Shown here piece by piece: positions 1 through 64,000 of a stretch of 64,000 bases of DNA. The notes under the pieces were generated by a model. It was given only the letters and a program-made list of their open reading frames with translations. It searched no databases and had not been told where the DNA came from. The stretch covers positions 23,126,001 through 23,190,000 of the forward strand of contig NC_047016.1 of NCBI RefSeq assembly GCF_902652985.1, in the 5' to 3' direction. Both the position numbers and the translations under genes were made by a program. Every line of letters starts with the position of its first letter. Position 1 is the stretch's first letter. The DNA is from Pecten maximus. Its lineage: Eukaryota.

Positions 1-800
1 CAGAGTCTACTAGACCCACATGAATGCTGATGAAGTCAGTCAAGAACATAAACCGCATACAACCAACACGCTACTTAAACAACATGGCGCAAGACATGCC
101 CCGTAGCTAAACATCGGTTTTGACCTATTTGGAATAAAGAGTGCGTGTTACCTGGTCAGCATTGGCTATTACAGTAACTTAATAGAAGTTGACCTGGTAC
201 AGAAAGCCACCCCAGCCGTGATCATCGGAAATCTCAAGAAACAATTCGCGATGTTCGGTATTCCAATAACTATAATGTCGGATGGTTGCCAACAATTCTC
301 CTCAAGTGAATTCAAGGTATTTACCGTCCAGTGGGGGATCGCTCACCAGACGTCCTCACCTTACCACCAACGTGCGAACGGTAAAGCTGGATGTCGGGTA
401 AAGGTGATGTTGAAGTGTGACGCGATAGACAGGACTAGTTTGAAGCCTTAATGGAGCAAAGAAATGTACCACGACAGGACACTGGACGGAGCCCTAATCA
501 AATAATGTTTGGGCGACAAGCGCTTACACTACTCCCAACATGGAGACACGAAAAGGGAGATAAAAAGTGAAAGGTGAGACAAAAGAAAGAAGGCGGCGAA
601 GAAATACCATGATTATACAGCTGACAGGATGTATATTTTGAATACAAAAAAGAAATAGGTGAATATTGGGTAAAATACAGAGCAGTTCCAACGATCCCAC
701 ATGCAAAGTGCAAGCCCAAACCGGTGCCCTGTACAAGAGAAACCGTGTTCATATCAGACCCAAACGAGTTGAAGGTGTAATTTGTGACAAATCAATATAA
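1..800 (+). mobile_element. Degenerate Ty3/Gypsy LTR-retrotransposon integrase remnant
   Basis: ORF 218-451 LKKQFAMFGIPITIMSDGCQQFSSSEFKVFTVQWGIAHQTSSPYHQRANGKA resembles the rve core (FGIP..SDNG.QF.S.EF...WGI.H..SSPY.P.SNG.AE). It continues in another frame as RNVPRQDTGRSPNQIMFGR; stops and frameshifts present. Ends approximate. Confidence 0.85.
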
Positions 801-2404
801 CGCTGTGATGCTCTATCGACTCCGGCGCGACCAACAACTACTCCACCAACCCAGATTCATGCTTCGAGCAGTACGCCTAGTGAGCCAATACACCACAAAC
901 GAGGTACATGCTCCGGGAAGCCTTGCTTAGAGGGTACCACATGAGGTAGCCCTAGAGACACAAGCGACTCAACAGCGAGTCGTGAAACACAAACAACCGT
1001 TCCGCCAGTTTCGTTATGTAGTTTTCATTTATATAATTGTATGTACCTGACTTGTGTAACCTCGTCCGATTTAATTGTTTTCAAAAGTTCAGGTCATAAT
1101 TATTAGTAGATAAACATTTCAGATTTTTGAGAATTTCTTCTGCGAAATTCACCCATTTTCATAATGGCTACTCTGGAAAATATTTTGAGCTGAATGACCG
1201 AATTTTTTTTTGATTAAGTTCTATATGTGACCCTAAACTTTTATTATAAACCATAATTGCCATTTTGAATTCAAGAATTTTAATGATATACTCCAAAACG
1301 TTAAGACTAAAGTCTATGGAAAAACATATATAACGTATCTAAGCTGAATAAATTTGTTTGTTAAAATGCTGTTCTGATTTCAGGTTTATTTATATATGCT
1401 TAGTAACACAAATAAACATGATATCATAGGTGATTTGGTACTATATTTCCCCCTCCGTGTGCTTACGTTATCTGACCCAGTTTCGTTTTAGCTGGATGGA
1501 TGTGATACATTTGTAGCCATTGTTCAAGCAAACAATGGAAATGTTGAATACATTTTGGCTGTCAATAAGAGAACTGTAAAGGTTTTGGCGGATTGCCAAA
1601 GCCGTACCTCTACACAGTTGACCACTGTGCCTTTAAAGATTCTTTGAAAGTCTGCAGCATTGGCATATAATGTGTACGTATGTAATTTATGATTAAATTA
1701 CAATTATTATAGTAATCAACTATGCTTAAATAATACGTTATCAAATGTCAACTGTGCTAGTTTGGTTTTCGACTTTTTCTAAGTACAAGACATATTTCTA
1801 CGATGGCCGATATCGGACGGGCAAAACAGTGTTTCTAGTAGTACGTTTTTGTCCGATATCGGCTATCGCATATTTCGGATGTAACTGATTTGGTGTACAT
1901 GTACAAGTTCTGTGACAATTGACAGTGACATAGTTTATGACTTTACACACAAGATCACGGGATACCTCTCTGCCAATCGAACGCTTCTCACATTCATTTT
2001 CAAAAAGTTCCCCTCTCTTGACCAATACAATCTTGATATTATATCATTACATTCAAATTATATCAATTATCATATCATTAGGAGTTACAATTACAAATAA
2101 TAGTAAAGGACACCAGTATTAGTATTGCAACTATCTACAAATGGACAAAGAAATTATTTTATAATGCTAGATTGGACCGGCGATTGTCCTTTCTCCCAAT
2201 GTATTTTCCTTGGCAGTGATAGATAGAAGCGTCTGCCAGAGTCATGGTATGGCAGATTACACCATAGACCATAGAAATGGACCTGACCGGAATTAAGCGA
2301 CATACAAGTTTGTATGTCCATTACAATTGAGTCTTATCAGTGATCGTCCTGCCTTGAACACAGGCATACTACGTCACAGGGATGTGACACGAATTCCTAT
2401 ATAA

Positions 2405-2417
2405 TACATATATATAG
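2405..2417 (+). promoter_or_regulatory. Putative TATA box of gene 1
   Basis: TACATATATATAG about 60-70 bp upstream of ATG 2476. Confidence 0.5.
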
Positions 2418-2475
2418 ATCCTGGGTTTGGAGGAACTCGTGCTAAGTCTCACTGGGCTTCGTGACACTGCCAAAC

Positions 2476-4826
2476 ATGGCGTTTGCTTTACCATTGGTTG
2501 TATTCATGCTCGCGTTGTGTACACGCGGTAAATATGGTTACTGGTATCCTCTTCAGATATTGGTTTTAAAATGTTATCATGTCTGACAACTTTTGAGATA
2601 GCCACGAGTGAAGTGATGTATCCTAAATTATCTAGCTTGTACTTACTATCTATGTCTACTTTGAAATCTAGAATCAGACATATCCAAGAGCTGAAATTGT
2701 CTGTTTTCTTATTTAAACACTAAAATTTGATACTAAACAAACGCAATACACGCTTAATTTACACTAATATTGTTTATGCTCACATGACTGATTTATATTT
2801 GATTTACAATAGAGATCTACTCGTGTCAAAATGGATGGGAGTCATACGACGGGCATTGTTATTTTATGGGAGATACTAAAGTGACCTGGGCCGTCGCATC
2901 GGTAAGTTGATAATATGCTTTATGCAGTGATTGGGGGCACTAGATATTCTTCAGGTACTTGACACGTATTGTTAACTTGCAAATCATAATCCCCTCTACA
3001 AACAACAAACATGTAATGATAAGTTCATTATTACAGGCAATATGCAAATCATACAATGCACACCTGGCGATGATCCCAAATGCTCACGTGGACAACTTTT
3101 TACGACAGTTAGCTACGAGATTCTCATGTAAGTATCACATAACGAACTTTCGGTCGGTATGAGGTTCACAAAGACATATCAACCTAAGGTACATAATGAC
3201 ATATCACGTGAGGTACACAATGCCATGTAACGTAAAGTACACAATGCTGTCACGTAGAGTACATAATGACATATGTCACGTGAGGTACACAATGCTGTCA
3301 CGTAAAAAACACAATGCTGTCACGTAAAGTCCACAATGACATATGTCACGTGAGGTACACAATGTCATGTCATATGATGTACACAATGCTGTCACGTAAA
3401 GTACACAATGACATATGCCACGTGAGGTACACAAGGCTGTCACGTAGAGTACATATTGACATATGTCACGTGAGGTACACAATGCCATGTAACGTAAGTT
3501 ACACAATGCCATGTCACATGATGTACACAATGCCATTTCTTGTAAGGTACACAATGACGTGACATTTATCTCGTTCGGTACTCAATGTCATTTTATTTGT
3601 CGCGTCAGATATGCAATGTCATGCCACGTATCATGTGGATTTTCAGGTGATTTTGTGATTAACTTGACAGGGTATTTCGTCGTGAATGATATCTCGTTTT
3701 CAGGTTCCTTTAATATCACGTCCACTGGAATTCACCGTTACATATATATTACATTTGAAGCTTGCTGTTTTAGAGCTAAACAAAACTGAACGCAAGGGAA
3801 CTGTCGAGAAAATGTACAGTGTTTACATATGCACTATTTTTAGACGAATGAAATGTAATGCAATTAGACTGACCAGTACAAGAAACTGACCATATTAGAT
3901 GTTTTCCCTGACAGACGGGCACAAGGAGATGATTCATTTCTGGCTGGACGGGAGTGATTCGGTTATTGAAGGTGATTGGATCTGGACAGAGAGTGGACAG
4001 CGACTCGCCTATACTAACTGGAACCCCGGTGAACCGAGTAATTCGGAAGGCAGTATCGATGACTGTTTAGTTCTTCACAGTCAAATGTCATTCAGGTGGG
4101 ACGATATCCCTTGTCTATATAAGGCGAGGTTCATCTGTGAAGCAGGGTACGTATATTACGGTTAGTTTTTGTTTTAGTAACAATGTATGAATGCTTCATA
4201 CGACAGGTTGCTCTAGTAATCTAATGTGTTTCCGGTAAAGTGAACTGTTTCCGGTCATCTTACACATTCCTACAAATGTCAACTAATAATTATTGTATTA
4301 AATACATATCCGTTTATATTGTGATTTGAAAAAAACCCAAACAAAAACAAAAAACAAGAAAAGAAAAAGAAAAGAAAAAAAAAGACCCGCAAATCATTAG
4401 CATAACAATTTCTTGATCACTTGGTTGATATGAAAGAGTTTGTGTAAACTATAACATTGGATCCTTTTAGATGCCTATTACTAAATAAAGCATTGGTCCC
4501 ATTAAGAGGCCTTTCACTGAACATAGTTTTGGTCCCATTCATGGGACTATTACTAAATAAAGCATTGGTCCCATTCAAAGGTCTATTATTGAATGTAGTT
4601 TTGGTCTCATTCATAGGCCTATTACTTAATAAAGTATTGGTCCCATTAATGATAGTTACCACATTGTAAAATTACCTACCAATGTTAGATACAGTCTTCA
4701 TGCTACTTAAACATATTAGCTACACGACATTTTTTTTAATTCATTTTTTTTTTTTACAAAACTTTTATATCTTATATCTCTTCTTATTGGATTTTTTTTA
4801 GTGGACACTGGACAACGTTCGGCTGA
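2476..4826 (+). CDS. C-type lectin gene 1 (perlucin-like, 162 aa, EPS/WDD)
   Basis: Exons 2476-2527 (MAFALPLVVFMLALCTR), 2813-2901 (CQNGWESYDGHCYF), 3037-3127, 3915-4146 (FWLDGSD...WNPGEPSN...DC...WDDIPC...FICE), 4802-4826 (GHWTTFG*). GT-AG sites, phases 1/0/1/2, 489 nt in frame; AATAAA at 4869. Confidence 0.9.
3175..3630. repeat. Minisatellite of 22-26 bp units in gene 1 intron 3
   Basis: Mixed units GTACACAATGCTGTCACGTAAA and GTACACAATGACATATGTCACGTGAG. Confidence 0.9.
4455..4650. repeat. 36-bp minisatellite (alternating, 72-bp higher order) in gene 1 intron 4
   Basis: About five units like CTATTACTAAATAAAGCATTGGTCCCATT; 12-aa periodicity in the overlapping spurious ORFs. Confidence 0.85.
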
Positions 4827-7339
4827 TAATCCAATCGATGTGACATCGTCAGCTGTAATGCAAATGGAAATAAATAATATTGTGTGTCAAATGTTTATAT
4901 GTATACTTATTCTTTACATAAATCAAAGCACTGTGCACATGTGTTTACAACTACATGTATAGTTCTGACTAGAAAGTAACCAGCTCGCTTTTACTATCTT
5001 TCGATGAAGTCGAATAATGGTTATATCGACCTCAGATTTTTTAAAAATACGAATTCCGAGGTTGATGTAGATCGATATAACAATGTATCAACAGAAAAAA
5101 AAATGCTGTAAGTTCTTTGTTATTCTTCTTATATTTTTATAAAATCGAAGAGTGGGATGAATGATACAAAATTTAAAAGCAATATTACTGGATACTCATT
5201 TATTTCGGGAAAACAATTTAAAATCTATGATTTAATAATATAAATAATAGTGCCATTCGTAAACACACTTAATTATGTATTTGATTAATACAGTACATTT
5301 AGAAGAAGTTACTGTTGCCCAGTTTATATTAACAGAGGTTTATATTCAGATTCCCTTTCTCTAACTGGTGTCGAATATCACTTCTGTGTTCTAACAGTGT
5401 ATAATTCTACACTTATTTGCCGGATACATGTGATAATAATGCGCAAAATGTATCGTTCAGGTCTTCAAGGGAATAAACTCTGACTTCAAGTACTGTCTGA
5501 AGAGTTTGACAGTTGTAATAGTGGCGCTCACTTTGTTTTTGTTCTAGCTGGCAGATATTAAGAATTACCGTCTAATTCACTATTTTTAGCAAGCGTTTTC
5601 CAAGAAGTAGCGGTCAATATCGTTTTTATTGGATCTTGTGATCTGCTTTCAGTCAATAAGAAATCGCAAAATCTCAGCAAAAAAGATAATATTTTTTTAT
5701 TAGGAATTGAGTGCAGACCATCTACATCTACATATGGTCCCTAATGTTCCCGCGTAGTTTCCTTTTATTGGTTCACAAAAGAAGGTTTGTCGGAATAAAG
5801 GGTTTCCATGGAGACATAATGACAACAAGTCTTTGGGGAAATAGTAACATTGAATTTGCCATCCCTCAAAAATATGTTTTACTGTGTCTGCTTAATCAGG
5901 CAATTTTAACCGTTGATGAGCCTCAGTAATGTTTCCATAGTAACAGCTCTAGAAATACCCAATGCTTAACAAATAATAGGAGTGGATAAATTTCATCATT
6001 CGACCAAATTTGGCTAATTTGATATTAGAATGATAAGAATGGGCCATTACACAACCTTAATGTTTAGTGAGCGGGTCACCATGCCAACTAAAATCAACAG
6101 ATGATCTCAAATATTTCTGTTTGGTTTCATTGATATTGGTACACAAGTTTATTAGGGGGAAGTCCATACAAGATCTGTCTTATCATAGTTCTCCTTTTGT
6201 TCTCCTTTTGTTAACCTTGGTAACCTAATGACATGCATTGGTTTGGAAAATATTACCATTGGAATTACCATCCATATCCTTATATATATCAATTGATATT
6301 ATGACCAAACATAAGCCTAACTAAAGTGTCAAAGCATAAGCATTGGTAAGCTACAGCACTTGGCTATGTAATGAAATTGATACTAACGGACGTGCGGACA
6401 ACAAGTAGACGTCTGGACAGACAGACATACTAGTACTCCATTAAAGCCCGCCCCAGTCGACCCCTAATTGTGTGGCCTGTGGGGGATAAGTACAGTACAG
6501 TATGTCTGAACTGCTATATCAAAATCGGTAGTTTTCACTGGATTCCATAATATCATATGCAACCAGAAAAACTTCTGAGGAGCACACCTGTCACATATAC
6601 TGTAACACAAATACCTGAAAATCGTTTGTCCATATATTCCAATATAATATATGTCACAGTCATCTCAGAGAACTCTCACGAGGATGCTGACCAAATATGA
6701 TATTCGTTACCAAATATGGATGAAACTTCTTAGAAAAAAAACAAAAACAAAAACGAAGGTCTTTCTTTTTCTTTTTCTTTTGTAAGTCGGGAATAAGTGC
6801 TAATTTAGTTTAATAATTCAGTTTCATGATGTTTGACCTAGCTCACCTCACCGTGCATTTCACAGTCAAAATAAAATCAATGTTTATGCTTTCATAATGT
6901 CGAATTCGGCCAAACAAATGCGCCCATTTCGTGCTATTGACGTCTGTGAGCATAACGACATGGTTATTTTGTGCAATAGATGTGATCATTATTAGCTTAT
7001 TGTGTGCTCCTGAAACATGTATTTTTTTGCATTTTTTACCAAAATTTACAAACAGCTTAACAAATTGCATGTCATCAGCAAGACTCATGGTTAGCCATGA
7101 TACATACTACAAGCTAATTCTGTTGTGCAGTTGTGTAGTAATATAGGGCATCAGGCTTGTATAATATTACTGGATTTTGCTCTTTAGATAACCCCTGAAT
7201 TTAGAATATAAATACTTGCTTATTATCTTATTCTCTTTAATGTATGAGTAAGATAACACAAAGAAACTGACATCTTTTCAGTGCCTTGTCTGACGTAGAT
7301 TATTTTCTTGCCTTGAAGCAGAGGCCAGATAATATATTT

Positions 7340-8510
7340 AAACAGGCTGCTGTGGTTTTTGATATATTGAATATATATTAATAAAGTTGTTAATAAAATA
7401 TAACCTCTCGTTAATGCTTAAAAAGTTCAAGCTTATTTTGGATCGGGACAAAAAACAATTGCCAAAGTCTCTCTATTCTTGTCTTCCTTTATTCAAGACA
7501 CCGATCATATATCCTCTATGTGCCTTAGTACTGGTGACAGGTACCGACGTTAATGGGCTCTATAACTATGAGGTAAGTTGACATTCCTAGAAGGAATAAG
7601 TGAATTATTGGTTGATCATTTCTTTGCAGAAAGATATTTATGTTTAGCAATGGTTCTGTGGACAGAATCGAACGGAGTTTGGAATCATTCGGAGATTTTG
7701 CTATTATTGAATCTGTTCCCATCAAAACCGACCACCGATCTTGAAAATTTGTATTTATATTTAATTAAAGCTCTTATAAACAGAGACCACGTCTTTCTGT
7801 CGCCAAAACTCTATGAACATAAATATGACCAAGGTAATGTGACATTCATCGTTGAAAATCCACATTCGGTGTACTATAGCGTATCGATGGTAACGAGACG
7901 GACGATGTGAGTGTGATAGTAGCCCCAGGATTCCTAACAAAATTCCATCGAGCTGAAACGCCATTTCTTACGCCATAACATTTTGTTGTTATAATCTCGG
8001 GTTCCACTGATTTGAAAGCAGAAAAAGAAGACATGAATTGACAATTAATTCCAAAAAAGGTCGTTCATAGCCTCAGTTTCACCTCAGTTTAGCATATATT
8101 TTTTCTCTCAAAGATAAAGTTCCATATTATATTGTTATTGTGTAATAATCGTCACTGAATTCACTAAGATATCTATATTTTTTCGTATTCTCTTAGGTAC
8201 GGTAAGTTTTTTAAAAAAATGAGTTAGTGTTGACAGCATAATTGTTCTCATTACTTTGACACTATCCCTTTAGCAAGTAGAACTAAGGTCTTCTTGACAA
8301 CCTATGTATAAGAGCTCCCATTTCATTTATCTTATGACCAACATTTATATATCTGATATCAGTTATATTCAGATTAAATCTAACACCGAAGAAAGTGAAA
8401 GGTTCCTCAGGCCAACTGAGATTTCTGTTAATACACAATTTATCATCCTTTTTGAAATTGAACGTCTGTTGGTTTAGCAAGCCTCCATTTTGATTTTCAA
8501 CTAGCTTAAT
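7340..8510 (-). mobile_element. Degenerate L1/Tx1-like LINE ORF2 3' remnant
   Basis: Minus-strand fragments LSWPEEPFTFFGVRFNLN...KINEMGALIHRLSRR, VKVMRTIMLSTLTHF and DSKLR...NIFLQR..QPIIHLF resemble the post-RT and zinc-finger regions of Tx1/L1 ORF2; many stops. Ends approximate. Confidence 0.65.
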
Positions 8511-8669
8511 CAAACAAGGAAAAGGTCTCTGTTTTTGTTCAAAGTTGTGTCATTTTTATTACTCGCATAGGAAACGTGGGTCGCAGATTTGTGCCAAGTC
8601 CTTATGAGATAAGCTACTATCTGTGACTTGGTGAGAAACAGTCGGGTTCTTACATATATCAGCACCAAC

Positions 8670-11166
8670 ATGTGTTTACTGTGGTCAAGTCTGGTGTGGT
8701 CAGCCCTCATTGTGCATGGTAAAGTTTGTATTTCAGATTATTCTCAATCGGACTATAAAAAATCCGTCAGTTGGTTGTAATGATTCGATGATAAATTGTG
8801 ATTATTGACTGAGTCGAGTCAAATTCGTGTCTTTTACTTTAGATTAACTTCATAAATTGTAAAAAGAACTTCCTATTATATGTGATTTTTTTTTGTCATT
8901 GTTGATTTGGCCTATTGAATATGACCTGAGAAACGCTATATTGTTTCACAGTTGAAATGACACCATTTGAAATAGCTTCCTTATACTTTAACCGCCAGTG
9001 ATCCGAGGATGTCCGAACGGCTGGGAAACGTTTGACGGGTCATGCTATTTTGTGTCTGACTTCCGGGAAGATTGGCCAACAGCATCGGTAAATTCGGCAT
9101 TATTAAGTATAGCATCTGTACATGTAAATTTATTCTAACTCTAAGAACTTTCCGACATGAATTTGTTATTTTCATTCGACATCAATTGAACTAGTGGTCA
9201 CACCAATATTGATGTGTTGTTTACACCTATCAAATATAGTTTTGTTCAACCGAAACAGGTAAAGGTCGAACCAAAGCAAACTATATGATCTTAATAATAA
9301 CATTTCGGTCATCAACGTTGTATATAACAGGTTGTCGGTATTTCTATTAGGACTATCAGCACCTCACAATACTAGTGTGGTTTTAAAATATCATATTGAC
9401 TATTAAAGAGGGGCGTTCGCTATTCCAATAATTGCTCAACACAAAATGGAATGCGAATACGTGTCTGTTTGGATGGTATTATATCTAATTAATGTTCTGC
9501 TTTGGATTATGTTTAAGTTCATCTGTTTATTTATGCTGTGGAAAATGATACTCTTATATAAGATTATTTCTGCTATGTTACATATATTTATTTCTGATGT
9601 AAAGGACGCTATATCATCTGATTATATTTGCTATGGAATAAAATGTGATTATTTTGGTGATTTAAATCGAGTCTATATCTCCCGATGTTTAGTGTTGATG
9701 ATCTCGTTCGATGTTGTCCATAACATCTATTTCTGTCTATTTTCAGACCGCATGTGGGCTTTATCATGCACATCTCGCTGAAGTTATCGACGAAGCAGAG
9801 GAAAATTTTCTCAAACAAGTAATCTCAAAATATCATGGTACGGCTTTCATGTTTATAACATTCTATATATAATTTATATCTAAGATAGTTAAAATACCGC
9901 TCGCGCGCTTCCATCCGAGTCTACAAGGAAGATAAATGTAAGAGGCTATAACTAGGGACTCGATAATTCAGTGCATTGCAGTATAAACGTTTATGGAAGA
10001 AGGTATTTCGAAAATATACATTCTAACGTGACAAAGTTTTGAAACAAACAGAAAATGCACCTAGAGAATAACATGGAATAATAGTAATGTTATATTGTTG
10101 GATCTGTTTGAGAGTTATTGTAGATATACTGTACCTGATACTCAGACAAGCGACTTAATATATTTACCCTTAAACCTCTAAAGCTGGGCACAGGAGTGAT
10201 GACAATTACTGGTTGGGAGGTTCAGACATGTTTGTGGAGGGAGATTGGCGATGGATGAACAGTGATCAACGTATAAATTATACCAACTGGTATCCGGGTG
10301 AGCCGAACAATTACCAGAACCATAGCGAAGACTGTGTGGTGGTGTACATCAACAACCATCAACAGTACCGATGGGATGACCGGAAATGCACGGAAAAAAA
10401 TAACTTTATTTGTGAGATTGGGTAGGTTTCTACAAGATCTTGTCATTTATACATGTCGGGTGTCATCGAAGAAGCATAAGACGCTAATCATCCAGAGGTT
10501 CTGGTTTTAGTATCTTTTTTCAAGGGTCTTCATACCAGTCTACGTATTTTGCCCTTAATTCATCGATTTTTAGTTAGAATGATGGTTCCGTTATTATGTC
10601 GGCATTTTCTGATGTTTTCCTAGTAAGAGCAATTCAACTATAGTATAGAAATATTGCTTTTTAACACATTATAGCATTGGAAAGTCTTATGGTAACATCC
10701 CTCTGTCATCTCTGTCATACGTGTTACTGTTGTATAACTTCATGTTAGTAAAGTATCGCAACAAGCCGCGTTTGTTATAATTAACTTTTAACAAAATGTA
10801 CAGATGTAGCTACCATATGCATTGCCACTAAATTCCCTTATTTCATGTTTCAGTGTAAACTGTTGCCCCTACCCCGTATCAGAAACCTGTTTTTTGTACT
10901 AAAATGAAAATGTTGATATATATGGAATGAATACTGTGTAAGGCGCTGAACTCGTGTAGTGTTATTTTCGCGGTTTAATGATATTTTGACCGTGAAAGCG
11001 CGAAAAGAAATCTGTCTCAAAAATTACCCGATGTATAGTATTGAATGATTTGAAGAGCCTTCATTCATATGAAAACATATTAACGAAATTATTGTATACA
11101 ATAATCAATTGATACTTTTGTTATTCTATTTTTAGAGATGATTCGGGAGCAATTGTGATTGGCTGA
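8670..11166 (+). CDS. C-type lectin gene 2 (perlucin-like, 165 aa, EPN/WDD)
   Basis: Exons 8670-8718 (MCLLWSSLVWSALIVH), 8999-9087 (GCPNGWETFDGSCYF), 9747-9837, 10184-10421 (YWLGGSD...GEPNN...EDC...WDDRKC...FICE), 11136-11166 (DDSGAIVIG*). 498 nt in frame. Confidence 0.9.
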
Positions 11167-11484
11167 AACCTGATGCAGTTGATGATATCGGTACTCATTG
11201 CTTATGTTGAAATCGTTGTCATTACGAAATAAATATCAAGGAATTATTATGTAAAATCTTATTTTTAAAGTTTGCTTATATAAGCATGCCGTTTCAATTG
11301 ATCTAGTACACTATCAAGTGATGAATGTCACACGCAGTAATAATTAGATTTCGATTCTAGTATAATACAAAGATAATACATGTATATCTTTATAGAGTAT
11401 GTCAGAACATGAGGTTCTCATGAATGTTTGAATTTATAATTGAGATATGCGAGGGCTGGCCAGTTATTTTGGTCCAATGAAACT

Positions 11485-11800
11485 TTAAGTGGCATCTCAA
11501 CATCAAATCCTGCCAAAACAGTGGTATTTTACAAGATGATAAATTCTTGCTACGCCGCAATTTAACAGAAATAATTTGATCAGCTATTAGTATCTATCAT
11601 GGCATACTGTGGACCTTGCTTATGGTATGTACTGTGTTACGTTGCTTGTGAATTTCAACAAAACATGCGAAACATGCATGTTTCGGGGGGGGGGGGGGGG
11701 GGGGCAACAAGTGTTTACATAAAGAGTACATAAAGTTAAATCCGCTCAAACAAATGACTCATTTCGTGTGCTATAGATACTTATGAACATAACAGCTTGG
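11485..11800. mobile_element. Degenerate non-autonomous DNA element related (inverted) to 61204-61687, with G20 tract
   Basis: AATTTCAACAAAACATGCGAA...CATGTTTCGGGGGG is the reverse complement of sequence at ~61520-61565; G run 11685-11704. Confidence 0.55.
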
Positions 11801-12121
11801 CTATTTTTCAGGTTTGCTTATTTATGTGACTAATTCCATGCTACATCTTAACATAAATTAACTATTTAGAAGAAACTGTTAGCATCTAGTTATTTTAGGA
11901 ATCTACGTGTCAAAACTAACATTTTGGTATATTAGTTGACTATTTTTGTACAAATTTGTTCATATCTATTCGTGTTTGAAATTCAACACTATTCTACTAT
12001 ATAAACGACACTTAAAAAGCAGGACGACATTGATACATCTGGTAATTCATCAAGTGGTGTTATAGAGCAAAGTCTTAGATCACGACATTGTATAATTCAT
12101 GTAACACGAACTGTGAACGTG

Positions 12122-12137
12122 AGATAAGCTATTATCT
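12122..12137. promoter_or_regulatory. Inverted GATA pair upstream of the lectin ATG (also at 8607, 18038, 24180, 30350, 36772, 42740, 49393, 60087)
   Basis: AGATAAG, short spacer, [T/C]TATCT, 53-76 bp upstream of the ATG in genes 2-10. Confidence 0.7.
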
Positions 12138-12194
12138 CCGATTCGTCAACGAAACAAGGGTCGGACTGTGTCTGCCGGTTTGTACGTACCGACA

Positions 12195-15058
12195 ATGGTG
12201 TACACAGTACGATTAGGTCTGATTTTAACCAGCGTAATTGTGCAAGGTATGGTATTTTTTTCTCATTTATCAAAAGGGTAATTAACACTTGCAATAATTA
12301 TTATCATTACTTTGTAAAACGGCTATATCTCGATTGGTACCAAGGATCAGGAAATTTACTTATTTGAGGGCCTGCTTTTACTGTTAACATAGGATCAAAA
12401 TGGGTTGTTTTAATTTCTTAATCCATAGTCAAAACGATCTCAATTAATTTTTTTTGTAAATACATTACAATGATTTTATTTCTTACTTGACATTTCTCGT
12501 AATATGTACCTATTTAAAATATCCATGAAATAAAACTATAATATCGGAACTGTCATACTGATATTCAAAAACAATTTCCGGGCACCATTTTATATATGTG
12601 TGTACAGTGATTATGTTATGACTCACGCCTGTATGTCAATCCGTAATAACGTTTCTGATTCCTTAATCTACAGTGGTCAGAGGATGTCCGAACGGTTGGA
12701 CAGCTTTCAATGATTCCTGCTATTTGATATCCTTTCATAAGGAAGATTGGTCAGCCGCGTCGGTAAATTATAGGACAACTCTAAATATTATTTATATCAT
12801 GTTAAACGACTTCAGATGTTCGAAAATATAATCTTATTTCGTTGCACAAAAATATGTAGTATCAAATATAACTTTACATATCAATATACATTTAACACTG
12901 TAATTTTATTGAAGGGCTGATCGGCCTATCTATCGAATTCATCTTTCACCATAAGTATTATCACCATGGATTGCATGTTCTGTTAATCAGTTTATATATG
13001 ACATGCAGGAAATAAAGAATGCTGATTTTGCACCAATCCATTAACAAATGATTCATTTACAGACTGATTGTCACTCCTACCATGGTTATCTTGCTGAGGT
13101 TTTAGATTCGAACGAGAATAACTTCCTGACTGAATTGGTCACACAATATCAAAGTAGGTTATGTTTCCATGTCTATTAAAATAATAAGATAATCGTTTTA
13201 CAGGAGTGAAATTTCGCTCCTGTTATACTTACAGAGTAAGACGTTTATTTTGTTTATATTTTTCGCATTGTCACCAAGAATGTGTTTAACTTGATATATG
13301 AAGAGATCATTACAATACAGCGGAAGCAGGAATCTTAGTTGCCTCCAGTGATGTAATATAACCATGCCCCTCTATTGTTTAGAACACGAAGACTACTGGT
13401 TGGGCGCTACCGACATATTTGTGGAGGGAGACTGGCGATGGAATGTAAATGGTCAACATTTAAAATACACCAACTGGCAACACGGGGAGCCAAACAATCT
13501 TCACTCCCATGGCGAGGACTGTTTAGCGGCCCACTATAGTAGCTCCCGCGTCCAATGGAGAGATTATGCATGCACGTCGAAACATTATTTCATTTGTGAG
13601 ACTAGGTATGTTGGTAGAACCGTTTTCTTGGAAAAGAACCATAGTAGTTCTCTGTTATAACATGTGTTTTAGAAAGGATAACACGTGTTTGTTATTCGCG
13701 CGTTTTAGGTCTTATTAAGATAAACATATAATTGTTGTTGGAAATAGTTGCATAAATACATGTATTTTCCTGTTTTTATTGCTTACAGGAAAATAAAACA
13801 ATATAAGTTTTAAAATAACCATAATAGACATATATCATGGTACAACTAAATGAAGCTTTATTCGTAACATATGTATTAAGCGAGGTTATCGTCAAAACTG
13901 TGATGTAGTTAACGAGGTTAACGCCAAAACTGTGATGTAGTAAGCGAGGTAATTGCTAACTTTATAGAAACACTGTAATGAGATCGCCATCATAATTATG
14001 AAGTAATTGGTGAGGTCTCCATCATAACTTTGAGTTAGTGACGTCATCATCAGAGCATTGATGTAATTAGTCTGGTTATCAACAGAACAGTGGTGTAGTT
14101 AGTGATGTTACTATCTGAACTGTGATGTAGTTTTTGATGATATCATCAGAACTGTGATTTAGTAAGATTATCTGACCTATGATGTAGTTTGTGGTGTTAT
14201 GATCTGAACTGTGATGTAGTTGTGAGGTTATCATCTGAACTGTGATGTAGTTATTGAGGTTACCATCTGAACTATGATGTAGTTAGTGAGATCATCATCT
14301 GAACTATGATGTAGCTTGTGGTGTTATTATCTGAACTGTGATGTAGTTTGTGGTGTTATTATTTGAACTGTGATGTAGTTTTTGATGTTATCATCTGAAC
14401 TGTGATGTAGTTAGTGAGGTTATCACCTGAACTGTGATGTAGTTTGTGGTGTTATTATTTGAACTGTGATGTAGTTAGTGAGGTTATCATCTGAACTGTG
14501 ATGTAGTTTGTGGTGTTATTATTTGAACTGTGATGTAGTTAGTGAGGTTATCATCTGAACTGTGATGTATTTAGTGAGGTTATCATCTGAACTGTGATGT
14601 AGCTAGCGAGGTTATCATCTGAATTGTGATGTAGTTAGCGATGTTAACATTTGAATTGTAATGTAGTTAGTAAGGTTATTATTTGAACTGTGATGTAGTT
14701 TGTGGTGTTATTATTTGAACTGTGATGTAGTTTGTGGGGTTATCATCTGAACTGTGATGTAGTTAGTAAGGTTATCATCTGAACTGTGATGTAGTTAGTA
14801 AGGTTATCATCTGAACTGTGATGTAGTTAGTGAGGTTATCAACTGAACTGTGATGTAGTTAGTAAGGTTATCATTTGAATTGTGATGTAGTTAGTGAGGT
14901 TATCATTTGATATTGGTGAAGATGTTGGATATAATTACCAAAGTTAGTTGGTAGATTGTATACTGATTACTGCTGTACGCACCATGGTTTTTAAACAGAA
15001 TCACATCCAATTTTGTCCTGTTTGTTTTTTCAGAGGCAGATGGATAACGTTCGGCTGA
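12195..15058 (+). CDS. C-type lectin gene 3 (159 aa, EPN/WRD)
   Basis: Exons 12195-12246, 12674-12762, 13063-13153, 13383-13605, 15034-15058 (GRWITFG*). Canonical splice sites, 480 nt in frame, six CTLD cysteines. Confidence 0.92.
13880..14910. repeat. 32-bp minisatellite, gene 3 intron 4
   Basis: Unit GAACTGTGATGTAGTTAGTGAGGTTATCATCT (starts at 14401 and 14433 are 32 apart). Confidence 0.95.
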
Positions 15059-16924
15059 ATGTCAATCAGTGCCCTTTACAAAAGTATATGGTATCATATA
15101 AATAATTTGTATTAGTAGTTTTTCCTGTAATATGTATTAACTCCAAACTTGTTTATATGCGTATGTTGAATAGACTGACGGCAAAAATCACAAAATAATA
15201 GATGTTATCTTGCTTAAAGTGCACCATTATTAAAGAATAAATAAAACAAATTTGAATCGCACACAATACATTGGAGTGGTATAGAATGCTTTGCATTTGA
15301 TGAAATGGAAGCGGGATATTTTACTTTAAATATATTTCAAAACATTGTCCTATGTACAAACTGAATTCAATAAATTATCTGTTTTTATAATAAACTGGTT
15401 AATGCCATTTTTCATTCATCAGTAATACAGTACTCTTTCATCAGGGGAAATCGTTCGTCAATAACCGACATAAGGTGCAAATACGCAGGGTGGAAAAAAC
15501 AAGCATGATACCATCAATAAAATGGGACTTTGAACACTCCATGGTCGCAACAAAGACCAGCAGAAATATATATACGTTTTTAAGAACGCAAAGAAAGAGT
15601 ATGACAAGCGACTGCAGTAGTCGAGTCAAAAACAATATAATTAGTTGAAATGCTTTAAGTCATTTACGTTAGAAACCGTCAGTGATTTTCTAGCTCAACA
15701 TGCATGTAATTATACATCCTAAAACGGAAATTAAATAATACGGGTTCAATACTACATCCACGTTCTATGTAGGAATTTAAAACATGGCAAGGGTTCCTAT
15801 CAGGTCCCTCAATCTAAGGAAGTAGTGTATGCGTTTTCACAATTACCGATATCTTTTTGAGGATATTGGATTTTATTTATTTCCCGAGATAAGAGAACAT
15901 CATCAGTAAAAGATTACTATTTATTCTCATTATTTTTGCTTAAGTACTGTGGCTCTGTATTTTTATGTGCGGTCACCAGAGCGGTTGTTCAAGAGAAGCA
16001 ACTCATAGGTTTTCAGAATGAAAATTAATCCATGTTGGCAATAGAATCAAAGAATATATTTGAATTTTTCCCACAACACATCGATTTCATACCTAAAAAT
16101 CGAACACTACAGTTTTTACTCAGCGGGACTGAGACTCACAAAAAGGATTTACCTGTGGTCCCATGACAACAAGTGCGTGTCAAATGAATATATTTATCCT
16201 TTCATTACAGAAGTCAAAGCATTGTAAGCCCGTGTTCACAACTCTCTGTATAGTATAAGCTGATCGCTAATTTATTTTTGATGAAGTCGAATATTGGTTA
16301 CATTGACATAAGAAAAACATTTAACTACAGACGAATGTATATATTAGGTTAATATAGATCGATATAAACATGTATTAACCGAAATCAAATCCTATACTTG
16401 CTTCATTATTTTTCTTATATTTTTGGAAAATCGAAGAGTGGGATGAATGATACAAAATTTAAAAGAAGTATTACCTTATACTGTACTCATTTATTTCAGA
16501 AAACAAAATAAAATGTATGACCTAACGATATAGATAAGATAATAACAATCCTACTCACACTTAATTTTCTATTTGATCACATAGTTAATACCGTGCATTT
16601 ACAAGAAGTTACTGTTCCCCAGTTTATATCAACACAGTTTATATCCATATTTTCTTTCTCGAAATTGTGTCAAATGACACTTCTGTGTTCTAACAGTGAA
16701 TGATTATGACCTTATTTGTCACGTACATGTGATAATGCGCAAAACGTATCATTTTCACGTCTTCAACGGAACGGAATCTGACCTCAGGTATCGTATGAAG
16801 AGTTTGACCGATGTGCTAGTCGCCGACTTTGTTTTTTGTCAAGTCCACATTGTCTGAAATGTTATCCACAATCTTTTTGATAGATTTGGAAAGATAGGCC
16901 AATTGGGTAGGTTGTAATGGAATA

Positions 16925-17042
16925 CGGACGGACAGAGGGAAAGACAGAAAGCCTCCAGTATACCCTCCCAAAAACACCCCCCTCCCCGTCCCACCCCGGT
17001 GAATCCTGTCGGGGGGGGGGGGGGGGGGGGGGGGGGGTATAA
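16925..17042 (+). mobile_element. Helentron/HINE-like element end (copies at ~23103-23223, ~29240-29355, ~35660-35782; related sequence at ~6385-6490)
   Basis: GGAC/GACA microsatellite followed by TATACCC...GGGGTATAA stem-loop; family assigned by recalled architecture only. Confidence 0.55.
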
Positions 17043-18113
17043 CTAGAGTGTTGGAAGTCTGTACTTCTATATAAAATCATAAGTTTTTCTCTACATTCAA
17101 TGGTATTCATAGTGGAATTTGCAACGAAAACGGCTTCTGTCGGAGCACACATGTCACATATACTGTAGTGCAAAAATAGCAATGTATTAGCCTAGCGTCA
17201 TATCTGAAAACCTTTTGTACACACCTTCCAACATTATGGTCTACTACTCGCTGTTGTCACAGTCATCCCAGAGGAGATATATCGCAAGGATGCTGACCCA
17301 AATATGGATGAAGCTATTAAGATAAAACAAAAAAGAGTATGATCAGAGATTTGTTAACCAAGTTTGTTTAATAATTCAGTTTCAAGACGTTTGACCTTGC
17401 TAACCAAGGTATATAAGTCCAAATCTGTTTACCTCCGGGAAATATCAGAAGCATAAACCTTTTTCGATTTCCATATTAAAAACCACCATTTTCATCTCCG
17501 GGGGTCGAAATAGAATGAATGTTTATGCTTTTAACTTGTCGAATCCGGTCAAACATATGTCCCTTTTGAGTGTTAAGACGTCTGTAAGGATTGCTTTTTT
17601 GCGCAATATATGTGAACCACATAAGCTATTTACGTTCTCAAATAACATGTTTTTTTTTCGCATATTTTACAAAAATGTACAAACAGCTTAGCAAATAACA
17701 TGTCATCATCAAGACTCATGGTTAGAAATGATACATACTAACAATTGATCAGGCTAATTTTGTCCAATTGTACCAGAGTAGTGATTTATATTTTTAGATA
17801 TCACTAGATTTGCTATTAAGATGACCCTTAAATTTGAAATACAAATAGTTGTTTAAAATCTTATTCTGTTTAATGCAGGGGTAAGAATTGACATTGTTGC
17901 ATTTCAGTAAGTCAGTTATTTTTTTTAAAACAGGACATTATGATACATCTGGTAATTCATCAAGTTGTGTTATTATAAAACAAAGAAATTATATCGTCTG
18001 GACATTGTGTTTTCATGGAACATGAACTGCAGAAGTGAGATAAGCCGTTATCTCCGATTCGTCAACGAAACAATAAGGGTCGGACGGTATCTGCTGGTTT
18101 GTACGAACCGACA

Positions 18114-21100
18114 ATGGTATACACAGTACGATTAGGTCTAGTTTTAACCAGCGTTATTGTGCAAGGTATGGTAATTATTTCTCATTTATCAAAAGGGTAA
18201 TTAACACTTTTAATTATTATTATCATTACTTCTTTAAAACGGCTATATCCCGATTGGTACAAAGGATCAGGAAAATCACTTTTTTGAGGAATTGCGTTTA
18301 CTGTTTACATATGATCATTTATTGGAGATTGGATGTGTGAATTAAATGGGTTTTTTTATTGAATTTTTAATCCATAATCAAAACGATCTCAATTCATGTT
18401 TTTTTGTTAAAACATTGCAATGATTTTAATTTGTTTTTTAATTGACATTTCCCGTAATATGTACCTATTTAAAATATCCATAAAATAAACCTATAATATC
18501 GGAACTGTGACACTGATATTAAAAAAAACAATTTCGGGACACCATTTTATATATGTGTGTACAGTGATTATGTTATGACTCACGCCTGTATGCCAATCCG
18601 TAATAACGTTTCTGATTCATTAATCTTCAGCGATCAGAGGATGTCCGAACGGTTGGACAGCTTTCAATGATTCCTGCTATTTGGTATCCTTTCATAAGGA
18701 AGATTGGTCAGCCGCGTCGGTAAATTATAGGACAACTCTAAATATTATTTATATCATGTTAAACGACTTCAGGTGTTCGAAAATATAATCTTATTTCGTT
18801 GCACAAAAATATGTAGTATCAAAAATAACTTTACAATTCAATATACATTTAAGACTATAATTTTATTGAAAGGGCTGATCGGCCTATCTATCGAATTCAT
18901 CTTTCACCATAAGTATTATTACCATGGATTGCATGTTCTGTTAATCAGTTTATATATGACATGCAGGAAATAAAGAATGCTGATTTTGCACCAATCCATT
19001 AACAAATGATTCATTTACAGACTGATTGTCACTCCTACCATGGTTATCTTGCTGAGGTTTTAGATTCGAACGAGAATAACTTCCTGACTGAATTGGTCAC
19101 ACAATATCAAAGTAGGTTATGTTTCCATGTCTATTAAAATAATAAGATAATCGTTTTACAGGAGTGAAATTTCGCTCCTGTTATACTTACAGAGTAAGAC
19201 GTTTATTTTGTTTATATTTTTCGCATTGTCACCAAGAATGTGTTTAACTTGATATATGAATAGATCATTACAATACAGCGGAAGCAGGAATCTTAGTTGC
19301 CTCCAGTGATATAATATAACCATGCCCCTCTATTGTTTAGAACACGAAGACTACTGGTTGGGCGCTACCGACATATTTGTGGAGGGAGACTGGCGATGGA
19401 ATGTAAATGGTCAACATTTAAATTACACCAACTGGCAACACGGGGAGCCAGACAATCGTCACTCCCATGGCGAGGACTGTTTAGCGGCCCACTATAGTAG
19501 CTCCCGCGTCCAATGGAGAGATTATGCATGCACGTCGAAACATTATTTCATTTGTGAGACTAGGTATGTTGGTAGAACCGTTTTCTTGGAAAAGAAACAT
19601 AGTAGTTCTCTGTTATAACATGTGTTTTAGAAAGGATAACACGTGTTTATTATTCGCGCGTTTTAGGTCTTAATGAGATAAACATATAAATGTTGTTGGA
19701 AATAGTTGCATAAATACATGTATTTTCCTGTTTTTATTGCTTACAGGAAAATAAAACAATGTAAGTTTTAAAATAACCATAATAGACATATATCATGGTA
19801 CAACTAAATGAAGCTTTATTCGTAACATATGTATTAAGCGAGGTTATCGTCAAAACTGTGATGTAGTTAACGAGGTTAACCTCAAAACTGTGATGTAGTA
19901 AGCGAGGTAATTGCTAACTTTGTAGAAACACTGTAATGAGGTCGCCATCATAATTATGAAGTAATTGGTGAGGTCTCGATCATAACTTTGATTGAGTTAG
20001 TGACGTCATCATCAGAGCACTGATATAATTAGTCTGGTTATCAACATAACAGTGGTGTAGTTAGTGATGATATCATCTGAACTGTGATTTAGTGTTTGAT
20101 GATATCATATGAGCTATGATGTAGTTAGTGAGGTTATCATCTGAACTGAGATGTAGTTTGTGGTGTTATTATTTGAACTGTGATATAGTTTTTGATGCTA
20201 TCATCTGAACTGTGATGTAGTTAGTGAGATTATCATCTGAACTATGATGTAGTTTGTGGTGTTATTATCTGAACTGTGATGTAGTTTTTGATGCTATCAT
20301 CTGAACTGTGATGTAGTTAGTGATGTTATTATCTGAACTGTGATGTAGTTTTTGATGATATCATATGAGCTATGATGTAGTTAGTGAGATTATCATCTGA
20401 ACTATGATGTAGTTTGTGGTGTTATTATCTGAACTGCGATGTAGTTTTTGATGCTATCATCTGAACTGTGATGTAGTTAGTGAGGTTATCATCTGAACTG
20501 AGATGTAGTTTGTGGTGTTATTATTTGAACTGTGATGTAGTTAGTGAGGTTATCATCTGAACTGTGATGTAGTTTGTGGTGTTATTATTTGAACTGTGAT
20601 ATAGTTAGTGAGGTTATCATCTGAATTGTGATGTAGTTAGGGATGTTATCATTTGAATTGTAATGTAGTTAGTGAGGTTATCATCTGAACTGTGATGTAG
20701 TTTGTGGTGTTATTATTTGAACTGTGATGTAGTTAGTGAGGTTATCATCTGAATTGTAATGTAGTTAGTTAGGTTATCATCTGAACTGTGATGCAGTTAG
20801 TAAGGTTATCATTTGAATTGGGATGTAGTTAGTAACGTTATCATCTGAACTGTGATGTAGTAAGTAAGGTTATCATCTGAACTGTGATGTAGTTAGTGAG
20901 GTTATCAACTGAACTGTGATGTAGTTAGTGAGGTTATCATCTGAACTGTGATGTAGTTTGTGCGGTTATCAACTGAACTGTGATGTAGTTAGTGAGGTTA
21001 TCATCTGAACTGTGATGTAGTTAGTGGGGTTATCATTTGCTATTGGTGAAGATGTTGGATATAATTACCAAAGTTAGTTGGTAGATTGTATACTGATTAC

Positions 21101-21188
21101 TGCTGTACGCACCATGGTTTTTAAACAGAATCACATCCAATGTTGTCCTGTTTGTTTTTTCAGAGGCAGATGGATAACGTTCGGCTGA
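18114..21188 (+). CDS. C-type lectin gene 4 (159 aa, EPD/WRD)
   Basis: Exons 18114-18165, 18631-18719, 19021-19111, 19341-19563, 21164-21188. Near-identical to gene 3; loop reads LNYTNWQHGEPDNR. Confidence 0.92.
19835..21040. repeat. 32-bp minisatellite, gene 4 intron 4
   Basis: Same unit as in gene 3, longer array. Confidence 0.95.
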
Positions 21189-24100
21189 ATGTCAATCAAT
21201 GCCCTTACAAAAGTATATGGTATCATATAAATAATTTGTATAGAAGTTTTTCCTGTAATATGTATTAACTCCAAACTTGTTTATATGCGTATGTTTAATA
21301 GACTGACGGCAAAAATCGCAAAATAATATATGTTATCTTGCTTAAATTATTAAAGAATGAATAAAACGAATTTGAATGATTCACAATACATTGGAGTGGT
21401 ATAGAATGCTTTGCCTTTTATGAAATGGAAGCGGGATATTTTACTTTAAATATATTTCAAAACATTGTCCTATGTACAAACTGAATTCAATAAATTATCT
21501 GTTTTTATAATAAACTGGTTAATGCCATTTTTCATTTATCAGTTATACAGTACTCAGTATCAGTTAATCCAATGCTATGCCGGTGGGATCAGGATGGTGA
21601 CCAAAATGTAAACTTTCATCAGGGGAAATCGTTGGTAAATAACCGACATAAGGTGCAAATACGCAGGGTGGAAAAAACAGTCATGATACCATCAATAAAA
21701 TGGGACTTTGAACACTCCATGGTCACAACAAAGACCAGCAGAAATCTATATACGTTTTTAAGAACGCAAAGAAAGAGTATGACAAGCGACTGCAGTAGTC
21801 GAGTCAAAAACAATATAATTAATTAAAATGCTTGTAATTCATTTACGACAGAAACCGTCAGTGATTTTCTAGCTCAACATGCATGTCATTATACATCCTA
21901 AAACGGAAATTAAATAATACGGGTTCAATACTACATCCACGTTCTATGTAGGAATTTAAAACATGGCAAGGGTTTCTATCAGGTCCCTCAATCTAAGGAA
22001 GTAGTGTATGCGTTTTCACAATTACCGATATCTTTTTGAGGATATTGGATTTTGTTTATTTCCCGAGATAAGAGAACACCATTAGTAAAAGATTACTATT
22101 TATTCTCATTATTTTTGCTTAAGTACTGTGGCTCTGTATTTTTATGTGCGGTCACCAGAGCGGTTGTTCAAGGGAAGCAACTCATAGGTTTTTAGAATGA
22201 AAATTAATCCATGTTGGCAGTAGAATCAAAGAATATATTTGAATTTTTCCCACAACACATCGATTTCATACCTAAAAATCGAACACTACAGTTTTTACTC
22301 AGCGGGACTGAGACTCACAAAAAGGATTTACCTGTGGTCCCATGACAACAAGTGCGTGTCAAATGTATATATTTATCCTTTCATTACAGAAGTCAAAGCA
22401 TTGTAAGCCCGTGTTCACAACTCTCTGTATAGTATAAGCTGATCGCTAATTTATTTTTGATGAAGTCGAATATTGGTTACATTGACCTAAGAAAAACATT
22501 TAACTACAGGCGAATGTATATATTAGGTTAATATAGATCGATATAAACATGTATTAACCGAAATCAAATCCTATAATTGCTTCATTATTTTTCTTATATT
22601 TTTGGAAAATCGAAGAGTGGTATGAATGATACAAAATTTAAAAGAAGTATTACCTTATACTGTACTCATTTATTTCAGGGGAAAAAAATTATGACCTAAC
22701 GATATAGATAAGATAATAACAATCCTACTCACACTTAATTATCTATTTGATCACATTGTTAATGTTAATACCGTGCATTTACAAGAAGTTACTGTTCCCC
22801 AGTTTATATTAACACAGTTTATATCCATATTTTCTTTCTCGAAATTGTGTCAAATGACACTTTTGTGTTCTAACAGTGAATAGTTATGACCTTATTTGTC
22901 ACGTACATGTGATAATGCGCAAAACATATCGTTTTCACGTCTTAAACGGAATGAAATCTGACCTCAGGTACCGTCTGAAGAGTTTGACCGTTGTGCTAGT
23001 CGCCGACATTGTTTTTGTCCAGTCCTAATTGTCTGAAATGTTATCCACAATCTTTTTGATAGATTTGGAAAGATAGGCCAATTGGGCAGGTTGTAATGGA
23101 ATACGGACGGACAGAGGGAAAGACAGAAAGACAGAAAGACTCCAGTATACCCTCCCAAAAACACACCCCCCCCCGTCCCCCCCCGGTGAATCCTGTTGGG
23201 GGGGGGGGGGGGGGGGGGTATAACTAGAGTGTTGGAAGTCTGTACTTTTATATACAATCAGTAGTTTTTCTCTATATTCCTTGGTATTCATGGTGTAATT
23301 TGCAACGAAAATGGCTTCTGTCGGAGCACACATGCAACATATACTGTAGTGAAAAATTTACAATGTATTAGCCTAGCGTCATATCTGAAAACGTTTTGTA
23401 CACACCTTCCAACATTATGGTCTACTACTCGCTGTTGTCACAGTCATCCTAGAGGAGATATATCGCAAGGATGCTGACCCAAATATGGATGAAGCTATTA
23501 GATAAAACAAAAAAGAGTATGATCAGAGATTTGTTAACCAAGTTTGTTTAATAATTCAGTTTCAAGACGTTTGACCTTGCTAACCAAGGTATATAAGTCC
23601 AAATCTGTTTACCTCCGGGAAATCTCAGAAGCATAAACCTTTTTCGATTTCCATATTAAAAACTACCATTTTCATCTCCGGGGGTCAAAATAGAATGAAT
23701 GTTTATGCTTTTAACTAAGACGTCTGTAAGGATTGCTTTTTTGCGCAATATATGTGAACCACATAAGCTATTTACGTTCTCAAATAACATGTATTTTTTC
23801 GCATATTTTACAAAAATGTACAAACAGCTTAGCAAATAACATGTCATCATCAAGACTCATGGTTAGAAATGATACATACTTACAATTGATCAGGCTAATT
23901 TTGTCCAATTGTACCAGAGTAGTGATTTATATTTTTAGATATCACTAGATTTGCTATTAAGATGACCCTTAAATTTGAAATACAAATAGTTGTTTAAAAT
24001 CTTATTCTGTTTAATGCAGGGGTAAGAATTGACATTGTTGCAGTGCAGTAAGTCAGTTATTTTTTTTTTAAACAGAACATTATGATACATCTGGTAATTC

Positions 24101-24255
24101 ATCAAGTTGTGTTATTATAAAACAAAGAAATTGTATCGTCTGGACATTGTGTTTTCATGGAACATGAACTGCAGAAGTGAGATAAGCCGTTATCTCCGAT
24201 TCGTCAACGAAACAATAAGGGTCGGACGGTATCTGCTGGTTTGTACGAACCGACA

Positions 24256-27200
24256 ATGGTGTACACAGTACGATTAGGTCTAGTTTTAACCAGCGTTATT
24301 GTGCAAGGTATGGTAATTATTTCTCATTTATCAAAAGGGTAATTAACACTTTTAATGATTATTATCATTACTTCTTTAAAACGGCTATATCCCGATTGGT
24401 ACAAAGGATCAGGAAAATTACTTTTTTGAGGAATTGCGTTTACTGTTTACATATGATCATTTATTGGAGATTGGATGTGTGAATTAAATGGGTTTTTTTA
24501 TTGAATTTTTAATCCATAATCAAAACGATCTCAATTCATGTTTTTTTGTTAAAACATTGCAATGATTTTAATTTGTTTTTTAATTGACATTTCCCGTAAT
24601 ATGTACCTATTTAAAATATCCATAAAATAAACCTATAATATCGGAACTGTGACACTGATATTAAAAAAAACAATTTCGGGACACCATTTTATATATGTGT
24701 GTACAGTGATTATGTTATGACTCACGCCTGTATGCCAATCCGTAATAACGTTTCTGATTCATTAATCTTCAGCGATCAGAGGATGTCCGAACGGTTGGAC
24801 AGCTTTCAATGATTCCTGCTATTTGGTATCCTTTCATAAGGAAGATTGGTCAGCCGCGTCGGTAAATTATAGGACAACTCTAAATATTATTTATATCATG
24901 TTAAACGACTTCAGGTGTTCGAAAATATAATCTTATTTCGTTGCACAAAAAAATGTAGTATCAAATATAACTTTACATATCAATATACATTTAACACTGT
25001 AATTTTATTGAAAGGGCTGATCGGCCTATCTATCGAATTCATTTTTCACCATAAGTATTATTACCATGGATTGCATGTTCTGTTAATCAGTTTATATATG
25101 ACATGCAGGAAATAAAGAATGCTGATTTTGCACCAATCCATTAACAAATGATTCATTTACAGACTGATTGTCACTCCTACCATGGTTATCTTGCTGAGGT
25201 TTTAGATTCGAACGAGAATAACTTCCTGACTGAATTGGTCACACAATATCAAAGTAGGTTATGTTTCCATGTCTATTAAAATAATAAGATAATCGTTTTA
25301 CAGGAGTGACATTTCGCTCCTGTTATACTTACAGAGTAAGACGTTTATTTTGTTTATATTTTTCGCATTGTCACCAAGAATGTGTTTAACTTGATATATG
25401 AAGAGATCATTACAATACAGCGGAAGCAGGAATCTTAGTTGCCTCCAGTGATATAATATAACCATGGCCCTCTATTGTTTAGAACACGAAGACTACTGGT
25501 TGGGCGCTACCGACATATTTGTGGAGGGAGACTGGCGATGGAATGTAAATGGTCAACATTTAAAATACACCAACTGGCAACACGGGCAGCCAAACAATCT
25601 TCACTCCCATGGCGAGGACTGTTTAGCGGCCCACTATAGTAGCTCCCACGTCCAATGGAGAGATTATGCATGCACGTCGAAACATTATTTCATTTGTGAG
25701 ACAAGGTATGTTGGTAGAACCGTTTTCTTGGAAAAGAAACATAGTAGTTCTCTGTTATAACATGTGTTTTGGAAAGGATAACACGTGTTTATTATTCACG
25801 CGTTTTAGGTCTTAATGAGATAAACATATAAATGTTGTTGGAAATAGTTGCATAAATACATGTATTTTCCTGTTTTTATTGCTTACAGGAAAATAAAACA
25901 ATGTAAGTTTTAAAATAACCATAATAGACATATATCATGGTACAACTAAATGAAGCTATATTCGTAACATATATATTTGGCGAGGTTATCGTCAAAACTG
26001 TGATGTAGTTAACGAGGTTAACGCCAAAACTGTGATGTAGTAAGCGAGGTAATTGCTTGTAGAAATACTGTAATGAGGTCGCCATCATAATTATGAAGTA
26101 ATTGGTGAGGTCTCCATCATAACTTTGATTGGGTTAGTGACGTCATCATCAGAGCATTGATGTAATTAGTCTGGTTATCAACAGAACAGTGGTGTAGTTA
26201 GTGATGTTATTATCTGAACTGTGATGTAGTGTTTGATGATATCATATGAGCTATGATGTAGTTAGTGAGGTTATCATCTGAACTGAGATGTAGTTTGTGG
26301 TGTTATTATTTGAACTGTGATATAGTTTTTGATGCTATCATCTGAACTGTGATGTAGTTAGTGAGATTATCATCTGAACTATGATGTAGTTTGTGGTGTT
26401 ATTATCTGAACTGTGATGTAGTTTTTGATGCTATCATCTGAACTGTGATGTAGTTAGTGATGTTATTATCTGAACTGTGATGTAGTTTTTGATGATATCA
26501 TATGAGCTATGATGTAGTTAGTGAGATTATCATCTGAACTATGATGTAGTTTGTGGTGTTATTATCTGAACTGCGATGTAGTTTTTGATGCTATCATCTG
26601 AACTGTGATGTAGTTAGTGAGGTTATCATCTGAACTGAGATGTAGTTTGTGGTGTTATTATTTGAACTGTGATGTAGTTAGTGAGGTTATCATCTGAACT
26701 GTGATGTAGTTTGTGGTGTTATTATTTGAACTGTGATATAGTTAGTGAGGTTATCATCTGAATTGTGATGTAGTTAGGGATGTTATCATTTGAATTGTAA
26801 TGTAGTTAGTGAGGTTATTATTTGAACTGTGATGTAGTTTGTGGTGTTATTATTTGAACTGTGATGTAGTTAGTGCGGTTATCATCTGAACTGTGATGTA
26901 GTTAGTAAGGTTATCATCTGAACTGTGATGTAGTTAGTAAGGTTATCATTTGAATTGGGATGTAGTTAGTAACGTTATCATCTGAACTGTGATGTAGTAA
27001 GTAAGGTTATCATCTGAACTGTGATGTAGTTAGTGAGGTTATCAACTGAACTGTGATGTAGTTAGTAACGTTATCATCTGAACTGTGATGTAGTTAGTGA
27101 GGTTATCAACTGAACTGTGATGTAGTTAGTAACGTTATCATCTGAACTGTGATGTAGTTAGTGGGGTTATCATTTGCTATTGGTGAAGATGTTGGATATA

Positions 27201-27325
27201 ATTACCAAAGTTAGTTGGTAGATTGTATACTGATTACTGCTGTACGCACCATGGTTTTTAAACAGAATCACATCCAATGTTGTCCTGTTTGTTTTTTCAG
27301 AGGCAGATGGATAACGTTCGGCTGA
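24256..27325 (+). CDS. C-type lectin gene 5 (159 aa, QPN/WRD)
   Basis: Exons 24256-24307, 24773-24861, 25163-25253, 25483-25705, 27301-27325. Loop reads LKYTNWQHGQPNNL. Confidence 0.92.
25980..27175. repeat. 32-bp minisatellite, gene 5 intron 4
   Basis: Same unit; variant order largely shared with gene 4. Confidence 0.95.
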
Positions 27326-30300
27326 ATGTCAATCAATGCCCTTACAAAAGTATATGGTATCATATAAATAATTTGTATTAGAAGTTTTTCCTGTAATATG
27401 TATTAACTCCAAACTTGTTTATATGCGTATGTTTAATAGACTGACGGCAAAAATCGCAAAATAATATATGTTATCTTGCTTAAATTATTAAAGAATGAAT
27501 AAAACGAATTTGAATGATTCACAATACATTGGAGTGGTATAGAATGCTTTGCCTTTTATGAAATGGAAGCGGGATATTTTACTTTAAATATATTTCAAAA
27601 CATTGTCCTATGTACAAACTGAATTCAATAAATTATCTGTTTTTATAATAAACTGGTTAATGCCATTTTTCATTTATCAGTAATACAGTACTCAGTATCA
27701 GTTAATCCAATGCTATGCCGGTGGGATCAGGATGGTGACCAAAATGTAAACTTTCATCAGGGGAAATCGTTGGTAAATAACCGACATAAGGTGCAAATAC
27801 GCAGGGTGGAAAAAACAGGCATGATACCATCAATAAAATGGGACTTTGAACACTCCATGGTAACAACAAAGACCAGCAGAAATCTATATACGTTTTTAAG
27901 AACGCAAAGAAAGAGTATGACAAGCGACTGCAGTAGTCGAGTCAAAAACAATATAATTAGTTAAAATGCTTTAAGTCATTTACGATAGAAACCGTCAGTG
28001 ATTTTCTAGCTCAACATGCATGTCATTATACATCCTAAAACGGAAATTAAATAATACGGGTTCAATACTACATCCACGTTCTATGTAGGAATTTAAAACA
28101 TGGCAAGGGTTTCTATCAGGTCCCTCAATCTAAGGAAGTAGTGTATGCGTTTTCACAATTACCGATATCTTTTTGAGGATATTGGATTTTATTTATTTCC
28201 CGAGATAAGAGAACATCATCAGTAAAAGATTACTATTTATTCTCATTAATTTTGCTTAAGTACTGTGGCTCTGTATTTTTATGTGCGGTCACCAGAGCGG
28301 TTGTTCAAGGGAAGCAACTCATAGGTTTTTAGAATGAAAATTAATCCATGTTGGCAGTAGAATCAAAGAATATATTTGAATTTTTCCCACAACACATCGA
28401 TTTCATACCTAAAAATCAAACACTACAGTTTTTACTCAGCGGGACTGAGACTCACAAAAAGGATTTACCTGTGGTCCCATGACAACAAGTGCGTGTCAAA
28501 TGTATATATTTATCCTTTCATTACAGAAGTCAAAGCACTGTAAGCCCGTGTTCACAACTCTCTGTATAGTATAAGCTGATCGCTAATTTATTTTTGATGA
28601 AGTCGAATATTGGTTACATTGACCTAAGAAAAACATTTAACTACAGGCGAATGTATATATTAGGTTAATATAGATCGATATAAACATGTATTAACCGAAA
28701 TCAAATCCTATAATTGCTTTATTATTTTTCTTATATTTTTGGAAAATCGAAGAGTGGTATGAATGATACAAAATTTAAAAGAAGTATTACCTTATACTGT
28801 ACTCATTTATTTCAGTGGAAAAAAATTATGACCTAACGATATAGATAAGATAATAACAATCCTACTCACGCTTAATTATCTATTTGATCACATAGTTAAT
28901 GTTAATACCGTGCATTTACAAGAAGTTACTGTTCCCCAGTTTATATTAACACAGTTTATATCTATATTTTCTTTCTCGAAATTGTGTCAAATGACACTTT
29001 TGTGTTCTAACAGTGAATAGTTATGACCTTATTTGTCACGTACATGTGATAATGCGCAAAACGTATCGTTTTCACGTCTTAAACGGAATGAAATCTGACC
29101 TCAGGTACCGTCTGAACAGTTTGACCGTTGTGCTAGTCGCCGACATTGTTTTTGTCCAGTCCACATTGTCTGAAATGTTATCCACAATCTTTTTGATAGA
29201 TTTGGAAAGATAGGCCAATTGGGCAGGTTGTAATGGAATACGGACGGACAGAGGGAAAGACAGAAAGACAGAAAGACTCCAGTATACCCTCCCAAAAACA
29301 CACCCCTCCCCGTCCCACCCCGGTGAATCCTGTTGGGGGGGGGGGGGGGGTATAACTAGAGTGTTGGAAGTCTGTACTTTTATATACAATCAGTAGTTTT
29401 TCTCTATATTCCTTGGTATTCATGGTGTAATTTGCAACGAAAATGGCTTCTGTCGGAGCACACATGCAACATATACTGTAGTGAAAAATTTACAATGTAT
29501 TAGCCTAGCGTCATATCTGAAAACGTTTTGTACACACCTTCCAACATTATGGTCTACTACTCGCTGTTGTCACAGTCATCCTAGAGGAGATATATCGCAA
29601 GGATGCTGACCCAAATATGGATGAAGCTATTTAGATAAAACAAAAAAGAGTATGATCAGAGATTTGTTAACCAAGTTTGTTTAATAATTCAGTTTCAAGA
29701 CGTTTGACCTTGCTAACCAAGGTATATAAGTCCAAATCTGTTTACCTCCGGGAAATATCAGAAGCATAAACCTTTTTCGATTTCCATATTAAAAACCACC
29801 ATTTTCATCTCCGGGGGTCGAAATAGAATGAATGTTTATGCTTTTAACTTGTCGAATCCGGTCAAACATATGTCCCTTTTGAGTGTTAAGACGTCTGTAA
29901 GGATTGCTTTTTTGCGCAATATATGTGAACCACATAAGCTATTTACGTTCTCAAATAACATGTATTTTTTTGCATATTTTACAAAAATGTACAAACAGCT
30001 TAGCAAATAACATGTCATCATCAAGACTCATGGTTAGAAATGATACATACTAACAATTGATCAGGCTAATTTTGTCCAATTGTACCAGAGTAGTGATTTA
30101 TATTTTTAGATATCACTAGATTTGCTATTAAGATGACCCTTAAATTTGAAATACAAATAGTTGTTTAAAATCTTATTCTGTTTAATGCAGGGGTAAGAAT
30201 TGACATTGTTGCAGTGCAGTAAGTCAGTTATTTTTTTAAAAACAGGACATTATGATACATCTGGTAATTCATCAAGTTGTGTTATTATAAAACAAAGAAA

Positions 30301-30425
30301 TTATATCGTCTGGACATTGTGTTTTCATGGAACATGAACTGCAGAAGTGAGATAAGCCGTTATCTCCGATTCGTCAACGAAACAATAAGGGTCGGACGGT
30401 ATCTGCTGGTTTGTACGAACCGACA

Positions 30426-33300
30426 ATGGTGTACACAGTACGATTAGGTCTAGTTTTAACCAGCGTTATTGTGCAAGGTATGGTAATTATTTCTCATTTA
30501 TCAAAAGGGTAATTAACACTTTTAATGATTATTATCATTAATTCTTTAAAACGGCTATATCCCGATTGGTACAAAGGATCATGAAAATTACTTTTTTGAG
30601 GAATTGCGTTTACTGTTTACATATGATCATTTATTGGAGATTGGATGTGTGAATTAAATGGGTTTTTTTTATTGAATTTTTAATCCATAATCAAAACGAT
30701 CTCAATTCATGTTTTTTTGTTAAAACATTGCAATGATTTTAATTTTTTTTTTAATTGACATTTCCCGTAATATGTACCTATTTAAAATATCCATAAAATA
30801 AACCTATAATATCGGAACTGTGACACTGATATTAAAAAAACAATTTTGGGACACCATTTTATATATGTGTGTACAGTGATTATGTTATGACTCACGCCTG
30901 TATGCCAATCCGTAATAACGTTTCTGATTCATTAATCTTCAGCGATCAGAGGATGTCCGAACGGTTGGACAGCTTTCAATGATTCCTGCTATTTGGTATC
31001 CTTTCATAAGGAAGATTGGTCAGCCGCGTCGGTAAATTATAGGACAACTCTAAATATTATTTATATCATGTTAAACGACTTCAGGTGTTCGAAAATATAA
31101 TCTTATTTCGTTGCACAAAAATATGCAGTATCAAAAATAACTTTACAATTCAATATACATTTAAGACTATAATTTTATTGAAAGGGCGGATCGGCCTATC
31201 TATCGAATTCATCTTTCACCATAAGTATTACTACCATGGATTGCATGTTCTGTTAATCAGTTTATATACGACATGCAGGAAATAAAGAATGCTGATTTTG
31301 CACAAATCCATTAACAAATGATTCATTTACAGACTGATTGTCACTCCTACCATGGTTATCTTGCTGAGGTTTTAGATTCGAACGAGAATAACTTCCTGAC
31401 TGAATTGGTCACACAATATCAAAGTAGGTTATGTTTCCATGTCTATTAAAATAATAAGATAATCGTTTTACAGGAGTGAAATTTCGCTCCTGTTATACTT
31501 ACAGAGGAAGACGTTTATTTTGTTTATATTTTTCGCATTGTCACCAAGAATGTGTTTAACTTGATATATGAAGAGATCATTACAATACAGCGGAAGCAGG
31601 AATCTTAGTTGCCTCCAGTGATATAATATAACCATGCCCCTCTATTGTTTAGAACACGAAGACTACTGGTTAGGCGCTACCGACATATTTGTGGAGGGAG
31701 ACTGGCGATGGAATGTAAATGGTCAACATTTAAATTACACCAACTGGCAACACGGGCAGCCAAACAATCTTCACTCCCATGGCGAGGACTGTTTAGCGGC
31801 CCACTATAGTAGCTCCCGCGTCCAATGGAGAGATTATGCATGCACGTCGAAACATTATTTCATTTGTGAGACTAGGTATGTTGGTAGAACAGTTTTCTTG
31901 GAAAAGAAACATAGTAGTTCTCTGTTATAACATGTGTTTTAGAACGGATAACACGTGTTTATTATTCGCGCGTTTTAGGTCTTAATGAGATAAACATATA
32001 ATTGTTATTGGAAATAGTTGCATAAATACATGTATTTTCCTAATTTTATTGCTTACAGGAAAATAAAACAATGTAAGTTTTAAAATAACCATAATAGACA
32101 TATATCATGGTACAACTAAATGAAGCTTTATTCGTAACATATGTATTAAGCGAAGTTATCGTCAAAACTGTGATGTAGTTAACGAGGTTAACGCCAAAAC
32201 TGTGATGTAGTAAGCGAGGTAATTGCTAACTTTGTAGAAACACTGTAATGAGGTCGCCATCATCATTAGGAAGTAATTGGTGAGGTCTCCATCATAACTT
32301 TGATTGAGTTAGTGACGTCATCATCAGAGCATTGATGTAATTAATCTGGTTATCAACAGAACAGTGGTGTAGTTGTGAGGTTATCTTCTGAACTGTGATT
32401 TAGTAAGATTATCTGAACTATGATGTAGTTTGTGGTGTTATCATCTGAACTGTGATGTAGTTAGTGAGATTATTATCTGAACTATGATGTAGTTAGTGAG
32501 ATTATTATCTGAACTTTAATGTAGTTCGTGATGTTATTATTTGAACTGTGATGTAGTTTGTGGTGTTATTATTTGAACTGTGATGTAGTTCGTGGTGTTA
32601 TTATTTGAACTGTGATGTAGTTATTGAGGTTATCATCTGAACTATGATGTAGTTTGTGGTGTTATTATTTGAACTGTGATGTAGTTATTGAGGTTATCAT
32701 CTGAACTGTGATGAATTTAGCGAGGTTATCACCTGAACTGTGATGTAGTTAGTGAGGTTATCATCTGAACTGTGATGTAGTTTGTGGTGTTATTATTTGA
32801 ACTGTGATGTAGTTAGTGAGGTTATCATCTGAACTGTGATGAATTTAGCGAGGTTATCATCTGAACTGTGATGTAGTTAGCGGGGTTATCATCTGAATTG
32901 TGATGTAGTTAGCGATGTTATCATTTGAATTGTAATGTAGTTAGTGAGGTTATTATTTGAACTGTGATGTAGTTTGTGGTGTTATTATTTGAACTGTGAT
33001 GTAGTTAGTGCGGTTATCATCTGAACTGTGATGTAGTTAGTAACGTTATCATCTGAACTGTGATGTAGTTAGTAAGGTTATCAACTGAACTGTGATGCAG
33101 TTAGTAAGGTTATCTTTTGAATTGTGATGTAGTTAGTGAGGTTATCATTTGAAATTGGTGAAGATGTTGGATATAATTACCAAAGTTAGTTGGTAGATTG
33201 TATACTGATTACTGCTGTACGCACCATGGTTTTTAAACAGAATCACATCAAATTTTGTCCTGTTTTTTTTTTCAGAGGCAGATGGATAACGTTCGGCTGA
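30426..33300 (+). CDS. C-type lectin gene 6 (159 aa, QPN/WRD)
   Basis: Exons 30426-30477, 30943-31031, 31333-31423, 31653-31875, 33276-33300. Loop reads LNYTNWQHGQPNNL. Confidence 0.92.
32150..33150. repeat. 32-bp minisatellite, gene 6 intron 4
   Basis: Same unit. Confidence 0.95.
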
Positions 33301-33457
33301 ATGTCAATCAATGCCCTTAAAAAGTATATGGTATCATATAAATAATTTGTATTAGTAGTTTTTCCTGTAATATGTATTAACTCCAAACTTGTTTATATGC
33401 GTATGTTTAATAGACTGACGGCAAAAATCACAAAATAATAGATGTTATCTTGCCTAA

Positions 33458-33911
33458 AGAGGCTTGCCCGCAGAGAGAGCAGAAAAATTGGCTAATAGAA
33501 AAAGATTTTTTACACATGACAGATTGTTGGAATTGTTGAGTTTTTCATTTTATTTTCCTTATAAAACGCTGAAAAGTGATATTAAAACCTCATTTTTAAA
33601 TATTATTTATTTAATCTCAACCCGCAATAAGTCTAATTTGATTGACACATCAAAGAAACAAGCACGTGCACAGTGCCGCACAGTGATAACTTCAAAGGCA
33701 GCGGCGATTTACAAAGAAGATTTGCCGTTATATTCCATATACATTTCCCTCTCAGGTTGAGTTTTTAAACGTCTTTTAAATACATATTCTGTAATTGTTT
33801 TCAAGAAATAAAGTAGGAAAGCCTCTAATTGTGTCACATAGAAACGTGTACTGAGGTTTATTTAGTGATCGGAGATGTGCCGTTTACCGGTCCGTCTGCG
33901 GGTAAGCCTCT
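33458..33911. mobile_element. 454-bp TTAA-targeting MITE (Kolobok-like) 3' of gene 6
   Basis: TIRs AGAGGCTTGCCCGCAGA and TCTGCGGGTAAGCCTCT (one mismatch); flanks CTAA/TTAA; empty site TGCTTAAAGTGCACC at 15211 in the gene 3 unit. Confidence 0.88.
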
Positions 33912-36847
33912 TTAAAGTGCACCATTATTAAAGAATAAATAAAACAAATTTGAATAACACACAATACATTGGAGTGCTATAGAATGCTTTGCCTTTTATG
34001 AAATGGAAGCGGGATATTTTACTTTAATATATTTCAAAACATTGTCCTATGTACAAACTGAATTCAATAAACTATCTGTTTTTATAATAAACTGGTTAAT
34101 GCCATTTTTCATTTATCAGTTATACAGTACTCAGTATCAGTTAATCCAATGCTATGCCGGTGGGATCAGGATGGTGACCAAAATGTAAACTTTCATCAGG
34201 GGAAATCGTTCGTCAATAACCGACATAAGGTGCAAATACGCAGGGTGGAAAAAACAGTCATGATACCATCAATAAAATGGGACTTTGAACACTCCATGGT
34301 CACAACAAAGACCAGCAGAAATCTATATACGTTTTTAAGAACGCAAAGAAAGAGTATGATAAGCGACTGCAGTAGTCGAGTCAAAAACAATATAATTAAT
34401 TAAAATGCTTGTAAGTCATTTACGATAGAAACCGTCAGTGATTATCTAGCTCAACATGCATGTCATTATACATCCTAAAACGGAAATTAAATAATACGGG
34501 TTCAATACTACATCCACGTTCTATGTAGGAATTTAAAACATGGCAAGGGTTTCTATCAGGTCCCTCAATCTAAGGAAATAGTGTATGCGTTTTCACAATT
34601 ACCGATATCTTTTTGAGGATATTGGATATTGTATTTATTTCCCGAGATAAGAGAACACCATCAGTAAAAGATTACTATTTATTCTCATTATTTTTGCTTA
34701 AGTACTGTGGCTCTGTATTTTTATGTGCGGTCACCAGAGCGGTTGTTCAAGGGAAGCAACTCATAGGTTTTCAGAATGAAAATTAATCCATGTTGGCAGT
34801 AGAATCAAAGAATATATTTGAATCGATTTCATACCTAAAAATCGAACACTACAGTTTTTACTCAGCGGGACTGAGACTCACAAAAAGGATTTACCTGTGG
34901 TCCCATGAGAACAAGTGCGTGTCAAATGTATATATTTATCCTTTCATTACAGAAGTCAAAGCATTGTAAGCCCGTGTTCACAACTCTCTGTATAGTATAA
35001 GCTGATCGCTAATTTATTTTTGATGAAGTCGAATATTGGTTACATTGACATAAGAAAAACATTAAACTACAGGCGAATGTATATAATAGGTTAATATAGA
35101 TCGATATAAACATGTATTAACCGAAATCAAATCCTATAATTGCTTCATTATTTTTCTTATATTTTGGAAAATCGAAGAGTGGGATGAATGATACACAATT
35201 TAAAAGAAGTATTACCTTATACTGTACTCATTTATTTCAGGGAAAAAAAATTATGACCTAACGATATAGATAAGATAATAACAATCCTACTCACACTTAA
35301 TTATCTATTTGGTAACATAGTTAATACCGTGCATTTACAAGAAGTTACTGTTCCCCAGTTTATATTAACACAGTTTATATCCATATTTTCTTTCTCGAAA
35401 TTGTGTCAAATGACACTTTTGTGTTCTAACAGTGAATGATTATGACCTTATTTGTCACGTACATGTGATAATGCGAAAAACGTATCGTTTTCACGTCTTC
35501 AACGGAACGGAATCTGACCTCAGGTATCGTCTGAAGAGTTTGACCGTTGTGCTAGTCACCGATTTTGTTTTTGTCCAGTCCACATTGTCTAAAATGTTAT
35601 CCACAATCTTTTTGATAGATTTGGAAAGATAGGCCAATTGGGCAGGTTGTAATGGAATACGGACGGACAGAGGGAAAGACAGAAAGACAGAAAGACTCCA
35701 GTATACCCTCCCAAAAACACACCCCTCCCCGTCCCACCCCGGTGAATCCTGTTGGGGGGGGGGGGGGGGGGGGGGGGTATAACTAGAGTGTTGGAAGTCT
35801 GTACTTTTATATACAATCAGTAGTTTTTCTCTATATTCCTTGGTATTCATGGTGTAATTTGCAACGAAAATGGCTTCTGTCGGAGCACACATGCAACATA
35901 TACTGTAGTGAAAAATTTACAATGTATTAGCCTAGCGTCATATCTGAAAACGTTTTGTACACACCTTCCAATAGTATGGTGTACTACTCGCTGTTGTCAC
36001 AGTCATCCTAGAGGAGATATCTCGCAAGGATGCTGACCCAAATATGGATGAAGCTATTAAGATAAAACAAAAAAGAGTATGATCAGAGATTTGTTAACCA
36101 AGTTTGTTTAATAATTCAGTTTCAAGACGTTTGACCTTGCTAACCAGGTATATAAGTCCAAATCTGTTTACCTCCGGGAAATCTCAGAAGCATCAATCGT
36201 TTTCGATTTCCATATTAAAAGCCACCATTTTCATCTCCGGGGGTCAAAATAGAATGAATGTTTATGCTTTTAACTTGTCGAATCCGGTCAAACATATGTC
36301 CCTTTTGAGTATTAACACGTCTGTAAGGACTGCTTTTTTGCGCAATATATGTGAACCACATAAGCTATTTACGTTCTCAAATAACATGTATTTTTTATGT
36401 TTTACAAAAATGTACAAACAGCTTAGCATATAACATGTCATAATCAAGACTCGTGGTTAGAAATGATACATACTTACAATTGATCAGGCTAATTTTGTCT
36501 AGTTGTACCAGAGTAGTGATTTATATTTTTAGATATCGCTAGATTTGCTATTAAGATGACCCTTAAATTTGAAATACAAATAGTTGTTTAAAATCTAATT
36601 CTGTTTAATGCAGGGGTAAGAATTGACATTGTTGCAGTGCAGTAAGTCGGTTATATTTTAAAAACAGGACATTATGATACATCTGGTATTTCGTCAAGTT
36701 CTGTTATTATAAAACAAAGAAATTATATCGTCTGGACATTGTGTTTTAATGGAACATGAACTGCAGAAGTGAGATAAGCCGTTATCTCCGATTCGTCAAC
36801 AAAACAGTCAGGGTCGAACTGTATCTGTCGGTTTGTACGTACCGACA

Positions 36848-39800
36848 ATGGTGTACACAGTACGATTAGGTCTAGTTTTAACCAGCGTTATTGTGCAAGG
36901 TATGGTAATTATTTCTGAATAATGAGCCATTATCTGTACTATGTAATACAGCTAAATATCAATTGGAAGCAGGATCTGGATTTGAGGACTAGTTAATACT
37001 GTTTTCATAGCATTTTATTGGACATTTTATGACCGTTTTTATTTCAAACCCATTATCAAACGATCTCGAATAGTATTATTTTGTATATACATTGTATTTA
37101 TTTCTTAATTGATATTTGCTTTTTTAAAATTTACAAAACCTAATTGAAATTGTGACACTGCTATTATTAAAAAATGCTTTTTCCGGGCAGTGCTTTATAT
37201 ATGTGTGTACAGTGACTATGTTATGTCTTATGTCTGTATGTCAATCTGTAATAACGTTTCTGATTCCTTAATCTACAGTGATCAGAGGATGTCCGAACGG
37301 TTGGGCAGCATCCATTGATTCCTGCTATTTGGTATCCTTTCATAAGGAAGATTGGTCAGCCGCGTCGGTAAACTATAGCTTAAGCTCGTGTTTTGTGTAA
37401 TTTTTGAATTTTGATAACTCGGGTGAAAGAAATACCATATACATCAACCACGATTTTGTTTGTGACCTGTTTCTACCACAATAGAAAGTCTATTATGAGA
37501 ATGACTTGAACTTTTTTGTGTCAACGTATGTTATTTCACAATATTAGGTGTGGTATAAGGATATATTACCTAAATTAGAATGCCGCTAATTAATATGCAA
37601 AACTGATCATTTCGGAAATGTATAGAAATATATATATAAAAAAATCATTGCAATTAATTAGCAACTTTAGTCTTTTCTAATCATTAAATTGAAAGAAGTC
37701 TATGTGTAAATTTTCAAAAATATGAAATATAGACCACGTGATTCAAATAGTCCCGGTCAAAGTTCATCGTTTCAATAAATCAAAATGCATTAACGGAGTG
37801 TTATTCAACAGTCGTAATGGTTATTTCATGCCATGGGATTGGAATTAAACCCTCCTATTATTGTAGAAATAATGTAAAATGACTTAAATTGTTCTAAACT
37901 AATAATCTTATTTTGTGGCTTAAAAAAGAAAACGGTAAGTTAAATATTAACTTTGAATTTCAATATGAATTTAAGACTGTACGTTTATTTAAGGGCTGTT
38001 CGGCCTCTATCAAAGTCATCTTTGGACATAAGTATTACTTTCATGGTTGGGTGTTCTGAACAATTAGGTTTATATGTGAAATAGGGAACAGAAGAAAACT
38101 GATTTCTCACCAATCCAATAACAAAAACAAATGATTCATTTACAGACAAAGTGTCACTCCTACCATGCTTATCTTGCTGAGGTTGGAGATTCAAATGAGG
38201 ATAATTTCTTGAAAGAATTGGTCGCTAAACATCAAAGTAGGTTGCGTTTTCATTTCTTTAATAGGATAATCGTTTAACAGAAGTGCGGTCGAAGTTATAC
38301 TAACAGAAGAAGACGTTTATCTTATTCTTATTTCACGCATTGACAAACAATGTATTTCACCTGATAGATAAAAAGATTAATACAATATATCGCGACCAGG
38401 AATCTTAGTTCCCTTAACTGATATAATGGTATCATGTCTATTGTCTAGCACACGAAGACTACTGGTTGGGCGCTACCGACATATTTGTGGAGGGAGACTG
38501 GCGATGGAACGAACATGATCAGCGTTTGAATTATACCAACTGGCACCACGGGGAGCCAAACAATCTTCACTCCCATGGCGAGGACTGTTTAGCAACTCGT
38601 TTCAGTGGTTCAAGCTTCCAATGGAGAGATTATGAATGCACGTCAGAACGTTATTTTATTTGTGAGACAGGGTATGTTAACATAGTAAACCCTAGCTTTC
38701 TGTTATAACGTTTATTTTAGGAATCATAGCAAGTGTTTAATAACCACGTGTGGTCATCAGATTACATAATATTTCTTGTTGAAAATATTTGCTGAAGTAC
38801 ATGTATGTTCCTGTCGTTATTGCTCAAATGAAAATAAAACAACGTTAGTTTTATCATATCCATAATAGACATATCTTATGAAACAATAAAGCGAAGCTTT
38901 ATCCTTAACTGATGTAGTAAGCGAGGGTATTGTCAGGACTGTGATGTAGTAAGTGAGGGTTTTATCGGGACTGTGATGTAGTAAGCGAGGGTATTGTCAG
39001 GACTGTGATGTAGTTAGCGAGGGTATTGTCAGGACTGTGATGTAGTAAGCGAGGGTATTGTCAGGACTGTGATGTAGTAAGCGAGGGTATTGTCAGGACT
39101 GTGATGTAGTTAGCGAGGGTATTGCCAGGACTGTGATGTAGTAAGCGAGGGTATTGTCAGGACTGTGATGTAGCAAGCGAGGGTATTGTCAGGACTGTGA
39201 TGTAGTAAGCGAGGGTATTGTCAGGACAGTGATGTAGTTAGTGAGGGTATTGTTGGGACTGTGATGTAGTAAGCGAGGGTATTGTCAGGACTGTGATGTA
39301 GTAAGCGAGGGTATTGTGAGGACTGTGATGTAGTTAGCGAGGGTATTGTCAGGACTGTGATGTAGTAAGCGAGGGTATTGTCAGGGACTGTGATGTAGTA
39401 AGCGAGGGTATTGTCAGGACTGTGATGCAGCAAGTGAGGGTATTGTCAGGACTGTGATGCAGTAAGCGAGGGTATTGACAGGACTGTGATGTAGTTAGTG
39501 AGGGTATCGTCGGAACTGTGATGTAGTTAGCGAGGGTATGGTCAGGACTGTGATGTTGTAAGCGAGGGTATGGTCAGGACTGTGATGTAGTTAGTAGGGG
39601 TATTGTTGGGACTGTGATGTAATAAGCGAGGGTATTGTCAGGACTGTGATGTAGTAAGCGAGGGTATTGTCAGGACTGTGATGTAGTTAGCGAGGGTATT
39701 GTCAGGACTGTGATGTAGTAAGCGCGGGTATCGTCGGGACTGTAATGTAGTTAGCGAGGGTATTGTCAGGACTGTGATGTAGTTTGCGAGGGTATTGTCA

Positions 39801-40780
39801 GGACTGTGATGCAGTAAGCGAGGGTATTGTCAGGACTGTGATGTAGTTAGTGAGGGTATTGTCAGGACTGTGATGTAGTAAGCGAGGGTATTGTCAGGAC
39901 TGTGATGTAGTTAGCGAGGGTATTGTCAGGACTGTGATGTAGTTAGCGAGGGTATTGTCAGGACTGTGATGTAGTTAGCGAGGGTATCGCTAAATGTGAT
40001 GCAATAACACTGTAGAGAGGTTATCAACAGGACTGCCATGTAGTGAATAAGGTTATCATCTGAACTATGATGTAGTTAGTGAGGTTATCATCTGAACTAT
40101 GATGTAGATTAGTGAGATTATCAACTGAACTATGATGTAGTTTGTGATGTTATTATCTGAACTGTGATGTAGTTTGTGGTGTTATCATCTGAACTGTAAT
40201 GTAGTTAGTGAGATTATCAACTGAACTGTGATGTAGTTTGTGGTGTTATCATCTGAACTGTGATGTAGCTAGCGAGGTTATCATCTGAAATGTGATGTAG
40301 TTTGTGGTGTTATTATCTGAACTGTGATGTAGTTTGTGGTGTTATCATCTGAACTGTGATGTAGTTTGTGGTGTTATCATCTGAACTGTAATGTAGTTAG
40401 TGAGATTATCATCTGAACTGTAATGTAGTTAGTGAGGTTATTATCTGAACTGTGATGTAGTTTGTGGTGTTATCATCTGAACTGTAATGTAGTTAGTGAG
40501 GTTATTATCTGAACTGTGATGTAGTTTGTGGTGTTATTATTTGAACTGTGATGTAGGTTTTGATGTTATCATCTGAACTGTGATGTAGTTAGTGAGGTTT
40601 TCGTCTGAACTGTGTGTAGTTAGTGAAGTTATCATTTGATATTGGTGAAGATGTTGGATATTCTTACCAAAATTAGTTTTTGGATCATATACTGATATAC
40701 CATTTATGCATTAAGTTTTAACCATCACATCAATATTGTCCTTTTTGTCTTTCAGAGGCCGGTGGATAACGTTCGGTTGA
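36848..40780 (+). CDS. C-type lectin gene 7 (159 aa, EPN/WRD), diverged paralogue of genes 3-6
   Basis: Exons 36848-36899, 37279-37367, 38146-38236, 38449-38671, 40756-40780 (GRWITFG*). 480 nt in frame. Confidence 0.9.
37378..37875. mobile_element. Non-autonomous DNA element in gene 7 intron 2
   Basis: Shares TGTGACCTGTTTCTACCACAATAG and ATGCCGCTAATTAATATGCAAA with ~45560-46170, and the latter motif with ~53540-54040; absent from intron 2 of genes 3-6. Confidence 0.7.
38910..40640. repeat. Compound 32-bp minisatellite, gene 7 intron 4
   Basis: Block A 38910-39990 GGACTGTGATGTAGTAAGCGAGGGTATTGTCA; block B 40050-40640 has the unit of genes 3-6. Confidence 0.95.
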
Positions 40781-42792
40781 ATCAAGAAGCATCTAGCAAT
40801 CCAACAAAAACAAATAGTATCATACATATAATTAGTATTCTTAGTTTTCCATGTAGTATTTGCTAACTGCCAACTGGTTTATATACGTATGTTTAATTGG
40901 TTGGCGGCGAAATTTACAAAAGAATGACTGTTATCTTGATTAAAATCCATCCTTATGAAAATAAAATGTAAAATATGAATCGCACACAATACATTGTAGC
41001 GTTTTAGCATAATCTGTCTTTTTGTCAAATTGAAGCGGTATATTTTACTTTAAATATACTTCATTGCATTGTTCTAAGTAAAAACTAAATTCAATGAATC
41101 ATCCCTTTTCATAATAAACTTATTAATGACATTTTTTATTTACCGGTAATTCAATATTCAGTAGAAGTTAATTTAATGCTTTGTAAATGGGATCAGGGTT
41201 GTGATCAAAATGTAAAATGAGAGTTCGTTAATTATCAATCGATATTAGGTGCAAAGGCAAACGGTAGAAAAAGCAGGCATGATACCATCAATATATCAGG
41301 GAACACTCCGCGGTCACCGACCAGCAGAAAACTATGCACACTTTAAGAACGCAAATAAAGAGTATGACGAGCTACTGTATTAGTCAAGTCATTTAACGCG
41401 TCACTTACGATAGATAGCGTCAGTGAATGTCTTGTTCAATACATATATCGCCATGAATCTTAAAAACGAAATCAAATAAGTAGGTTGTGACTGACGAAGT
41501 GTTCAAGTCTAAAACATATAAATAAATATAGATAAACAGATGTATAACGTAGTAAAACAGATGACGAATGAAAACAATACGACAATTTGATCTCGCGAAC
41601 AAACGGCTGCAACTATTGGAATTTTATAGACGTACTGCAATACCAAATAAAGTGCACTTTGATAAGACGTAGAACTATAAGCATTATACGGCACGACCTT
41701 TCTCAAGGGAAAGCTTCTATCACGCCCATCACACTGAGAATGTAGTGTATAAGTGTTCACAAGTATCGATATATTTTTGAGGATATTGGATATGTGCTTA
41801 TTTCATGAGATAAGAGTAACATCAGTATAAGTTCATCAATTCTTCTCCGTATTGATGCTTAAATACTGTGGCCCTATCAAATATATTCCCTGAAGATTTT
41901 AAACAAATACATGTACATATATGCACTTTTTATGTGTGTGTATCTGATATAAATTGTAACCCCCTATAGTAGTCAGTTGCGTGGCGGTTCAAGGGGAGCA
42001 ACTCTTAATATGATCTGCTAATGAATCGCCCTGGTGTCATCAACGTTCCTAAACTTCCCTAAACGAAAGCACTATTGGATTTAGGAAAATAATTCTTTCC
42101 GTATATTCTGCAAAGTTACCATACGGAAAATTCTAAGTAAATATACGAAATAGGTACCGTATTCTTCAAAGTAGGTAGACTTATCCTACCCTGACGCTTT
42201 CCTAGAATTAAAAGCCGAATGATAAGTATAGAGCTGAACAGGGTGTTCGTCCTTCTAGGACTCGTCAGTGATGATAGGGGCTAAAATTGGAAATTAAGAA
42301 GTAGTATATAGACCACCCACTCAGGTCTAGCCAAAGGTTTGAATATAGAAGGGTTGGGTTACCTTGATATCACGATGTGATGCATGTTTTGATTATGGAT
42401 ACTTTACAAAGTAATTCATTAAGTATATATGCAATAAACAATGGTAACGTGACATGCAGGTAACGATAAACCCCTAATGGCTAATAGTCCATCTGACTGG
42501 TTTATAATCCGGCAACCTCAAAAGTTTCCAGCACATACATTTCATCTATATTTGAAGACATAAATATATATATAAAAAAAAAACAATTCATGACCACTGT
42601 CCATCGATTTGGTTGATTATGTTTACAATCGGACACCACTTAACAGCATCGTCCCCAAAATCCCGACGATGTATTATTCTGAAATGTTCAGAAATTAACC
42701 TGCTATCGTTCTATATCGGAATACGGTCAGCTTGTACAAAGATAAGACGTTATCTACGATTCGTAAAGGTGACGGGAAAGGCGTCTGTGACA

Positions 42793-45700
42793 ATGGCGTG
42801 TATACTACGGCTAGGTGCTGTATTGGCAGCCATAGTATTGCACGGTAAGAAAGTATTTCAACTTGATCCTAATCTTAGTTAGTTTAGTGAGTTTAGGAGG
42901 AGATAACCCACGAGTGCTATATTTCCATCGTTATATGAGAGAAAGAGGCCACTAAAAGAGGGATCCCTAAAGCATCATGGGTTTTTTCTTCTGTATATTC
43001 TTTAGGGATTTTAAAGAGAGACAAATCTCTGCTCAATCGCACCACTTGGGATTTTTTTATCCCATCTACTGTCCTTATCTGTACTTTGCTTTCTTCCGCT
43101 GGTTTCCCCTTGGTACCCGTCCTCATATGGCCCTGACATTTGTTTGCAAAGATGCTTAAAAATTATACAATGTTAACGCAGTGACAATTCGGGGGCAAAA
43201 ACAACATCGACGTGCTAATCAAATCGTAATTCTAACTCGAAATCGATAGAAGGAGGGCAAATGTGAAAATAATATAGCTCACATGGATACCCATGGAAAA
43301 AGTGCAAGGAGACTGATACCATGTGTTCCGATGGATTAAGCGTCTTCAGCTTTGAATACGAAACCCAGGTCAAATCCGCTTTAGGTATATCCTCAAAATT
43401 ATATGGTGGTTAATAACGGAACTAGCAGGCATGCCAACGGGCATCGAACCCGTGACGTCATATTGCAAAATGAAATGACACATTACCCTATGACTCCACA
43501 ATGTCAAACAGGGATGTTCCTAGTTATAAATAAAGATTAAAGATTGGGAAATAGAAACAATCACGATTCTCATACGGTGTAGTTGTTAACTATTTTTTAG
43601 TTATTACGTCGTAGTTAAAGTATGATCGAGGTACGCGACTGATGTCTTCGGTGATTGATTATAAGTTCCTAAGGGTATATTTGGTCGACAGGGTCAACAA
43701 TGGTTTGTTGTTTAAAAGACAATGCACTGAAAATATACCTATAAAGGAAGAATGTTGCAATATCTCTGTTGGCTGTTCTGATAAGCTAAATGTCATCTCT
43801 GCCTCGTATGGAAACAAGACATGGGACACAGTCAGTTTGTCTATTTGTATATAACAATAGTCTGCTGAGATATCGGATCGAAAATCCCATAAGATTTTGT
43901 CGACCTGGTATTCAATCATTGTCACTATTCCATCCGCGATGTATGTCATTTTGACCGTCTCCAAATATGGTACGAATACACTCTCCGATTTACTCTCCGA
44001 TTTATTCTGCTACCATTACTCGCCATCTGTTACAGTTGTACAGTCGCCACATATGCCTGCTCTCACTGCATCTCTCAGGAGGCAAGTTATTGTTGGGACC
44101 CTGCCGAATTGGGGTACACCATGTAAATGAGGAGCCCCAGGATAAGATCTACCATATTCCTTTGATTGTTAATTTATGGTAGAGGGCCATTTAAAGAGAT
44201 ATATTCTTTGCTTAGGAAACATTGAATCTTATCATTTCTTTGCTCTGACCTTTCTTTCGCTGATCTGATAAATTTAGTGTGTCTGTTTTCTACCCGATGT
44301 TCGGAGGAAGTAAGCAGTAAACCCCCTCATTCAAACAAAAAGTTTAACTAGACACTGGAGATTGCTAAAAATAATCCGAATGATGTGGTTTGCGAAATGT
44401 CGTAGTGAAAATCATTGCTATCTGTTTAATTCCTTATGATACTACTAATCAGTTTCTCGAACTCATATCAAAGTAATATCGTACGGTCAATGATGTAATT
44501 GTTGCGATTATGTTGTATTTTCAGTGATTCAAGGATGTCCGAACGGCTGGGAATCATTTGATGATTCCTGTTACTTTGTGTCAGACATGAGAGAAGATTG
44601 GTCAGCCGCATCGGTAAAGTTTGGGCCCCATTGTAATATAAAAGGGGATAAGAAGGAAATCACACACGTGATTTTTGCGCGAAAATTTGCTTTGTCGCAA
44701 AATTGCTAATGCCTTTCGATTCTAATTAACTCAATATCTCCACTTAATTTTTCTTCCCAAAATAACAATAAAAAATAGAATTATCTGCAAATGCTTAGTG
44801 ATTACAGAGGCATTGTATTTAAGCTGATAAATTTAGCATATAGGCAAACAATGTATTTGGGGAAATTATTTTTTTCGCTATTACGCTATCTTGTGTTCCC
44901 CTCCTAGCTCAAACAATGTTCATACTCATCTATTTATTGTTTTCCCTTTTCAGAACACATGCCGCCTGTACCATGCTCATCTTGTCGAGATCGAAAATGA
45001 ACACGAGGATAACTACTTGAAACAAATCATCACCAAATATCACTGTAGGTTGTCTTTCCTGTTTTAATAGATACATCAATTCATATTAAAACACCCTTAA
45101 TATGATATTGCGATATATCATTGATCTGATTTCCCTTCTGTATCTGATCCCCTACTTGTGGGAAAATAAATTTATCGTTGTAAAACAGTAATTGAATGTT
45201 TACCTTCGTTTAGCCAACATGACGTGTTGGATACCACCTCATTAACTATATATATTTGGTTTTAACCAATTTTTGCATGCACTATGCATATCTTAATTAT
45301 TTCCCAAAATAAAGTATTTAAATTTGATTCTTTGACTGCCTGTCCAACCATTTTAACAAACTTTTTTTTATTCTTTTGTCATTTTGACTGGTATATTTGA
45401 CCATTTAATTGGTGCAAATATCTTATACGCCACATTCTATACCGGATCCATAAAAAGGCATTGTCTTTGTATTAATATTTAAAATCTTCAAAATTACTTA
45501 ATGAAGAGATTTGGTCGTTATTCTAAATATTTTGCGAAAATAGAAATGCAAATAGAGGTTAGACAATTAGTGGTTGTTGTATGATATCTCTTTGATTCTC
45601 GTCTCTTATTTTTCAAAAGTTACAAAAACACAAGCTTAAGTAAGTGTTTTTGTAACTTTGAAAAATTTACCAAGGATAGTGAAAGAAAAGCCATATATAA

Positions 45701-48012
45701 CAACCACGAGTTTGTGTGACCTGTTTCTACCACAATAGAAACGCTATTATGAGGATGAATTGACTTGTTTTGTGTCAACGTGTGTTCTTTTCATAATATC
45801 AGATGGAATGTAAGGATATAACCTAGAGTAAAATGCCGCTAATTAATATGCAAAGATGACAATTTCGGATATGAATGGAAATATTACAATTTCTGACAAA
45901 TCATAATAACAAGTAATAATCAAGTTTGTTATAGAAATATTAAGATATTTTGAATATGACAAAAGCCAGAAGACCTTCAAGCGTTAGCCAATCGAAACGC
46001 ATTGAACAACGTGATTAAAAAATAGGCCCGGTCAAAGGTCGCCATATCAACCAATCAAAACGTATTTGAACTTTATTCATAAACTACTCTTATTCAACAG
46101 CTGTAATAATTATTTCAGCCTTGGGAGTTAAATAACAGACACATATTGTGGTAGAAACAGGATTACATAATACAGTATATTGCTTTAGGTCGCTGTTACA
46201 TGTTGTTATTACCAGGAATATTGTAGCTAGATGAATCGCAACCCTAATTTTGAACGTAACACAGGTGGTTTTTCGATGCAATTGAGATGAAGCAGAACTA
46301 TAATGTCATTTATTTTATCTAGATGGACAAGTACATGATAGATACTTTTGGTTGGGTGGAACCGATTCATTTGTTGAGTCAGACTGGAAATGGATTGAAA
46401 GCGACAAACGTTTAACTTATACCAACTGGCTTCCGGGCGAGCCAAATGATCACCATGGCGAGGATTGCCTAGTAGCGGAGCTGAGTGGTTCTCGCTTCTT
46501 TTGGAGAGATCAGGAATGCACTTCGAAATTCAACTTTGTTTGTGAGATCGGGTATGTTCTCATGGCCTCCATTAGGATCTCAGTTTGATATTTTCTTTTT
46601 TTAACTCTGTGATAAAAAGTTAGGGGCGTGTTTGTTACTTGTCGATTTGCCTGGTAGAGTGTGGCTGAAGCCTGATTTGGCCTAAATTGGTATGGCGGAT
46701 GTCGTCGATTTGATATAGATTGGTGTGGGAGGTGTCGTCGACTTGACCTAGATTTGCATGGCAGGTGTCGTCGTCCTGACCTAGATGTGTATGGCGGGCG
46801 ACGTCGATTGGACCTAGATTTGTATTGCAGGTGTCGTCGATTGGACCTAGATTTGTATGGCAGGTGTCGTCGATTTGACCTAGATTTGTATGGCAGGTGT
46901 CGTCGACTTGACCTAGATTTGTATTGCAGGTGTCGTCGATTGGACCTAGATTTGTATTGCAGGTGTCGTCGATTGGACCTAGATTTGTATTGCAGGTGTC
47001 GTCGATAGAAAAAAAAGACACTTACCCTACGGGAACAGCTGGTCTTATTATTAGCATGGTCACTTTTCAAGGGTCTTCATACATATCAAGAAGGTTTTTA
47101 TTTTAGATATTTTGACCTCGTTCAATCGATTTTTAGAATTACGGTTTCTTCTGTCGACATTCAGTATTGTTTTTCTTAGTGTAGAAAGGCGCTGTTAATA
47201 TATGCAATATTTCTTATCGTCTGTCGACCCGTTTTATTTGACTGTACTTACTGTAGTTATCTATTATATTATAACGACAGAACACCGAATAATTAATCGT
47301 GTAAGCCACTCAATTGAGTAGCAATACTTATGAACTAAATTAAAATAATTACAGTACAGATCAATATTTTGATTAGTTAGATAGTTAATTAGTTAATTAA
47401 TGCCATCTAACGGCGTCACAAAGTCTAACACTCGTCAGTGATGTCAGAGTTGAAGATATTGAATAATTTTGAAAAAACACTACCAAAATACGTTTAAATG
47501 TTCTGAACTCCTTCGATCGTTCAAATATTCAAACGTGCCATAAACAGCTTACCATAACCTGAAAGTATCCACAAGCTAAGCGTACCACTCAGTTATCTAA
47601 CGTTTAAACCCATGTACAAGATGTAAGTGGAATATCCAAGTACGTTATTTATGTTTGTGTACGTGGGTATTATAACCTATATAGAAGATAATATGTGACG
47701 CTTTTCTTGATTTTGACGTTACATGTTATAGTACAATATGAATAATTTCGATCTTTCAAATATTTTAAACGTAGATAGCATACCATAAGCTGAAAGTGTC
47801 CGCCAACTTTGCGAGCCACTCAGTTATCTAACGTTTAAATCTATGTTCAAGATGATATCTGACGCCTTTCTTGATGTTGACATTACATGTTATAGTACAA
47901 TATGTATTTTCTTCATGTAAATATTATGTAATAAAATTAAGGTTATGGTTTTAATTATTAGCATTTTATTTTCAGTGGTGATTCTAGTGGAAGTGGAATC
48001 GTTATAGGATGA
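42793..48012 (+). CDS. C-type lectin gene 8 (165 aa, EPN/WRD)
   Basis: Exons 42793-42844 (MACILRLGAVLAAIVLH), 44525-44613, 44954-45044, 46323-46551, 47976-48012 (GDSSGSGIVIG*). 498 nt in frame. Confidence 0.9.
43096..44330 (-). mobile_element. Degenerate Penelope-like retroelement remnant in gene 8 intron 1
   Basis: Minus-strand MIEYQVDKI...QQT.VI...LFPYEAE resembles Penelope-type RT (LEFLIDNIF...QQT.GIPMG...LFLYSYEAE); same remnant in gene 9. Ends approximate. Confidence 0.6.
45560..46170. mobile_element. Non-autonomous DNA element with internal inverted repeats, gene 8 intron 3 (paralogous copy ~53540-54040)
   Basis: CCTGTTTCTACCACAATA (~45720) pairs with TATTGTGGTAGAAACAGG (~46144); hairpin centred on GCTTAAG at ~45635. 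Confidence 0.7.
46680..47005. repeat. 33-bp minisatellite, gene 8 intron 4
   Basis: Unit GACCTAGATTTGTATTGCAGGTGTCGTCGATTG, about ten copies. Confidence 0.95.
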
Positions 48013-48260
48013 AACTTGTCCACATCACTTCAGTAAAATCTCATTTGTTGTATTAATCTGAACAGAATAAATTTCTCACCTGACGACGTTTCAGTGTATG
48101 TTTGTTTTTTGAAATAAATGGTATTAGTATTTGATAACGGGGAGTGATTGATTGTATTTCATTTGTGATGAACTGGTTACTATGTGTGTTTTATATAGAA
48201 ATTTAACCATTAAATTTACTATTAACAAAAATGTATCCATTCCTCAGGCTCTGTTTACTA

Positions 48261-48768
48261 TATACAGTGTAGAGGATATTGAATGGTTTCCCGTTTAATA
48301 TAACATATATTTCACGAGTATGACAGAATATCGATATTTTCACGAGTGCGAAGCACGAGTGAAAAATATCGAAATATTTTGTCATACGAGTCGAATTCTG
48401 TCGTCTTTTTGTGACGTTACTCCACGTCAACTTGACGGCGCCATTTTGAAAAGGACAGCGCAATTTAAGCGTTTTCGGCTGTTATTGGAGAATCTGTGCA
48501 TGGTTAGCTAACGTCAAATGAGTATTTCAGAAATAAAGCAAAATAACCAATTTATCTATCATCGCTTCGATCGGAAAAATCGGCAAGTTTCAACGAAGTA
48601 AATTCAAAGGTCCGCTCTGATTGGTCAAAAACGGAAAACTTATATTTTCACTGCAAAACTTATATTTTCACAGTAAAATCTTGTATTTTCACTGCTCATC
48701 GCTGCAGTGAAAATATAAGTTTTATAAGTTTGATAATTTCTATATTTCACCGGCAAAAATGCAATAAA
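48261..48768. mobile_element. ~500-bp hairpin-bearing insertion downstream of gene 8
   Basis: Absent from paralogous site ~57150; palindromes TTTCACGAGTGCGAAGCACGAGTGAAA (imperfect) and TTTTCACTGC...GCAGTGAAAA. Family uncertain. Confidence 0.7.
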
Positions 48769-49450
48769 AAAAGTATAAATATAACATTACAAACAATCCA
48801 AACGACTTTAAAATCTTGAAGAATGGATCAGTCCATTAACAATGAACAGCTGTTTAAAAATTGTATATTGTAGAAACAGAACGATACTATTTGAATACAG
48901 GCAAATGAGAACTATCCACAAATTTTTTTTAGGTTATACCCTCTTTTGAGATCCTCATTCACTCCAGGAAACCTGCGCGCGCCAGATAGGCAAAATGACC
49001 AGAGGCAGGAAAGATGTTTTTTTTTTTTTTTTTTTTTTAAATAGTATCTTAAGTCAAACGCAGTTATTCAAAACAGGAAATAAGCATATCCTTGAAAATT
49101 TCAAAACGACCTCATCTTAACTGAATGACAAAGGGCCATGTTGTCCCCTTGACATGTATAAAGACATTGAATTAAACGCATATGATCTACAATACTTCCA
49201 TGAAAAGTCAAGCTTGAAGTCATGACGGAAATAATAATAATACATAAACAGTAAATACAGGGGAAAAGTAGGTGAAGTTAGAAATATGGAGCTGTAACGC
49301 ATTCACTGTGTATAAGGAGTAATCTGATAATTGTTATCGCCCAAAAGCAGTACTTGTTTTATGATAGATAACTTTTTGTATGCACTATAGCGAGATAAGA
49401 CGCTATCTCCTGGATTATGCCCCAGTAAATTCCCTCGATAATATACTATC

Positions 49451-52400
49451 ATGTATATTGTACGGATAGGACTGGTGTGCGTGATTCTGGTTACGCAAGG
49501 TATGAACAACATTTAAACATTTCATAAAAAATTGTAATTCCGCAAAAGAAAAGTCAATATTACTGACCCTCATAACGTTAAATTTCGAACATATTTGTAT
49601 TGAAAGGTTCTAATCGTATTTATCCTGCAACGGGCATTTGCATTGTGGGAATAAATCCCACTACATATATTTTTGCTGTATTCTGCATTAACGGAAACCA
49701 GCTATATTTTAGAATCTTAGCACGTACCTCAATTCGACTGACATATTTGGAGCATTGCTGATATCGTTTCACTAAAAAATACTTATTTGGTTGACTGTTA
49801 CCTGATAAAAAGAATACATGGTCAGTCTCTTAAAATATAAGCTGTATTTTTGCTCGGGACAGAAAGACAAAAGTGTCTCTTCAAAGGCTCGCCACTTTGC
49901 TTTTCTTTATCCTCGTCAAAATACAGTATTCTCTACATATCTTTTACCTTCCGTATACGGTATCAGATGTTTGCGTTGATCTCCAGTGATCTTCGGACTT
50001 CCAAACGGCTGTGAAACATTTGACGGCTCCAGCTATTTTGTATTCAGCATCACGGAAGATGGGCTAGCCGCAACGGTAACTGGACTTTGGATGTACAATC
50101 ATACATAACATGTAATGCTCATTCTGTATACATAATTATATAGATGGTTAAAGTTTCTTTAGGCAGTTGTAAAACATGACTGATTTGTAAAATGGTTCAT
50201 ACTTAATTGTCGTCATTTTCTTTTTCGAGTTACCTTGGTTTCTTCTTCATTACTTTAGCCATATTCACTTCTGGTGATGGCTGCTCTTGAATAGTATTAT
50301 TGTAACTGATTTTTTCCCCGTTGGTTTTCCCTTGGTACACGTCTTCATGACTCGACTCTTACAATTCTATGCAAAACTTTTAAACAGCATACACTGTTCA
50401 CGCAGTGATACTACTGGAACAAAAGCCATAACTGTAATTCTAACTCGAAATCAATTAAACAAGGGCAAAATGTTAATACAATATAACACTCATGGAAAAT
50501 GGAAGGAGGCCATGTGCTCCGGTGGAGTAAGCGTCTTCAGCTTTAAATACGACACATACTCTGCATATCTAGGTCAGATCCGCTATAGGTACTATCCTCA
50601 AAATAAGATAAATGGTGGTTAAAAGGAAACCTGTAGGCTGACCAAAGGGCATCAAACAAATCTGACGTCATATTACACAATGAAATGGCACATTTAACCT
50701 ATGAGTTCACGACGTCAACGTTACAATATTACCATCGTATAAATCTGAAAACACCATATTTTTCTGTCCGGAAATTTTGATAATGTTAACAACTCTTGGG
50801 ATACAAAATCATCTGGGATAGGTAAACACAGGTTGGGGATACAGGGTTTTAACTATATATGAAAAGAAAATCAACAATGGGCCAACTGAAATAATCACGC
50901 TCCTCATATAAAGGATGTTAAGAAAGTCCGTCCCTCAAATTAGAAAATGGTGTAAACATGATAAAGGCATTCGTATAATTCTTCCTGTGTTAATAACCTG
51001 AAGCACCACCTTCGTTTCTGTTTATATCTTTTATTATATTAAGCATTGTGTGAATTAAGGTAGACACGTGTTCCTAAGGTATACCCCTCTACGCAAAGAT
51101 TAATCGACGTCGAAATGGGTCCATTAACGTTGGACATGGGTCTCTATACACCTTTGTATCAAGAAAACTCCTTAGAATTTTAACTGGATTTAAATCAGGA
51201 GAATTCCAGGTCAATTTTCTTTAGAAATAAAGGTTGACAAATTACTTGTTCGTCATTTCTGTGTAGCACGAGCCATATAGGGCGTGCCACCATACTGGTG
51301 GAAATTTTCCCGCCTGGGGTAGGGTACCAATTTCTTTTCGTCCATGGAACCGCTTGCATTTTGATATTGTCGTCTTCTACTTCAGTGAATACACGTCTCC
51401 ATAGCAATCGAAAAGAGTCATACTCAAGGGAGGTAATATCGTATATAGGATACACACTACAAATTTAACTGCGACTAAAATTTGAAGGCGATACGTGATT
51501 TTACTCCCGAATTATAAGCAAATTCATTCACGGAACATACTTTCTTATCACCATTTAGCTTATTTGTTAGCTGGTTTTTAGTTGAATATGATCGAGGTAA
51601 GCTTCTGATAATGAAGAGTAATCCATGTCTTTGATTTTAGGTTCGTTAGGGTATATCTGATCGACAAAGTCAATAATTGTTTGTTGTTTTAAAGACAAGG
51701 CATTGTCAATACATCTCTAGATGAAGAATTTTGCGATATCTTTGTTGGCTGTTATGATAAGCTCAATGTCATCTCTGCCTCGTATGGAAACAAGACATGG
51801 GACACAGTCCGTTTGTCTATTTGTATATAACAATAGTCTGCTGAGATATCGGGTCGAAAATCCCACAAGATTTTGTCGACCTGGTATTCAATCATTCTCA
51901 CGATTCCATCCTCGGTGTATGTCATCTTTGCCCCCGGGATAAGATCTGCCGTATCCCATTGATTGTTAATTAATAGTAGGTAAGAGATATGTTTTCTGTA
52001 TAGAAGATAGTGAATCTTATCGCTTCTTTGTTCTGCCCTTTCTTTCGGAGATTTGTTTTATTTTGTGTGTCTGTTTGCAACCCGATGTTCGGAGGACGTG
52101 AGCCCCCTGATACAAACAGAGAAAAGTTTAACACTACAGATTGTTAGAAACAATCCTTATAATAATGTTATTTTTGATATGTCACAATAAAACCGTTATC
52201 TGTTTAATTTCTGCTAGTTATTTCCCGAATTCATATTTAAAATGTCATATACGGTCAATGATGTAATTGTTGCGATTATGTTGTATTTTCAGTGATTCAA
52301 GGATGTCCGAACGGCTGGGAATCATTTGATGAATCCTGTTACTTTGTGTCCGACATGAGAGAAGATTGGTCAGCCGCATCGGTAAGGTTCAGGCCCCATT

Positions 52401-55400
52401 GTGATATTTAAGAGGATACGACAAGGTCAGGAAATGAACGTATATAATCGATCTTTGCACCACCATTTGCTTTGTTGAGAAACGTATGTGCCTACCACAC
52501 TTTATATCTAGACTCTTGGAGAAAACACGCAATTACAAAAAAAAACAAATATTTGAGGATATTAAATGTAATAACTATCCCAAACAATGGTCGAACAAAG
52601 AGTAAAGTAATGTAACACATACTTATTTATAAAAGTGTTTTCCCTTTTCAGAATACATGCCGCCTTTACCATGCTCATCTCGCCGAGGTCGAAAATGAAC
52701 ACGAGGATAACTACCTGAAACAAATAATCATTAAATATCACTGTAGGTTGCTTTTCTGTTTTAATACATATATATATTAACATTAAAACACCCTAAGTAT
52801 AAGATTGCGATATATCATTTAACTAACTTCTATGGCAAGCCAAGTTGTCATTTGTTCACGTAGCAACGTTGATCCAGAATCTTACCAAATTATATAAGAT
52901 TTCTTATATAATATAGAAGATATCTCATATACTTTATAAGATATATTTTAAAATAAATTATATATCTTATATAATGTATAGGATATATTATATATTATAT
53001 AGATATATTATATAGAAAATCATATAAGATACATAAGCTATATTATATTTGATATAAGATATCTTATGATTTGGTAAAATACTGGATCAACATTGCTCCA
53101 CGATTTAATGACAACTTGGCTTTCATAAATTCTCCTTCTGCATCTGACCCCCTTTCCAAGGAAAATAAATTTGGCACCTGGTGTACATCAGTGATAGAAT
53201 GTTGACACTAGTTTTTTACATGACGTGCTGTGTAACACCTCATTAACTACATGTATATATTTGGTTTTAATTATTTTTAATATATATATATATAGATATA
53301 TATAATAGATATATGCCGTAATTGATTTTCGCAAATTATGTATTTAAATTTAATCTTATGGCTGCCTTTCACACCATTTTAATCAAACTTTGTTTTTATT
53401 ATTCTGTCATTTTGATCTTTTACATTCTATACCGGGTTCTAGAAAGTGCGTGGTCTATTGTATCAATGTTGAAATTCTTCTTCTTCGTCATTATAAGCAA
53501 GGATTAAAAACTCATTTTCCATGAGAAAATGGAAATGCAAATAGAGGTTACACAACGAGTGGTTGTTGTATATGGTATTTCATTAATTCTCGTTAATTTT
53601 CTTTTTATATATATCATAAATAACCTGTAGGATGTTTGGATATGACCTTTAGTAAAATGCCGCTAATTAATATGCAAAATTGATAATTTCGGAAATGTAT
53701 TGAAATATTACAATTTATTACAATACGTAACAAATATTAAGCAAGTTTATTAAAGAAATCTATATATTCTTTTTAAATATGACACAAACAAGAAGTTCTT
53801 GTGTATTATCTTTCCCGGGACGCCGTGAAGCGGCCTTCAAGCGTTAGCCAATCAAAACGCATTGAACCACGTGATTAGAAAAATAATCCCGGTTAAAGTT
53901 CACCATGTCAACCAATCAAAACGCATTTAGAGTTTATTCCACGTTTGGCATAAACTGAATATTATTCAACATTTGTTATGATTATTTCATGCCTTGAAAG
54001 TTAAATAACACCCACCTATTGTGGTAGAAATATGATAAAATAATATGGTATATTGCTCTAATTCGCTCTAAATGTTGTTGTTTTTTTCTGACAAGGTTGA
54101 ATGTCCCAGCTGGATGAATCGCTCACTTAATGCTGAACGTAGCACAAGTGGTTTGTCTTTACAATTGAGAGACTGAAGAACTACACTGTTATTTATCTTT
54201 TCTAGATGGACAAGCAGACGATAGATACTTCTGGCTGGGTGGAACCGATTCGTTTGTTGAGTCAGACTGGAAATGGATTGAAAGCGGCCTGCGCTTTACT
54301 TATACCAACTGGCTTCCGGGTGAGCCAAACGATAACGATGGCGAGGATTGCCTAGTAGCGAAATTGAGCGGTTCTCACTTCCATTGGAGAGATCAGGAAT
54401 GCACTTCGAAATACAACTTTGTTTGTGAGATCGGGTAAGTCAGACGTATTCGATGCGTGTCGATATGCCTAGTGGTTCCTTTGTCATCACCCTAGTCTTC
54501 ATTTTGAGAGTGTGACTTAACCTGAATATTAACTAGATTTGTATGGTAGGTGTCGTCAATTTGACGATCTAGATGTGTATGGCGGGCGACGTCGATTTAA
54601 CGATCTAGAATTGTATGGCTGGTGTTGTCGATTTTACCTAGATTTGTATGGCGGGTGGCGTCAATTTGGCCTAGATTTGTATGGCGGGTTGCGTCGATTT
54701 GACCTGGATTTGTATGGCGGGTGGCGTCAATTTGCGGGCCTAGGTTTGTATTGCAGTTGTCGGCGATGAAACAAAAGACACCTACCCTACTGGAACATCT
54801 TGTCTATACACAAATCTAGATTCTGATTTTGAGTTGGAATGACGGTTCCGTTATTATGTCGATATTCTGTGTCGTTTTTTTTGTTTAAGTTTGTTTACCA
54901 TATACATTTGCTGTGTTTTGGTGGGTCGCGGTGGCCGAGTGGTTAAGGTGTCCCGACACTTTATTACTAGCCCTCTACCTCTAGGTTGCAGTTGCCAGGT
55001 ACTGACCGTAGGCCGGTGGGTTTTCTCCGGATACTCCGGCTTTCCTCCGTCTCTTAAACCTGGCACGTCCTTAAATGATCCTAGCTGTTAATAGGACGTT
55101 AAACAAAAACAAACCAAAACTGTGTTTTTGCATGTTTTATCGTCTACTGGGATACTGTAGTTGTTGTAGTTATATTGAGTATTATCTTTAACCGAGAGAA
55201 CACCAAATAATTATGCAACCCACTCAAGTGAATAGCAATACGTATGAATTTAAATACTTACAGCACATGTCAATATATTAATGAATCAGTTAGTTAGTTA
55301 ATGCCATATAGCGGCGTCATAACGTCTAGCACTATTCAGTGATGTCAGAGCCGAAAAGAATGTAAATACAGAAGAGACGTTTGGACAATTGAAATCGGTT

Positions 55401-56882
55401 TATGTCAAGTGTACAGACCTAACGATTCAATCAATTGGGAACATTATAGATATTGATTAATTTTCAAATGACATCAAAATACGTTTACATATCCTGAACT
55501 CCTACGATCGTTCAAACATCTAACGTTTAAATCCATGTTCGTGTAATATTCAAGTACGTCGTTTATGGAACATCTTGTCTATACACAAATCTAGATTCTG
55601 ATTTTGAGTTGGAATGACGGTTCCGTTATTATGTCGATATTCTGTGTCGTTTTTTTTGTTTAAGTTCGTTTACCATATACATTTGCTGTGTTTTGGTGGG
55701 TCGCGGTGGCCGAGTGGTTAAGGTGTCCCGACACTTTATTACTAGCCCTCTACCTCTAGGTTGCAGTTGCCAGGTACTGACCGTAGGCCGGTGGGTTTTC
55801 TCCGGATACTCCGGCTTTCCTCCGTCTCTTAAACCTGGCACGTCCTTAAATGATCCTAGCTGTTAATAGGACGTTAAACAAAAACAAACCAAAACTGTGT
55901 TTTTGCATGTTTTATCGTCTACTGGGATACTGTAGTTGTTGTAGTTATATTGAGTATTATCTTTAACCGAGAGAACACCAAATAATTATGCAACCCACTC
56001 AAGTGAATAGCAGTACGTATGAATTTAAATACTTACAGCACATGTCAATATATTAATGAATCAGTTAGTTAGTTAATGCCATATAGCGGCGTCATAACGT
56101 CTAGCACTCTTCAGTGATGTCAGAGCCGAAAAGAATGTAAATACAGAAGAGACGTTTGGACAATTGAAATCGGTTTATGTCAAGTGTACAGACCTAACGA
56201 TTCAATCAATTGGGAACATTATAGATATTGATTAATTTTCAAATGACATCAAAATACGTTTACATATCCTGAACTCCTACGATCGTTCAAACATCTAACG
56301 TTTAAATCCATGTTCGTGTAATATTCAAGTACGTCGTTTATGTTTTTGTACGTGGGTGATATAGCCTATATAGAAGATAATATGTGACGCCTTTCTTGAT
56401 GTCGACATTACACGTTATAGTACAATATGTATTTTCTATATTTCAATACTATATAATTAATTTTTCTTTGTTTTCATGGTAAATACTCAAATCTGATTGG
56501 TCGAAAAATTCTTTTCATTCTTCTATGAAAGAAATTCCGAGAATGGCGCGAAAATGTGACGTCACAATACGACAATTGACGTTGCGTATTGATTTGAGAA
56601 AACCAGTAAAATTGTACATAAAACATGTTTTAAATTAGAAAATCATTTTCAAAAATTAATTATATAGTTTCATCGGGGTATGAAACAAATTTTGTTTGCA
56701 AACTACTGTAAGAATCCGCTACGCGGATTCACACAGTTTGCAAACAAAATTTGTTTCAAACCCCGATGAAACTAAATAAAAAAAAAAAAAATGCTTAAAT
56801 GATAAAACAGAATTACTTTGAAAATTATCAGCATTTTATTTTCAGTGGTGAATCGAGTGTAAATGGAAACGTTTTCGGGTGA
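49451..56882 (+). CDS. C-type lectin gene 9 (chimeric, 164 aa, EPN/WRD)
   Basis: Exon 1 49451-49499 (MYIVRIGLVCVILVTQ, same peptide as gene 10), then gene-8-like exons 52293-52381, 52652-52742, 54206-54434, 56846-56882 (GESSVNGNVFG*). 495 nt in frame. No other exon 1 seen upstream of 52293, so the exon 1 to exon 2b join is inferred. Confidence 0.78.
49987..50075 (+). pseudogene. Degenerate extra exon 2 (2a) inside gene 9
   Basis: 89 nt, AG/GT intact, open frame VIFGLPNGCETFDGSSYFVFSITEDGLAAT. Paralogous to gene 10 exon 2 but both conserved Cys and both Trp are substituted. Confidence 0.8.
50317..52110 (-). mobile_element. Penelope-like remnant in gene 9, interrupted by a Tc1/mariner fragment
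   Basis: Minus strand RCIDNALSLKQQTIIDFVDQIYPNEPKIK...AYLD resembles RYIDDVLSLNN...IYP.ELEIK...SYLD; colinear with 43096-44330. Confidence 0.65.
50910..51340 (-). mobile_element. Tc1/mariner transposase remnant
   Basis: Minus strand FHQYGGTPYMARATQK*...FISKEN*PG/PDLNPV resembles FQQDGAP.H.A..TQ.W...WP.NSPDLNPIE; absent from gene 8 intron 1. Confidence 0.7.
52831..53127. mobile_element. Fold-back MITE with AT-rich core, gene 9 intron 3
   Basis: Long imperfect TIRs AAGCCAAGTTGTCATT...GTTGATCCAG..TTACCAAAT and ATTTGGTAA..CTGGATCAAC...AATGACAACTTGGCTT; absent at paralogous site ~45130. Confidence 0.8.
54533..54768. repeat. 33/36-bp minisatellite, gene 9 intron 4
   Basis: CTAGATTTGTATGGCGGGTGGCGTCAATTTG variants, paralogous to the gene 8 array. 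Confidence 0.9.
54920..55119 (+). mobile_element. tRNA-derived SINE (V-domain-like), copy 1
   Basis: A-box GGTGGCCGAGTGGTTAAGG; core GGGTTTTCTCCGGATACTCCGGCTTTCCTCC; tail GACGTTAAACAAAAACAAACC; target-site duplication CTGTGTTTT at 54911 and 55120. Confidence 0.85.
55695..55894 (+). mobile_element. tRNA-derived SINE, copy 2 (made by the 775-bp duplication)
   Basis: Same sequence and flanks as copy 1, offset 775 bp. Confidence 0.85.
56455..56800. mobile_element. Hairpin-bearing non-autonomous element near the end of gene 9 intron 4
   Basis: ~105-bp inverted repeat 56666-56773 centred on GAATCCGCTACGCGGATTC; absent from gene 8 (~47910-47945). Confidence 0.7.
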
Positions 56883-59800
56883 AACTTGTACACGCCTCTT
56901 CAGTAACATCTCATTTGTTGTATGAATCTGAACAGAATAAACTCCTTACTTGACGAAGTTTCAGTTTCATGTTTGTTTTTATTCTTTGTAGAAACAAATA
57001 AAACTAGACTGGTAGCGAATATATTTTCTTTTGTTCAAATACTTGATTTTATTTCATTTATGATGAACTGGTTACAATGTGTGTTTCGTATAGAAATCTA
57101 ATAATTGAATTTACTAATCACAAACATTGATCCATTCCTCGGGCTCTGTTTACTACAAAAGTATAAACATAACATTACAAACAATCCAAACGAATGTAAA
57201 ATATTGAAAGAATGGATCAATCCGTTTTATAATCAACAAATCTTATTTAAATGCATATTGTAGAATCAGAATGATATAATTGGAGCGAGAACTAACAACA
57301 AGAATACTATAGTTTACACCCCTCTTTAGAGATCCTCTTTAACTTGAGGAAACATGCGGCAGAAAGGCATACTCAATACTGATCACAATATTTTTATTTA
57401 GACATTTTACATTTCTTTCATTTCATCTAAAAGATTAAATTATATTCGCGGGAAATGACATTTGATGACGTAACCGGAAACCCGCATGCTATTAGATCGT
57501 GACCCGGATATAATGTTCACCTGTTTTACGAGAGAAACATGACGATTCTAAAAACAGATGATTATCGAACATAACCGGATTATTTTTGCATTTGTTGAGA
57601 CACCAATGTGCTAGAATTTCTATTAAGAATATTTGTTCTCATCATGTACAGTACATCTTTATTTTAAAATTGACTGGTCTGATCTGGAATTTGATTTTAC
57701 ATGACCACAAGGCCACGTTACTGTCATTTAAGGATTGAATGAAGTTATGTTGAGGTGTATGGGGGTATAAACCTCAATAGGTCTTGAGACAAATTTATTA
57801 TGAACTGCTTCGCAGTTATGTATTTATAGTTTATTGATTTTTCTTTTTTCTTTTGTTTGTATAATATTTTGTCCTTCACAAATAGGGACTTGTGCAAGTC
57901 TACCACGATACTTACCGAAATGTACGTCATCACTCTTCGTCTACATATGGTTATTACTTTCAGGATTTCTTTCGTGAACAAATTTAATAACGAATTAAAA
58001 CAAATATTATTTTTAATGGAATTTATTTCATATAAATATTAAAAAATATAGTCCCCTATTTTTAGAATGACAAATGTATTCCTACGCCGGACTTGATATA
58101 GTTCATTGAAAAATGACTTGAGTTAACTGTGGTAGGTTCATTGAGTCTGAGTTAAGTGGAAATATGAAAATATACTTTTGTAAACACTTGGTATGTCTGT
58201 TTACCCTATAACTCGATCTCATAACCTGTCTTTTTACTCTATGACTCATAACCTGTCTCATGATACTTCAATACTTTTGGTCTGATTTCAATACACAAAA
58301 TGTCAGATTTTATTAATCAATAGATCTTGCAACATCATCTTCTAACAGGGGCAAAGACCTTTGATGAGACTAAGTAATGAGTAGCCAGAGTTTCTTCTTG
58401 CCACCACACCGGAAATTAGACACTGACAAGCTCTCATACAGTTGCTAACTTTGGTTTGGGAACACATTCTCAAATAACAGATGATCACATGCTAAGTTCA
58501 GGATTGGATTTTTCCAAAATTGAAGGGTTGTGCCCCTTTGTTTTGTCCCTATGCATCATATTCTAGCAGTTGGCTATTCATATTTGTATTCATTTGTTCT
58601 ACACCTCATTATAATACATCTGGTGATATTTGAAATTGTTTGACATATGGAATAGGTAATTATATTGAGTCACATTGACTTCAGTTCTTCAATTCATCCA
58701 GTTCAAGATTTCTGGAAGTTACAAAAGAGGTGAAACTTTTCAAATTCATTTTAGTTTCCATATAGGTAAGATTTTAATATTTTATTGTTAAGGTTGTTTA
58801 CTTTATATTGTTGGAGGCGGAGGATTTATTCATATAAATCGAATATAACTTTTATATAACAAGGTTTCCACTTGCCTGTTTGTATGCTTATAATTAATGT
58901 CCTTTCTTTTGATAATATCTCTGTGAGTTATAGTCCCTCTCATGAGTGTTTACTTTTCTTTCTGTTAAATATCTTAAACTGTTTCTTTTCATTTATTTAA
59001 GTTTCCAGTTTCCTTTTGGTAAAAAATTCTCATTTTTTTTTTTTTTTTTTTTGAGAATTGGCTGGTTTTCAAAATTTGCTTTTTGTTTTGCAATGCATCA
59101 ATATTTTGCATGTCTCAATAACATATATATAGACATGCTCTGTTCATGCTCGAGTTTCCTTAAAACTGTTGTTGGACATTTTGAATTGGCGGATGTGTCT
59201 GATTAGCACATAATTAACTCAAAATTGTATACGATTTCATCAATAATTATTTCTCTTTGCTTTCATTTTAAAATTATCTGACTCAAACAGTTTTCTCCTT
59301 GTGGTTTAAATCTAATTGTGACATTTAAAATTCATTAAAGACCACTGGAGCCAGACATGCAAAAACCTTGAAAATCTTTAACTCAATAACCTTTAGGCCA
59401 ATATACCTGGTATTGGGCCTGTAGTATCCTGGTGAAGTGATACAAAATTTGTTTAAAAAACGAACGACAGTGACGTCCAGTCAAGGTCACAGCAGTCAAA
59501 CATGCTTAAATATTTAAAACTTTTTTTCTCAATATCAATATGAGGTCAAGAGAAGCACATGATTCATATATATATAGGCCCATATGGTCTCTCTTTGGTT
59601 GCTGCATAATACCTCTAAAAGTCTTTCAGGCTCGCATGTCAAAGGTCAATGTCACTATTTCTATCAAATGAAAATCAGTTGCTTGGAATACTACATGTAG
59701 CTTCAGATTTGAAAGTCAAATGTTAAAGATAATGTTACTATAGATAGAAAAAATCTTGCACATATCAATGAAAATCCATGCTTTCCCTAGATGAGAAAGT

Positions 59801-60142
59801 ATAAGATACTAGCTCACAGATTCTCTTTTTTTTATAAATATTCTTCACGTGGATAGATACGACAGCATTTTACATACTTTAATATATAAATACTTATTAC
59901 TGGTTAGCTTGTTATAATAATAATAATAATAATAATACATAAACAGTAAAGACAGAGGAAAGGTGTGAGAGAAGTAAGGAATATGGAGCTGTAATGTATT
60001 CACTGTGTATAAGAAATAATAAGATATTTGCATACTGCCCGAGAGCAGTTCTTGTTTTATGAAAGATAATGTTTTGTATTATAGCGAGATAAGACTATCT
60101 CCTGGATTGTGTTCCAGTAAATTTCCTCGTTAGTTTACAATC

Positions 60143-62481
60143 ATGTATATTGTACGGATAGGACTGGTGTGTGTGATCCTGGTTACGCAAGGTATGAACC
60201 ACATTTACTACTGTTAAAGATAAAGATATGTTATACTGCGAAAAAAAGTTCATATTACAAACCTTAAATTGCATTTAATGGTGTTGATCATATGTAACTT
60301 TCACCTTCCGAATACGATACCAGATGTCTATATGACACACAGCATGTATGTTTGTCTCCAGTGATCAGCGGATGTCCGAACGGCTGGGAAACATTTGACG
60401 GGTCCTGCTATTTTATAATCGGAATCACAGAAGATTGGCTAGCCGCGTCGGTAAATAAACTTTGGATTTACAATCATACATAACATTACCTACATATCTG
60501 TAATGTACATGATACTATAGTTGCGCTTATGTAACTTTAGACAGTTTTGAAACACGACTGATTTGTGTATTGGTTAATGATTAGTTGTCGCCGTTTTATT
60601 ATTCGAGTTCCCTATGTTTCCTTTTCATTACTTTAGGCCATTTTCACTTCTGGTAATGAGTGGTCTTGTCTGATATCATTGTAATTTATTCGGTTAAACT
60701 CGAAGTATTTGTTTGTCTATCGGTTTATATCATTGTAATTATTGTGTCACTGCTGTGGGATATATAAATGGTGAGTTCTGTACTGAATTCCTCCACGTAA
60801 TACTTGAACAGCTTGAAAATTTCTCACCACAACAGTTACGTAAGTGTTTCCTTTTACAGGACACATGTGGTCTGTTCCACGCCCATCTCGCTGTGGTTGA
60901 AGATGAACTCGAGAATAACTTTTTGAAACAAATTATCAACAAATATCATTGTAAGTTTTATTTTCATGTGAGTATCTAACTGTGAATAAATAACCATATT
61001 GTTTTATAATTTTACGCACTTAAATCCAGTTAATTCCGATATTCAACATTTTGTTTGATAACGAAAGAAATGCTTTATCTAAAAGTACATAATATCAAAT
61101 GTATCTTCCAACACTCGTTTTAGATTTTTTTTAAAGAATATTTGGTACATAAGAGACGTATATTTCATCAAATGTGTGGCTTTAACTACGCTTTGCACAT
61201 TAAATGGTCATCTGAATAGCAGAATAATGTTGAATTTCAAATACAAATAAATATTTTTTAAAAGAAATGCACAAAATAGCTATGCTATATACCAAAATAT
61301 TTGTTTAGATATGTAGTTTCTTAAAATCACCAATAATTTGCTGTAGATGCTAACAGTTTCTTCTGTAGAGCTACTTTGTGGTGAGATGTAGCATGGAATA
61401 ATAATAAGTCACACAAATAACCAAACCTGAAAAATAGCCATGCTGTTATGCTCACAAGTGTCTATATAGGAGCATTGGTTTGACCTTCTGCTATATATGC
61501 GATACAAATGAACTAATCAAGTCCCCCCTGAAACATGCTTTGTTCGCATGTTTTGTTGAAATTAACAAACAGCAAGTCCCATGGTTTTCCCTGATACATA
61601 CTAAAAGTTGATCAAGTTATTTCCGTTAAATTGCACCATAGTAGGAATTTATAGGCATTGTGACTGGATTGGCTATTTAGATGACCCTTAAACTATTTTT
61701 TTTTCAAATTAGAGAAATAATTGCCATTCACTTTCATTGAATGAACAAATAAACATACTATTTTCAATCAGTTTTTTTTATTGGAACGGAGTTTGAGATT
61801 CAGTTAAAGAATCTGAATCTGTTTCCTGAAAACTCTTGTTCAATTGTTCATTTGTAACAGTCTTATTAATTATCCTTCATCCATGAAATACTAAATGCTT
61901 GATGATAAAAACGCATTTTATGTATTTTCATGAATTACTAATTTTGAATACGTATGATACCAGTAGTTTTACACAAGAATGAAATATACAGATATAGAAC
62001 AGTTATAAGGTATCCTGGCCTCTAGATGGGCAGATAAACGACCGCTTCTACTGGCTGGGCGCTACTGACGTGTTTGTGGAGGGAGACTGGCGATGGCAGA
62101 GCAGTGGACATCGACTAAATTATACCAATTGGGGACCAGCAGATCCTAACAATCTGCATGACCAGGATTGTATGCTAGCGGAATTCACCAATACTCACTT
62201 CTTCTGGATCGATAGAGGATGTTCTGAAAAACATAGCTTTGTTTGTGAAATCAAGTAAGTCCGTTTTAAAGGAAAGATCTATTAAAGCGTATATACGTAT
62301 GTGTTAACATAAAATACGTCATATGATATTAGCTGTCATGAAAAATTATATTGATGACCGTCTACATTTTGACAGGGAATAATACATCACGTGGTTTCTA
62401 TCAGTAAAAGTGACTTACATATACTTTTATTATGTTTATTTTATTTCAAGCGATGGTTCTGATGCAGTCATTATTGGATGA
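60143..62481 (+). CDS. C-type lectin gene 10 (162 aa, DPN/WID)
   Basis: Exons 60143-60191, 60362-60450, 60860-60950, 62026-62254, 62451-62481 (DGSDAVIIG*). 489 nt in frame. Confidence 0.9.
61204..61687. mobile_element. TTAA-flanked MITE (Kolobok-like) in gene 10 intron 3
   Basis: TTAA-ATGGTCATCTGAATAGC at the left and GCTATTTAGATGACCC-TTAA at the right; similar ends at ~17810-17830 and its copies. Confidence 0.65.
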
Positions 62482-64000
62482 AGGTCAATCTGTAGTACAA
62501 TACACTTCAATGATACTTTTGTTTGTTATTTTAATTTGAATTGATTAAAAGTTATCATTGAAAGAATGGCATGTTTACTATATTGTTTCTAAGAATAAAA
62601 TTTAGCCAGGGGAAGTGTTTGTGGGAGGGCTATTCTTTATACAGGGGATTTTTTTTTTTCATAATACTTTTAAAAAATATCAAAACTTCGGTTATAATAC
62701 TAGCTAAATATATTGTAAATAATGTAAACGAATTGTGAAATTGCATTCAAAATTGTTGTAGCTTACTGCAATAAAACAACATTCTTTTCGTGAAGATAAT
62801 GAGAACATGGGTGTGGATTTCTGAGACAACGATAACCACAATAATTATCAAAATATTTTATTCAAACTTGTATTTTGATTTTGTAAAACATATTTCTTTT
62901 GTGGTATGTAGTGTTAAACGGGACTTTACCTTTTAAGATGACCGTAATTATCTGGTATTTGATCCTGAAATACCTATAAAAAAAGCACCGATCAGGCTAC
63001 TAGATTCGTTATCATCGGCTTTGTATCAAGTTTACGTTACATGCACATTATTTGAGCTTGATACGTCAGCCGGCAGTAAGGAAATGAAGTGACGACACAA
63101 ATGATATGATTTCTTACATCCAACTACGGTTTAACTAACAACTCAGCTTTGGCAACATAGTTTCTCATAATTCATATTTCTCATAGTTTTTTTGTTTTTT
63201 TCTTAATTATTGTTTGTACATTTGTGTATATATATATATACGTTAATACTTATGAACATAGAACACTACGTCCCTATAGGTGTTATTTGTATAAAAGTAT
63301 GTTCAACAACCGATTGTTCGTATTGAAAATTAAGGTAAATATCCTAGATAATCTTATGCCGCGTACCAATTACACATGTATGCCTTTCTTTATACATGTA
63401 TACGTTAATTAACTAATTAATTACATGGTGCTGATGACATCACACAATCAATATTCCAATCAATCACAGAGCTAGAAAACTAATTTAATGAGAAGTCTTT
63501 TTTCTCTTTCTTCAGTGGTTTTCCCAGTTTTCCTTTGTTTTCAGAGGTTGAGCGACTTGCAACTAAAGTTCAGTTTTCTTACTATTCTTTTTGGATAAAC
63601 GACTTAATACAAAGAGTCGGATCACTAACTTTCCGTTTTGATTTAAAGCATAATCATATATTCCAAATAAAAACACCATTTTTTTTATTATTCAGGAACT
63701 GCATGTAACATACAAATAGAACATTAATTTACAGATTTAGGAATGAGGCTGATATAGTTGATTTCATACCTTAGAAATATATGATAAATAGGATAGTTTG
63801 TATCTACAGAATATCTACGAAGCTCCAGTCGTGTACTAGGCTCTAATATCATCTCCCTCGCAAGAAATAACAATTTTGGCTCCAACTTGTTTTGCGCGTT
63901 TAGAATGGGCGAGGTATACAAGTCCAGGAATCAATCATCCCAAAAACATCAAGATAAACATTTATTATTGGTGTCAATGACGCCTAAGCTATAAGATGAT

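What the first reader, a model, noticed from the sequence alone, without database searches (positions are those of the whole stretch)
8607..60100. Conserved inverted GATA pair at the position where gene 1 has a TATA box
Seen: AGATAAG plus a short spacer plus [T/C]TATCT begins at 8607, 12122, 18038, 24180, 30350, 36772, 42740, 49393 and 60087, 53-76 bp before each ATG. It is retained between subfamilies whose upstream DNA otherwise looks unrelated. Gene 1 has TATATATAG at the equivalent distance. Known: palindromic GATA sites bind GATA factors strongly, and GATA factors drive blood-cell and gut genes. Inference: a shared core-promoter switch co-regulates genes 2-10, with gene 1 regulated differently.
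Basis: partly seen in the sequence, partly recalled or inferred. Interest (0 to 1): 0.7.

Follow-up and report, generated by a model that had tools for sequence, protein, structure and literature searches.

The report
Paired GATA sites in lectin promoters
Nine of ten neighbouring scallop lectin genes keep the same pair of facing GATA motifs just before their start codons, which likely lets a GATA transcription factor switch them on together; GATA motifs also sit in front of gene 1 and of many related genes elsewhere, so this is likely a familiar kind of immune or gut promoter rather than a new switch.

Summary
The window is a tandem array of ten secreted C-type lectin genes (gene 8 is a 'perlucin-like' protein of Pecten maximus). 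AGATAAG-N1-3-[C/T]TATCT stands 53-76 bp before the ATG of genes 2-10 (9 found, 1.1 expected). The nine copies are four independent promoter lineages (dS 0.9-2.4), and the 12 motif bases are the only invariant columns of 45. That is a clean footprint of selection, with no hairpin covariation. GATA binding is likely: in 16 lectin paralogues elsewhere, WGATAAG occurs 13 times in the last 100 bp before the ATG against 0.5 expected; 14 C1q genes show the same trend. The 'gene 1 uses TATA instead' part is weak: a spliced RNA contig runs about 50 bases upstream through gene 1's TATA-like run, and gene 1 has its own WGATAAG at -143. Start sites are not mapped, so the core-promoter role stays open. Verdict: a real cis-element of a known kind (GATA-driven immune or gut effector promoters).

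The parts
8607..8622 (.). Inward-facing GATA pair, gene 2 (AGATAAG on +, AGATAG on -)
12122..12137 (.). GATA pair, gene 3 (AGATAAG on +, AGATAA on -)
18038..18053 (.). GATA pair, gene 4
24180..24195 (.). GATA pair, gene 5
30350..30365 (.). GATA pair, gene 6
36772..36787 (.). GATA pair, gene 7
42740..42755 (.). GATA pair, gene 8
49393..49408 (.). GATA pair, gene 9 (AGATAG on -); further WGATAR sites at -126, -89 and -85 from the ATG
60087..60100 (.). GATA pair, gene 10, spacer 2 bp shorter (AGATAG on -); a further AGATAA at -79
2333..2339 (-). Gene 1's own WGATAAG site (CTTATCA on +), 143 bp before the ATG; the longest spliced contig begins 8 bases after it, at 2347
2398..2417 (+). Gene 1 TA-rich run (TATAWAW at -78 and -67), inside a spliced RNA contig in run X3
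2476..4146 (+). Lectin gene 1, exons 1-4 (2476-2527, 2813-2901, 3037-3127, 3915-4146); last exon from about 4801
8670..10421 (+). Lectin gene 2, exons 1-4; last exon from 11135; RNA contigs begin at 8654, 8654 and 8633
12195..13605 (+). Lectin gene 3, exons 1-4; last exon from about 15032
18114..19563 (+). Lectin gene 4, exons 1-4
24256..25705 (+). Lectin gene 5, exons 1-4
30426..31875 (+). Lectin gene 6, exons 1-4
36848..38671 (+). Lectin gene 7, exons 1-4
42793..46551 (+). Lectin gene 8, exons 1-4; matches the annotated 165-aa 'perlucin-like' protein P0001
49451..54434 (+). Lectin gene 9, a chimera: promoter and exon 1 of gene 10 type (49 of 51 bases), exons 2-4 of gene 8 type (370 of 405); a decayed gene 10-type exon 2 lies at about 49983-50075
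60143..62254 (+). Lectin gene 10, exons 1-4

Best explanation
The motif is a conserved pair of inward-facing GATA consensus sites in front of nine secreted C-type lectin genes, and it likely works as a double binding site through which a two-finger GATA factor switches these TATA-poor promoters on in a shared tissue, likely gut/digestive gland or blood cells. Shown: the sites, their conservation across four old promoter lineages, the lectin genes and their splicing, GATA genes in the genome, and GATA enrichment before related genes. Inferred: the pair arose once in the ancestor of genes 2-10 after the split from gene 1, and was copied with each duplication (gene 9 took it along with gene 10's promoter). 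Each half is likely read as WGATAR by the C-terminal finger of one GATA molecule, on roughly the same helix face (10 bp apart; 8 bp in gene 10), just upstream of the start region. Gene 1 is likely under the same kind of control through a single site at -143. The pair is a subfamily version of a family-wide GATA promoter, not a switch that sets gene 1 apart.
For: The 12 motif bases are the only invariant columns among 45 in nine copies, while synonymous divergence between the four lineages is dS 0.9-2.4 and the flanks are near random identity. The one variable base inside the sites (T/C, in g2, g9 and g10) keeps WGATAR on the minus strand but breaks pairing; there are 0 compensatory changes in 7 pairs. 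In 16 outside lectin paralogues with a blind exon-1 pick (16 kept of 20; the picker found 6 of 6 window controls), the last 100 bp hold WGATAR 25 times against 5.2 expected and WGATAAG 13 times against 0.5. Three control words show no such excess (8 vs 4.0, 5 vs 5.1, 5 vs 3.7), and neither does -400..-150 for WGATAAG (1 vs 1.2). Fifteen decoy ATGs give 4 WGATAR against 4.8 expected and 0 WGATAAG. In 14 C1q genes (14 kept of 40) the counts are 17 vs 4.9 and 6 vs 0.6; 4 histone promoters have none in 200 bp. Three genes with two GATA fingers each are present. Gene 2 contigs of three studies begin after the motif, at 8654, 8654 and 8633. In C. elegans, ELT-2-dependent immune genes, lectins among them, are enriched for proximal TGATAA (PMC4446034, passages).
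Against: No binding, chromatin or reporter data. Only four independent lineages: with invariance at four-fold sites of 4-5 in 12-15, the chance of a 12-base invariant block after a generous search correction runs from 2e-4 to 0.19, depending on the neutral rate assumed. Start sites are not mapped, and at the g4-type promoter contigs run through the motif in 4 of 4 runs. The exact pair geometry is not shared outside the array: among 16 lectin and 14 C1q promoters, inward-facing neighbours are 12-31 bp apart, never 10, and the loose pair pattern occurs 10 times in 249 kb of paralogue loci against about 6 (up to 12) in shuffles. The tissue of the RNA runs is not given, so the tissue claim rests on analogy. 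The histone control is small (about 3 sites expected).
Confidence: 0.6

Rival explanations
1. The forward AGATAAG is a true core element at about -30 that stands in for a TATA box (GATA-box core promoter, as described for chicken beta-globin and rat PF4), and the reverse site is its partner.
For: No TATAWAW between -100 and the ATG in genes 2-10. The furthest gene 2 contig begins 26 bases after the motif's first base. In outside lectins, 6 of 10 forward sites fall at -44 to -54 from the ATG (scan test P 0.003 for an 11-bp window chosen after seeing the data, 0.04-0.05 for 20-30 bp). The PF4 core-promoter GATA is described in PMC3820676 (passage).
Against: Distance to the ATG is not distance to the start site. 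Reverse sites outnumber forward ones in outside lectins (18 vs 10), and C1q forward sites do not cluster (P 0.6-0.8). Contigs cross the motif at g4-type promoters. Gene 1's TATA-like run is inside a spliced contig.
Confidence: 0.17
2. Neutral inheritance: a palindrome in the ancestral promoter survived by chance, helped by recent duplication and gene conversion.
For: Five of the nine copies (g3-7) are recent, and g9 copied g10's promoter. At the highest neutral invariance tried (0.45) the corrected chance is 0.19. The pattern has 1057 matches genome-wide.
Against: 0 of 33 flanking columns are invariant against 12 of 12 motif columns; the same word is enriched before unrelated secreted-protein genes.
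Confidence: 0.08
3. The palindrome is bound by a dimeric factor other than GATA.
For: Inward-facing symmetry with nearly fixed spacing (10 bp in 8 of 9 copies) suits a homodimer.
Against: Each half is a full WGATAR; single WGATAAG sites are enriched in the wider family; gene 10 tolerates a 2-bp shorter spacer.
Confidence: 0.08
4. Transcription starts further upstream (for example from the TATAAAA at -140 in genes 4-7), and the motif is a 5' UTR hairpin or another RNA element.
For: All 6 copies folded form a 5-7 bp hairpin; contigs cross the motif at g4-type promoters; TATAAAA or TATAAG words lie at -135 to -140 in genes 4-7, 9 and 10.
Against: No covariation; the only changes break pairs, and a loop G is invariant. 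Only 1 of 6 folds beats its shuffles clearly (z -3.4; the others -0.04 to -1.7). The crossing contigs are accompanied by intron cover, so they may be unspliced or read-through RNA. Gene 2 contigs begin after the motif.
Confidence: 0.07

Closest known systems
ELT-2/TGATAA-driven intestinal immune genes of C. elegans, including clec-85 and clec-186 (PMC4446034, passages)
   Same: C-type lectin effector genes with GATA motifs enriched in the proximal promoter.
   Different: There the sites are scattered over about 500 bp and factor dependence was tested; here a fixed inward-facing pair lies within 80 bp of the ATG and nothing is tested functionally.
Serpent-dependent GATA sites of Drosophila immunity genes (Petersen et al. 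1999, title seen in the reference list of PMC4446034; otherwise recalled)
   Same: GATA sites near invertebrate immune effector genes.
   Different: From recall these pair with NF-kB sites; my simple kB pattern found none in the last 150 bp of any of the 10 genes.
GATA-box core promoters: rat PF4 (Aird et al. 1994) and chicken beta-globin (Fong and Emerson 1992); PF4 passage and both titles seen in PMC3820676, the papers themselves not seen
   Same: A GATA word where a TATA box would be expected, in a promoter without TATA.
   Different: The position relative to the start site is not shown here; it is a double site; the PF4 passage says GATA binding represses.
Palindromic double GATA sites bound with help of the N-terminal finger (Trainor et al. 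1996; Waltzer et al. 2002; as summarised in passages of PMC8844375)
   Same: Two GATA words in opposite orientation; two-finger GATA factors are encoded in the genome.
   Different: From recall, the GATA-1 palindrome is a compact back-to-back full-plus-partial site; this pair is two full sites facing each other 10 bp apart. PMC8844375 found no function in vivo for the added stability on such sites.

Membership tests
GATA-factor cis-element | WGATAR consensus | tested here: met
   Both halves match in 9 of 9 copies; the forward half is always WGATAAG.
GATA-factor cis-element | Conserved above its flanks | tested here: met
   12 of 12 motif columns and 0 of 33 flank columns invariant; dS 0.9-2.4 between lineages. 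Only four lineages, one species.
GATA-factor cis-element | Cognate factor encoded in the genome | tested here: met
   Three loci with two GATA fingers each, on C18 (two) and C7.
GATA-factor cis-element | Factor binds and is needed for expression | not testable with these tools
   Needs EMSA, CUT&Tag, reporters or knock-down.
GATA-box core promoter (TATA replacement) | No canonical TATA box near the start | tested here: met
   No TATAWAW from -100 to the ATG in genes 2-10; genes 4-7 have one at -140.
GATA-box core promoter (TATA replacement) | GATA word about 30 bases upstream of the start site | tested here: inconclusive
   Gene 2 contigs begin 26-47 bases after the motif start; g4-type contigs cross it; contigs cannot show starts.
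GATA-box core promoter (TATA replacement) | TBP/TFIID and GATA both bind the site | not testable with these tools
   Needs binding assays.
GATA-1-type compact palindrome | Full site with an adjacent inverted partial site, back to back (geometry recalled; papers not held) | tested here: not met
   The sites face each other, starts 10 bp apart (8 in gene 10).
TATA-box promoter (gene 1) | Transcript starts about 30 bases downstream of the TATA word | tested here: inconclusive
   One spliced contig (X3, depth 53) reaches 2347, upstream of both TATA words; the other 3 runs did not reach far into exon 1. This leans against, but a minor upstream start could explain it.
Structured RNA hairpin | Compensatory base changes | tested here: not met
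   0 of 7 pairs change on both sides or on one side only; 2 pairs depart by mismatches.
Single-domain secreted C-type lectin genes | Signal-peptide exon, Lectin_C domain, spliced transcript | tested here: met
   Pfam PF00059 for exon 4 of 3 of 3 genes tested; open reading frames for 10 of 10; GT-AG joints in RNA contigs for genes 1-3.

The most novel reading that the evidence does not exclude
Scallop secreted lectin genes use an oriented GATA box in place of TATA as a family-wide core-promoter element that fixes the start site: an invertebrate counterpart of the chicken beta-globin and PF4 GATA-box promoters, doubled into an inward-facing pair in this array.
Probability: 0.17. Interest if true: 0.6.

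Novelty: new member of a known kind. Interest (0 to 1): 0.33.

Why it matters
Almost no cis-regulatory elements are mapped in bivalves. A 16-bp footprint kept across four old promoter lineages, plus a strong GATA excess before 16 other lectin and 14 C1q genes, points to a GATA regulon for secreted immune-type proteins in scallop, like the ELT-2 and Serpent regulons of worm and fly. It also offers a compact tissue-specific promoter for reporter work. If the site proved to replace TATA, it would extend a mechanism known from a few vertebrate blood genes to molluscs. As it stands, GATA sites before immune or gut genes would not surprise a specialist.

Tried and rejected
Genome-wide element or transposon end: the pattern has 1057 matches against 747 for the reversed control, many in tandem repeats; nothing points to a dispersed repeat. 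Relic of the pair in gene 1: MAFFT aligns 2379-2397 with the motif, but 196 of 1950 random 200-mers score as well, so I rejected it. Pair pattern in paralogue loci: of 10 hits in 249 kb, one (L027, spacer 8) lies before a clear exon 1; the L011 hit is beside exon 2, not exon 1. Rows dropped: 4 of 20 outside lectin genes (L017, L019 first gene, L022, L030) and 26 of 40 C1q loci had no exon-1 pick at score 5.9 or more, or an ambiguous one; the cut-off was set after seeing the window controls, and two kept genes (both in L023) have related promoters. Start-site mapping: only assembled contigs were available; no cover upstream of gene 2 proves nothing, and the 5' breaks at 18110 are graph breaks. 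Cross-species test: orthologous proteins exist in Argopecten irradians and Mizuhopecten yessoensis, but no DNA for them was found in metagenome contigs and no relative genome is held. No further cluster member was found 20 kb to either side. Literature: searches gave no paper on GATA sites in scallop lectin promoters; the library lacks most subscription journals, where much shellfish immunology is printed, so this is weak. PMC3927085 and PMC3730108 (passages) gave nothing useful. PMC231211, PMC4594664 and PMC4968217 are not held. No supplements were read.
Full report
What the window is. The window lies on contig C2 of a 918-Mb genome and holds ten genes on the + strand. Each has a signal-peptide exon and three exons that build one C-type lectin domain (Pfam Lectin_C for 3 of 3 exons tested). 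Gene 8 equals a 165-aa protein named 'perlucin-like [Pecten maximus]'. RNA contigs show GT-AG joints for genes 1-3 and a fifth exon. The ten best genome-wide hits of the gene 2 exon all lie in the window, so the array is complete here.

The observation. The copies are not independent. Genes 3-6 differ by dS 0.02-0.03 and gene 7 by about 0.3. Gene 9 is a chimera with gene 10's promoter and exon 1 (49 of 51 bases) on gene 8-type exons (370 of 405). That leaves four lineages (g2, g3-7, g8, g9/10) at dS 0.9-2.4; gene 1 is saturated against all of them. Far-upstream blocks are still homologous between lineages, so the motif descends from one ancestor.

Is it selected? In a 45-column alignment of the nine copies the invariant columns are exactly AGATAAG and TATCT, 12 of 12, with 0 of 33 others. 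Anchored on the motif, 4 of 100 upstream and 0 of 30 downstream columns are invariant across the four lineages. At four-fold degenerate sites 4-5 of 12-15 are invariant, and at third positions 42-46 of 148. A 12-base invariant block has a corrected chance of 2e-4, 9e-3 or 0.19 for neutral invariance of 0.25, 0.35 or 0.45. The flanks suggest the low end, so selection is likely but rests on four lineages in one species.

DNA site or hairpin? The copies can fold, but no pair covaries, and the two pairs that vary do so by mismatch. The T/C change in g2, g9 and g10 turns the minus-strand site from AGATAA into AGATAG, still WGATAR, and the G after AGATAA is invariant although it is unpaired. That is the pattern of a protein-read sequence. 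The genome encodes three two-finger GATA genes; by recall one looks GATA1/2/3-like (C7) and two GATA4/5/6-like (C18).

Is it special to genes 2-10? I fetched the loci of the outside hits and picked exon 1 with a score blind to GATA words. It recovered 6 of 6 window genes and gave usable picks for 16 of 20 outside genes. In their last 100 bp, WGATAR occurs 25 times (5.2 expected; 12 of 16 genes) and WGATAAG 13 times (0.5 expected; 10 of 16 genes). Control words of like composition, the -400..-150 zone and 15 decoy ATGs show no comparable excess. Fourteen C1q genes, kept of 40, give 17 vs 4.9 and 6 vs 0.6. Four histone promoters have none, a small control. So GATA words near the start codon are a general trait of these secreted-protein families. 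The 10-bp inward-facing pair is particular to this array: elsewhere such neighbours are 12-31 bp apart.

Gene 1. TATATATAG lies at -67, and a second TATAWAW at -78. In run X3 a 453-base spliced contig of depth 53 covers 2347-2526 and joins exons 2-4, so some spliced RNA begins at least 50 bases upstream of both words. The other three runs did not reach that far, and a contig cannot show the main start. Gene 1 has a perfect WGATAAG on the minus strand at 2333-2339, eight bases before that contig's end. The contrast 'TATA in gene 1, GATA in the rest' is therefore doubtful. A suggested relic of the pair in gene 1 scored no better than 10% of random windows.

Where transcription starts. From the joint table, gene 2 contigs begin at 8654 (X1 and X3, two studies) and 8633 (X9), 11-32 bases after the motif's end; the loose-end table was cut, so the shared end is only a weak hint. 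At the g4-type promoter, contigs cross the motif in 4 of 4 runs and reach 240 bases or more upstream, but intron 1 is covered too in 3 of 4 runs. This may be unspliced or read-through RNA from five collapsed copies. The start is unresolved. Forward sites in outside lectins cluster at -44 to -54 (6 of 10; P 0.003-0.05 by window size), which keeps the TATA-replacement idea alive, but C1q sites do not cluster.

Comparison with what is known. Proximal TGATAA enrichment in ELT-2-dependent immune genes, including lectins, is described in C. elegans (PMC4446034, passages). A GATA motif in the rat PF4 core promoter is described in PMC3820676, whose reference list also names the chicken beta-globin 'specialized TATA box' paper (passages; the originals not seen). 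The N-terminal finger stabilises binding on palindromic sites, yet no such function was found in vivo for Serpent (PMC8844375, passages). In one assay a tandem site bound GATA1 at 17 nM, a single site at 100 nM and a palindromic bait at 140 nM (PMC13534945, passages), so 'palindromic means strong' should not be assumed. Six searches found no paper on this element in scallops, within a library that lacks most subscription journals.

Verdict. A real and probably functional double GATA site, well spotted, that belongs to a known kind of promoter. The co-regulation of genes 2-10 by GATA is likely; the core-promoter role is open; the special status of gene 1 is not supported. Interest 0.33.

Noticed in passing
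window 49230-54434: Gene 9 is a chimera: gene 10-type promoter, exon 1 and a decayed exon 2 (about 49983-50075) sit in front of a duplicate of gene 8's intron 1 and exons 2-4. A promoter swap by unequal recombination.
   Followed up: partly
window 15682-18660 and equivalent units: RNA contigs cover the intergenic DNA and intron 1 of the gene 3-7 units (a 2179-base contig in X3), which may be read-through or nascent RNA across the tandem copies.
   Followed up: no
exon 4 of genes 3-6 and 10: The sugar-binding motif differs among near-identical copies: EPN (g3), EPD (g4), QPN (g5, g6); gene 10 has DPN. Possible diversification of specificity; the motif's role is recalled.
   Followed up: no
window 13871-14910, 19984-21036, 26133-27173, 32296-33153, 38910-40639: A 32-bp tandem array of 23-50 copies in the last intron of genes 3-7; a 33-bp array after exon 4 of genes 8 and 9 (46674-47006, 54533-54767).
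   Followed up: no
window 54791-56342: A 777-bp tandem duplication at 99.6% identity, very recent or an assembly artefact; it holds a short element that looks SINE-like by eye, though ARAGORN finds no tRNA.
   Followed up: no
window, about 140 bp before the ATGs of genes 4-7, 9 and 10: TATAAAA (genes 4-7) or TATAAG (genes 9, 10) words at -135 to -140; absent from genes 2, 3 and 8 at that place, and expected often in AT-rich DNA.
   Followed up: partly
L027, 80-27 bp before the predicted ATG (G000:C2 near 13.73 Mb, minus strand): A distant lectin paralogue has four GATA sites in 55 bp, including an inward-facing pair with a longer spacer.
   Followed up: partly
L012 (G000:C3:26168000-26173900): Two lectin genes stand head to head with less than 1 kb between their first exons; each has a forward GATA word 44-49 bp before its ATG.
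   Followed up: no
window 1-1000: A more GC-rich stretch that looks like a decayed integrase remnant by eye (GC 0.46); not tested.
   Followed up: no

Follow-up and report, generated by a model that had tools for sequence, protein, structure and literature searches.

In the king scallop, Pecten maximus, four nearly identical lectin genes that lie next to each other appear from their sequences to illustrate a theme already known from bivalve immunity, with protein differences lying almost only at the residues that choose the sugar in textbook lectins. Bivalve innate recognition relies on large and fast-changing lectin families, and to our knowledge there are few cases in which one can tell what residues are the first to change once such genes have duplicated, or whether the textbook EPN/QPD rule holds for their products. 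The four copies, genes 3 to 6 below, are nearly isogenic by nature: they share a WRD background and differ in having EPN, EPD or QPN and in the presence or absence of a glycan sequon close by. They are a direct test bed for this rule in a bivalve lectin; the locus also bears on whether exchange between copies makes new receptor combinations. New here are the coincidence of the replacements with positions 185, 187 and 189 of MBP-A, the mosaic structure of the copies, the exon-wide dN/dS, the WRD in all of them, the QPD in the Argopecten irradians cluster and the RNA contigs that confirm the splicing.

Our best explanation, to which we give about even credence, is that the ligand preferences of genes 3 to 6 are starting to separate, and that the array encodes a few glycan receptors built on a shared scaffold, among which exchange has reshuffled K/N against E/Q at the least. 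The protein differences that survive are few and sit in the long loop forming the primary site for Ca2+ and sugar: of the five replacements, three occupy the equivalents of MBP-A 185, 187 and 189, and a fourth toggles an N-glycosylation sequon. We infer that the copies bind differently and that selection, not chance, maintains their differences.

The lectin gene array

The window (the whole 64,000-nucleotide stretch of P. maximus chromosome analysed) contains at least 10 tandem C-type lectin genes annotated as 'perlucin-like', which is an automatic RefSeq name only. Genes 3 to 6 are 5-exon genes in repeat units of about 6 kb (Table 1); their products are secreted single-domain C-type lectins with about 142 mature residues, are 96-97% identical to one another and are probably young copies. 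We searched the window DNA exon by exon and used the RefSeq proteins of genes 3 to 6 for full-length work. Exon 5, with 25 nt (RGRWITFG and stop), follows intron 4, and exon 4 is therefore not terminal in these genes.

Support at the read level was sought in public Logan contigs of four runs, in which variants are collapsed. RNA contigs have the splice junctions 18165>18631, 18719>19021 and 19111>19341 in gene 4 coordinates, and a loose end at 19563 that reads into exon 5; the splicing is confirmed at every junction. The exon ends of gene 3 were set by transferring the junctions of gene 4 with anchors.

Table 1. Features of the lectin array. Positions are those of the window; exon 4 sites are in gene 4 coordinates, with bases in the order gene 3, gene 4, gene 5, gene 6.
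Feature	Position	Strand	Description
Gene 3	12195..15058	+	XP_033731874; EPN, K105; exons 12195-12246, 12674-12762, 13063-13153, 13383-13605, 15034-15058
Gene 4	18114..21188	+	XP_033731875 exons 2-5, from sequence and RNA junctions; EPD, R117; exons 18114-18165, 18631-18719, 19021-19111, 19341-19563, 21164-21188
Gene 5	24256..27325	+	XP_033731876; QPN, K105, H133; exons 24256-24307, 24773-24861, 25163-25253, 25483-25705, 27301-27325
Gene 6	30426..33300	+	XP_033731878; QPN, N105; exons 30426-30477, 30943-31031, 31333-31423, 31653-31875, 33276-33300
Gene 7	36848..40784	+	EPN/WRD; exon 4 87% identical in DNA; outgroup
32-bp minisatellite, gene 4 intron 4	19984..21036	+	Counterparts 14033-14910, 26133-27173, 32296-33153; gene 7: 38910-40639
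Ca2+-site-2 tripeptide, gene 3	13487..13495	+	GAG CCA AAC = EPN
Tripeptide, gene 4	19445..19453	+	GAG CCA GAC = EPD; L/R codon CGT (R) at 19457-19459
Tripeptide, gene 5	25587..25595	+	CAG CCA AAC = QPN
Tripeptide, gene 6	31757..31765	+	CAG CCA AAC = QPN
K/N codon, residue 105	19421..19423	+	Counterparts 13463, 25563, 31733
R/H codon, residue 133	19505..19507	+	3 residues ahead of the W of WRD; gene 5 alone has CAC (H), 25647-25649
Exon 4 site	19360		GGGA, silent
Exon 4 site	19423		ATAT, K/N
Exon 4 site	19445		GGCC, E/Q
Exon 4 site	19451		AGAA, N/D
Exon 4 site	19458		TGTT, L/R
Exon 4 site	19506		GGAG, R/H
Exon 4 site	19561		TTAT, silent

Differences among the four copies

The original prediction concerned positions 13383-31875, from the first base of gene 3 exon 4 to the last base of gene 6 exon 4, and described near-identical copies with EPN, EPD, QPN and QPN, which both the DNA and the RefSeq proteins confirm. 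Exon 3 (19021-19111 in gene 4, and its counterparts) is invariant across the four genes, and exon 4 has exactly the five replacement sites that had been named (K/N, E/Q, N/D, L/R and R/H) and two silent ones; the same five exon 4 differences are found in the four RefSeq proteins. Gene 3 additionally differs in its signal peptide (V/I) and in three exon 2 residues (AI/VV, V/I). Three of the five replacements lie in or beside the xPx motif, as claimed: E/Q113 is its first and N/D115 its third position, and L/R117 is two residues past it. The K/N switch is located 8 residues upstream of the motif. Genes 4 and 6 have AAT (N) here and with it a full N-Y-T glycosylation sequon, whereas genes 3 and 5 have AAA (K) and lack the sequon.

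With gene 7 as outgroup, N105, E113, N115 and L117 are ancestral; R/H could not be polarised because gene 7 has Ser at residue 133. The 18-mer of gene 4 at the EPD/R site is unique in the genome, and no donor for its paired D/R change was found in the window or the genome. These two changes of gene 4, N/D and L/R, are 7 bp apart in a single copy and may be one mutational event.

Placement of the replacements and tests of selection

Matching by motif register puts E/Q113, N/D115 and L/R117 at the equivalents of rat MBP-A residues 185, 187 and 189. In a placement test, which comprises only 5 replacements and to which a look-elsewhere effect applies because the case was selected for its motif, the probability that both motif positions are hit was 0.013 within the 38-residue long loop only, 0.003 within exon 4 and 0.001 within the mature protein; for all of 113, 115 and 117, the values were 0.001, 0.00017 and 2.5e-5, respectively. 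Weighting by family variability lowers these P values further. The protein differences thus concentrate at the primary sugar/Ca2+ site beyond random placement. As a look-elsewhere control, we examined 51 other CTLD C-terminal exons in the genome, among which just 3 pairs have 89-96% DNA identity and 0 are near-identical or tandem, so that no comparable set of young paralogues was found.

The original prediction had cautioned that selection was not demonstrated, and this caution is borne out. For exon 4, the array itself gives a dN/dS of about 0.56 and the comparison with gene 7 one of about 0.26, and an MK-like test gave no significant excess of replacements (P=0.67). Among genes 4 to 6, exons 2 and 3 together have 0 variable sites in 180, compared with 29 in 817 for the flanking introns (P=0.005); exon 4, with 7 in 223, is at the intron level (3.1% vs 3.55%, P=1.0) and differs from exons 2 and 3 (P=0.019). 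Given this exon-wide ratio within the array, and an exon 4 that is no more variable than the introns, positive selection is not shown; neither a dN/dS above 1 nor a significant excess of replacements, either of which would indicate diversifying selection, was found, and only the placement is non-random. Selection on the copies is suggested, not proven.

These results bear on an alternative that we hold to be possible but rather doubtful, namely neutral drift of a weakly constrained long loop after recent duplication or homogenisation, with the motif hits being coincidental and having no functional effect. Consistent with drift are the intron-like variability of exon 4, its dN/dS within the array, the MK-like result, the poor conservation of the WND Asn, and the fact that residues 105, 117 and 133 belong to the most variable group in the family (6, 6 and 9 parsimony changes). 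However, even when the 38 loop codons alone are left free to change, the P values for the motif pair and the triad stay at the first figures given above; residues 113 and 115 are rather well kept by family members (3 and 2 changes); and the long-term dN/dS against gene 7 indicates that exon 4 is normally constrained, which counts against drift.

Exchange between copies

Sites that divide the four genes two by two fall into three mutually incompatible groupings, requiring at least 2 switches: genes 3 and 5 against 4 and 6 (6 sites), genes 3 and 4 against 5 and 6 (1 site), and genes 3 and 6 against 4 and 5 (1 site). For K/N and E/Q, only 22 bp apart, all four combinations are present. Gene 3 departs from the other copies in the part that precedes exon 2, and gene 7 resembles genes 4 to 6 in the spacer and is 11-25% diverged from exon 1 on. 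The three incompatible groupings and the sharp boundaries of homogenisation suggest that gene conversion or unequal crossing-over holds the units near-identical; with mosaic similarity incompatible with a tree, and with tract boundaries, the array bears the marks of concerted evolution. Inter-copy exchange would have recombined at least K/N against E/Q. The array had been proposed to act as a recombining repertoire, and here the marks of exchange stand, whereas the repertoire itself stays a hypothesis.

It had also been proposed that exchange between genes 4 and 5 could create QPD. The motif has changed repeatedly in the scallop subfamily, in which QPD, QPS, DPN and EPD are all present, and QPD is reachable there, because it occurs in the syntenic cluster of A. 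irradians. Against the proposal, the exchange would need a boundary within a 5-bp interval, and a search for QPD in the contigs of the four runs, weak as a test, found no such form. A stronger version is that short conversion tracts shuffle the specificity residues (the 185, 187 and 189 equivalents and the sequon) in the germline among homogenised lectin genes, that individuals and populations differ in their combinations, QPD included, and that balancing or diversifying selection opposes homogenisation; this we consider unlikely.

Authenticity of the copies

In bivalves, allelic divergence can be high enough to include the 1.5-4% found between these copies. It is conceivable, though improbable in our judgement, that the copies are partly haplotypes laid in tandem by the assembly, or that some variants, above all D115 and R117 in gene 4, are allelic or were introduced by polishing, in which case EPN, EPD and QPN would partly be polymorphism. 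Besides the level of divergence, the alternating grouping of genes 3 and 5 against 4 and 6 would fit a falsely doubled two-gene block. Contig support for the variants, on which the original prediction depended, was found in part: the DNA contigs carry the K-E-N form only; one RNA contig carries the K-Q-N form of gene 5 over the equivalents of 19342-19485, with the L at 19458 deduced from the count of differences; and gene-6-specific variants recur in 3 DNA runs from 3 studies. The N-E-D-R form of gene 4 (EPD/R) was absent from the public contigs shown, but a form unseen there is not thereby shown to be absent, because contigs collapse variants.

Several features speak against an artefact. The window has 0 N letters, and no additional copy or haplotig of genes 3 to 6 was found in the assembly. 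The lengths of the units are unequal (5958, 6142 and 6170 bp), as are their flanks and the number of minisatellite copies they contain; the upstream half of gene 3 is unlike that of gene 5, and the spacer of gene 4 differs by 5-6% from that of gene 6. The recurrence of the gene-6-specific variants argues in the same direction.

The lectin domain and its ligand site

Full exon 4 alone scores 43-47 bits with the Lectin_C profile (Pfam PF00059; cut-off 22.6), and single CTLDs of the PDB match with E values down to 5e-20. The proteins of genes 3 to 6 have the six long-form cysteines (C22, C33, C50, C124, C141 and C149), whose disulfide pairing we infer from the family, and YWLGATD as a WIGL-type core. 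An AF2 model based on a 36-sequence alignment has a mean pLDDT of 83.7; an initial model, built on 14 aligned sequences, stayed under pLDDT 50 over residues 87-119 and was dropped for the loop. In Foldseek, the former matched the CRDs of SRCL, mincle and codakine (TM(target) 0.82-0.93, rmsd 1.7-2.0 A) and that of DC-SIGNR (TM 0.8-0.9). By profile, cysteines and model, genes 3 to 6 encode true C-type lectin domains of the long form with the CTLD double-loop fold.

Four of the five ligand positions of site 2 (E/Q113, N/D115, E122 and D138) and the cis-Pro are kept in these genes. The canonical five-ligand Ca2+ site is incomplete: in genes 3 to 7, one Ca2+/sugar ligand is missing because WRD replaces WND. 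In the family as a whole, the residue at this Asn position varies strongly (6 changes in 14 sequences), and binding may therefore deviate from the textbook geometry. The WRD, like the 'perlucin-like' name, automatic as it is, might be taken to mean that these are not sugar receptors and that they bind protein, mineral (as the Haliotis protein perlucin does in nacre) or other ligands independently of Ca2+, the tripeptide changes then being silent on glycan specificity; SPL-1/2 bind independently of the canonical site, and ScCTL-2 binds without Ca2+ (PMC12842671). We think this very improbable, for the kept ligand positions and cis-Pro stand against it, the nearest solved folds are sugar-binding CRDs, and many bivalve CTLs with WSD, WHD or WFD bind Ca2+-dependently (PMC12842671).

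Comparison with known systems

In the textbook rule, which is a vertebrate paradigm, EPN is mannose-type and QPD is galactose-type. By tripeptide, gene 3 is EPN, and gene 4 (EPD) and genes 5 and 6 (QPN) are hybrids, neither mannose- nor galactose-type. In rat MBP-A, changes at 185 and 187 plus Trp189 switch the preference to galactose (PMC8235521, PMC2704901). Specificity is poorly predicted by the motif in lectins of bivalves (PMC12842671). By mutagenesis of scallop CfLec-3, EPD-to-EPN gains and EPN-to-EPD loses mannan binding, and EPD-to-QPD leaves PAMP binding unchanged (PMC4432315), which argues against a simple mannose/galactose reading. Of the EPN/QPD rule originally applied to these copies, the match of their variable positions to those of the MBP-A switch stands, but its use to predict specificity is weakened by these bivalve results and the WRD.

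Giant multi-CTLD proteins made up most of what an exhaustive search of representative sequences found, and no orthologues that could be used came from it. Bivalve single-CRD lectin genes are known as expanded tandem families (PMC10140915), and AiCTL-1 is listed as QPD/WRD (PMC12842671). Genes 3 to 6 resemble the products of this group (CfLec-1/-2, AiCTL-1, -5 and -7, and 'perlucin-like' proteins), which are secreted, have about 160 residues with one long-form CTLD, show EPN, EPD, QPN and QPD variants, often have the WND Asn replaced and occur in tandem families; they are unlike it in being four adjacent near-identical copies whose mature-domain differences lie almost only in the site-2 loop. 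With CfLec-3 of Chlamys farreri they share an N/D motif difference in a scallop lectin, whereas its three CRDs (YPT, EPD and EPN) are domains of one protein and the present copies are separate near-identical genes.

The galactose-switch mutants of MBP-A with QPDW(G) reportedly go back to Drickamer, and to Iobst and Drickamer in 1994. Genes 3 to 6 vary at the same three positions as these mutants, but have no full QPD, have Leu or Arg instead of His or Trp at 117, lack the glycine-rich loop, carry Arg at the Asn205 equivalent and are only about 30% identical overall to MBP-A. With other concerted tandem arrays they share sharp-edged near-identity, mosaic relationships and all four combinations of two closely spaced sites; they are unlike these in that the persisting differences are concentrated at the ligand site, while the other exons are fully homogenised.

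Locus, gene models and lectin domain

The window (G000:C2:23126001-23190000 within the 918-Mb assembly) was queried exon by exon, and full-length analyses were conducted on the RefSeq proteins returned by the searches. With the exon-4 open frame as a query, protein searches returned four 159-residue Pecten maximus 'perlucin-like' proteins (XP_033731874, 75, 76 and 78, the products of genes 3-6), as well as a 117-residue neighbour protein; genes 3-6 were already annotated. A tblastn search with one RefSeq protein found at least ten C-type lectin genes in the window, all on the forward strand, whose motifs at site 2 (the primary Ca2+/sugar site) are, in order, EPS, EPN, EPN, EPD, QPN, QPN, EPN, EPN, EPN and DPN. 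The same search placed the lectin exons of gene 9 (EPN/WRD) at 52280-52384 and 54229-54429.

The genes consist of five exons rather than four. Contigs of one RNA run contain the junctions 18165>18631, 18719>19021 and 19111>19341 and run on past 19563 into exon-5 sequence; therefore, splicing follows the annotated model and transcription occurs from at least one copy. RefSeq isoform X2 (P0001, gene 4) runs from the signal-peptide exon of gene 3 (12195-12246; LGLILTSV) directly into exons 2-5 of gene 4 (18631-21188), bypassing the remainder of gene 3; it reflects either genuine trans-unit splicing or a prediction that is read-through or chimeric.

Features of the tandem array and of a syntenic cluster
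Feature	Position	Strand	Description
Gene 4 exon 1	18114-18165	+	signal peptide
Gene 4 exon 2	18631-18719	+	
Gene 4 exon 3	19021-19111	+	
Gene 4 exon 4	19341-19563	+	
Gene 4 exon 5	21164-21188	+	
Minisatellite, gene 3	14033-14910		32-bp unit, intron 4
Minisatellite, gene 4	19984-21036		32-bp unit, intron 4
Minisatellite, gene 5	26133-27173		32-bp unit, intron 4
Minisatellite, gene 6	32296-33153		32-bp unit, intron 4
Minisatellite, gene 7	38910-40639		32-bp unit, intron 4
Gene 3			K-EPN-L-R
Gene 4			N-EPD-R-R
Gene 5			K-QPN-L-H
Gene 6			N-QPN-L-R
L008, Argopecten irradians cluster	CM084267.1 24534782-24559274	reversed	five lectin genes: EPN/WDD, EPD, QPD/WSD, EPN/WMD, EPN/WRD

Exon 4 alone scores 43-47 bits for Pfam Lectin_C (cut-off 22.6), and the proteins of genes 3-6 have the six cysteines of long-form C-type lectin domains (CTLDs). 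An AlphaFold2 model (mean pLDDT 83.7, 36-sequence alignment) superposes with the sugar-binding domains of SRCL, mincle, DC-SIGNR, CD23 and the bivalve lectin codakine, with TM of 0.8-0.9 and rmsd of about 2 A. At canonical site 2, four of five ligand positions are kept; genes 3-7 carry Arg in place of the 'WND' Asn, and few positions of the scallop subfamily vary as much as this one (R, M, S, D, K, I, V, E or N).

Differences among the copies and their support outside the assembly

Sequence comparison confirmed in full the original prediction of near-identical copies with an invariant exon 3, five replacements and two silent changes in exon 4, and the motifs EPN, EPD, QPN and QPN. The seven variable sites of exon 4 are the silent sites 19360 and 19561 and the replacements K/N105, E/Q113, N/D115, L/R117 and R/H133 (159-residue numbering), which are the sole protein differences among genes 4-6; gene 3 has further differences, one in the signal peptide and three among the exon-2 residues. 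The observation is somewhat stronger than first claimed, because a third loop change, L/R117, also falls on a known specificity position. With gene 7 as an outgroup, the ancestral states are N105, E113, N115 and L117, and R/H133 is unpolarised because gene 7 has Ser there. K/N105 makes or breaks an N-Y-T sequon.

Read support was sought in assembled contigs of public runs, which drop minor paths. A K-E-N exon-4 contig occurs in two DNA runs of different studies and K-Q-N in one RNA run (L at 19458 being inferred from difference counts in both), so that the E/Q difference exists beyond the assembly itself; intron variants specific to gene 6 turn up again in three DNA runs. The gene-4 form (D115, R117) was not among the contigs shown, which is not evidence of its absence because minor paths are dropped. 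The 18-mer carrying both of these changes is unique in the genome, and thus no donor copy explains them. That the copy differences are artefactual or allelic appears quite improbable, considering not only these contigs but also that the window is gap-free and that length, satellite size and flanks vary from unit to unit.

Probable exchange between copies

No single tree fits genes 3-6. Five intron-2 sites and K/N group genes 3 and 5 against 4 and 6; E/Q, only 22 bp beyond K/N, groups 3 and 4 against 5 and 6; and one intron-4 site groups 3 and 6 against 4 and 5. The conflicting K/N and E/Q groupings are both backed by other sites, which makes exchange a more parsimonious explanation than recurrent mutation. 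Over several 300-bp windows of the spacer, gene 5 matches gene 6 without a difference, while gene 4 is 5-6% different. Gene 3 is near-identical downstream of exon 2 and strongly diverged upstream; gene 7 is the reverse, with a spacer resembling those of genes 4-6 and 11-25% divergence from exon 1 on. Such sharp boundaries and shifting relationships are marks of gene conversion or unequal crossing-over. Forming QPD from genes 4 and 5 would require a tract boundary inside 19446-19450.

The tandem units of genes 3-6 are 5958, 6142 and 6170 bp long. Intron 4 of every copy contains, at the same location in genes 3-7, a 32-bp minisatellite of 23-54 units (82-91% matches) with a strong G-over-C skew on the forward strand, which could promote misalignment and exchange between units. 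Each spacer has a G/C homopolymer-rich tract (16865-17076, 23044-23257, 29104-29389 and 35592-35816), differing in length from unit to unit and giving long proline runs when read on the minus strand. About 470 bp at 33458-33924, found only in the gene 6-gene 7 spacer, make that unit 6.8 kb and look like an insertion. In contigs of all three DNA runs, 19221 is joined back to 18208 via 10 other letters, flanked on either side by about 255 letters without a match; the probable source is a repeat located elsewhere that has two 21-nt pieces in common with this stretch (18208-18228 and 19200-19221).

Rate and placement of replacements

The pattern is not beyond chance by rate, and is beyond chance by placement. 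In the comparison of genes 4-6, 7 of the 223 bp of exon 4 vary, a density matching the flanking introns (29/817; P=1.0), and exons 2 and 3 have no variable site in 180 (P=0.005 against introns, 0.019 against exon 4). Exon-4 dN/dS is about 0.56 within the array (5 replacements/178.8 sites, 2 silent/40.2) and about 0.26 against gene 7, and a McDonald-Kreitman-like table gave no significance (P=0.67). The match of exon-4 density to the introns favours neutral drift in a loose loop, a serious rival which we nevertheless regard as rather unlikely.

Concerning placement, E/Q113 and N/D115 are both ligand residues within the tripeptide, and L/R117 is equivalent to MBP-A 189; point changes at MBP-A 185, 187 and 189 convert this mannose-binding protein to a galactose binder (PMC8235521; PMC2704901). 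In simulations of five random replacements over the 38-codon long loop, exon 4 or the mature protein, the probability of striking both motif positions was P=0.013, 0.003 and 0.001, respectively, and that of striking 113, 115 and 117 together was P=0.001, 0.00017 and 2.5e-5, values to be read knowing that one event may account for both N/D and L/R, which lie 7 bp apart in the same copy, that position 117 was noticed post hoc and that the case was chosen for its motif. Weighting each site by how variable it is across the remaining family lowers the P values still more. A within-genome control was unworkable, since only three pairs among 51 other CTLD C-terminal exons reach 89-96% identity. Another young lectin pair, L042 (G000:C35:111113-111616) and L047 (G000:C13:14958822-14959325), has 95.8% DNA identity and 7 differences in 77 residues, one of them at the motif proline (KPS vs KTS); the two may be allelic because one lies on an unplaced scaffold.

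The best reading, to which we give about an even chance, is that inter-copy exchange keeps the members of this lectin array alike and that diversification is directed at their sugar-site residues. Genes 3-6 are valuable as a ready-made natural mutant series.

Comparison with other lectins

That bivalve C-type lectins have diverse motifs and have expanded in tandem is well documented (PMC10140915, PMC12842671). In the vertebrate rule, EPN indicates mannose-type and QPD galactose-type sugars, but many bivalve lectins have a measured specificity at odds with their motif, and WSD, WHD or WFD stands in for WND in many that are functional (PMC12842671, a 2025 review); the rule is a weak guide for the scallop copies. 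Motif-based specificity and a putative recombining repertoire, as originally predicted, are supported in part, by non-random placement, inter-copy exchange and the QPD of Argopecten irradians, and are weakened by this poor rule and the null rate tests. Mannan binding in scallop CfLec-3 was gained on changing EPD to EPN and lost on the opposite change (PMC4432315), so that N/D of gene 4 is the difference with the strongest precedent for a genuine effect; EPD-to-QPD brought no change (PMC4432315), making the importance of a route to QPD doubtful. QPD itself is within reach, because in the syntenic tandem cluster of Argopecten irradians (L008) a QPD/WSD gene adjoins EPN genes and an EPD copy with in-frame stops (2910-7444). 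Unlike the Pecten maximus array, this cluster has no 32-bp minisatellite and contains instead a 116-bp repeat at 12140-12617.

What the first reader, a model, noticed from the sequence alone, without database searches (positions are those of the whole stretch)
49230..56882. Fusion gene with two frame-incompatible exon-2 copies
Seen: 49230-50305 matches the promoter, exon 1, exon 2 and start of intron 2 of gene 10. At ~50305-50317 the sequence switches to homology with gene 8 intron 1 (~43096) and continues through gene-8-like exons 2-5. Exons 2a (49987-50075) and 2b (52293-52381) are both 89 nt and phase 1 to 0, so using both shifts the frame while either alone is in frame. Inference: a gene 8-gene 10 pair duplicated, then a deletion fused the inner two genes. 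That puts a gene-8 lectin domain under a gene-10 promoter and creates a potential mutually exclusive exon pair.
Basis: partly seen in the sequence, partly recalled or inferred. Interest (0 to 1): 0.8.

Follow-up and report, generated by a model that had tools for sequence, protein, structure and literature searches.

The report
Expressed chimeric lectin gene, relic exon
In a scallop lectin gene cluster, an old tandem duplication joined the promoter and signal-peptide exon of one C-type lectin gene to the sugar-binding domain of its neighbour; the resulting gene is transcribed and conserved, and the extra "exon 2" it inherited is a decaying leftover, absent from the assembled transcripts, not an alternative exon.

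Summary
Window 49230-50311 is homologous to gene 10 (promoter, exon 1, exon 2, start of intron 2). From 50318 on it is homologous to gene 8, from intron 1 through exons 2-5. There are two 89-nt exon-2 copies in phase 1→0. Using both puts a TGA at the first codon read in exon 2b.

Spliced RNA contigs from four runs of three studies join exon 1 (49499) directly to exon 2b (52293), then to exons 3, 4 and 5. None covers exon 2a. The 164-aa product is a signal peptide plus a C-type lectin domain with EPN and WRD motifs. It is under purifying selection against gene 8 (dN/dS 0.24 at dS 0.28).

Exon 2a evolves at the intron rate: 82% identity against 78-80% for flanking introns. It has lost 5 of the 14 residues that are invariant in the nine other exon-2 copies, including two Cys and two Trp.

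So the fusion gene and the promoter swap are real. The mutually exclusive exon reading is not supported.

One tandem duplication explains the structure without a later deletion. Its breakpoints lie in gene 8 intron 1 and gene 10 intron 2. This is a known kind of event, and a clean example in Pecten maximus.

The parts
49230..49450 (+). Promoter-proximal region and 5' UTR of gene 9, of gene-10 type. A TATA-like TGTATAAGGAG lies at about 49311.
   Evidence: 85% identical to 59925-60142 upstream of gene 10. The TATA-like motif is conserved at 60008. RNA contigs start at 49443.
49451..49499 (+). Exon 1 coding part: ATG plus signal peptide MYIVRIGLVCVILVTQ. It ends in phase 1 at donor GTATGA.
   Evidence: 47 of 49 nt are identical to gene 10 exon 1, both differences are synonymous, and the peptides are identical. 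Contigs with 0 mismatches over 49443-49497 join it to 52291/52293.
49616..49941 (.). Dispersed repeat of about 325 bp inserted in the intron between exon 1 and exon 2a. It is absent from gene 10 intron 1.
   Evidence: At least 40 copies on many chromosomes at 72-77% identity, with an inverted internal segment. It appears as an alignment gap against gene 10.
49987..50075 (+). Exon 2a: a relic copy of gene-10 exon 2 (89 nt). AG and GT are kept, but it is absent from the assembled transcripts (contigs of 4 runs).
   Evidence: Zero contig depth in 49988-50184 in 4 runs, and no joint to or from it. 82% identity to gene 10 exon 2, the intron rate. 11 of 15 polarisable changes lie on its own lineage. 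C4L, W8C, C15S, W25G and S29T fall at positions invariant in 9 other copies.
50311..50318 (.). Duplication junction: gene-10 intron 2 sequence changes to gene-8 intron 1 sequence.
   Evidence: Pairwise alignments and BLAST block ends. No dispersed repeat was found at the junction.
50718..51579 (.). Repeat-derived insertion of about 860 bp in gene 9 intron 1. It has no counterpart in gene 8 intron 1.
   Evidence: Gap in the homology with gene 8. Dispersed copies lie on several chromosomes at 75-85%.
52293..52381 (+). Exon 2b: the exon 2 that is used, of gene-8 type. It encodes (V)IQGCPNGWESFDESCYFVSDMREDWSAAS.
   Evidence: Joints 49499>52293 and 52381>52652 in all 4 runs. 87 of 89 nt are identical to gene 8 exon 2.
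52652..52742 (+). Exon 3 (91 nt).
   Evidence: RNA joints. 90.1% identity to gene 8 exon 3. Weak Lectin_C match at profile positions 10-35.
54206..54434 (+). Exon 4 (229 nt): the core of the C-type lectin domain, with FWLGGTD, EPN and WRD.
   Evidence: RNA joint 52742>54206. Pfam PF00059 Lectin_C at 44.9 bits against a cut-off of 22.6, E 2e-11. 89.5% identity to gene 8 exon 4.
54533..54767 (.). Minisatellite of 32-33-bp units in intron 4. It is shared with gene 8 and with the upstream lectin units.
   Evidence: Self-BLAST ladders. Sequence read. It is skipped in the RNA: exon 4 is followed by letters found only at 56846.
54791..56342 (.). Two tandem copies of a 777-bp unit in intron 4 (3 differences). 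Each carries a SINE-like repeat of about 195 bp (54923-55118 in the first copy).
   Evidence: 99.6% identity. About 2,900 candidate genomic copies at 84-91%. Very high RNA contig depth at 54913-55100.
56846..56882 (+). Exon 5 coding part, (G)GESSVNGNVFG plus stop. AATAAA lies at 56936.
   Evidence: A contig in run X2 runs on from 54434 into 30 letters that occur only at 56846-56875. The acceptor is TTTTCAG. The stop ends at 56882. AATAAA located.
42793..48012 (+). Gene 8, the parent of the 3' part. Exons: 42793-42844, 44525-44613, 44954-45044, 46323-46551, 47976-48012.
   Evidence: Intact 165-aa reading frame with canonical splice sites. It is the closest genome-wide relative of the gene 9 3' part.
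60143..62254 (+). Gene 10, the parent of the 5' part. Exons 1-4: 60143-60191, 60362-60450, 60860-60950, 62026-62254. Exon 5 was not located.
   Evidence: In-frame model with AG/GT sites and DPN...WID motifs. It is the only genome-wide relative of the gene 9 5' part.

Best explanation
Gene 9 is a functional, transcribed chimeric C-type lectin gene of the king scallop. An old tandem duplication ran from gene 8 intron 1 to gene 10 intron 2. At its junction, a copy of the gene 10 promoter, exon 1 (signal peptide) and exon 2 came to lie in front of a copy of gene 8 exons 2-5. The spliceosome joins exon 1 directly to the gene-8-type exon 2b. This gives a 164-aa secreted lectin with the gene-10 signal peptide and a gene-8-type EPN carbohydrate-recognition domain.

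The gene-10-type exon 2a sits inside what is now a 2.8-kb intron 1. It is a relic that is absent from the assembled transcripts and has drifted neutrally.

Shown here: the homology pattern, the splice junctions, the intact reading frame and the selection pattern. Inferred: the single-step origin, secretion and sugar binding, and that expression follows gene-10-type regulation.
For: 1. Mosaic homology. The 5' part matches only gene 10 in the 918-Mb genome. The 3' part matches gene 8 best.
2. Duplication signature. Colinear homology of 43096-50311 with 50318-60690 includes an intergenic block, 48769-48977 ~ 57157-57358. That is the signature of one tandem duplication across gene boundaries.
3. 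Transcription. Joints 49499>52293, 52381>52652 and 52742>54206, all GT..AG, occur in contigs of 4 runs from 3 studies. Exon 1 letters in those contigs are gene-9-specific. Exon 5 was found at 56846. The genome holds no intronless copy, so the joined form is RNA.
4. Product. The reading frame is intact at 164 aa, and Pfam Lectin_C is met.
5. Selection. Gene 8 against gene 9 over exons 2b-5 gives dS 0.283, dN 0.067 and omega 0.24. Exon 1 has only 2 synonymous differences from gene 10.
6. Exon 2a. No RNA depth. 82% identity against 78-80% for flanking introns, and pairwise omega 0.69. 11 changes on its own lineage against 4 on gene 10's. 5 of 14 invariant residues are lost, including both Cys of the N-terminal disulfide and two Trp, while a new unpaired Cys is gained.
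7. Precedent. [quoted passage not shown]
Against: - All RNA evidence is assembled contigs, which drop rare isoforms. Transcripts containing both exon 2 copies would carry a premature stop and could be removed by nonsense-mediated decay before they are seen.
- Tissue and condition of the runs are unknown (ids are coded).
- Exon 2a still has canonical AG and GTAA splice sites, so why it is skipped is not explained.
- The lineage asymmetry on exon 2a is only marginally significant on its own (11 of 15, one-sided P = 0.059).
- Expression of genes 8 and 10 could not be compared, so the claim that gene 9 follows gene-10-type regulation is untested.
- Secretion and sugar binding are inferred from sequence only.
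Confidence: 0.85

Rival explanations
1. Exons 2a and 2b are a working mutually exclusive pair. Frame incompatibility enforces the choice of one, and two lectin isoforms differ in their N-terminal segment.
For: The two exons have the same length (89 nt) and phase, and both keep AG/GT sites. Double inclusion gives an immediate TGA. Contigs cannot exclude a minor or condition-specific isoform.
Against: Exon 2a has no contig depth and no joint in 4 runs from 3 studies. The exon 1-2b-3-4 contig is unbranched in all four. Exon 2a diverges at the intron rate. It has lost C, W, C, W and S at positions invariant in 9 paralogous copies. An exon 1-2a-3 product would lack the alpha-1 Trp of the domain core and would carry an odd number of cysteines.
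Confidence: 0.06
2. Exon 2a acts as a poison exon. Occasional inclusion together with exon 2b gives a premature stop and nonsense-mediated decay, which tunes the output of gene 9.
For: Splice sites are intact. Double inclusion gives an immediate TGA. Such transcripts would be under-represented in steady-state RNA, so their absence from contigs is weak evidence.
Against: There is no positive evidence. Exon 2a and its flanks show no conservation above the neutral level, which argues against a selected regulatory role. No joint 49499>49987 or 50075>52293 was seen in any run.
Confidence: 0.05
3. Gene 9 is two dead gene halves or an assembly artefact, and is not a working gene.
For: Chimeric duplicates are usually lost (stated in PMC5460883). 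The locus is full of repeat insertions and has a 99.6%-identical intronic duplication that could be an assembly problem.
Against: Spliced contigs cross the junction in 3 independent studies, with gene-9-specific letters. The reading frame is intact. Omega is 0.24 at dS 0.28. The copies differ by about 20-25%, so they are not a collapsed or mis-joined recent duplicate. The junction is single-copy in the genome.
Confidence: 0.03

Closest known systems
Chimeric genes formed by tandem duplications that cross gene boundaries (exon shuffling by partial duplication, e.g. the Drosophila yakuba chimeras of PMC5460883)
   Same: The 5' end (promoter and first exons) of the downstream parent is united with the 3' end of the upstream parent at the duplication junction. 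Both parents stay intact on either side. The chimera is transcribed as one mRNA.
   Different: This one is old (dS about 0.28) and has been kept under purifying selection, whereas most described cases are young and segregating. Both breakpoints fall in introns at non-equivalent positions (intron 2 and intron 1). The chimera therefore inherited two copies of the homologous exon 2, one of which had to be skipped.
Mutually exclusive exons that arose from tandem exon duplication and are kept apart by frame incompatibility and nonsense-mediated decay (general knowledge, not tested against a paper here)
   Same: Two adjacent homologous exons of equal length and phase. Inclusion of both shifts the frame and gives a premature stop.
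   Different: Only one of the two is seen in RNA. The other evolves neutrally and has lost core residues. The pair arose by fusion of two paralogous genes, not by duplication of an exon within one gene.
Expanded tandem arrays of secreted C-type lectins in bivalves (single-CRD, perlucin-like immune lectins; family assignment from general knowledge)
   Same: A signal peptide plus one long-form C-type lectin domain of about 145 aa, built from five exons in a tandem cluster whose members differ in their sugar-binding motifs (gene 9 and gene 8 have EPN/WRD, gene 10 has DPN/WID).
   Different: The WND motif is WRD here. No binding or immune data exist for this gene.

Membership tests
C-type lectin-like domain protein (Pfam PF00059) | Match to the Lectin_C profile above the curated cut-off | tested here: met
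   Exon 4 alone scores 44.9 bits against a cut-off of 22.6, E 2.2e-11, profile positions 38-106 of 107. Exon 3 matches positions 10-35 weakly.
C-type lectin-like domain protein (Pfam PF00059) | Long-form cysteine pattern (C0-C0', C1-C4, C2-C3) and a WIGL-like core motif | tested here: met
   Read from the spliced model: CPNGW...SCYF in exon 2b, NTC in exon 3, FWLGGTD, EDC, QEC and FVC in exon 4. With exon 2a in place of 2b, C0 and C0' and two Trp are missing.
C-type lectin-like domain protein (Pfam PF00059) | Canonical Ca2+ and sugar-binding motifs EPN or QPD, plus WND | tested here: inconclusive
   EPN is present. WND is replaced by WRD in both gene 8 and gene 9. Binding was not tested.
Chimeric gene from a boundary-crossing tandem duplication | The 5' part derives from one parent and the 3' part from another, with a sharp switch | tested here: met
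   for the window. Searches show that the parents are the best or only matches genome-wide.
Chimeric gene from a boundary-crossing tandem duplication | Intact parents flank the chimera in the predicted order, and the two duplicated segments are colinear, intergenic DNA included | tested here: met
   Gene 8 lies upstream and gene 10 downstream, both with open models. 43096-50311 is colinear with 50318-60690.
Chimeric gene from a boundary-crossing tandem duplication | A single transcript spans the junction | tested here: met
   Joint 49499>52293 in contigs of 4 runs from 3 studies.
Mutually exclusive exon pair | Two homologous neighbouring exons of the same length and phase that cannot be used together | tested here: met
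   89 nt each, phase 1 to 0. Using both gives an immediate TGA.
Mutually exclusive exon pair | Each exon is found in mature transcripts, in alternative isoforms | tested here: not met
   Only exon 2b appears in the contigs of 4 runs, and exon 2a has zero depth. Contigs can miss rare isoforms.
Mutually exclusive exon pair | Both exons are under purifying selection | tested here: not met
   Exon 2a is 82% identical to its parent, against 78-80% for the introns. It has lost 5 of 14 invariant residues.

The most novel reading that the evidence does not exclude
Exon 2a is not fully dead. In some tissue or after immune challenge it is spliced in. One possibility is use in place of exon 2b, giving a lectin with a remodelled N-terminus that lacks the disulfide. 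The other is use together with 2b as a poison exon that switches the gene off through nonsense-mediated decay. Either would be a regulated alternative-splicing module born from a fusion of two paralogous genes, not from exon duplication.
Probability: 0.08. Interest if true: 0.55.

Novelty: new member of a known kind. Interest (0 to 1): 0.35.

Why it matters
This is a clean case, resolved to within a few bases at the junction and backed by RNA, of how tandem lectin clusters in bivalves produce new genes.

One duplication that ignored gene boundaries re-coupled a promoter and signal peptide with a different carbohydrate-recognition domain (EPN/WRD in place of DPN/WID). The product has been kept by selection for a long time.

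It also shows what happens to the surplus homologous exon that such a fusion inherits. It was silenced and is decaying. It was not recruited as an alternative exon.

For annotation, the practical point is that gene models including exon 2a (49987-50075) would be wrong.

The event type is well known, so the general significance is modest.

Tried and rejected
1. I first guessed that exon 5 began at the last minisatellite unit (acceptor at about 54757). The RNA rejected this. The contig runs from 54434 into letters found only at 56846.

2. I looked for a separate first exon in 50318-52292.
- Gene 8's exon 1 and promoter (42000-43095) have no counterpart there.
- One chance ATG mini-ORF (51721-51781) has no RNA depth.

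3. I looked for a repeat at the breakpoint that could have mediated homologous unequal crossing-over. No dispersed repeat was found at 50311-50318. About 20% later divergence makes microhomology unreadable.

4. I tried to explain the skipping of exon 2a.
- The splice sites are canonical.
- A 325-bp repeat lies upstream, ending about 45 nt before the acceptor.
- The last roughly 40 nt of the intron differ from gene 10 by a net indel of about 18 nt. This cannot be polarised.
- No cause is established.

5. Rfam and tRNA scans of 49000-57300 gave nothing above threshold.

- The joined (spliced) protein model was not sent to any search, cluster look-up or fold tool.
- Exon-exon junction sequences were not searched.
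- Exons were searched one by one by reference.
- As a result I could not look up the public annotation of this gene or fold the 2a and 2b versions.

7. The large protein searches were not used, because Pfam settled the family.


Full report
**Setting.** The window is a tandem array of small five-exon C-type lectin genes on the + strand, in AT-rich animal DNA. The window's genome has 918,306,378 bases in 3,983 contigs. That is exactly the size and scaffold number published for the king scallop Pecten maximus assembly (PMC7191990). I therefore take the organism to be P. maximus. The window is C2:23126001-23190000.

**Observation.**
- 49230-49563 matches 59925-60258 (81.8%).
- 49980-50311 matches 60355-60690 (78.8%). 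Both lie in gene 10.
- 50318-50718 matches 43096-43507 (69.8%) in gene 8. Colinear blocks then run through all remaining gene-8 exons to 57155 ~ 48260.

Pairwise alignment puts the switch between 50311 and 50318.
- In gene 8 the breakpoint lies in intron 1 (exon 1 is 42793-42844, exon 2 is 44525-44613).
- In gene 10 it lies in intron 2 (exon 2 is 60362-60450, exon 3 is 60860-60950).

Exons 2a (49987-50075) and 2b (52293-52381) are both 89 nt, AG/GT-flanked and in phase 1 to 0. Either alone is in frame. Both together give a TGA at the first codon read in 2b.

**Are the neighbours really the parents?** In the whole genome the 5' part finds only itself and gene 10. The exception is a dispersed repeat of about 325 bp at 49616-49941, inserted in the intron. 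The exon 2b-3 stretch and the exon 4 stretch find gene 8 as by far the best relative (78-86%). They find no second copy and no intronless copy.

**Transcription.** One read-laying run on 49200-55100 used four runs from three studies. Two are on record as RNA, two are guessed to be RNA, and all are Logan contigs. In every run it gave one contig with three joints: 49499>52293, 52381>52652 and 52742>54206. All three have GT..AG ends.
- The exon 1 letters (49443-49497) fit gene 9 with 0 mismatches. Gene 10 differs there at two coding bases plus UTR bases. The contig is therefore not a gene 10 / gene 8 assembly hybrid.
- The genome has no retrocopy, so the joined form is spliced RNA.
- Bin 49988-50184, which holds exon 2a, has zero depth in all four runs. 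No joint touches 49987 or 50075.
- In run X2 the contig continues past 54434 into 30 letters that occur once in the window, at 56846-56875 behind a TTTTCAG acceptor. That fixes exon 5, with its stop ending at 56882.

- Exon 1 is joined to exon 2b.
- No separate first exon is needed or seen in 50318-52292.
- The junction is supported indirectly by transcripts that carry both parental parts.

**Product.** The coding sequence is 49451-49499, 52293-52381, 52652-52742, 54206-54434 and 56846-56882. It encodes 164 aa: a hydrophobic N-terminal signal-like peptide identical to that of gene 10, then a long-form C-type lectin domain of gene-8 type.
- Pfam Lectin_C is met by exon 4 alone (44.9 bits against a cut-off of 22.6).
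- The sugar-site motifs are EPN and WRD, as in gene 8. Gene 10 has DPN and WID.
- Exons were searched by reference.

**Selection.**
- Gene 8 against gene 9 over exons 2b-5 gives dS 0.283, dN 0.067 and omega 0.24. The dS value matches the non-coding divergence of about 20-25%. Both copies have therefore been under purifying selection since an old duplication.
- Exon 1 differs from gene 10 by two synonymous changes only.
- Exon 2a behaves like intron. It is 82% identical to gene 10 exon 2, against 78% and 80% for the flanking introns and 85% for the promoter.
- Of its 15 polarisable differences, 11 fall on the 2a lineage and 4 on gene 10's (one-sided P = 0.059).
- Of 14 amino-acid positions invariant in the nine other exon-2 copies of this window, exon 2a has changed five: C>L, W>C, C>S, W>G and S>T. 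These remove both cysteines of the N-terminal disulfide and two core tryptophans, and add an unpaired cysteine.

Exon 2a is a decaying relic, not the second member of a working exon pair.

**Origin.** The segment 43096-50311 is colinear with the segment 50318-60690.
- The first holds gene 8 exons 2-5, intergenic DNA, then a gene-10-type promoter, exon 1 and exon 2.
- The second holds the same elements.
- The colinearity includes an intergenic block, 48769-48977 ~ 57157-57358.
- Gene 8's exon 1 and promoter have no second copy. Gene 10's exons 3-4 match gene 9 only at the paralogue level, 65-78%.

This is what a single tandem duplication with ends in gene 8 intron 1 and gene 10 intron 2 produces: gene 8, the chimera, gene 10. 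The sequence cannot tell them apart. No repeat was found at the junction, so the join was probably non-homologous. [quoted passage not shown]

Later events in gene 9:
- repeat insertions at 49616-49941 and 50718-51579;
- a SINE-like insertion at 54923-55118;
- a very recent 777-bp tandem duplication in intron 4.

**What remains open.**
- Contigs cannot exclude rare, tissue-specific or decay-sensitive isoforms that use exon 2a, which still has canonical splice sites.
- Why exon 2a is skipped is not established.
- Expression of genes 8 and 10 could not be compared.
- Secretion and binding are inferred.

**Verdict.** The fusion gene and the promoter swap are real and expressed. The mutually exclusive exon idea is not supported. 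This is a well-documented new example of a known kind of event, in a bivalve immune-lectin cluster.

Noticed in passing
window 52253-52372 vs 44485-44604: The last 40 nt of intron 1 and the first 40 nt of exon 2b are 100% identical between gene 9 and gene 8. About 118 of 120 nt match over the patch, in a background of about 75%. Exons 3 and 4 are only about 90% identical. The cause could be a short gene-conversion tract, or unusually strong constraint on the acceptor and branch region of the exon that must out-compete exon 2a.
   Followed up: partly
window 54791-55567 and 55566-56342: A 777-bp unit occurs twice in tandem in intron 4 of gene 9, with only 3 differences. Gene 8 has one copy of the homologous stretch. 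It is either a very recent duplication or an assembly artefact. It does not touch coding sequence.
   Followed up: partly
window 54923-55118 (and 55698-55893): A SINE-like dispersed repeat of about 195 bp with about 2,900 candidate copies in the genome at 84-91% identity. RNA contig depth on it is 10^3 to 4x10^4. ARAGORN finds no tRNA and Rfam gives no match.
   Followed up: partly
window 46676-47005, 54533-54767; also 13.9-14.9 kb, 19.8-21.0 kb, 26.0-27.2 kb, 32.1-33.2 kb, 38.9-40.6 kb: G-skewed minisatellites of 32-33-bp units (CCTAGATTTGTATGGCAGGTGTCGTCGATTTGA-like) sit in the intron after the main lectin exon of most genes in the array, 0.25 to 1.7 kb long. Each unit carries a TTGTATKGCAG acceptor-like motif. 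The sequence just before the array (54437-54520) is a dispersed repeat, so the array may be part of a mobile element.
   Followed up: partly
window 51579-51933 vs 43612-43956: An intron 1 block is conserved at 84.8% between gene 9 and gene 8, above the intron background of about 75%. Open frames of 54-73 codons are kept in both copies. It has no RNA depth in the four runs. It could be a regulatory element or an old repeat.
   Followed up: no
window 52332-52333, 54252, 54287: Transcript contigs of runs X1 and X8 carry variants relative to the assembly. 52332 A>G plus 52333 A>T turns Glu into Gly in FDESCYF, which is the state of gene 10. These are probably allelic polymorphisms of gene 9 among individuals.
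   Followed up: no
window 56660-56779 (- strand): A sub-threshold Rfam match to mir-5014 (72 bits against a gathering score of 101) lies in intron 4 just upstream of exon 5. It is probably an AT-rich hairpin of a repeat.
   Followed up: no
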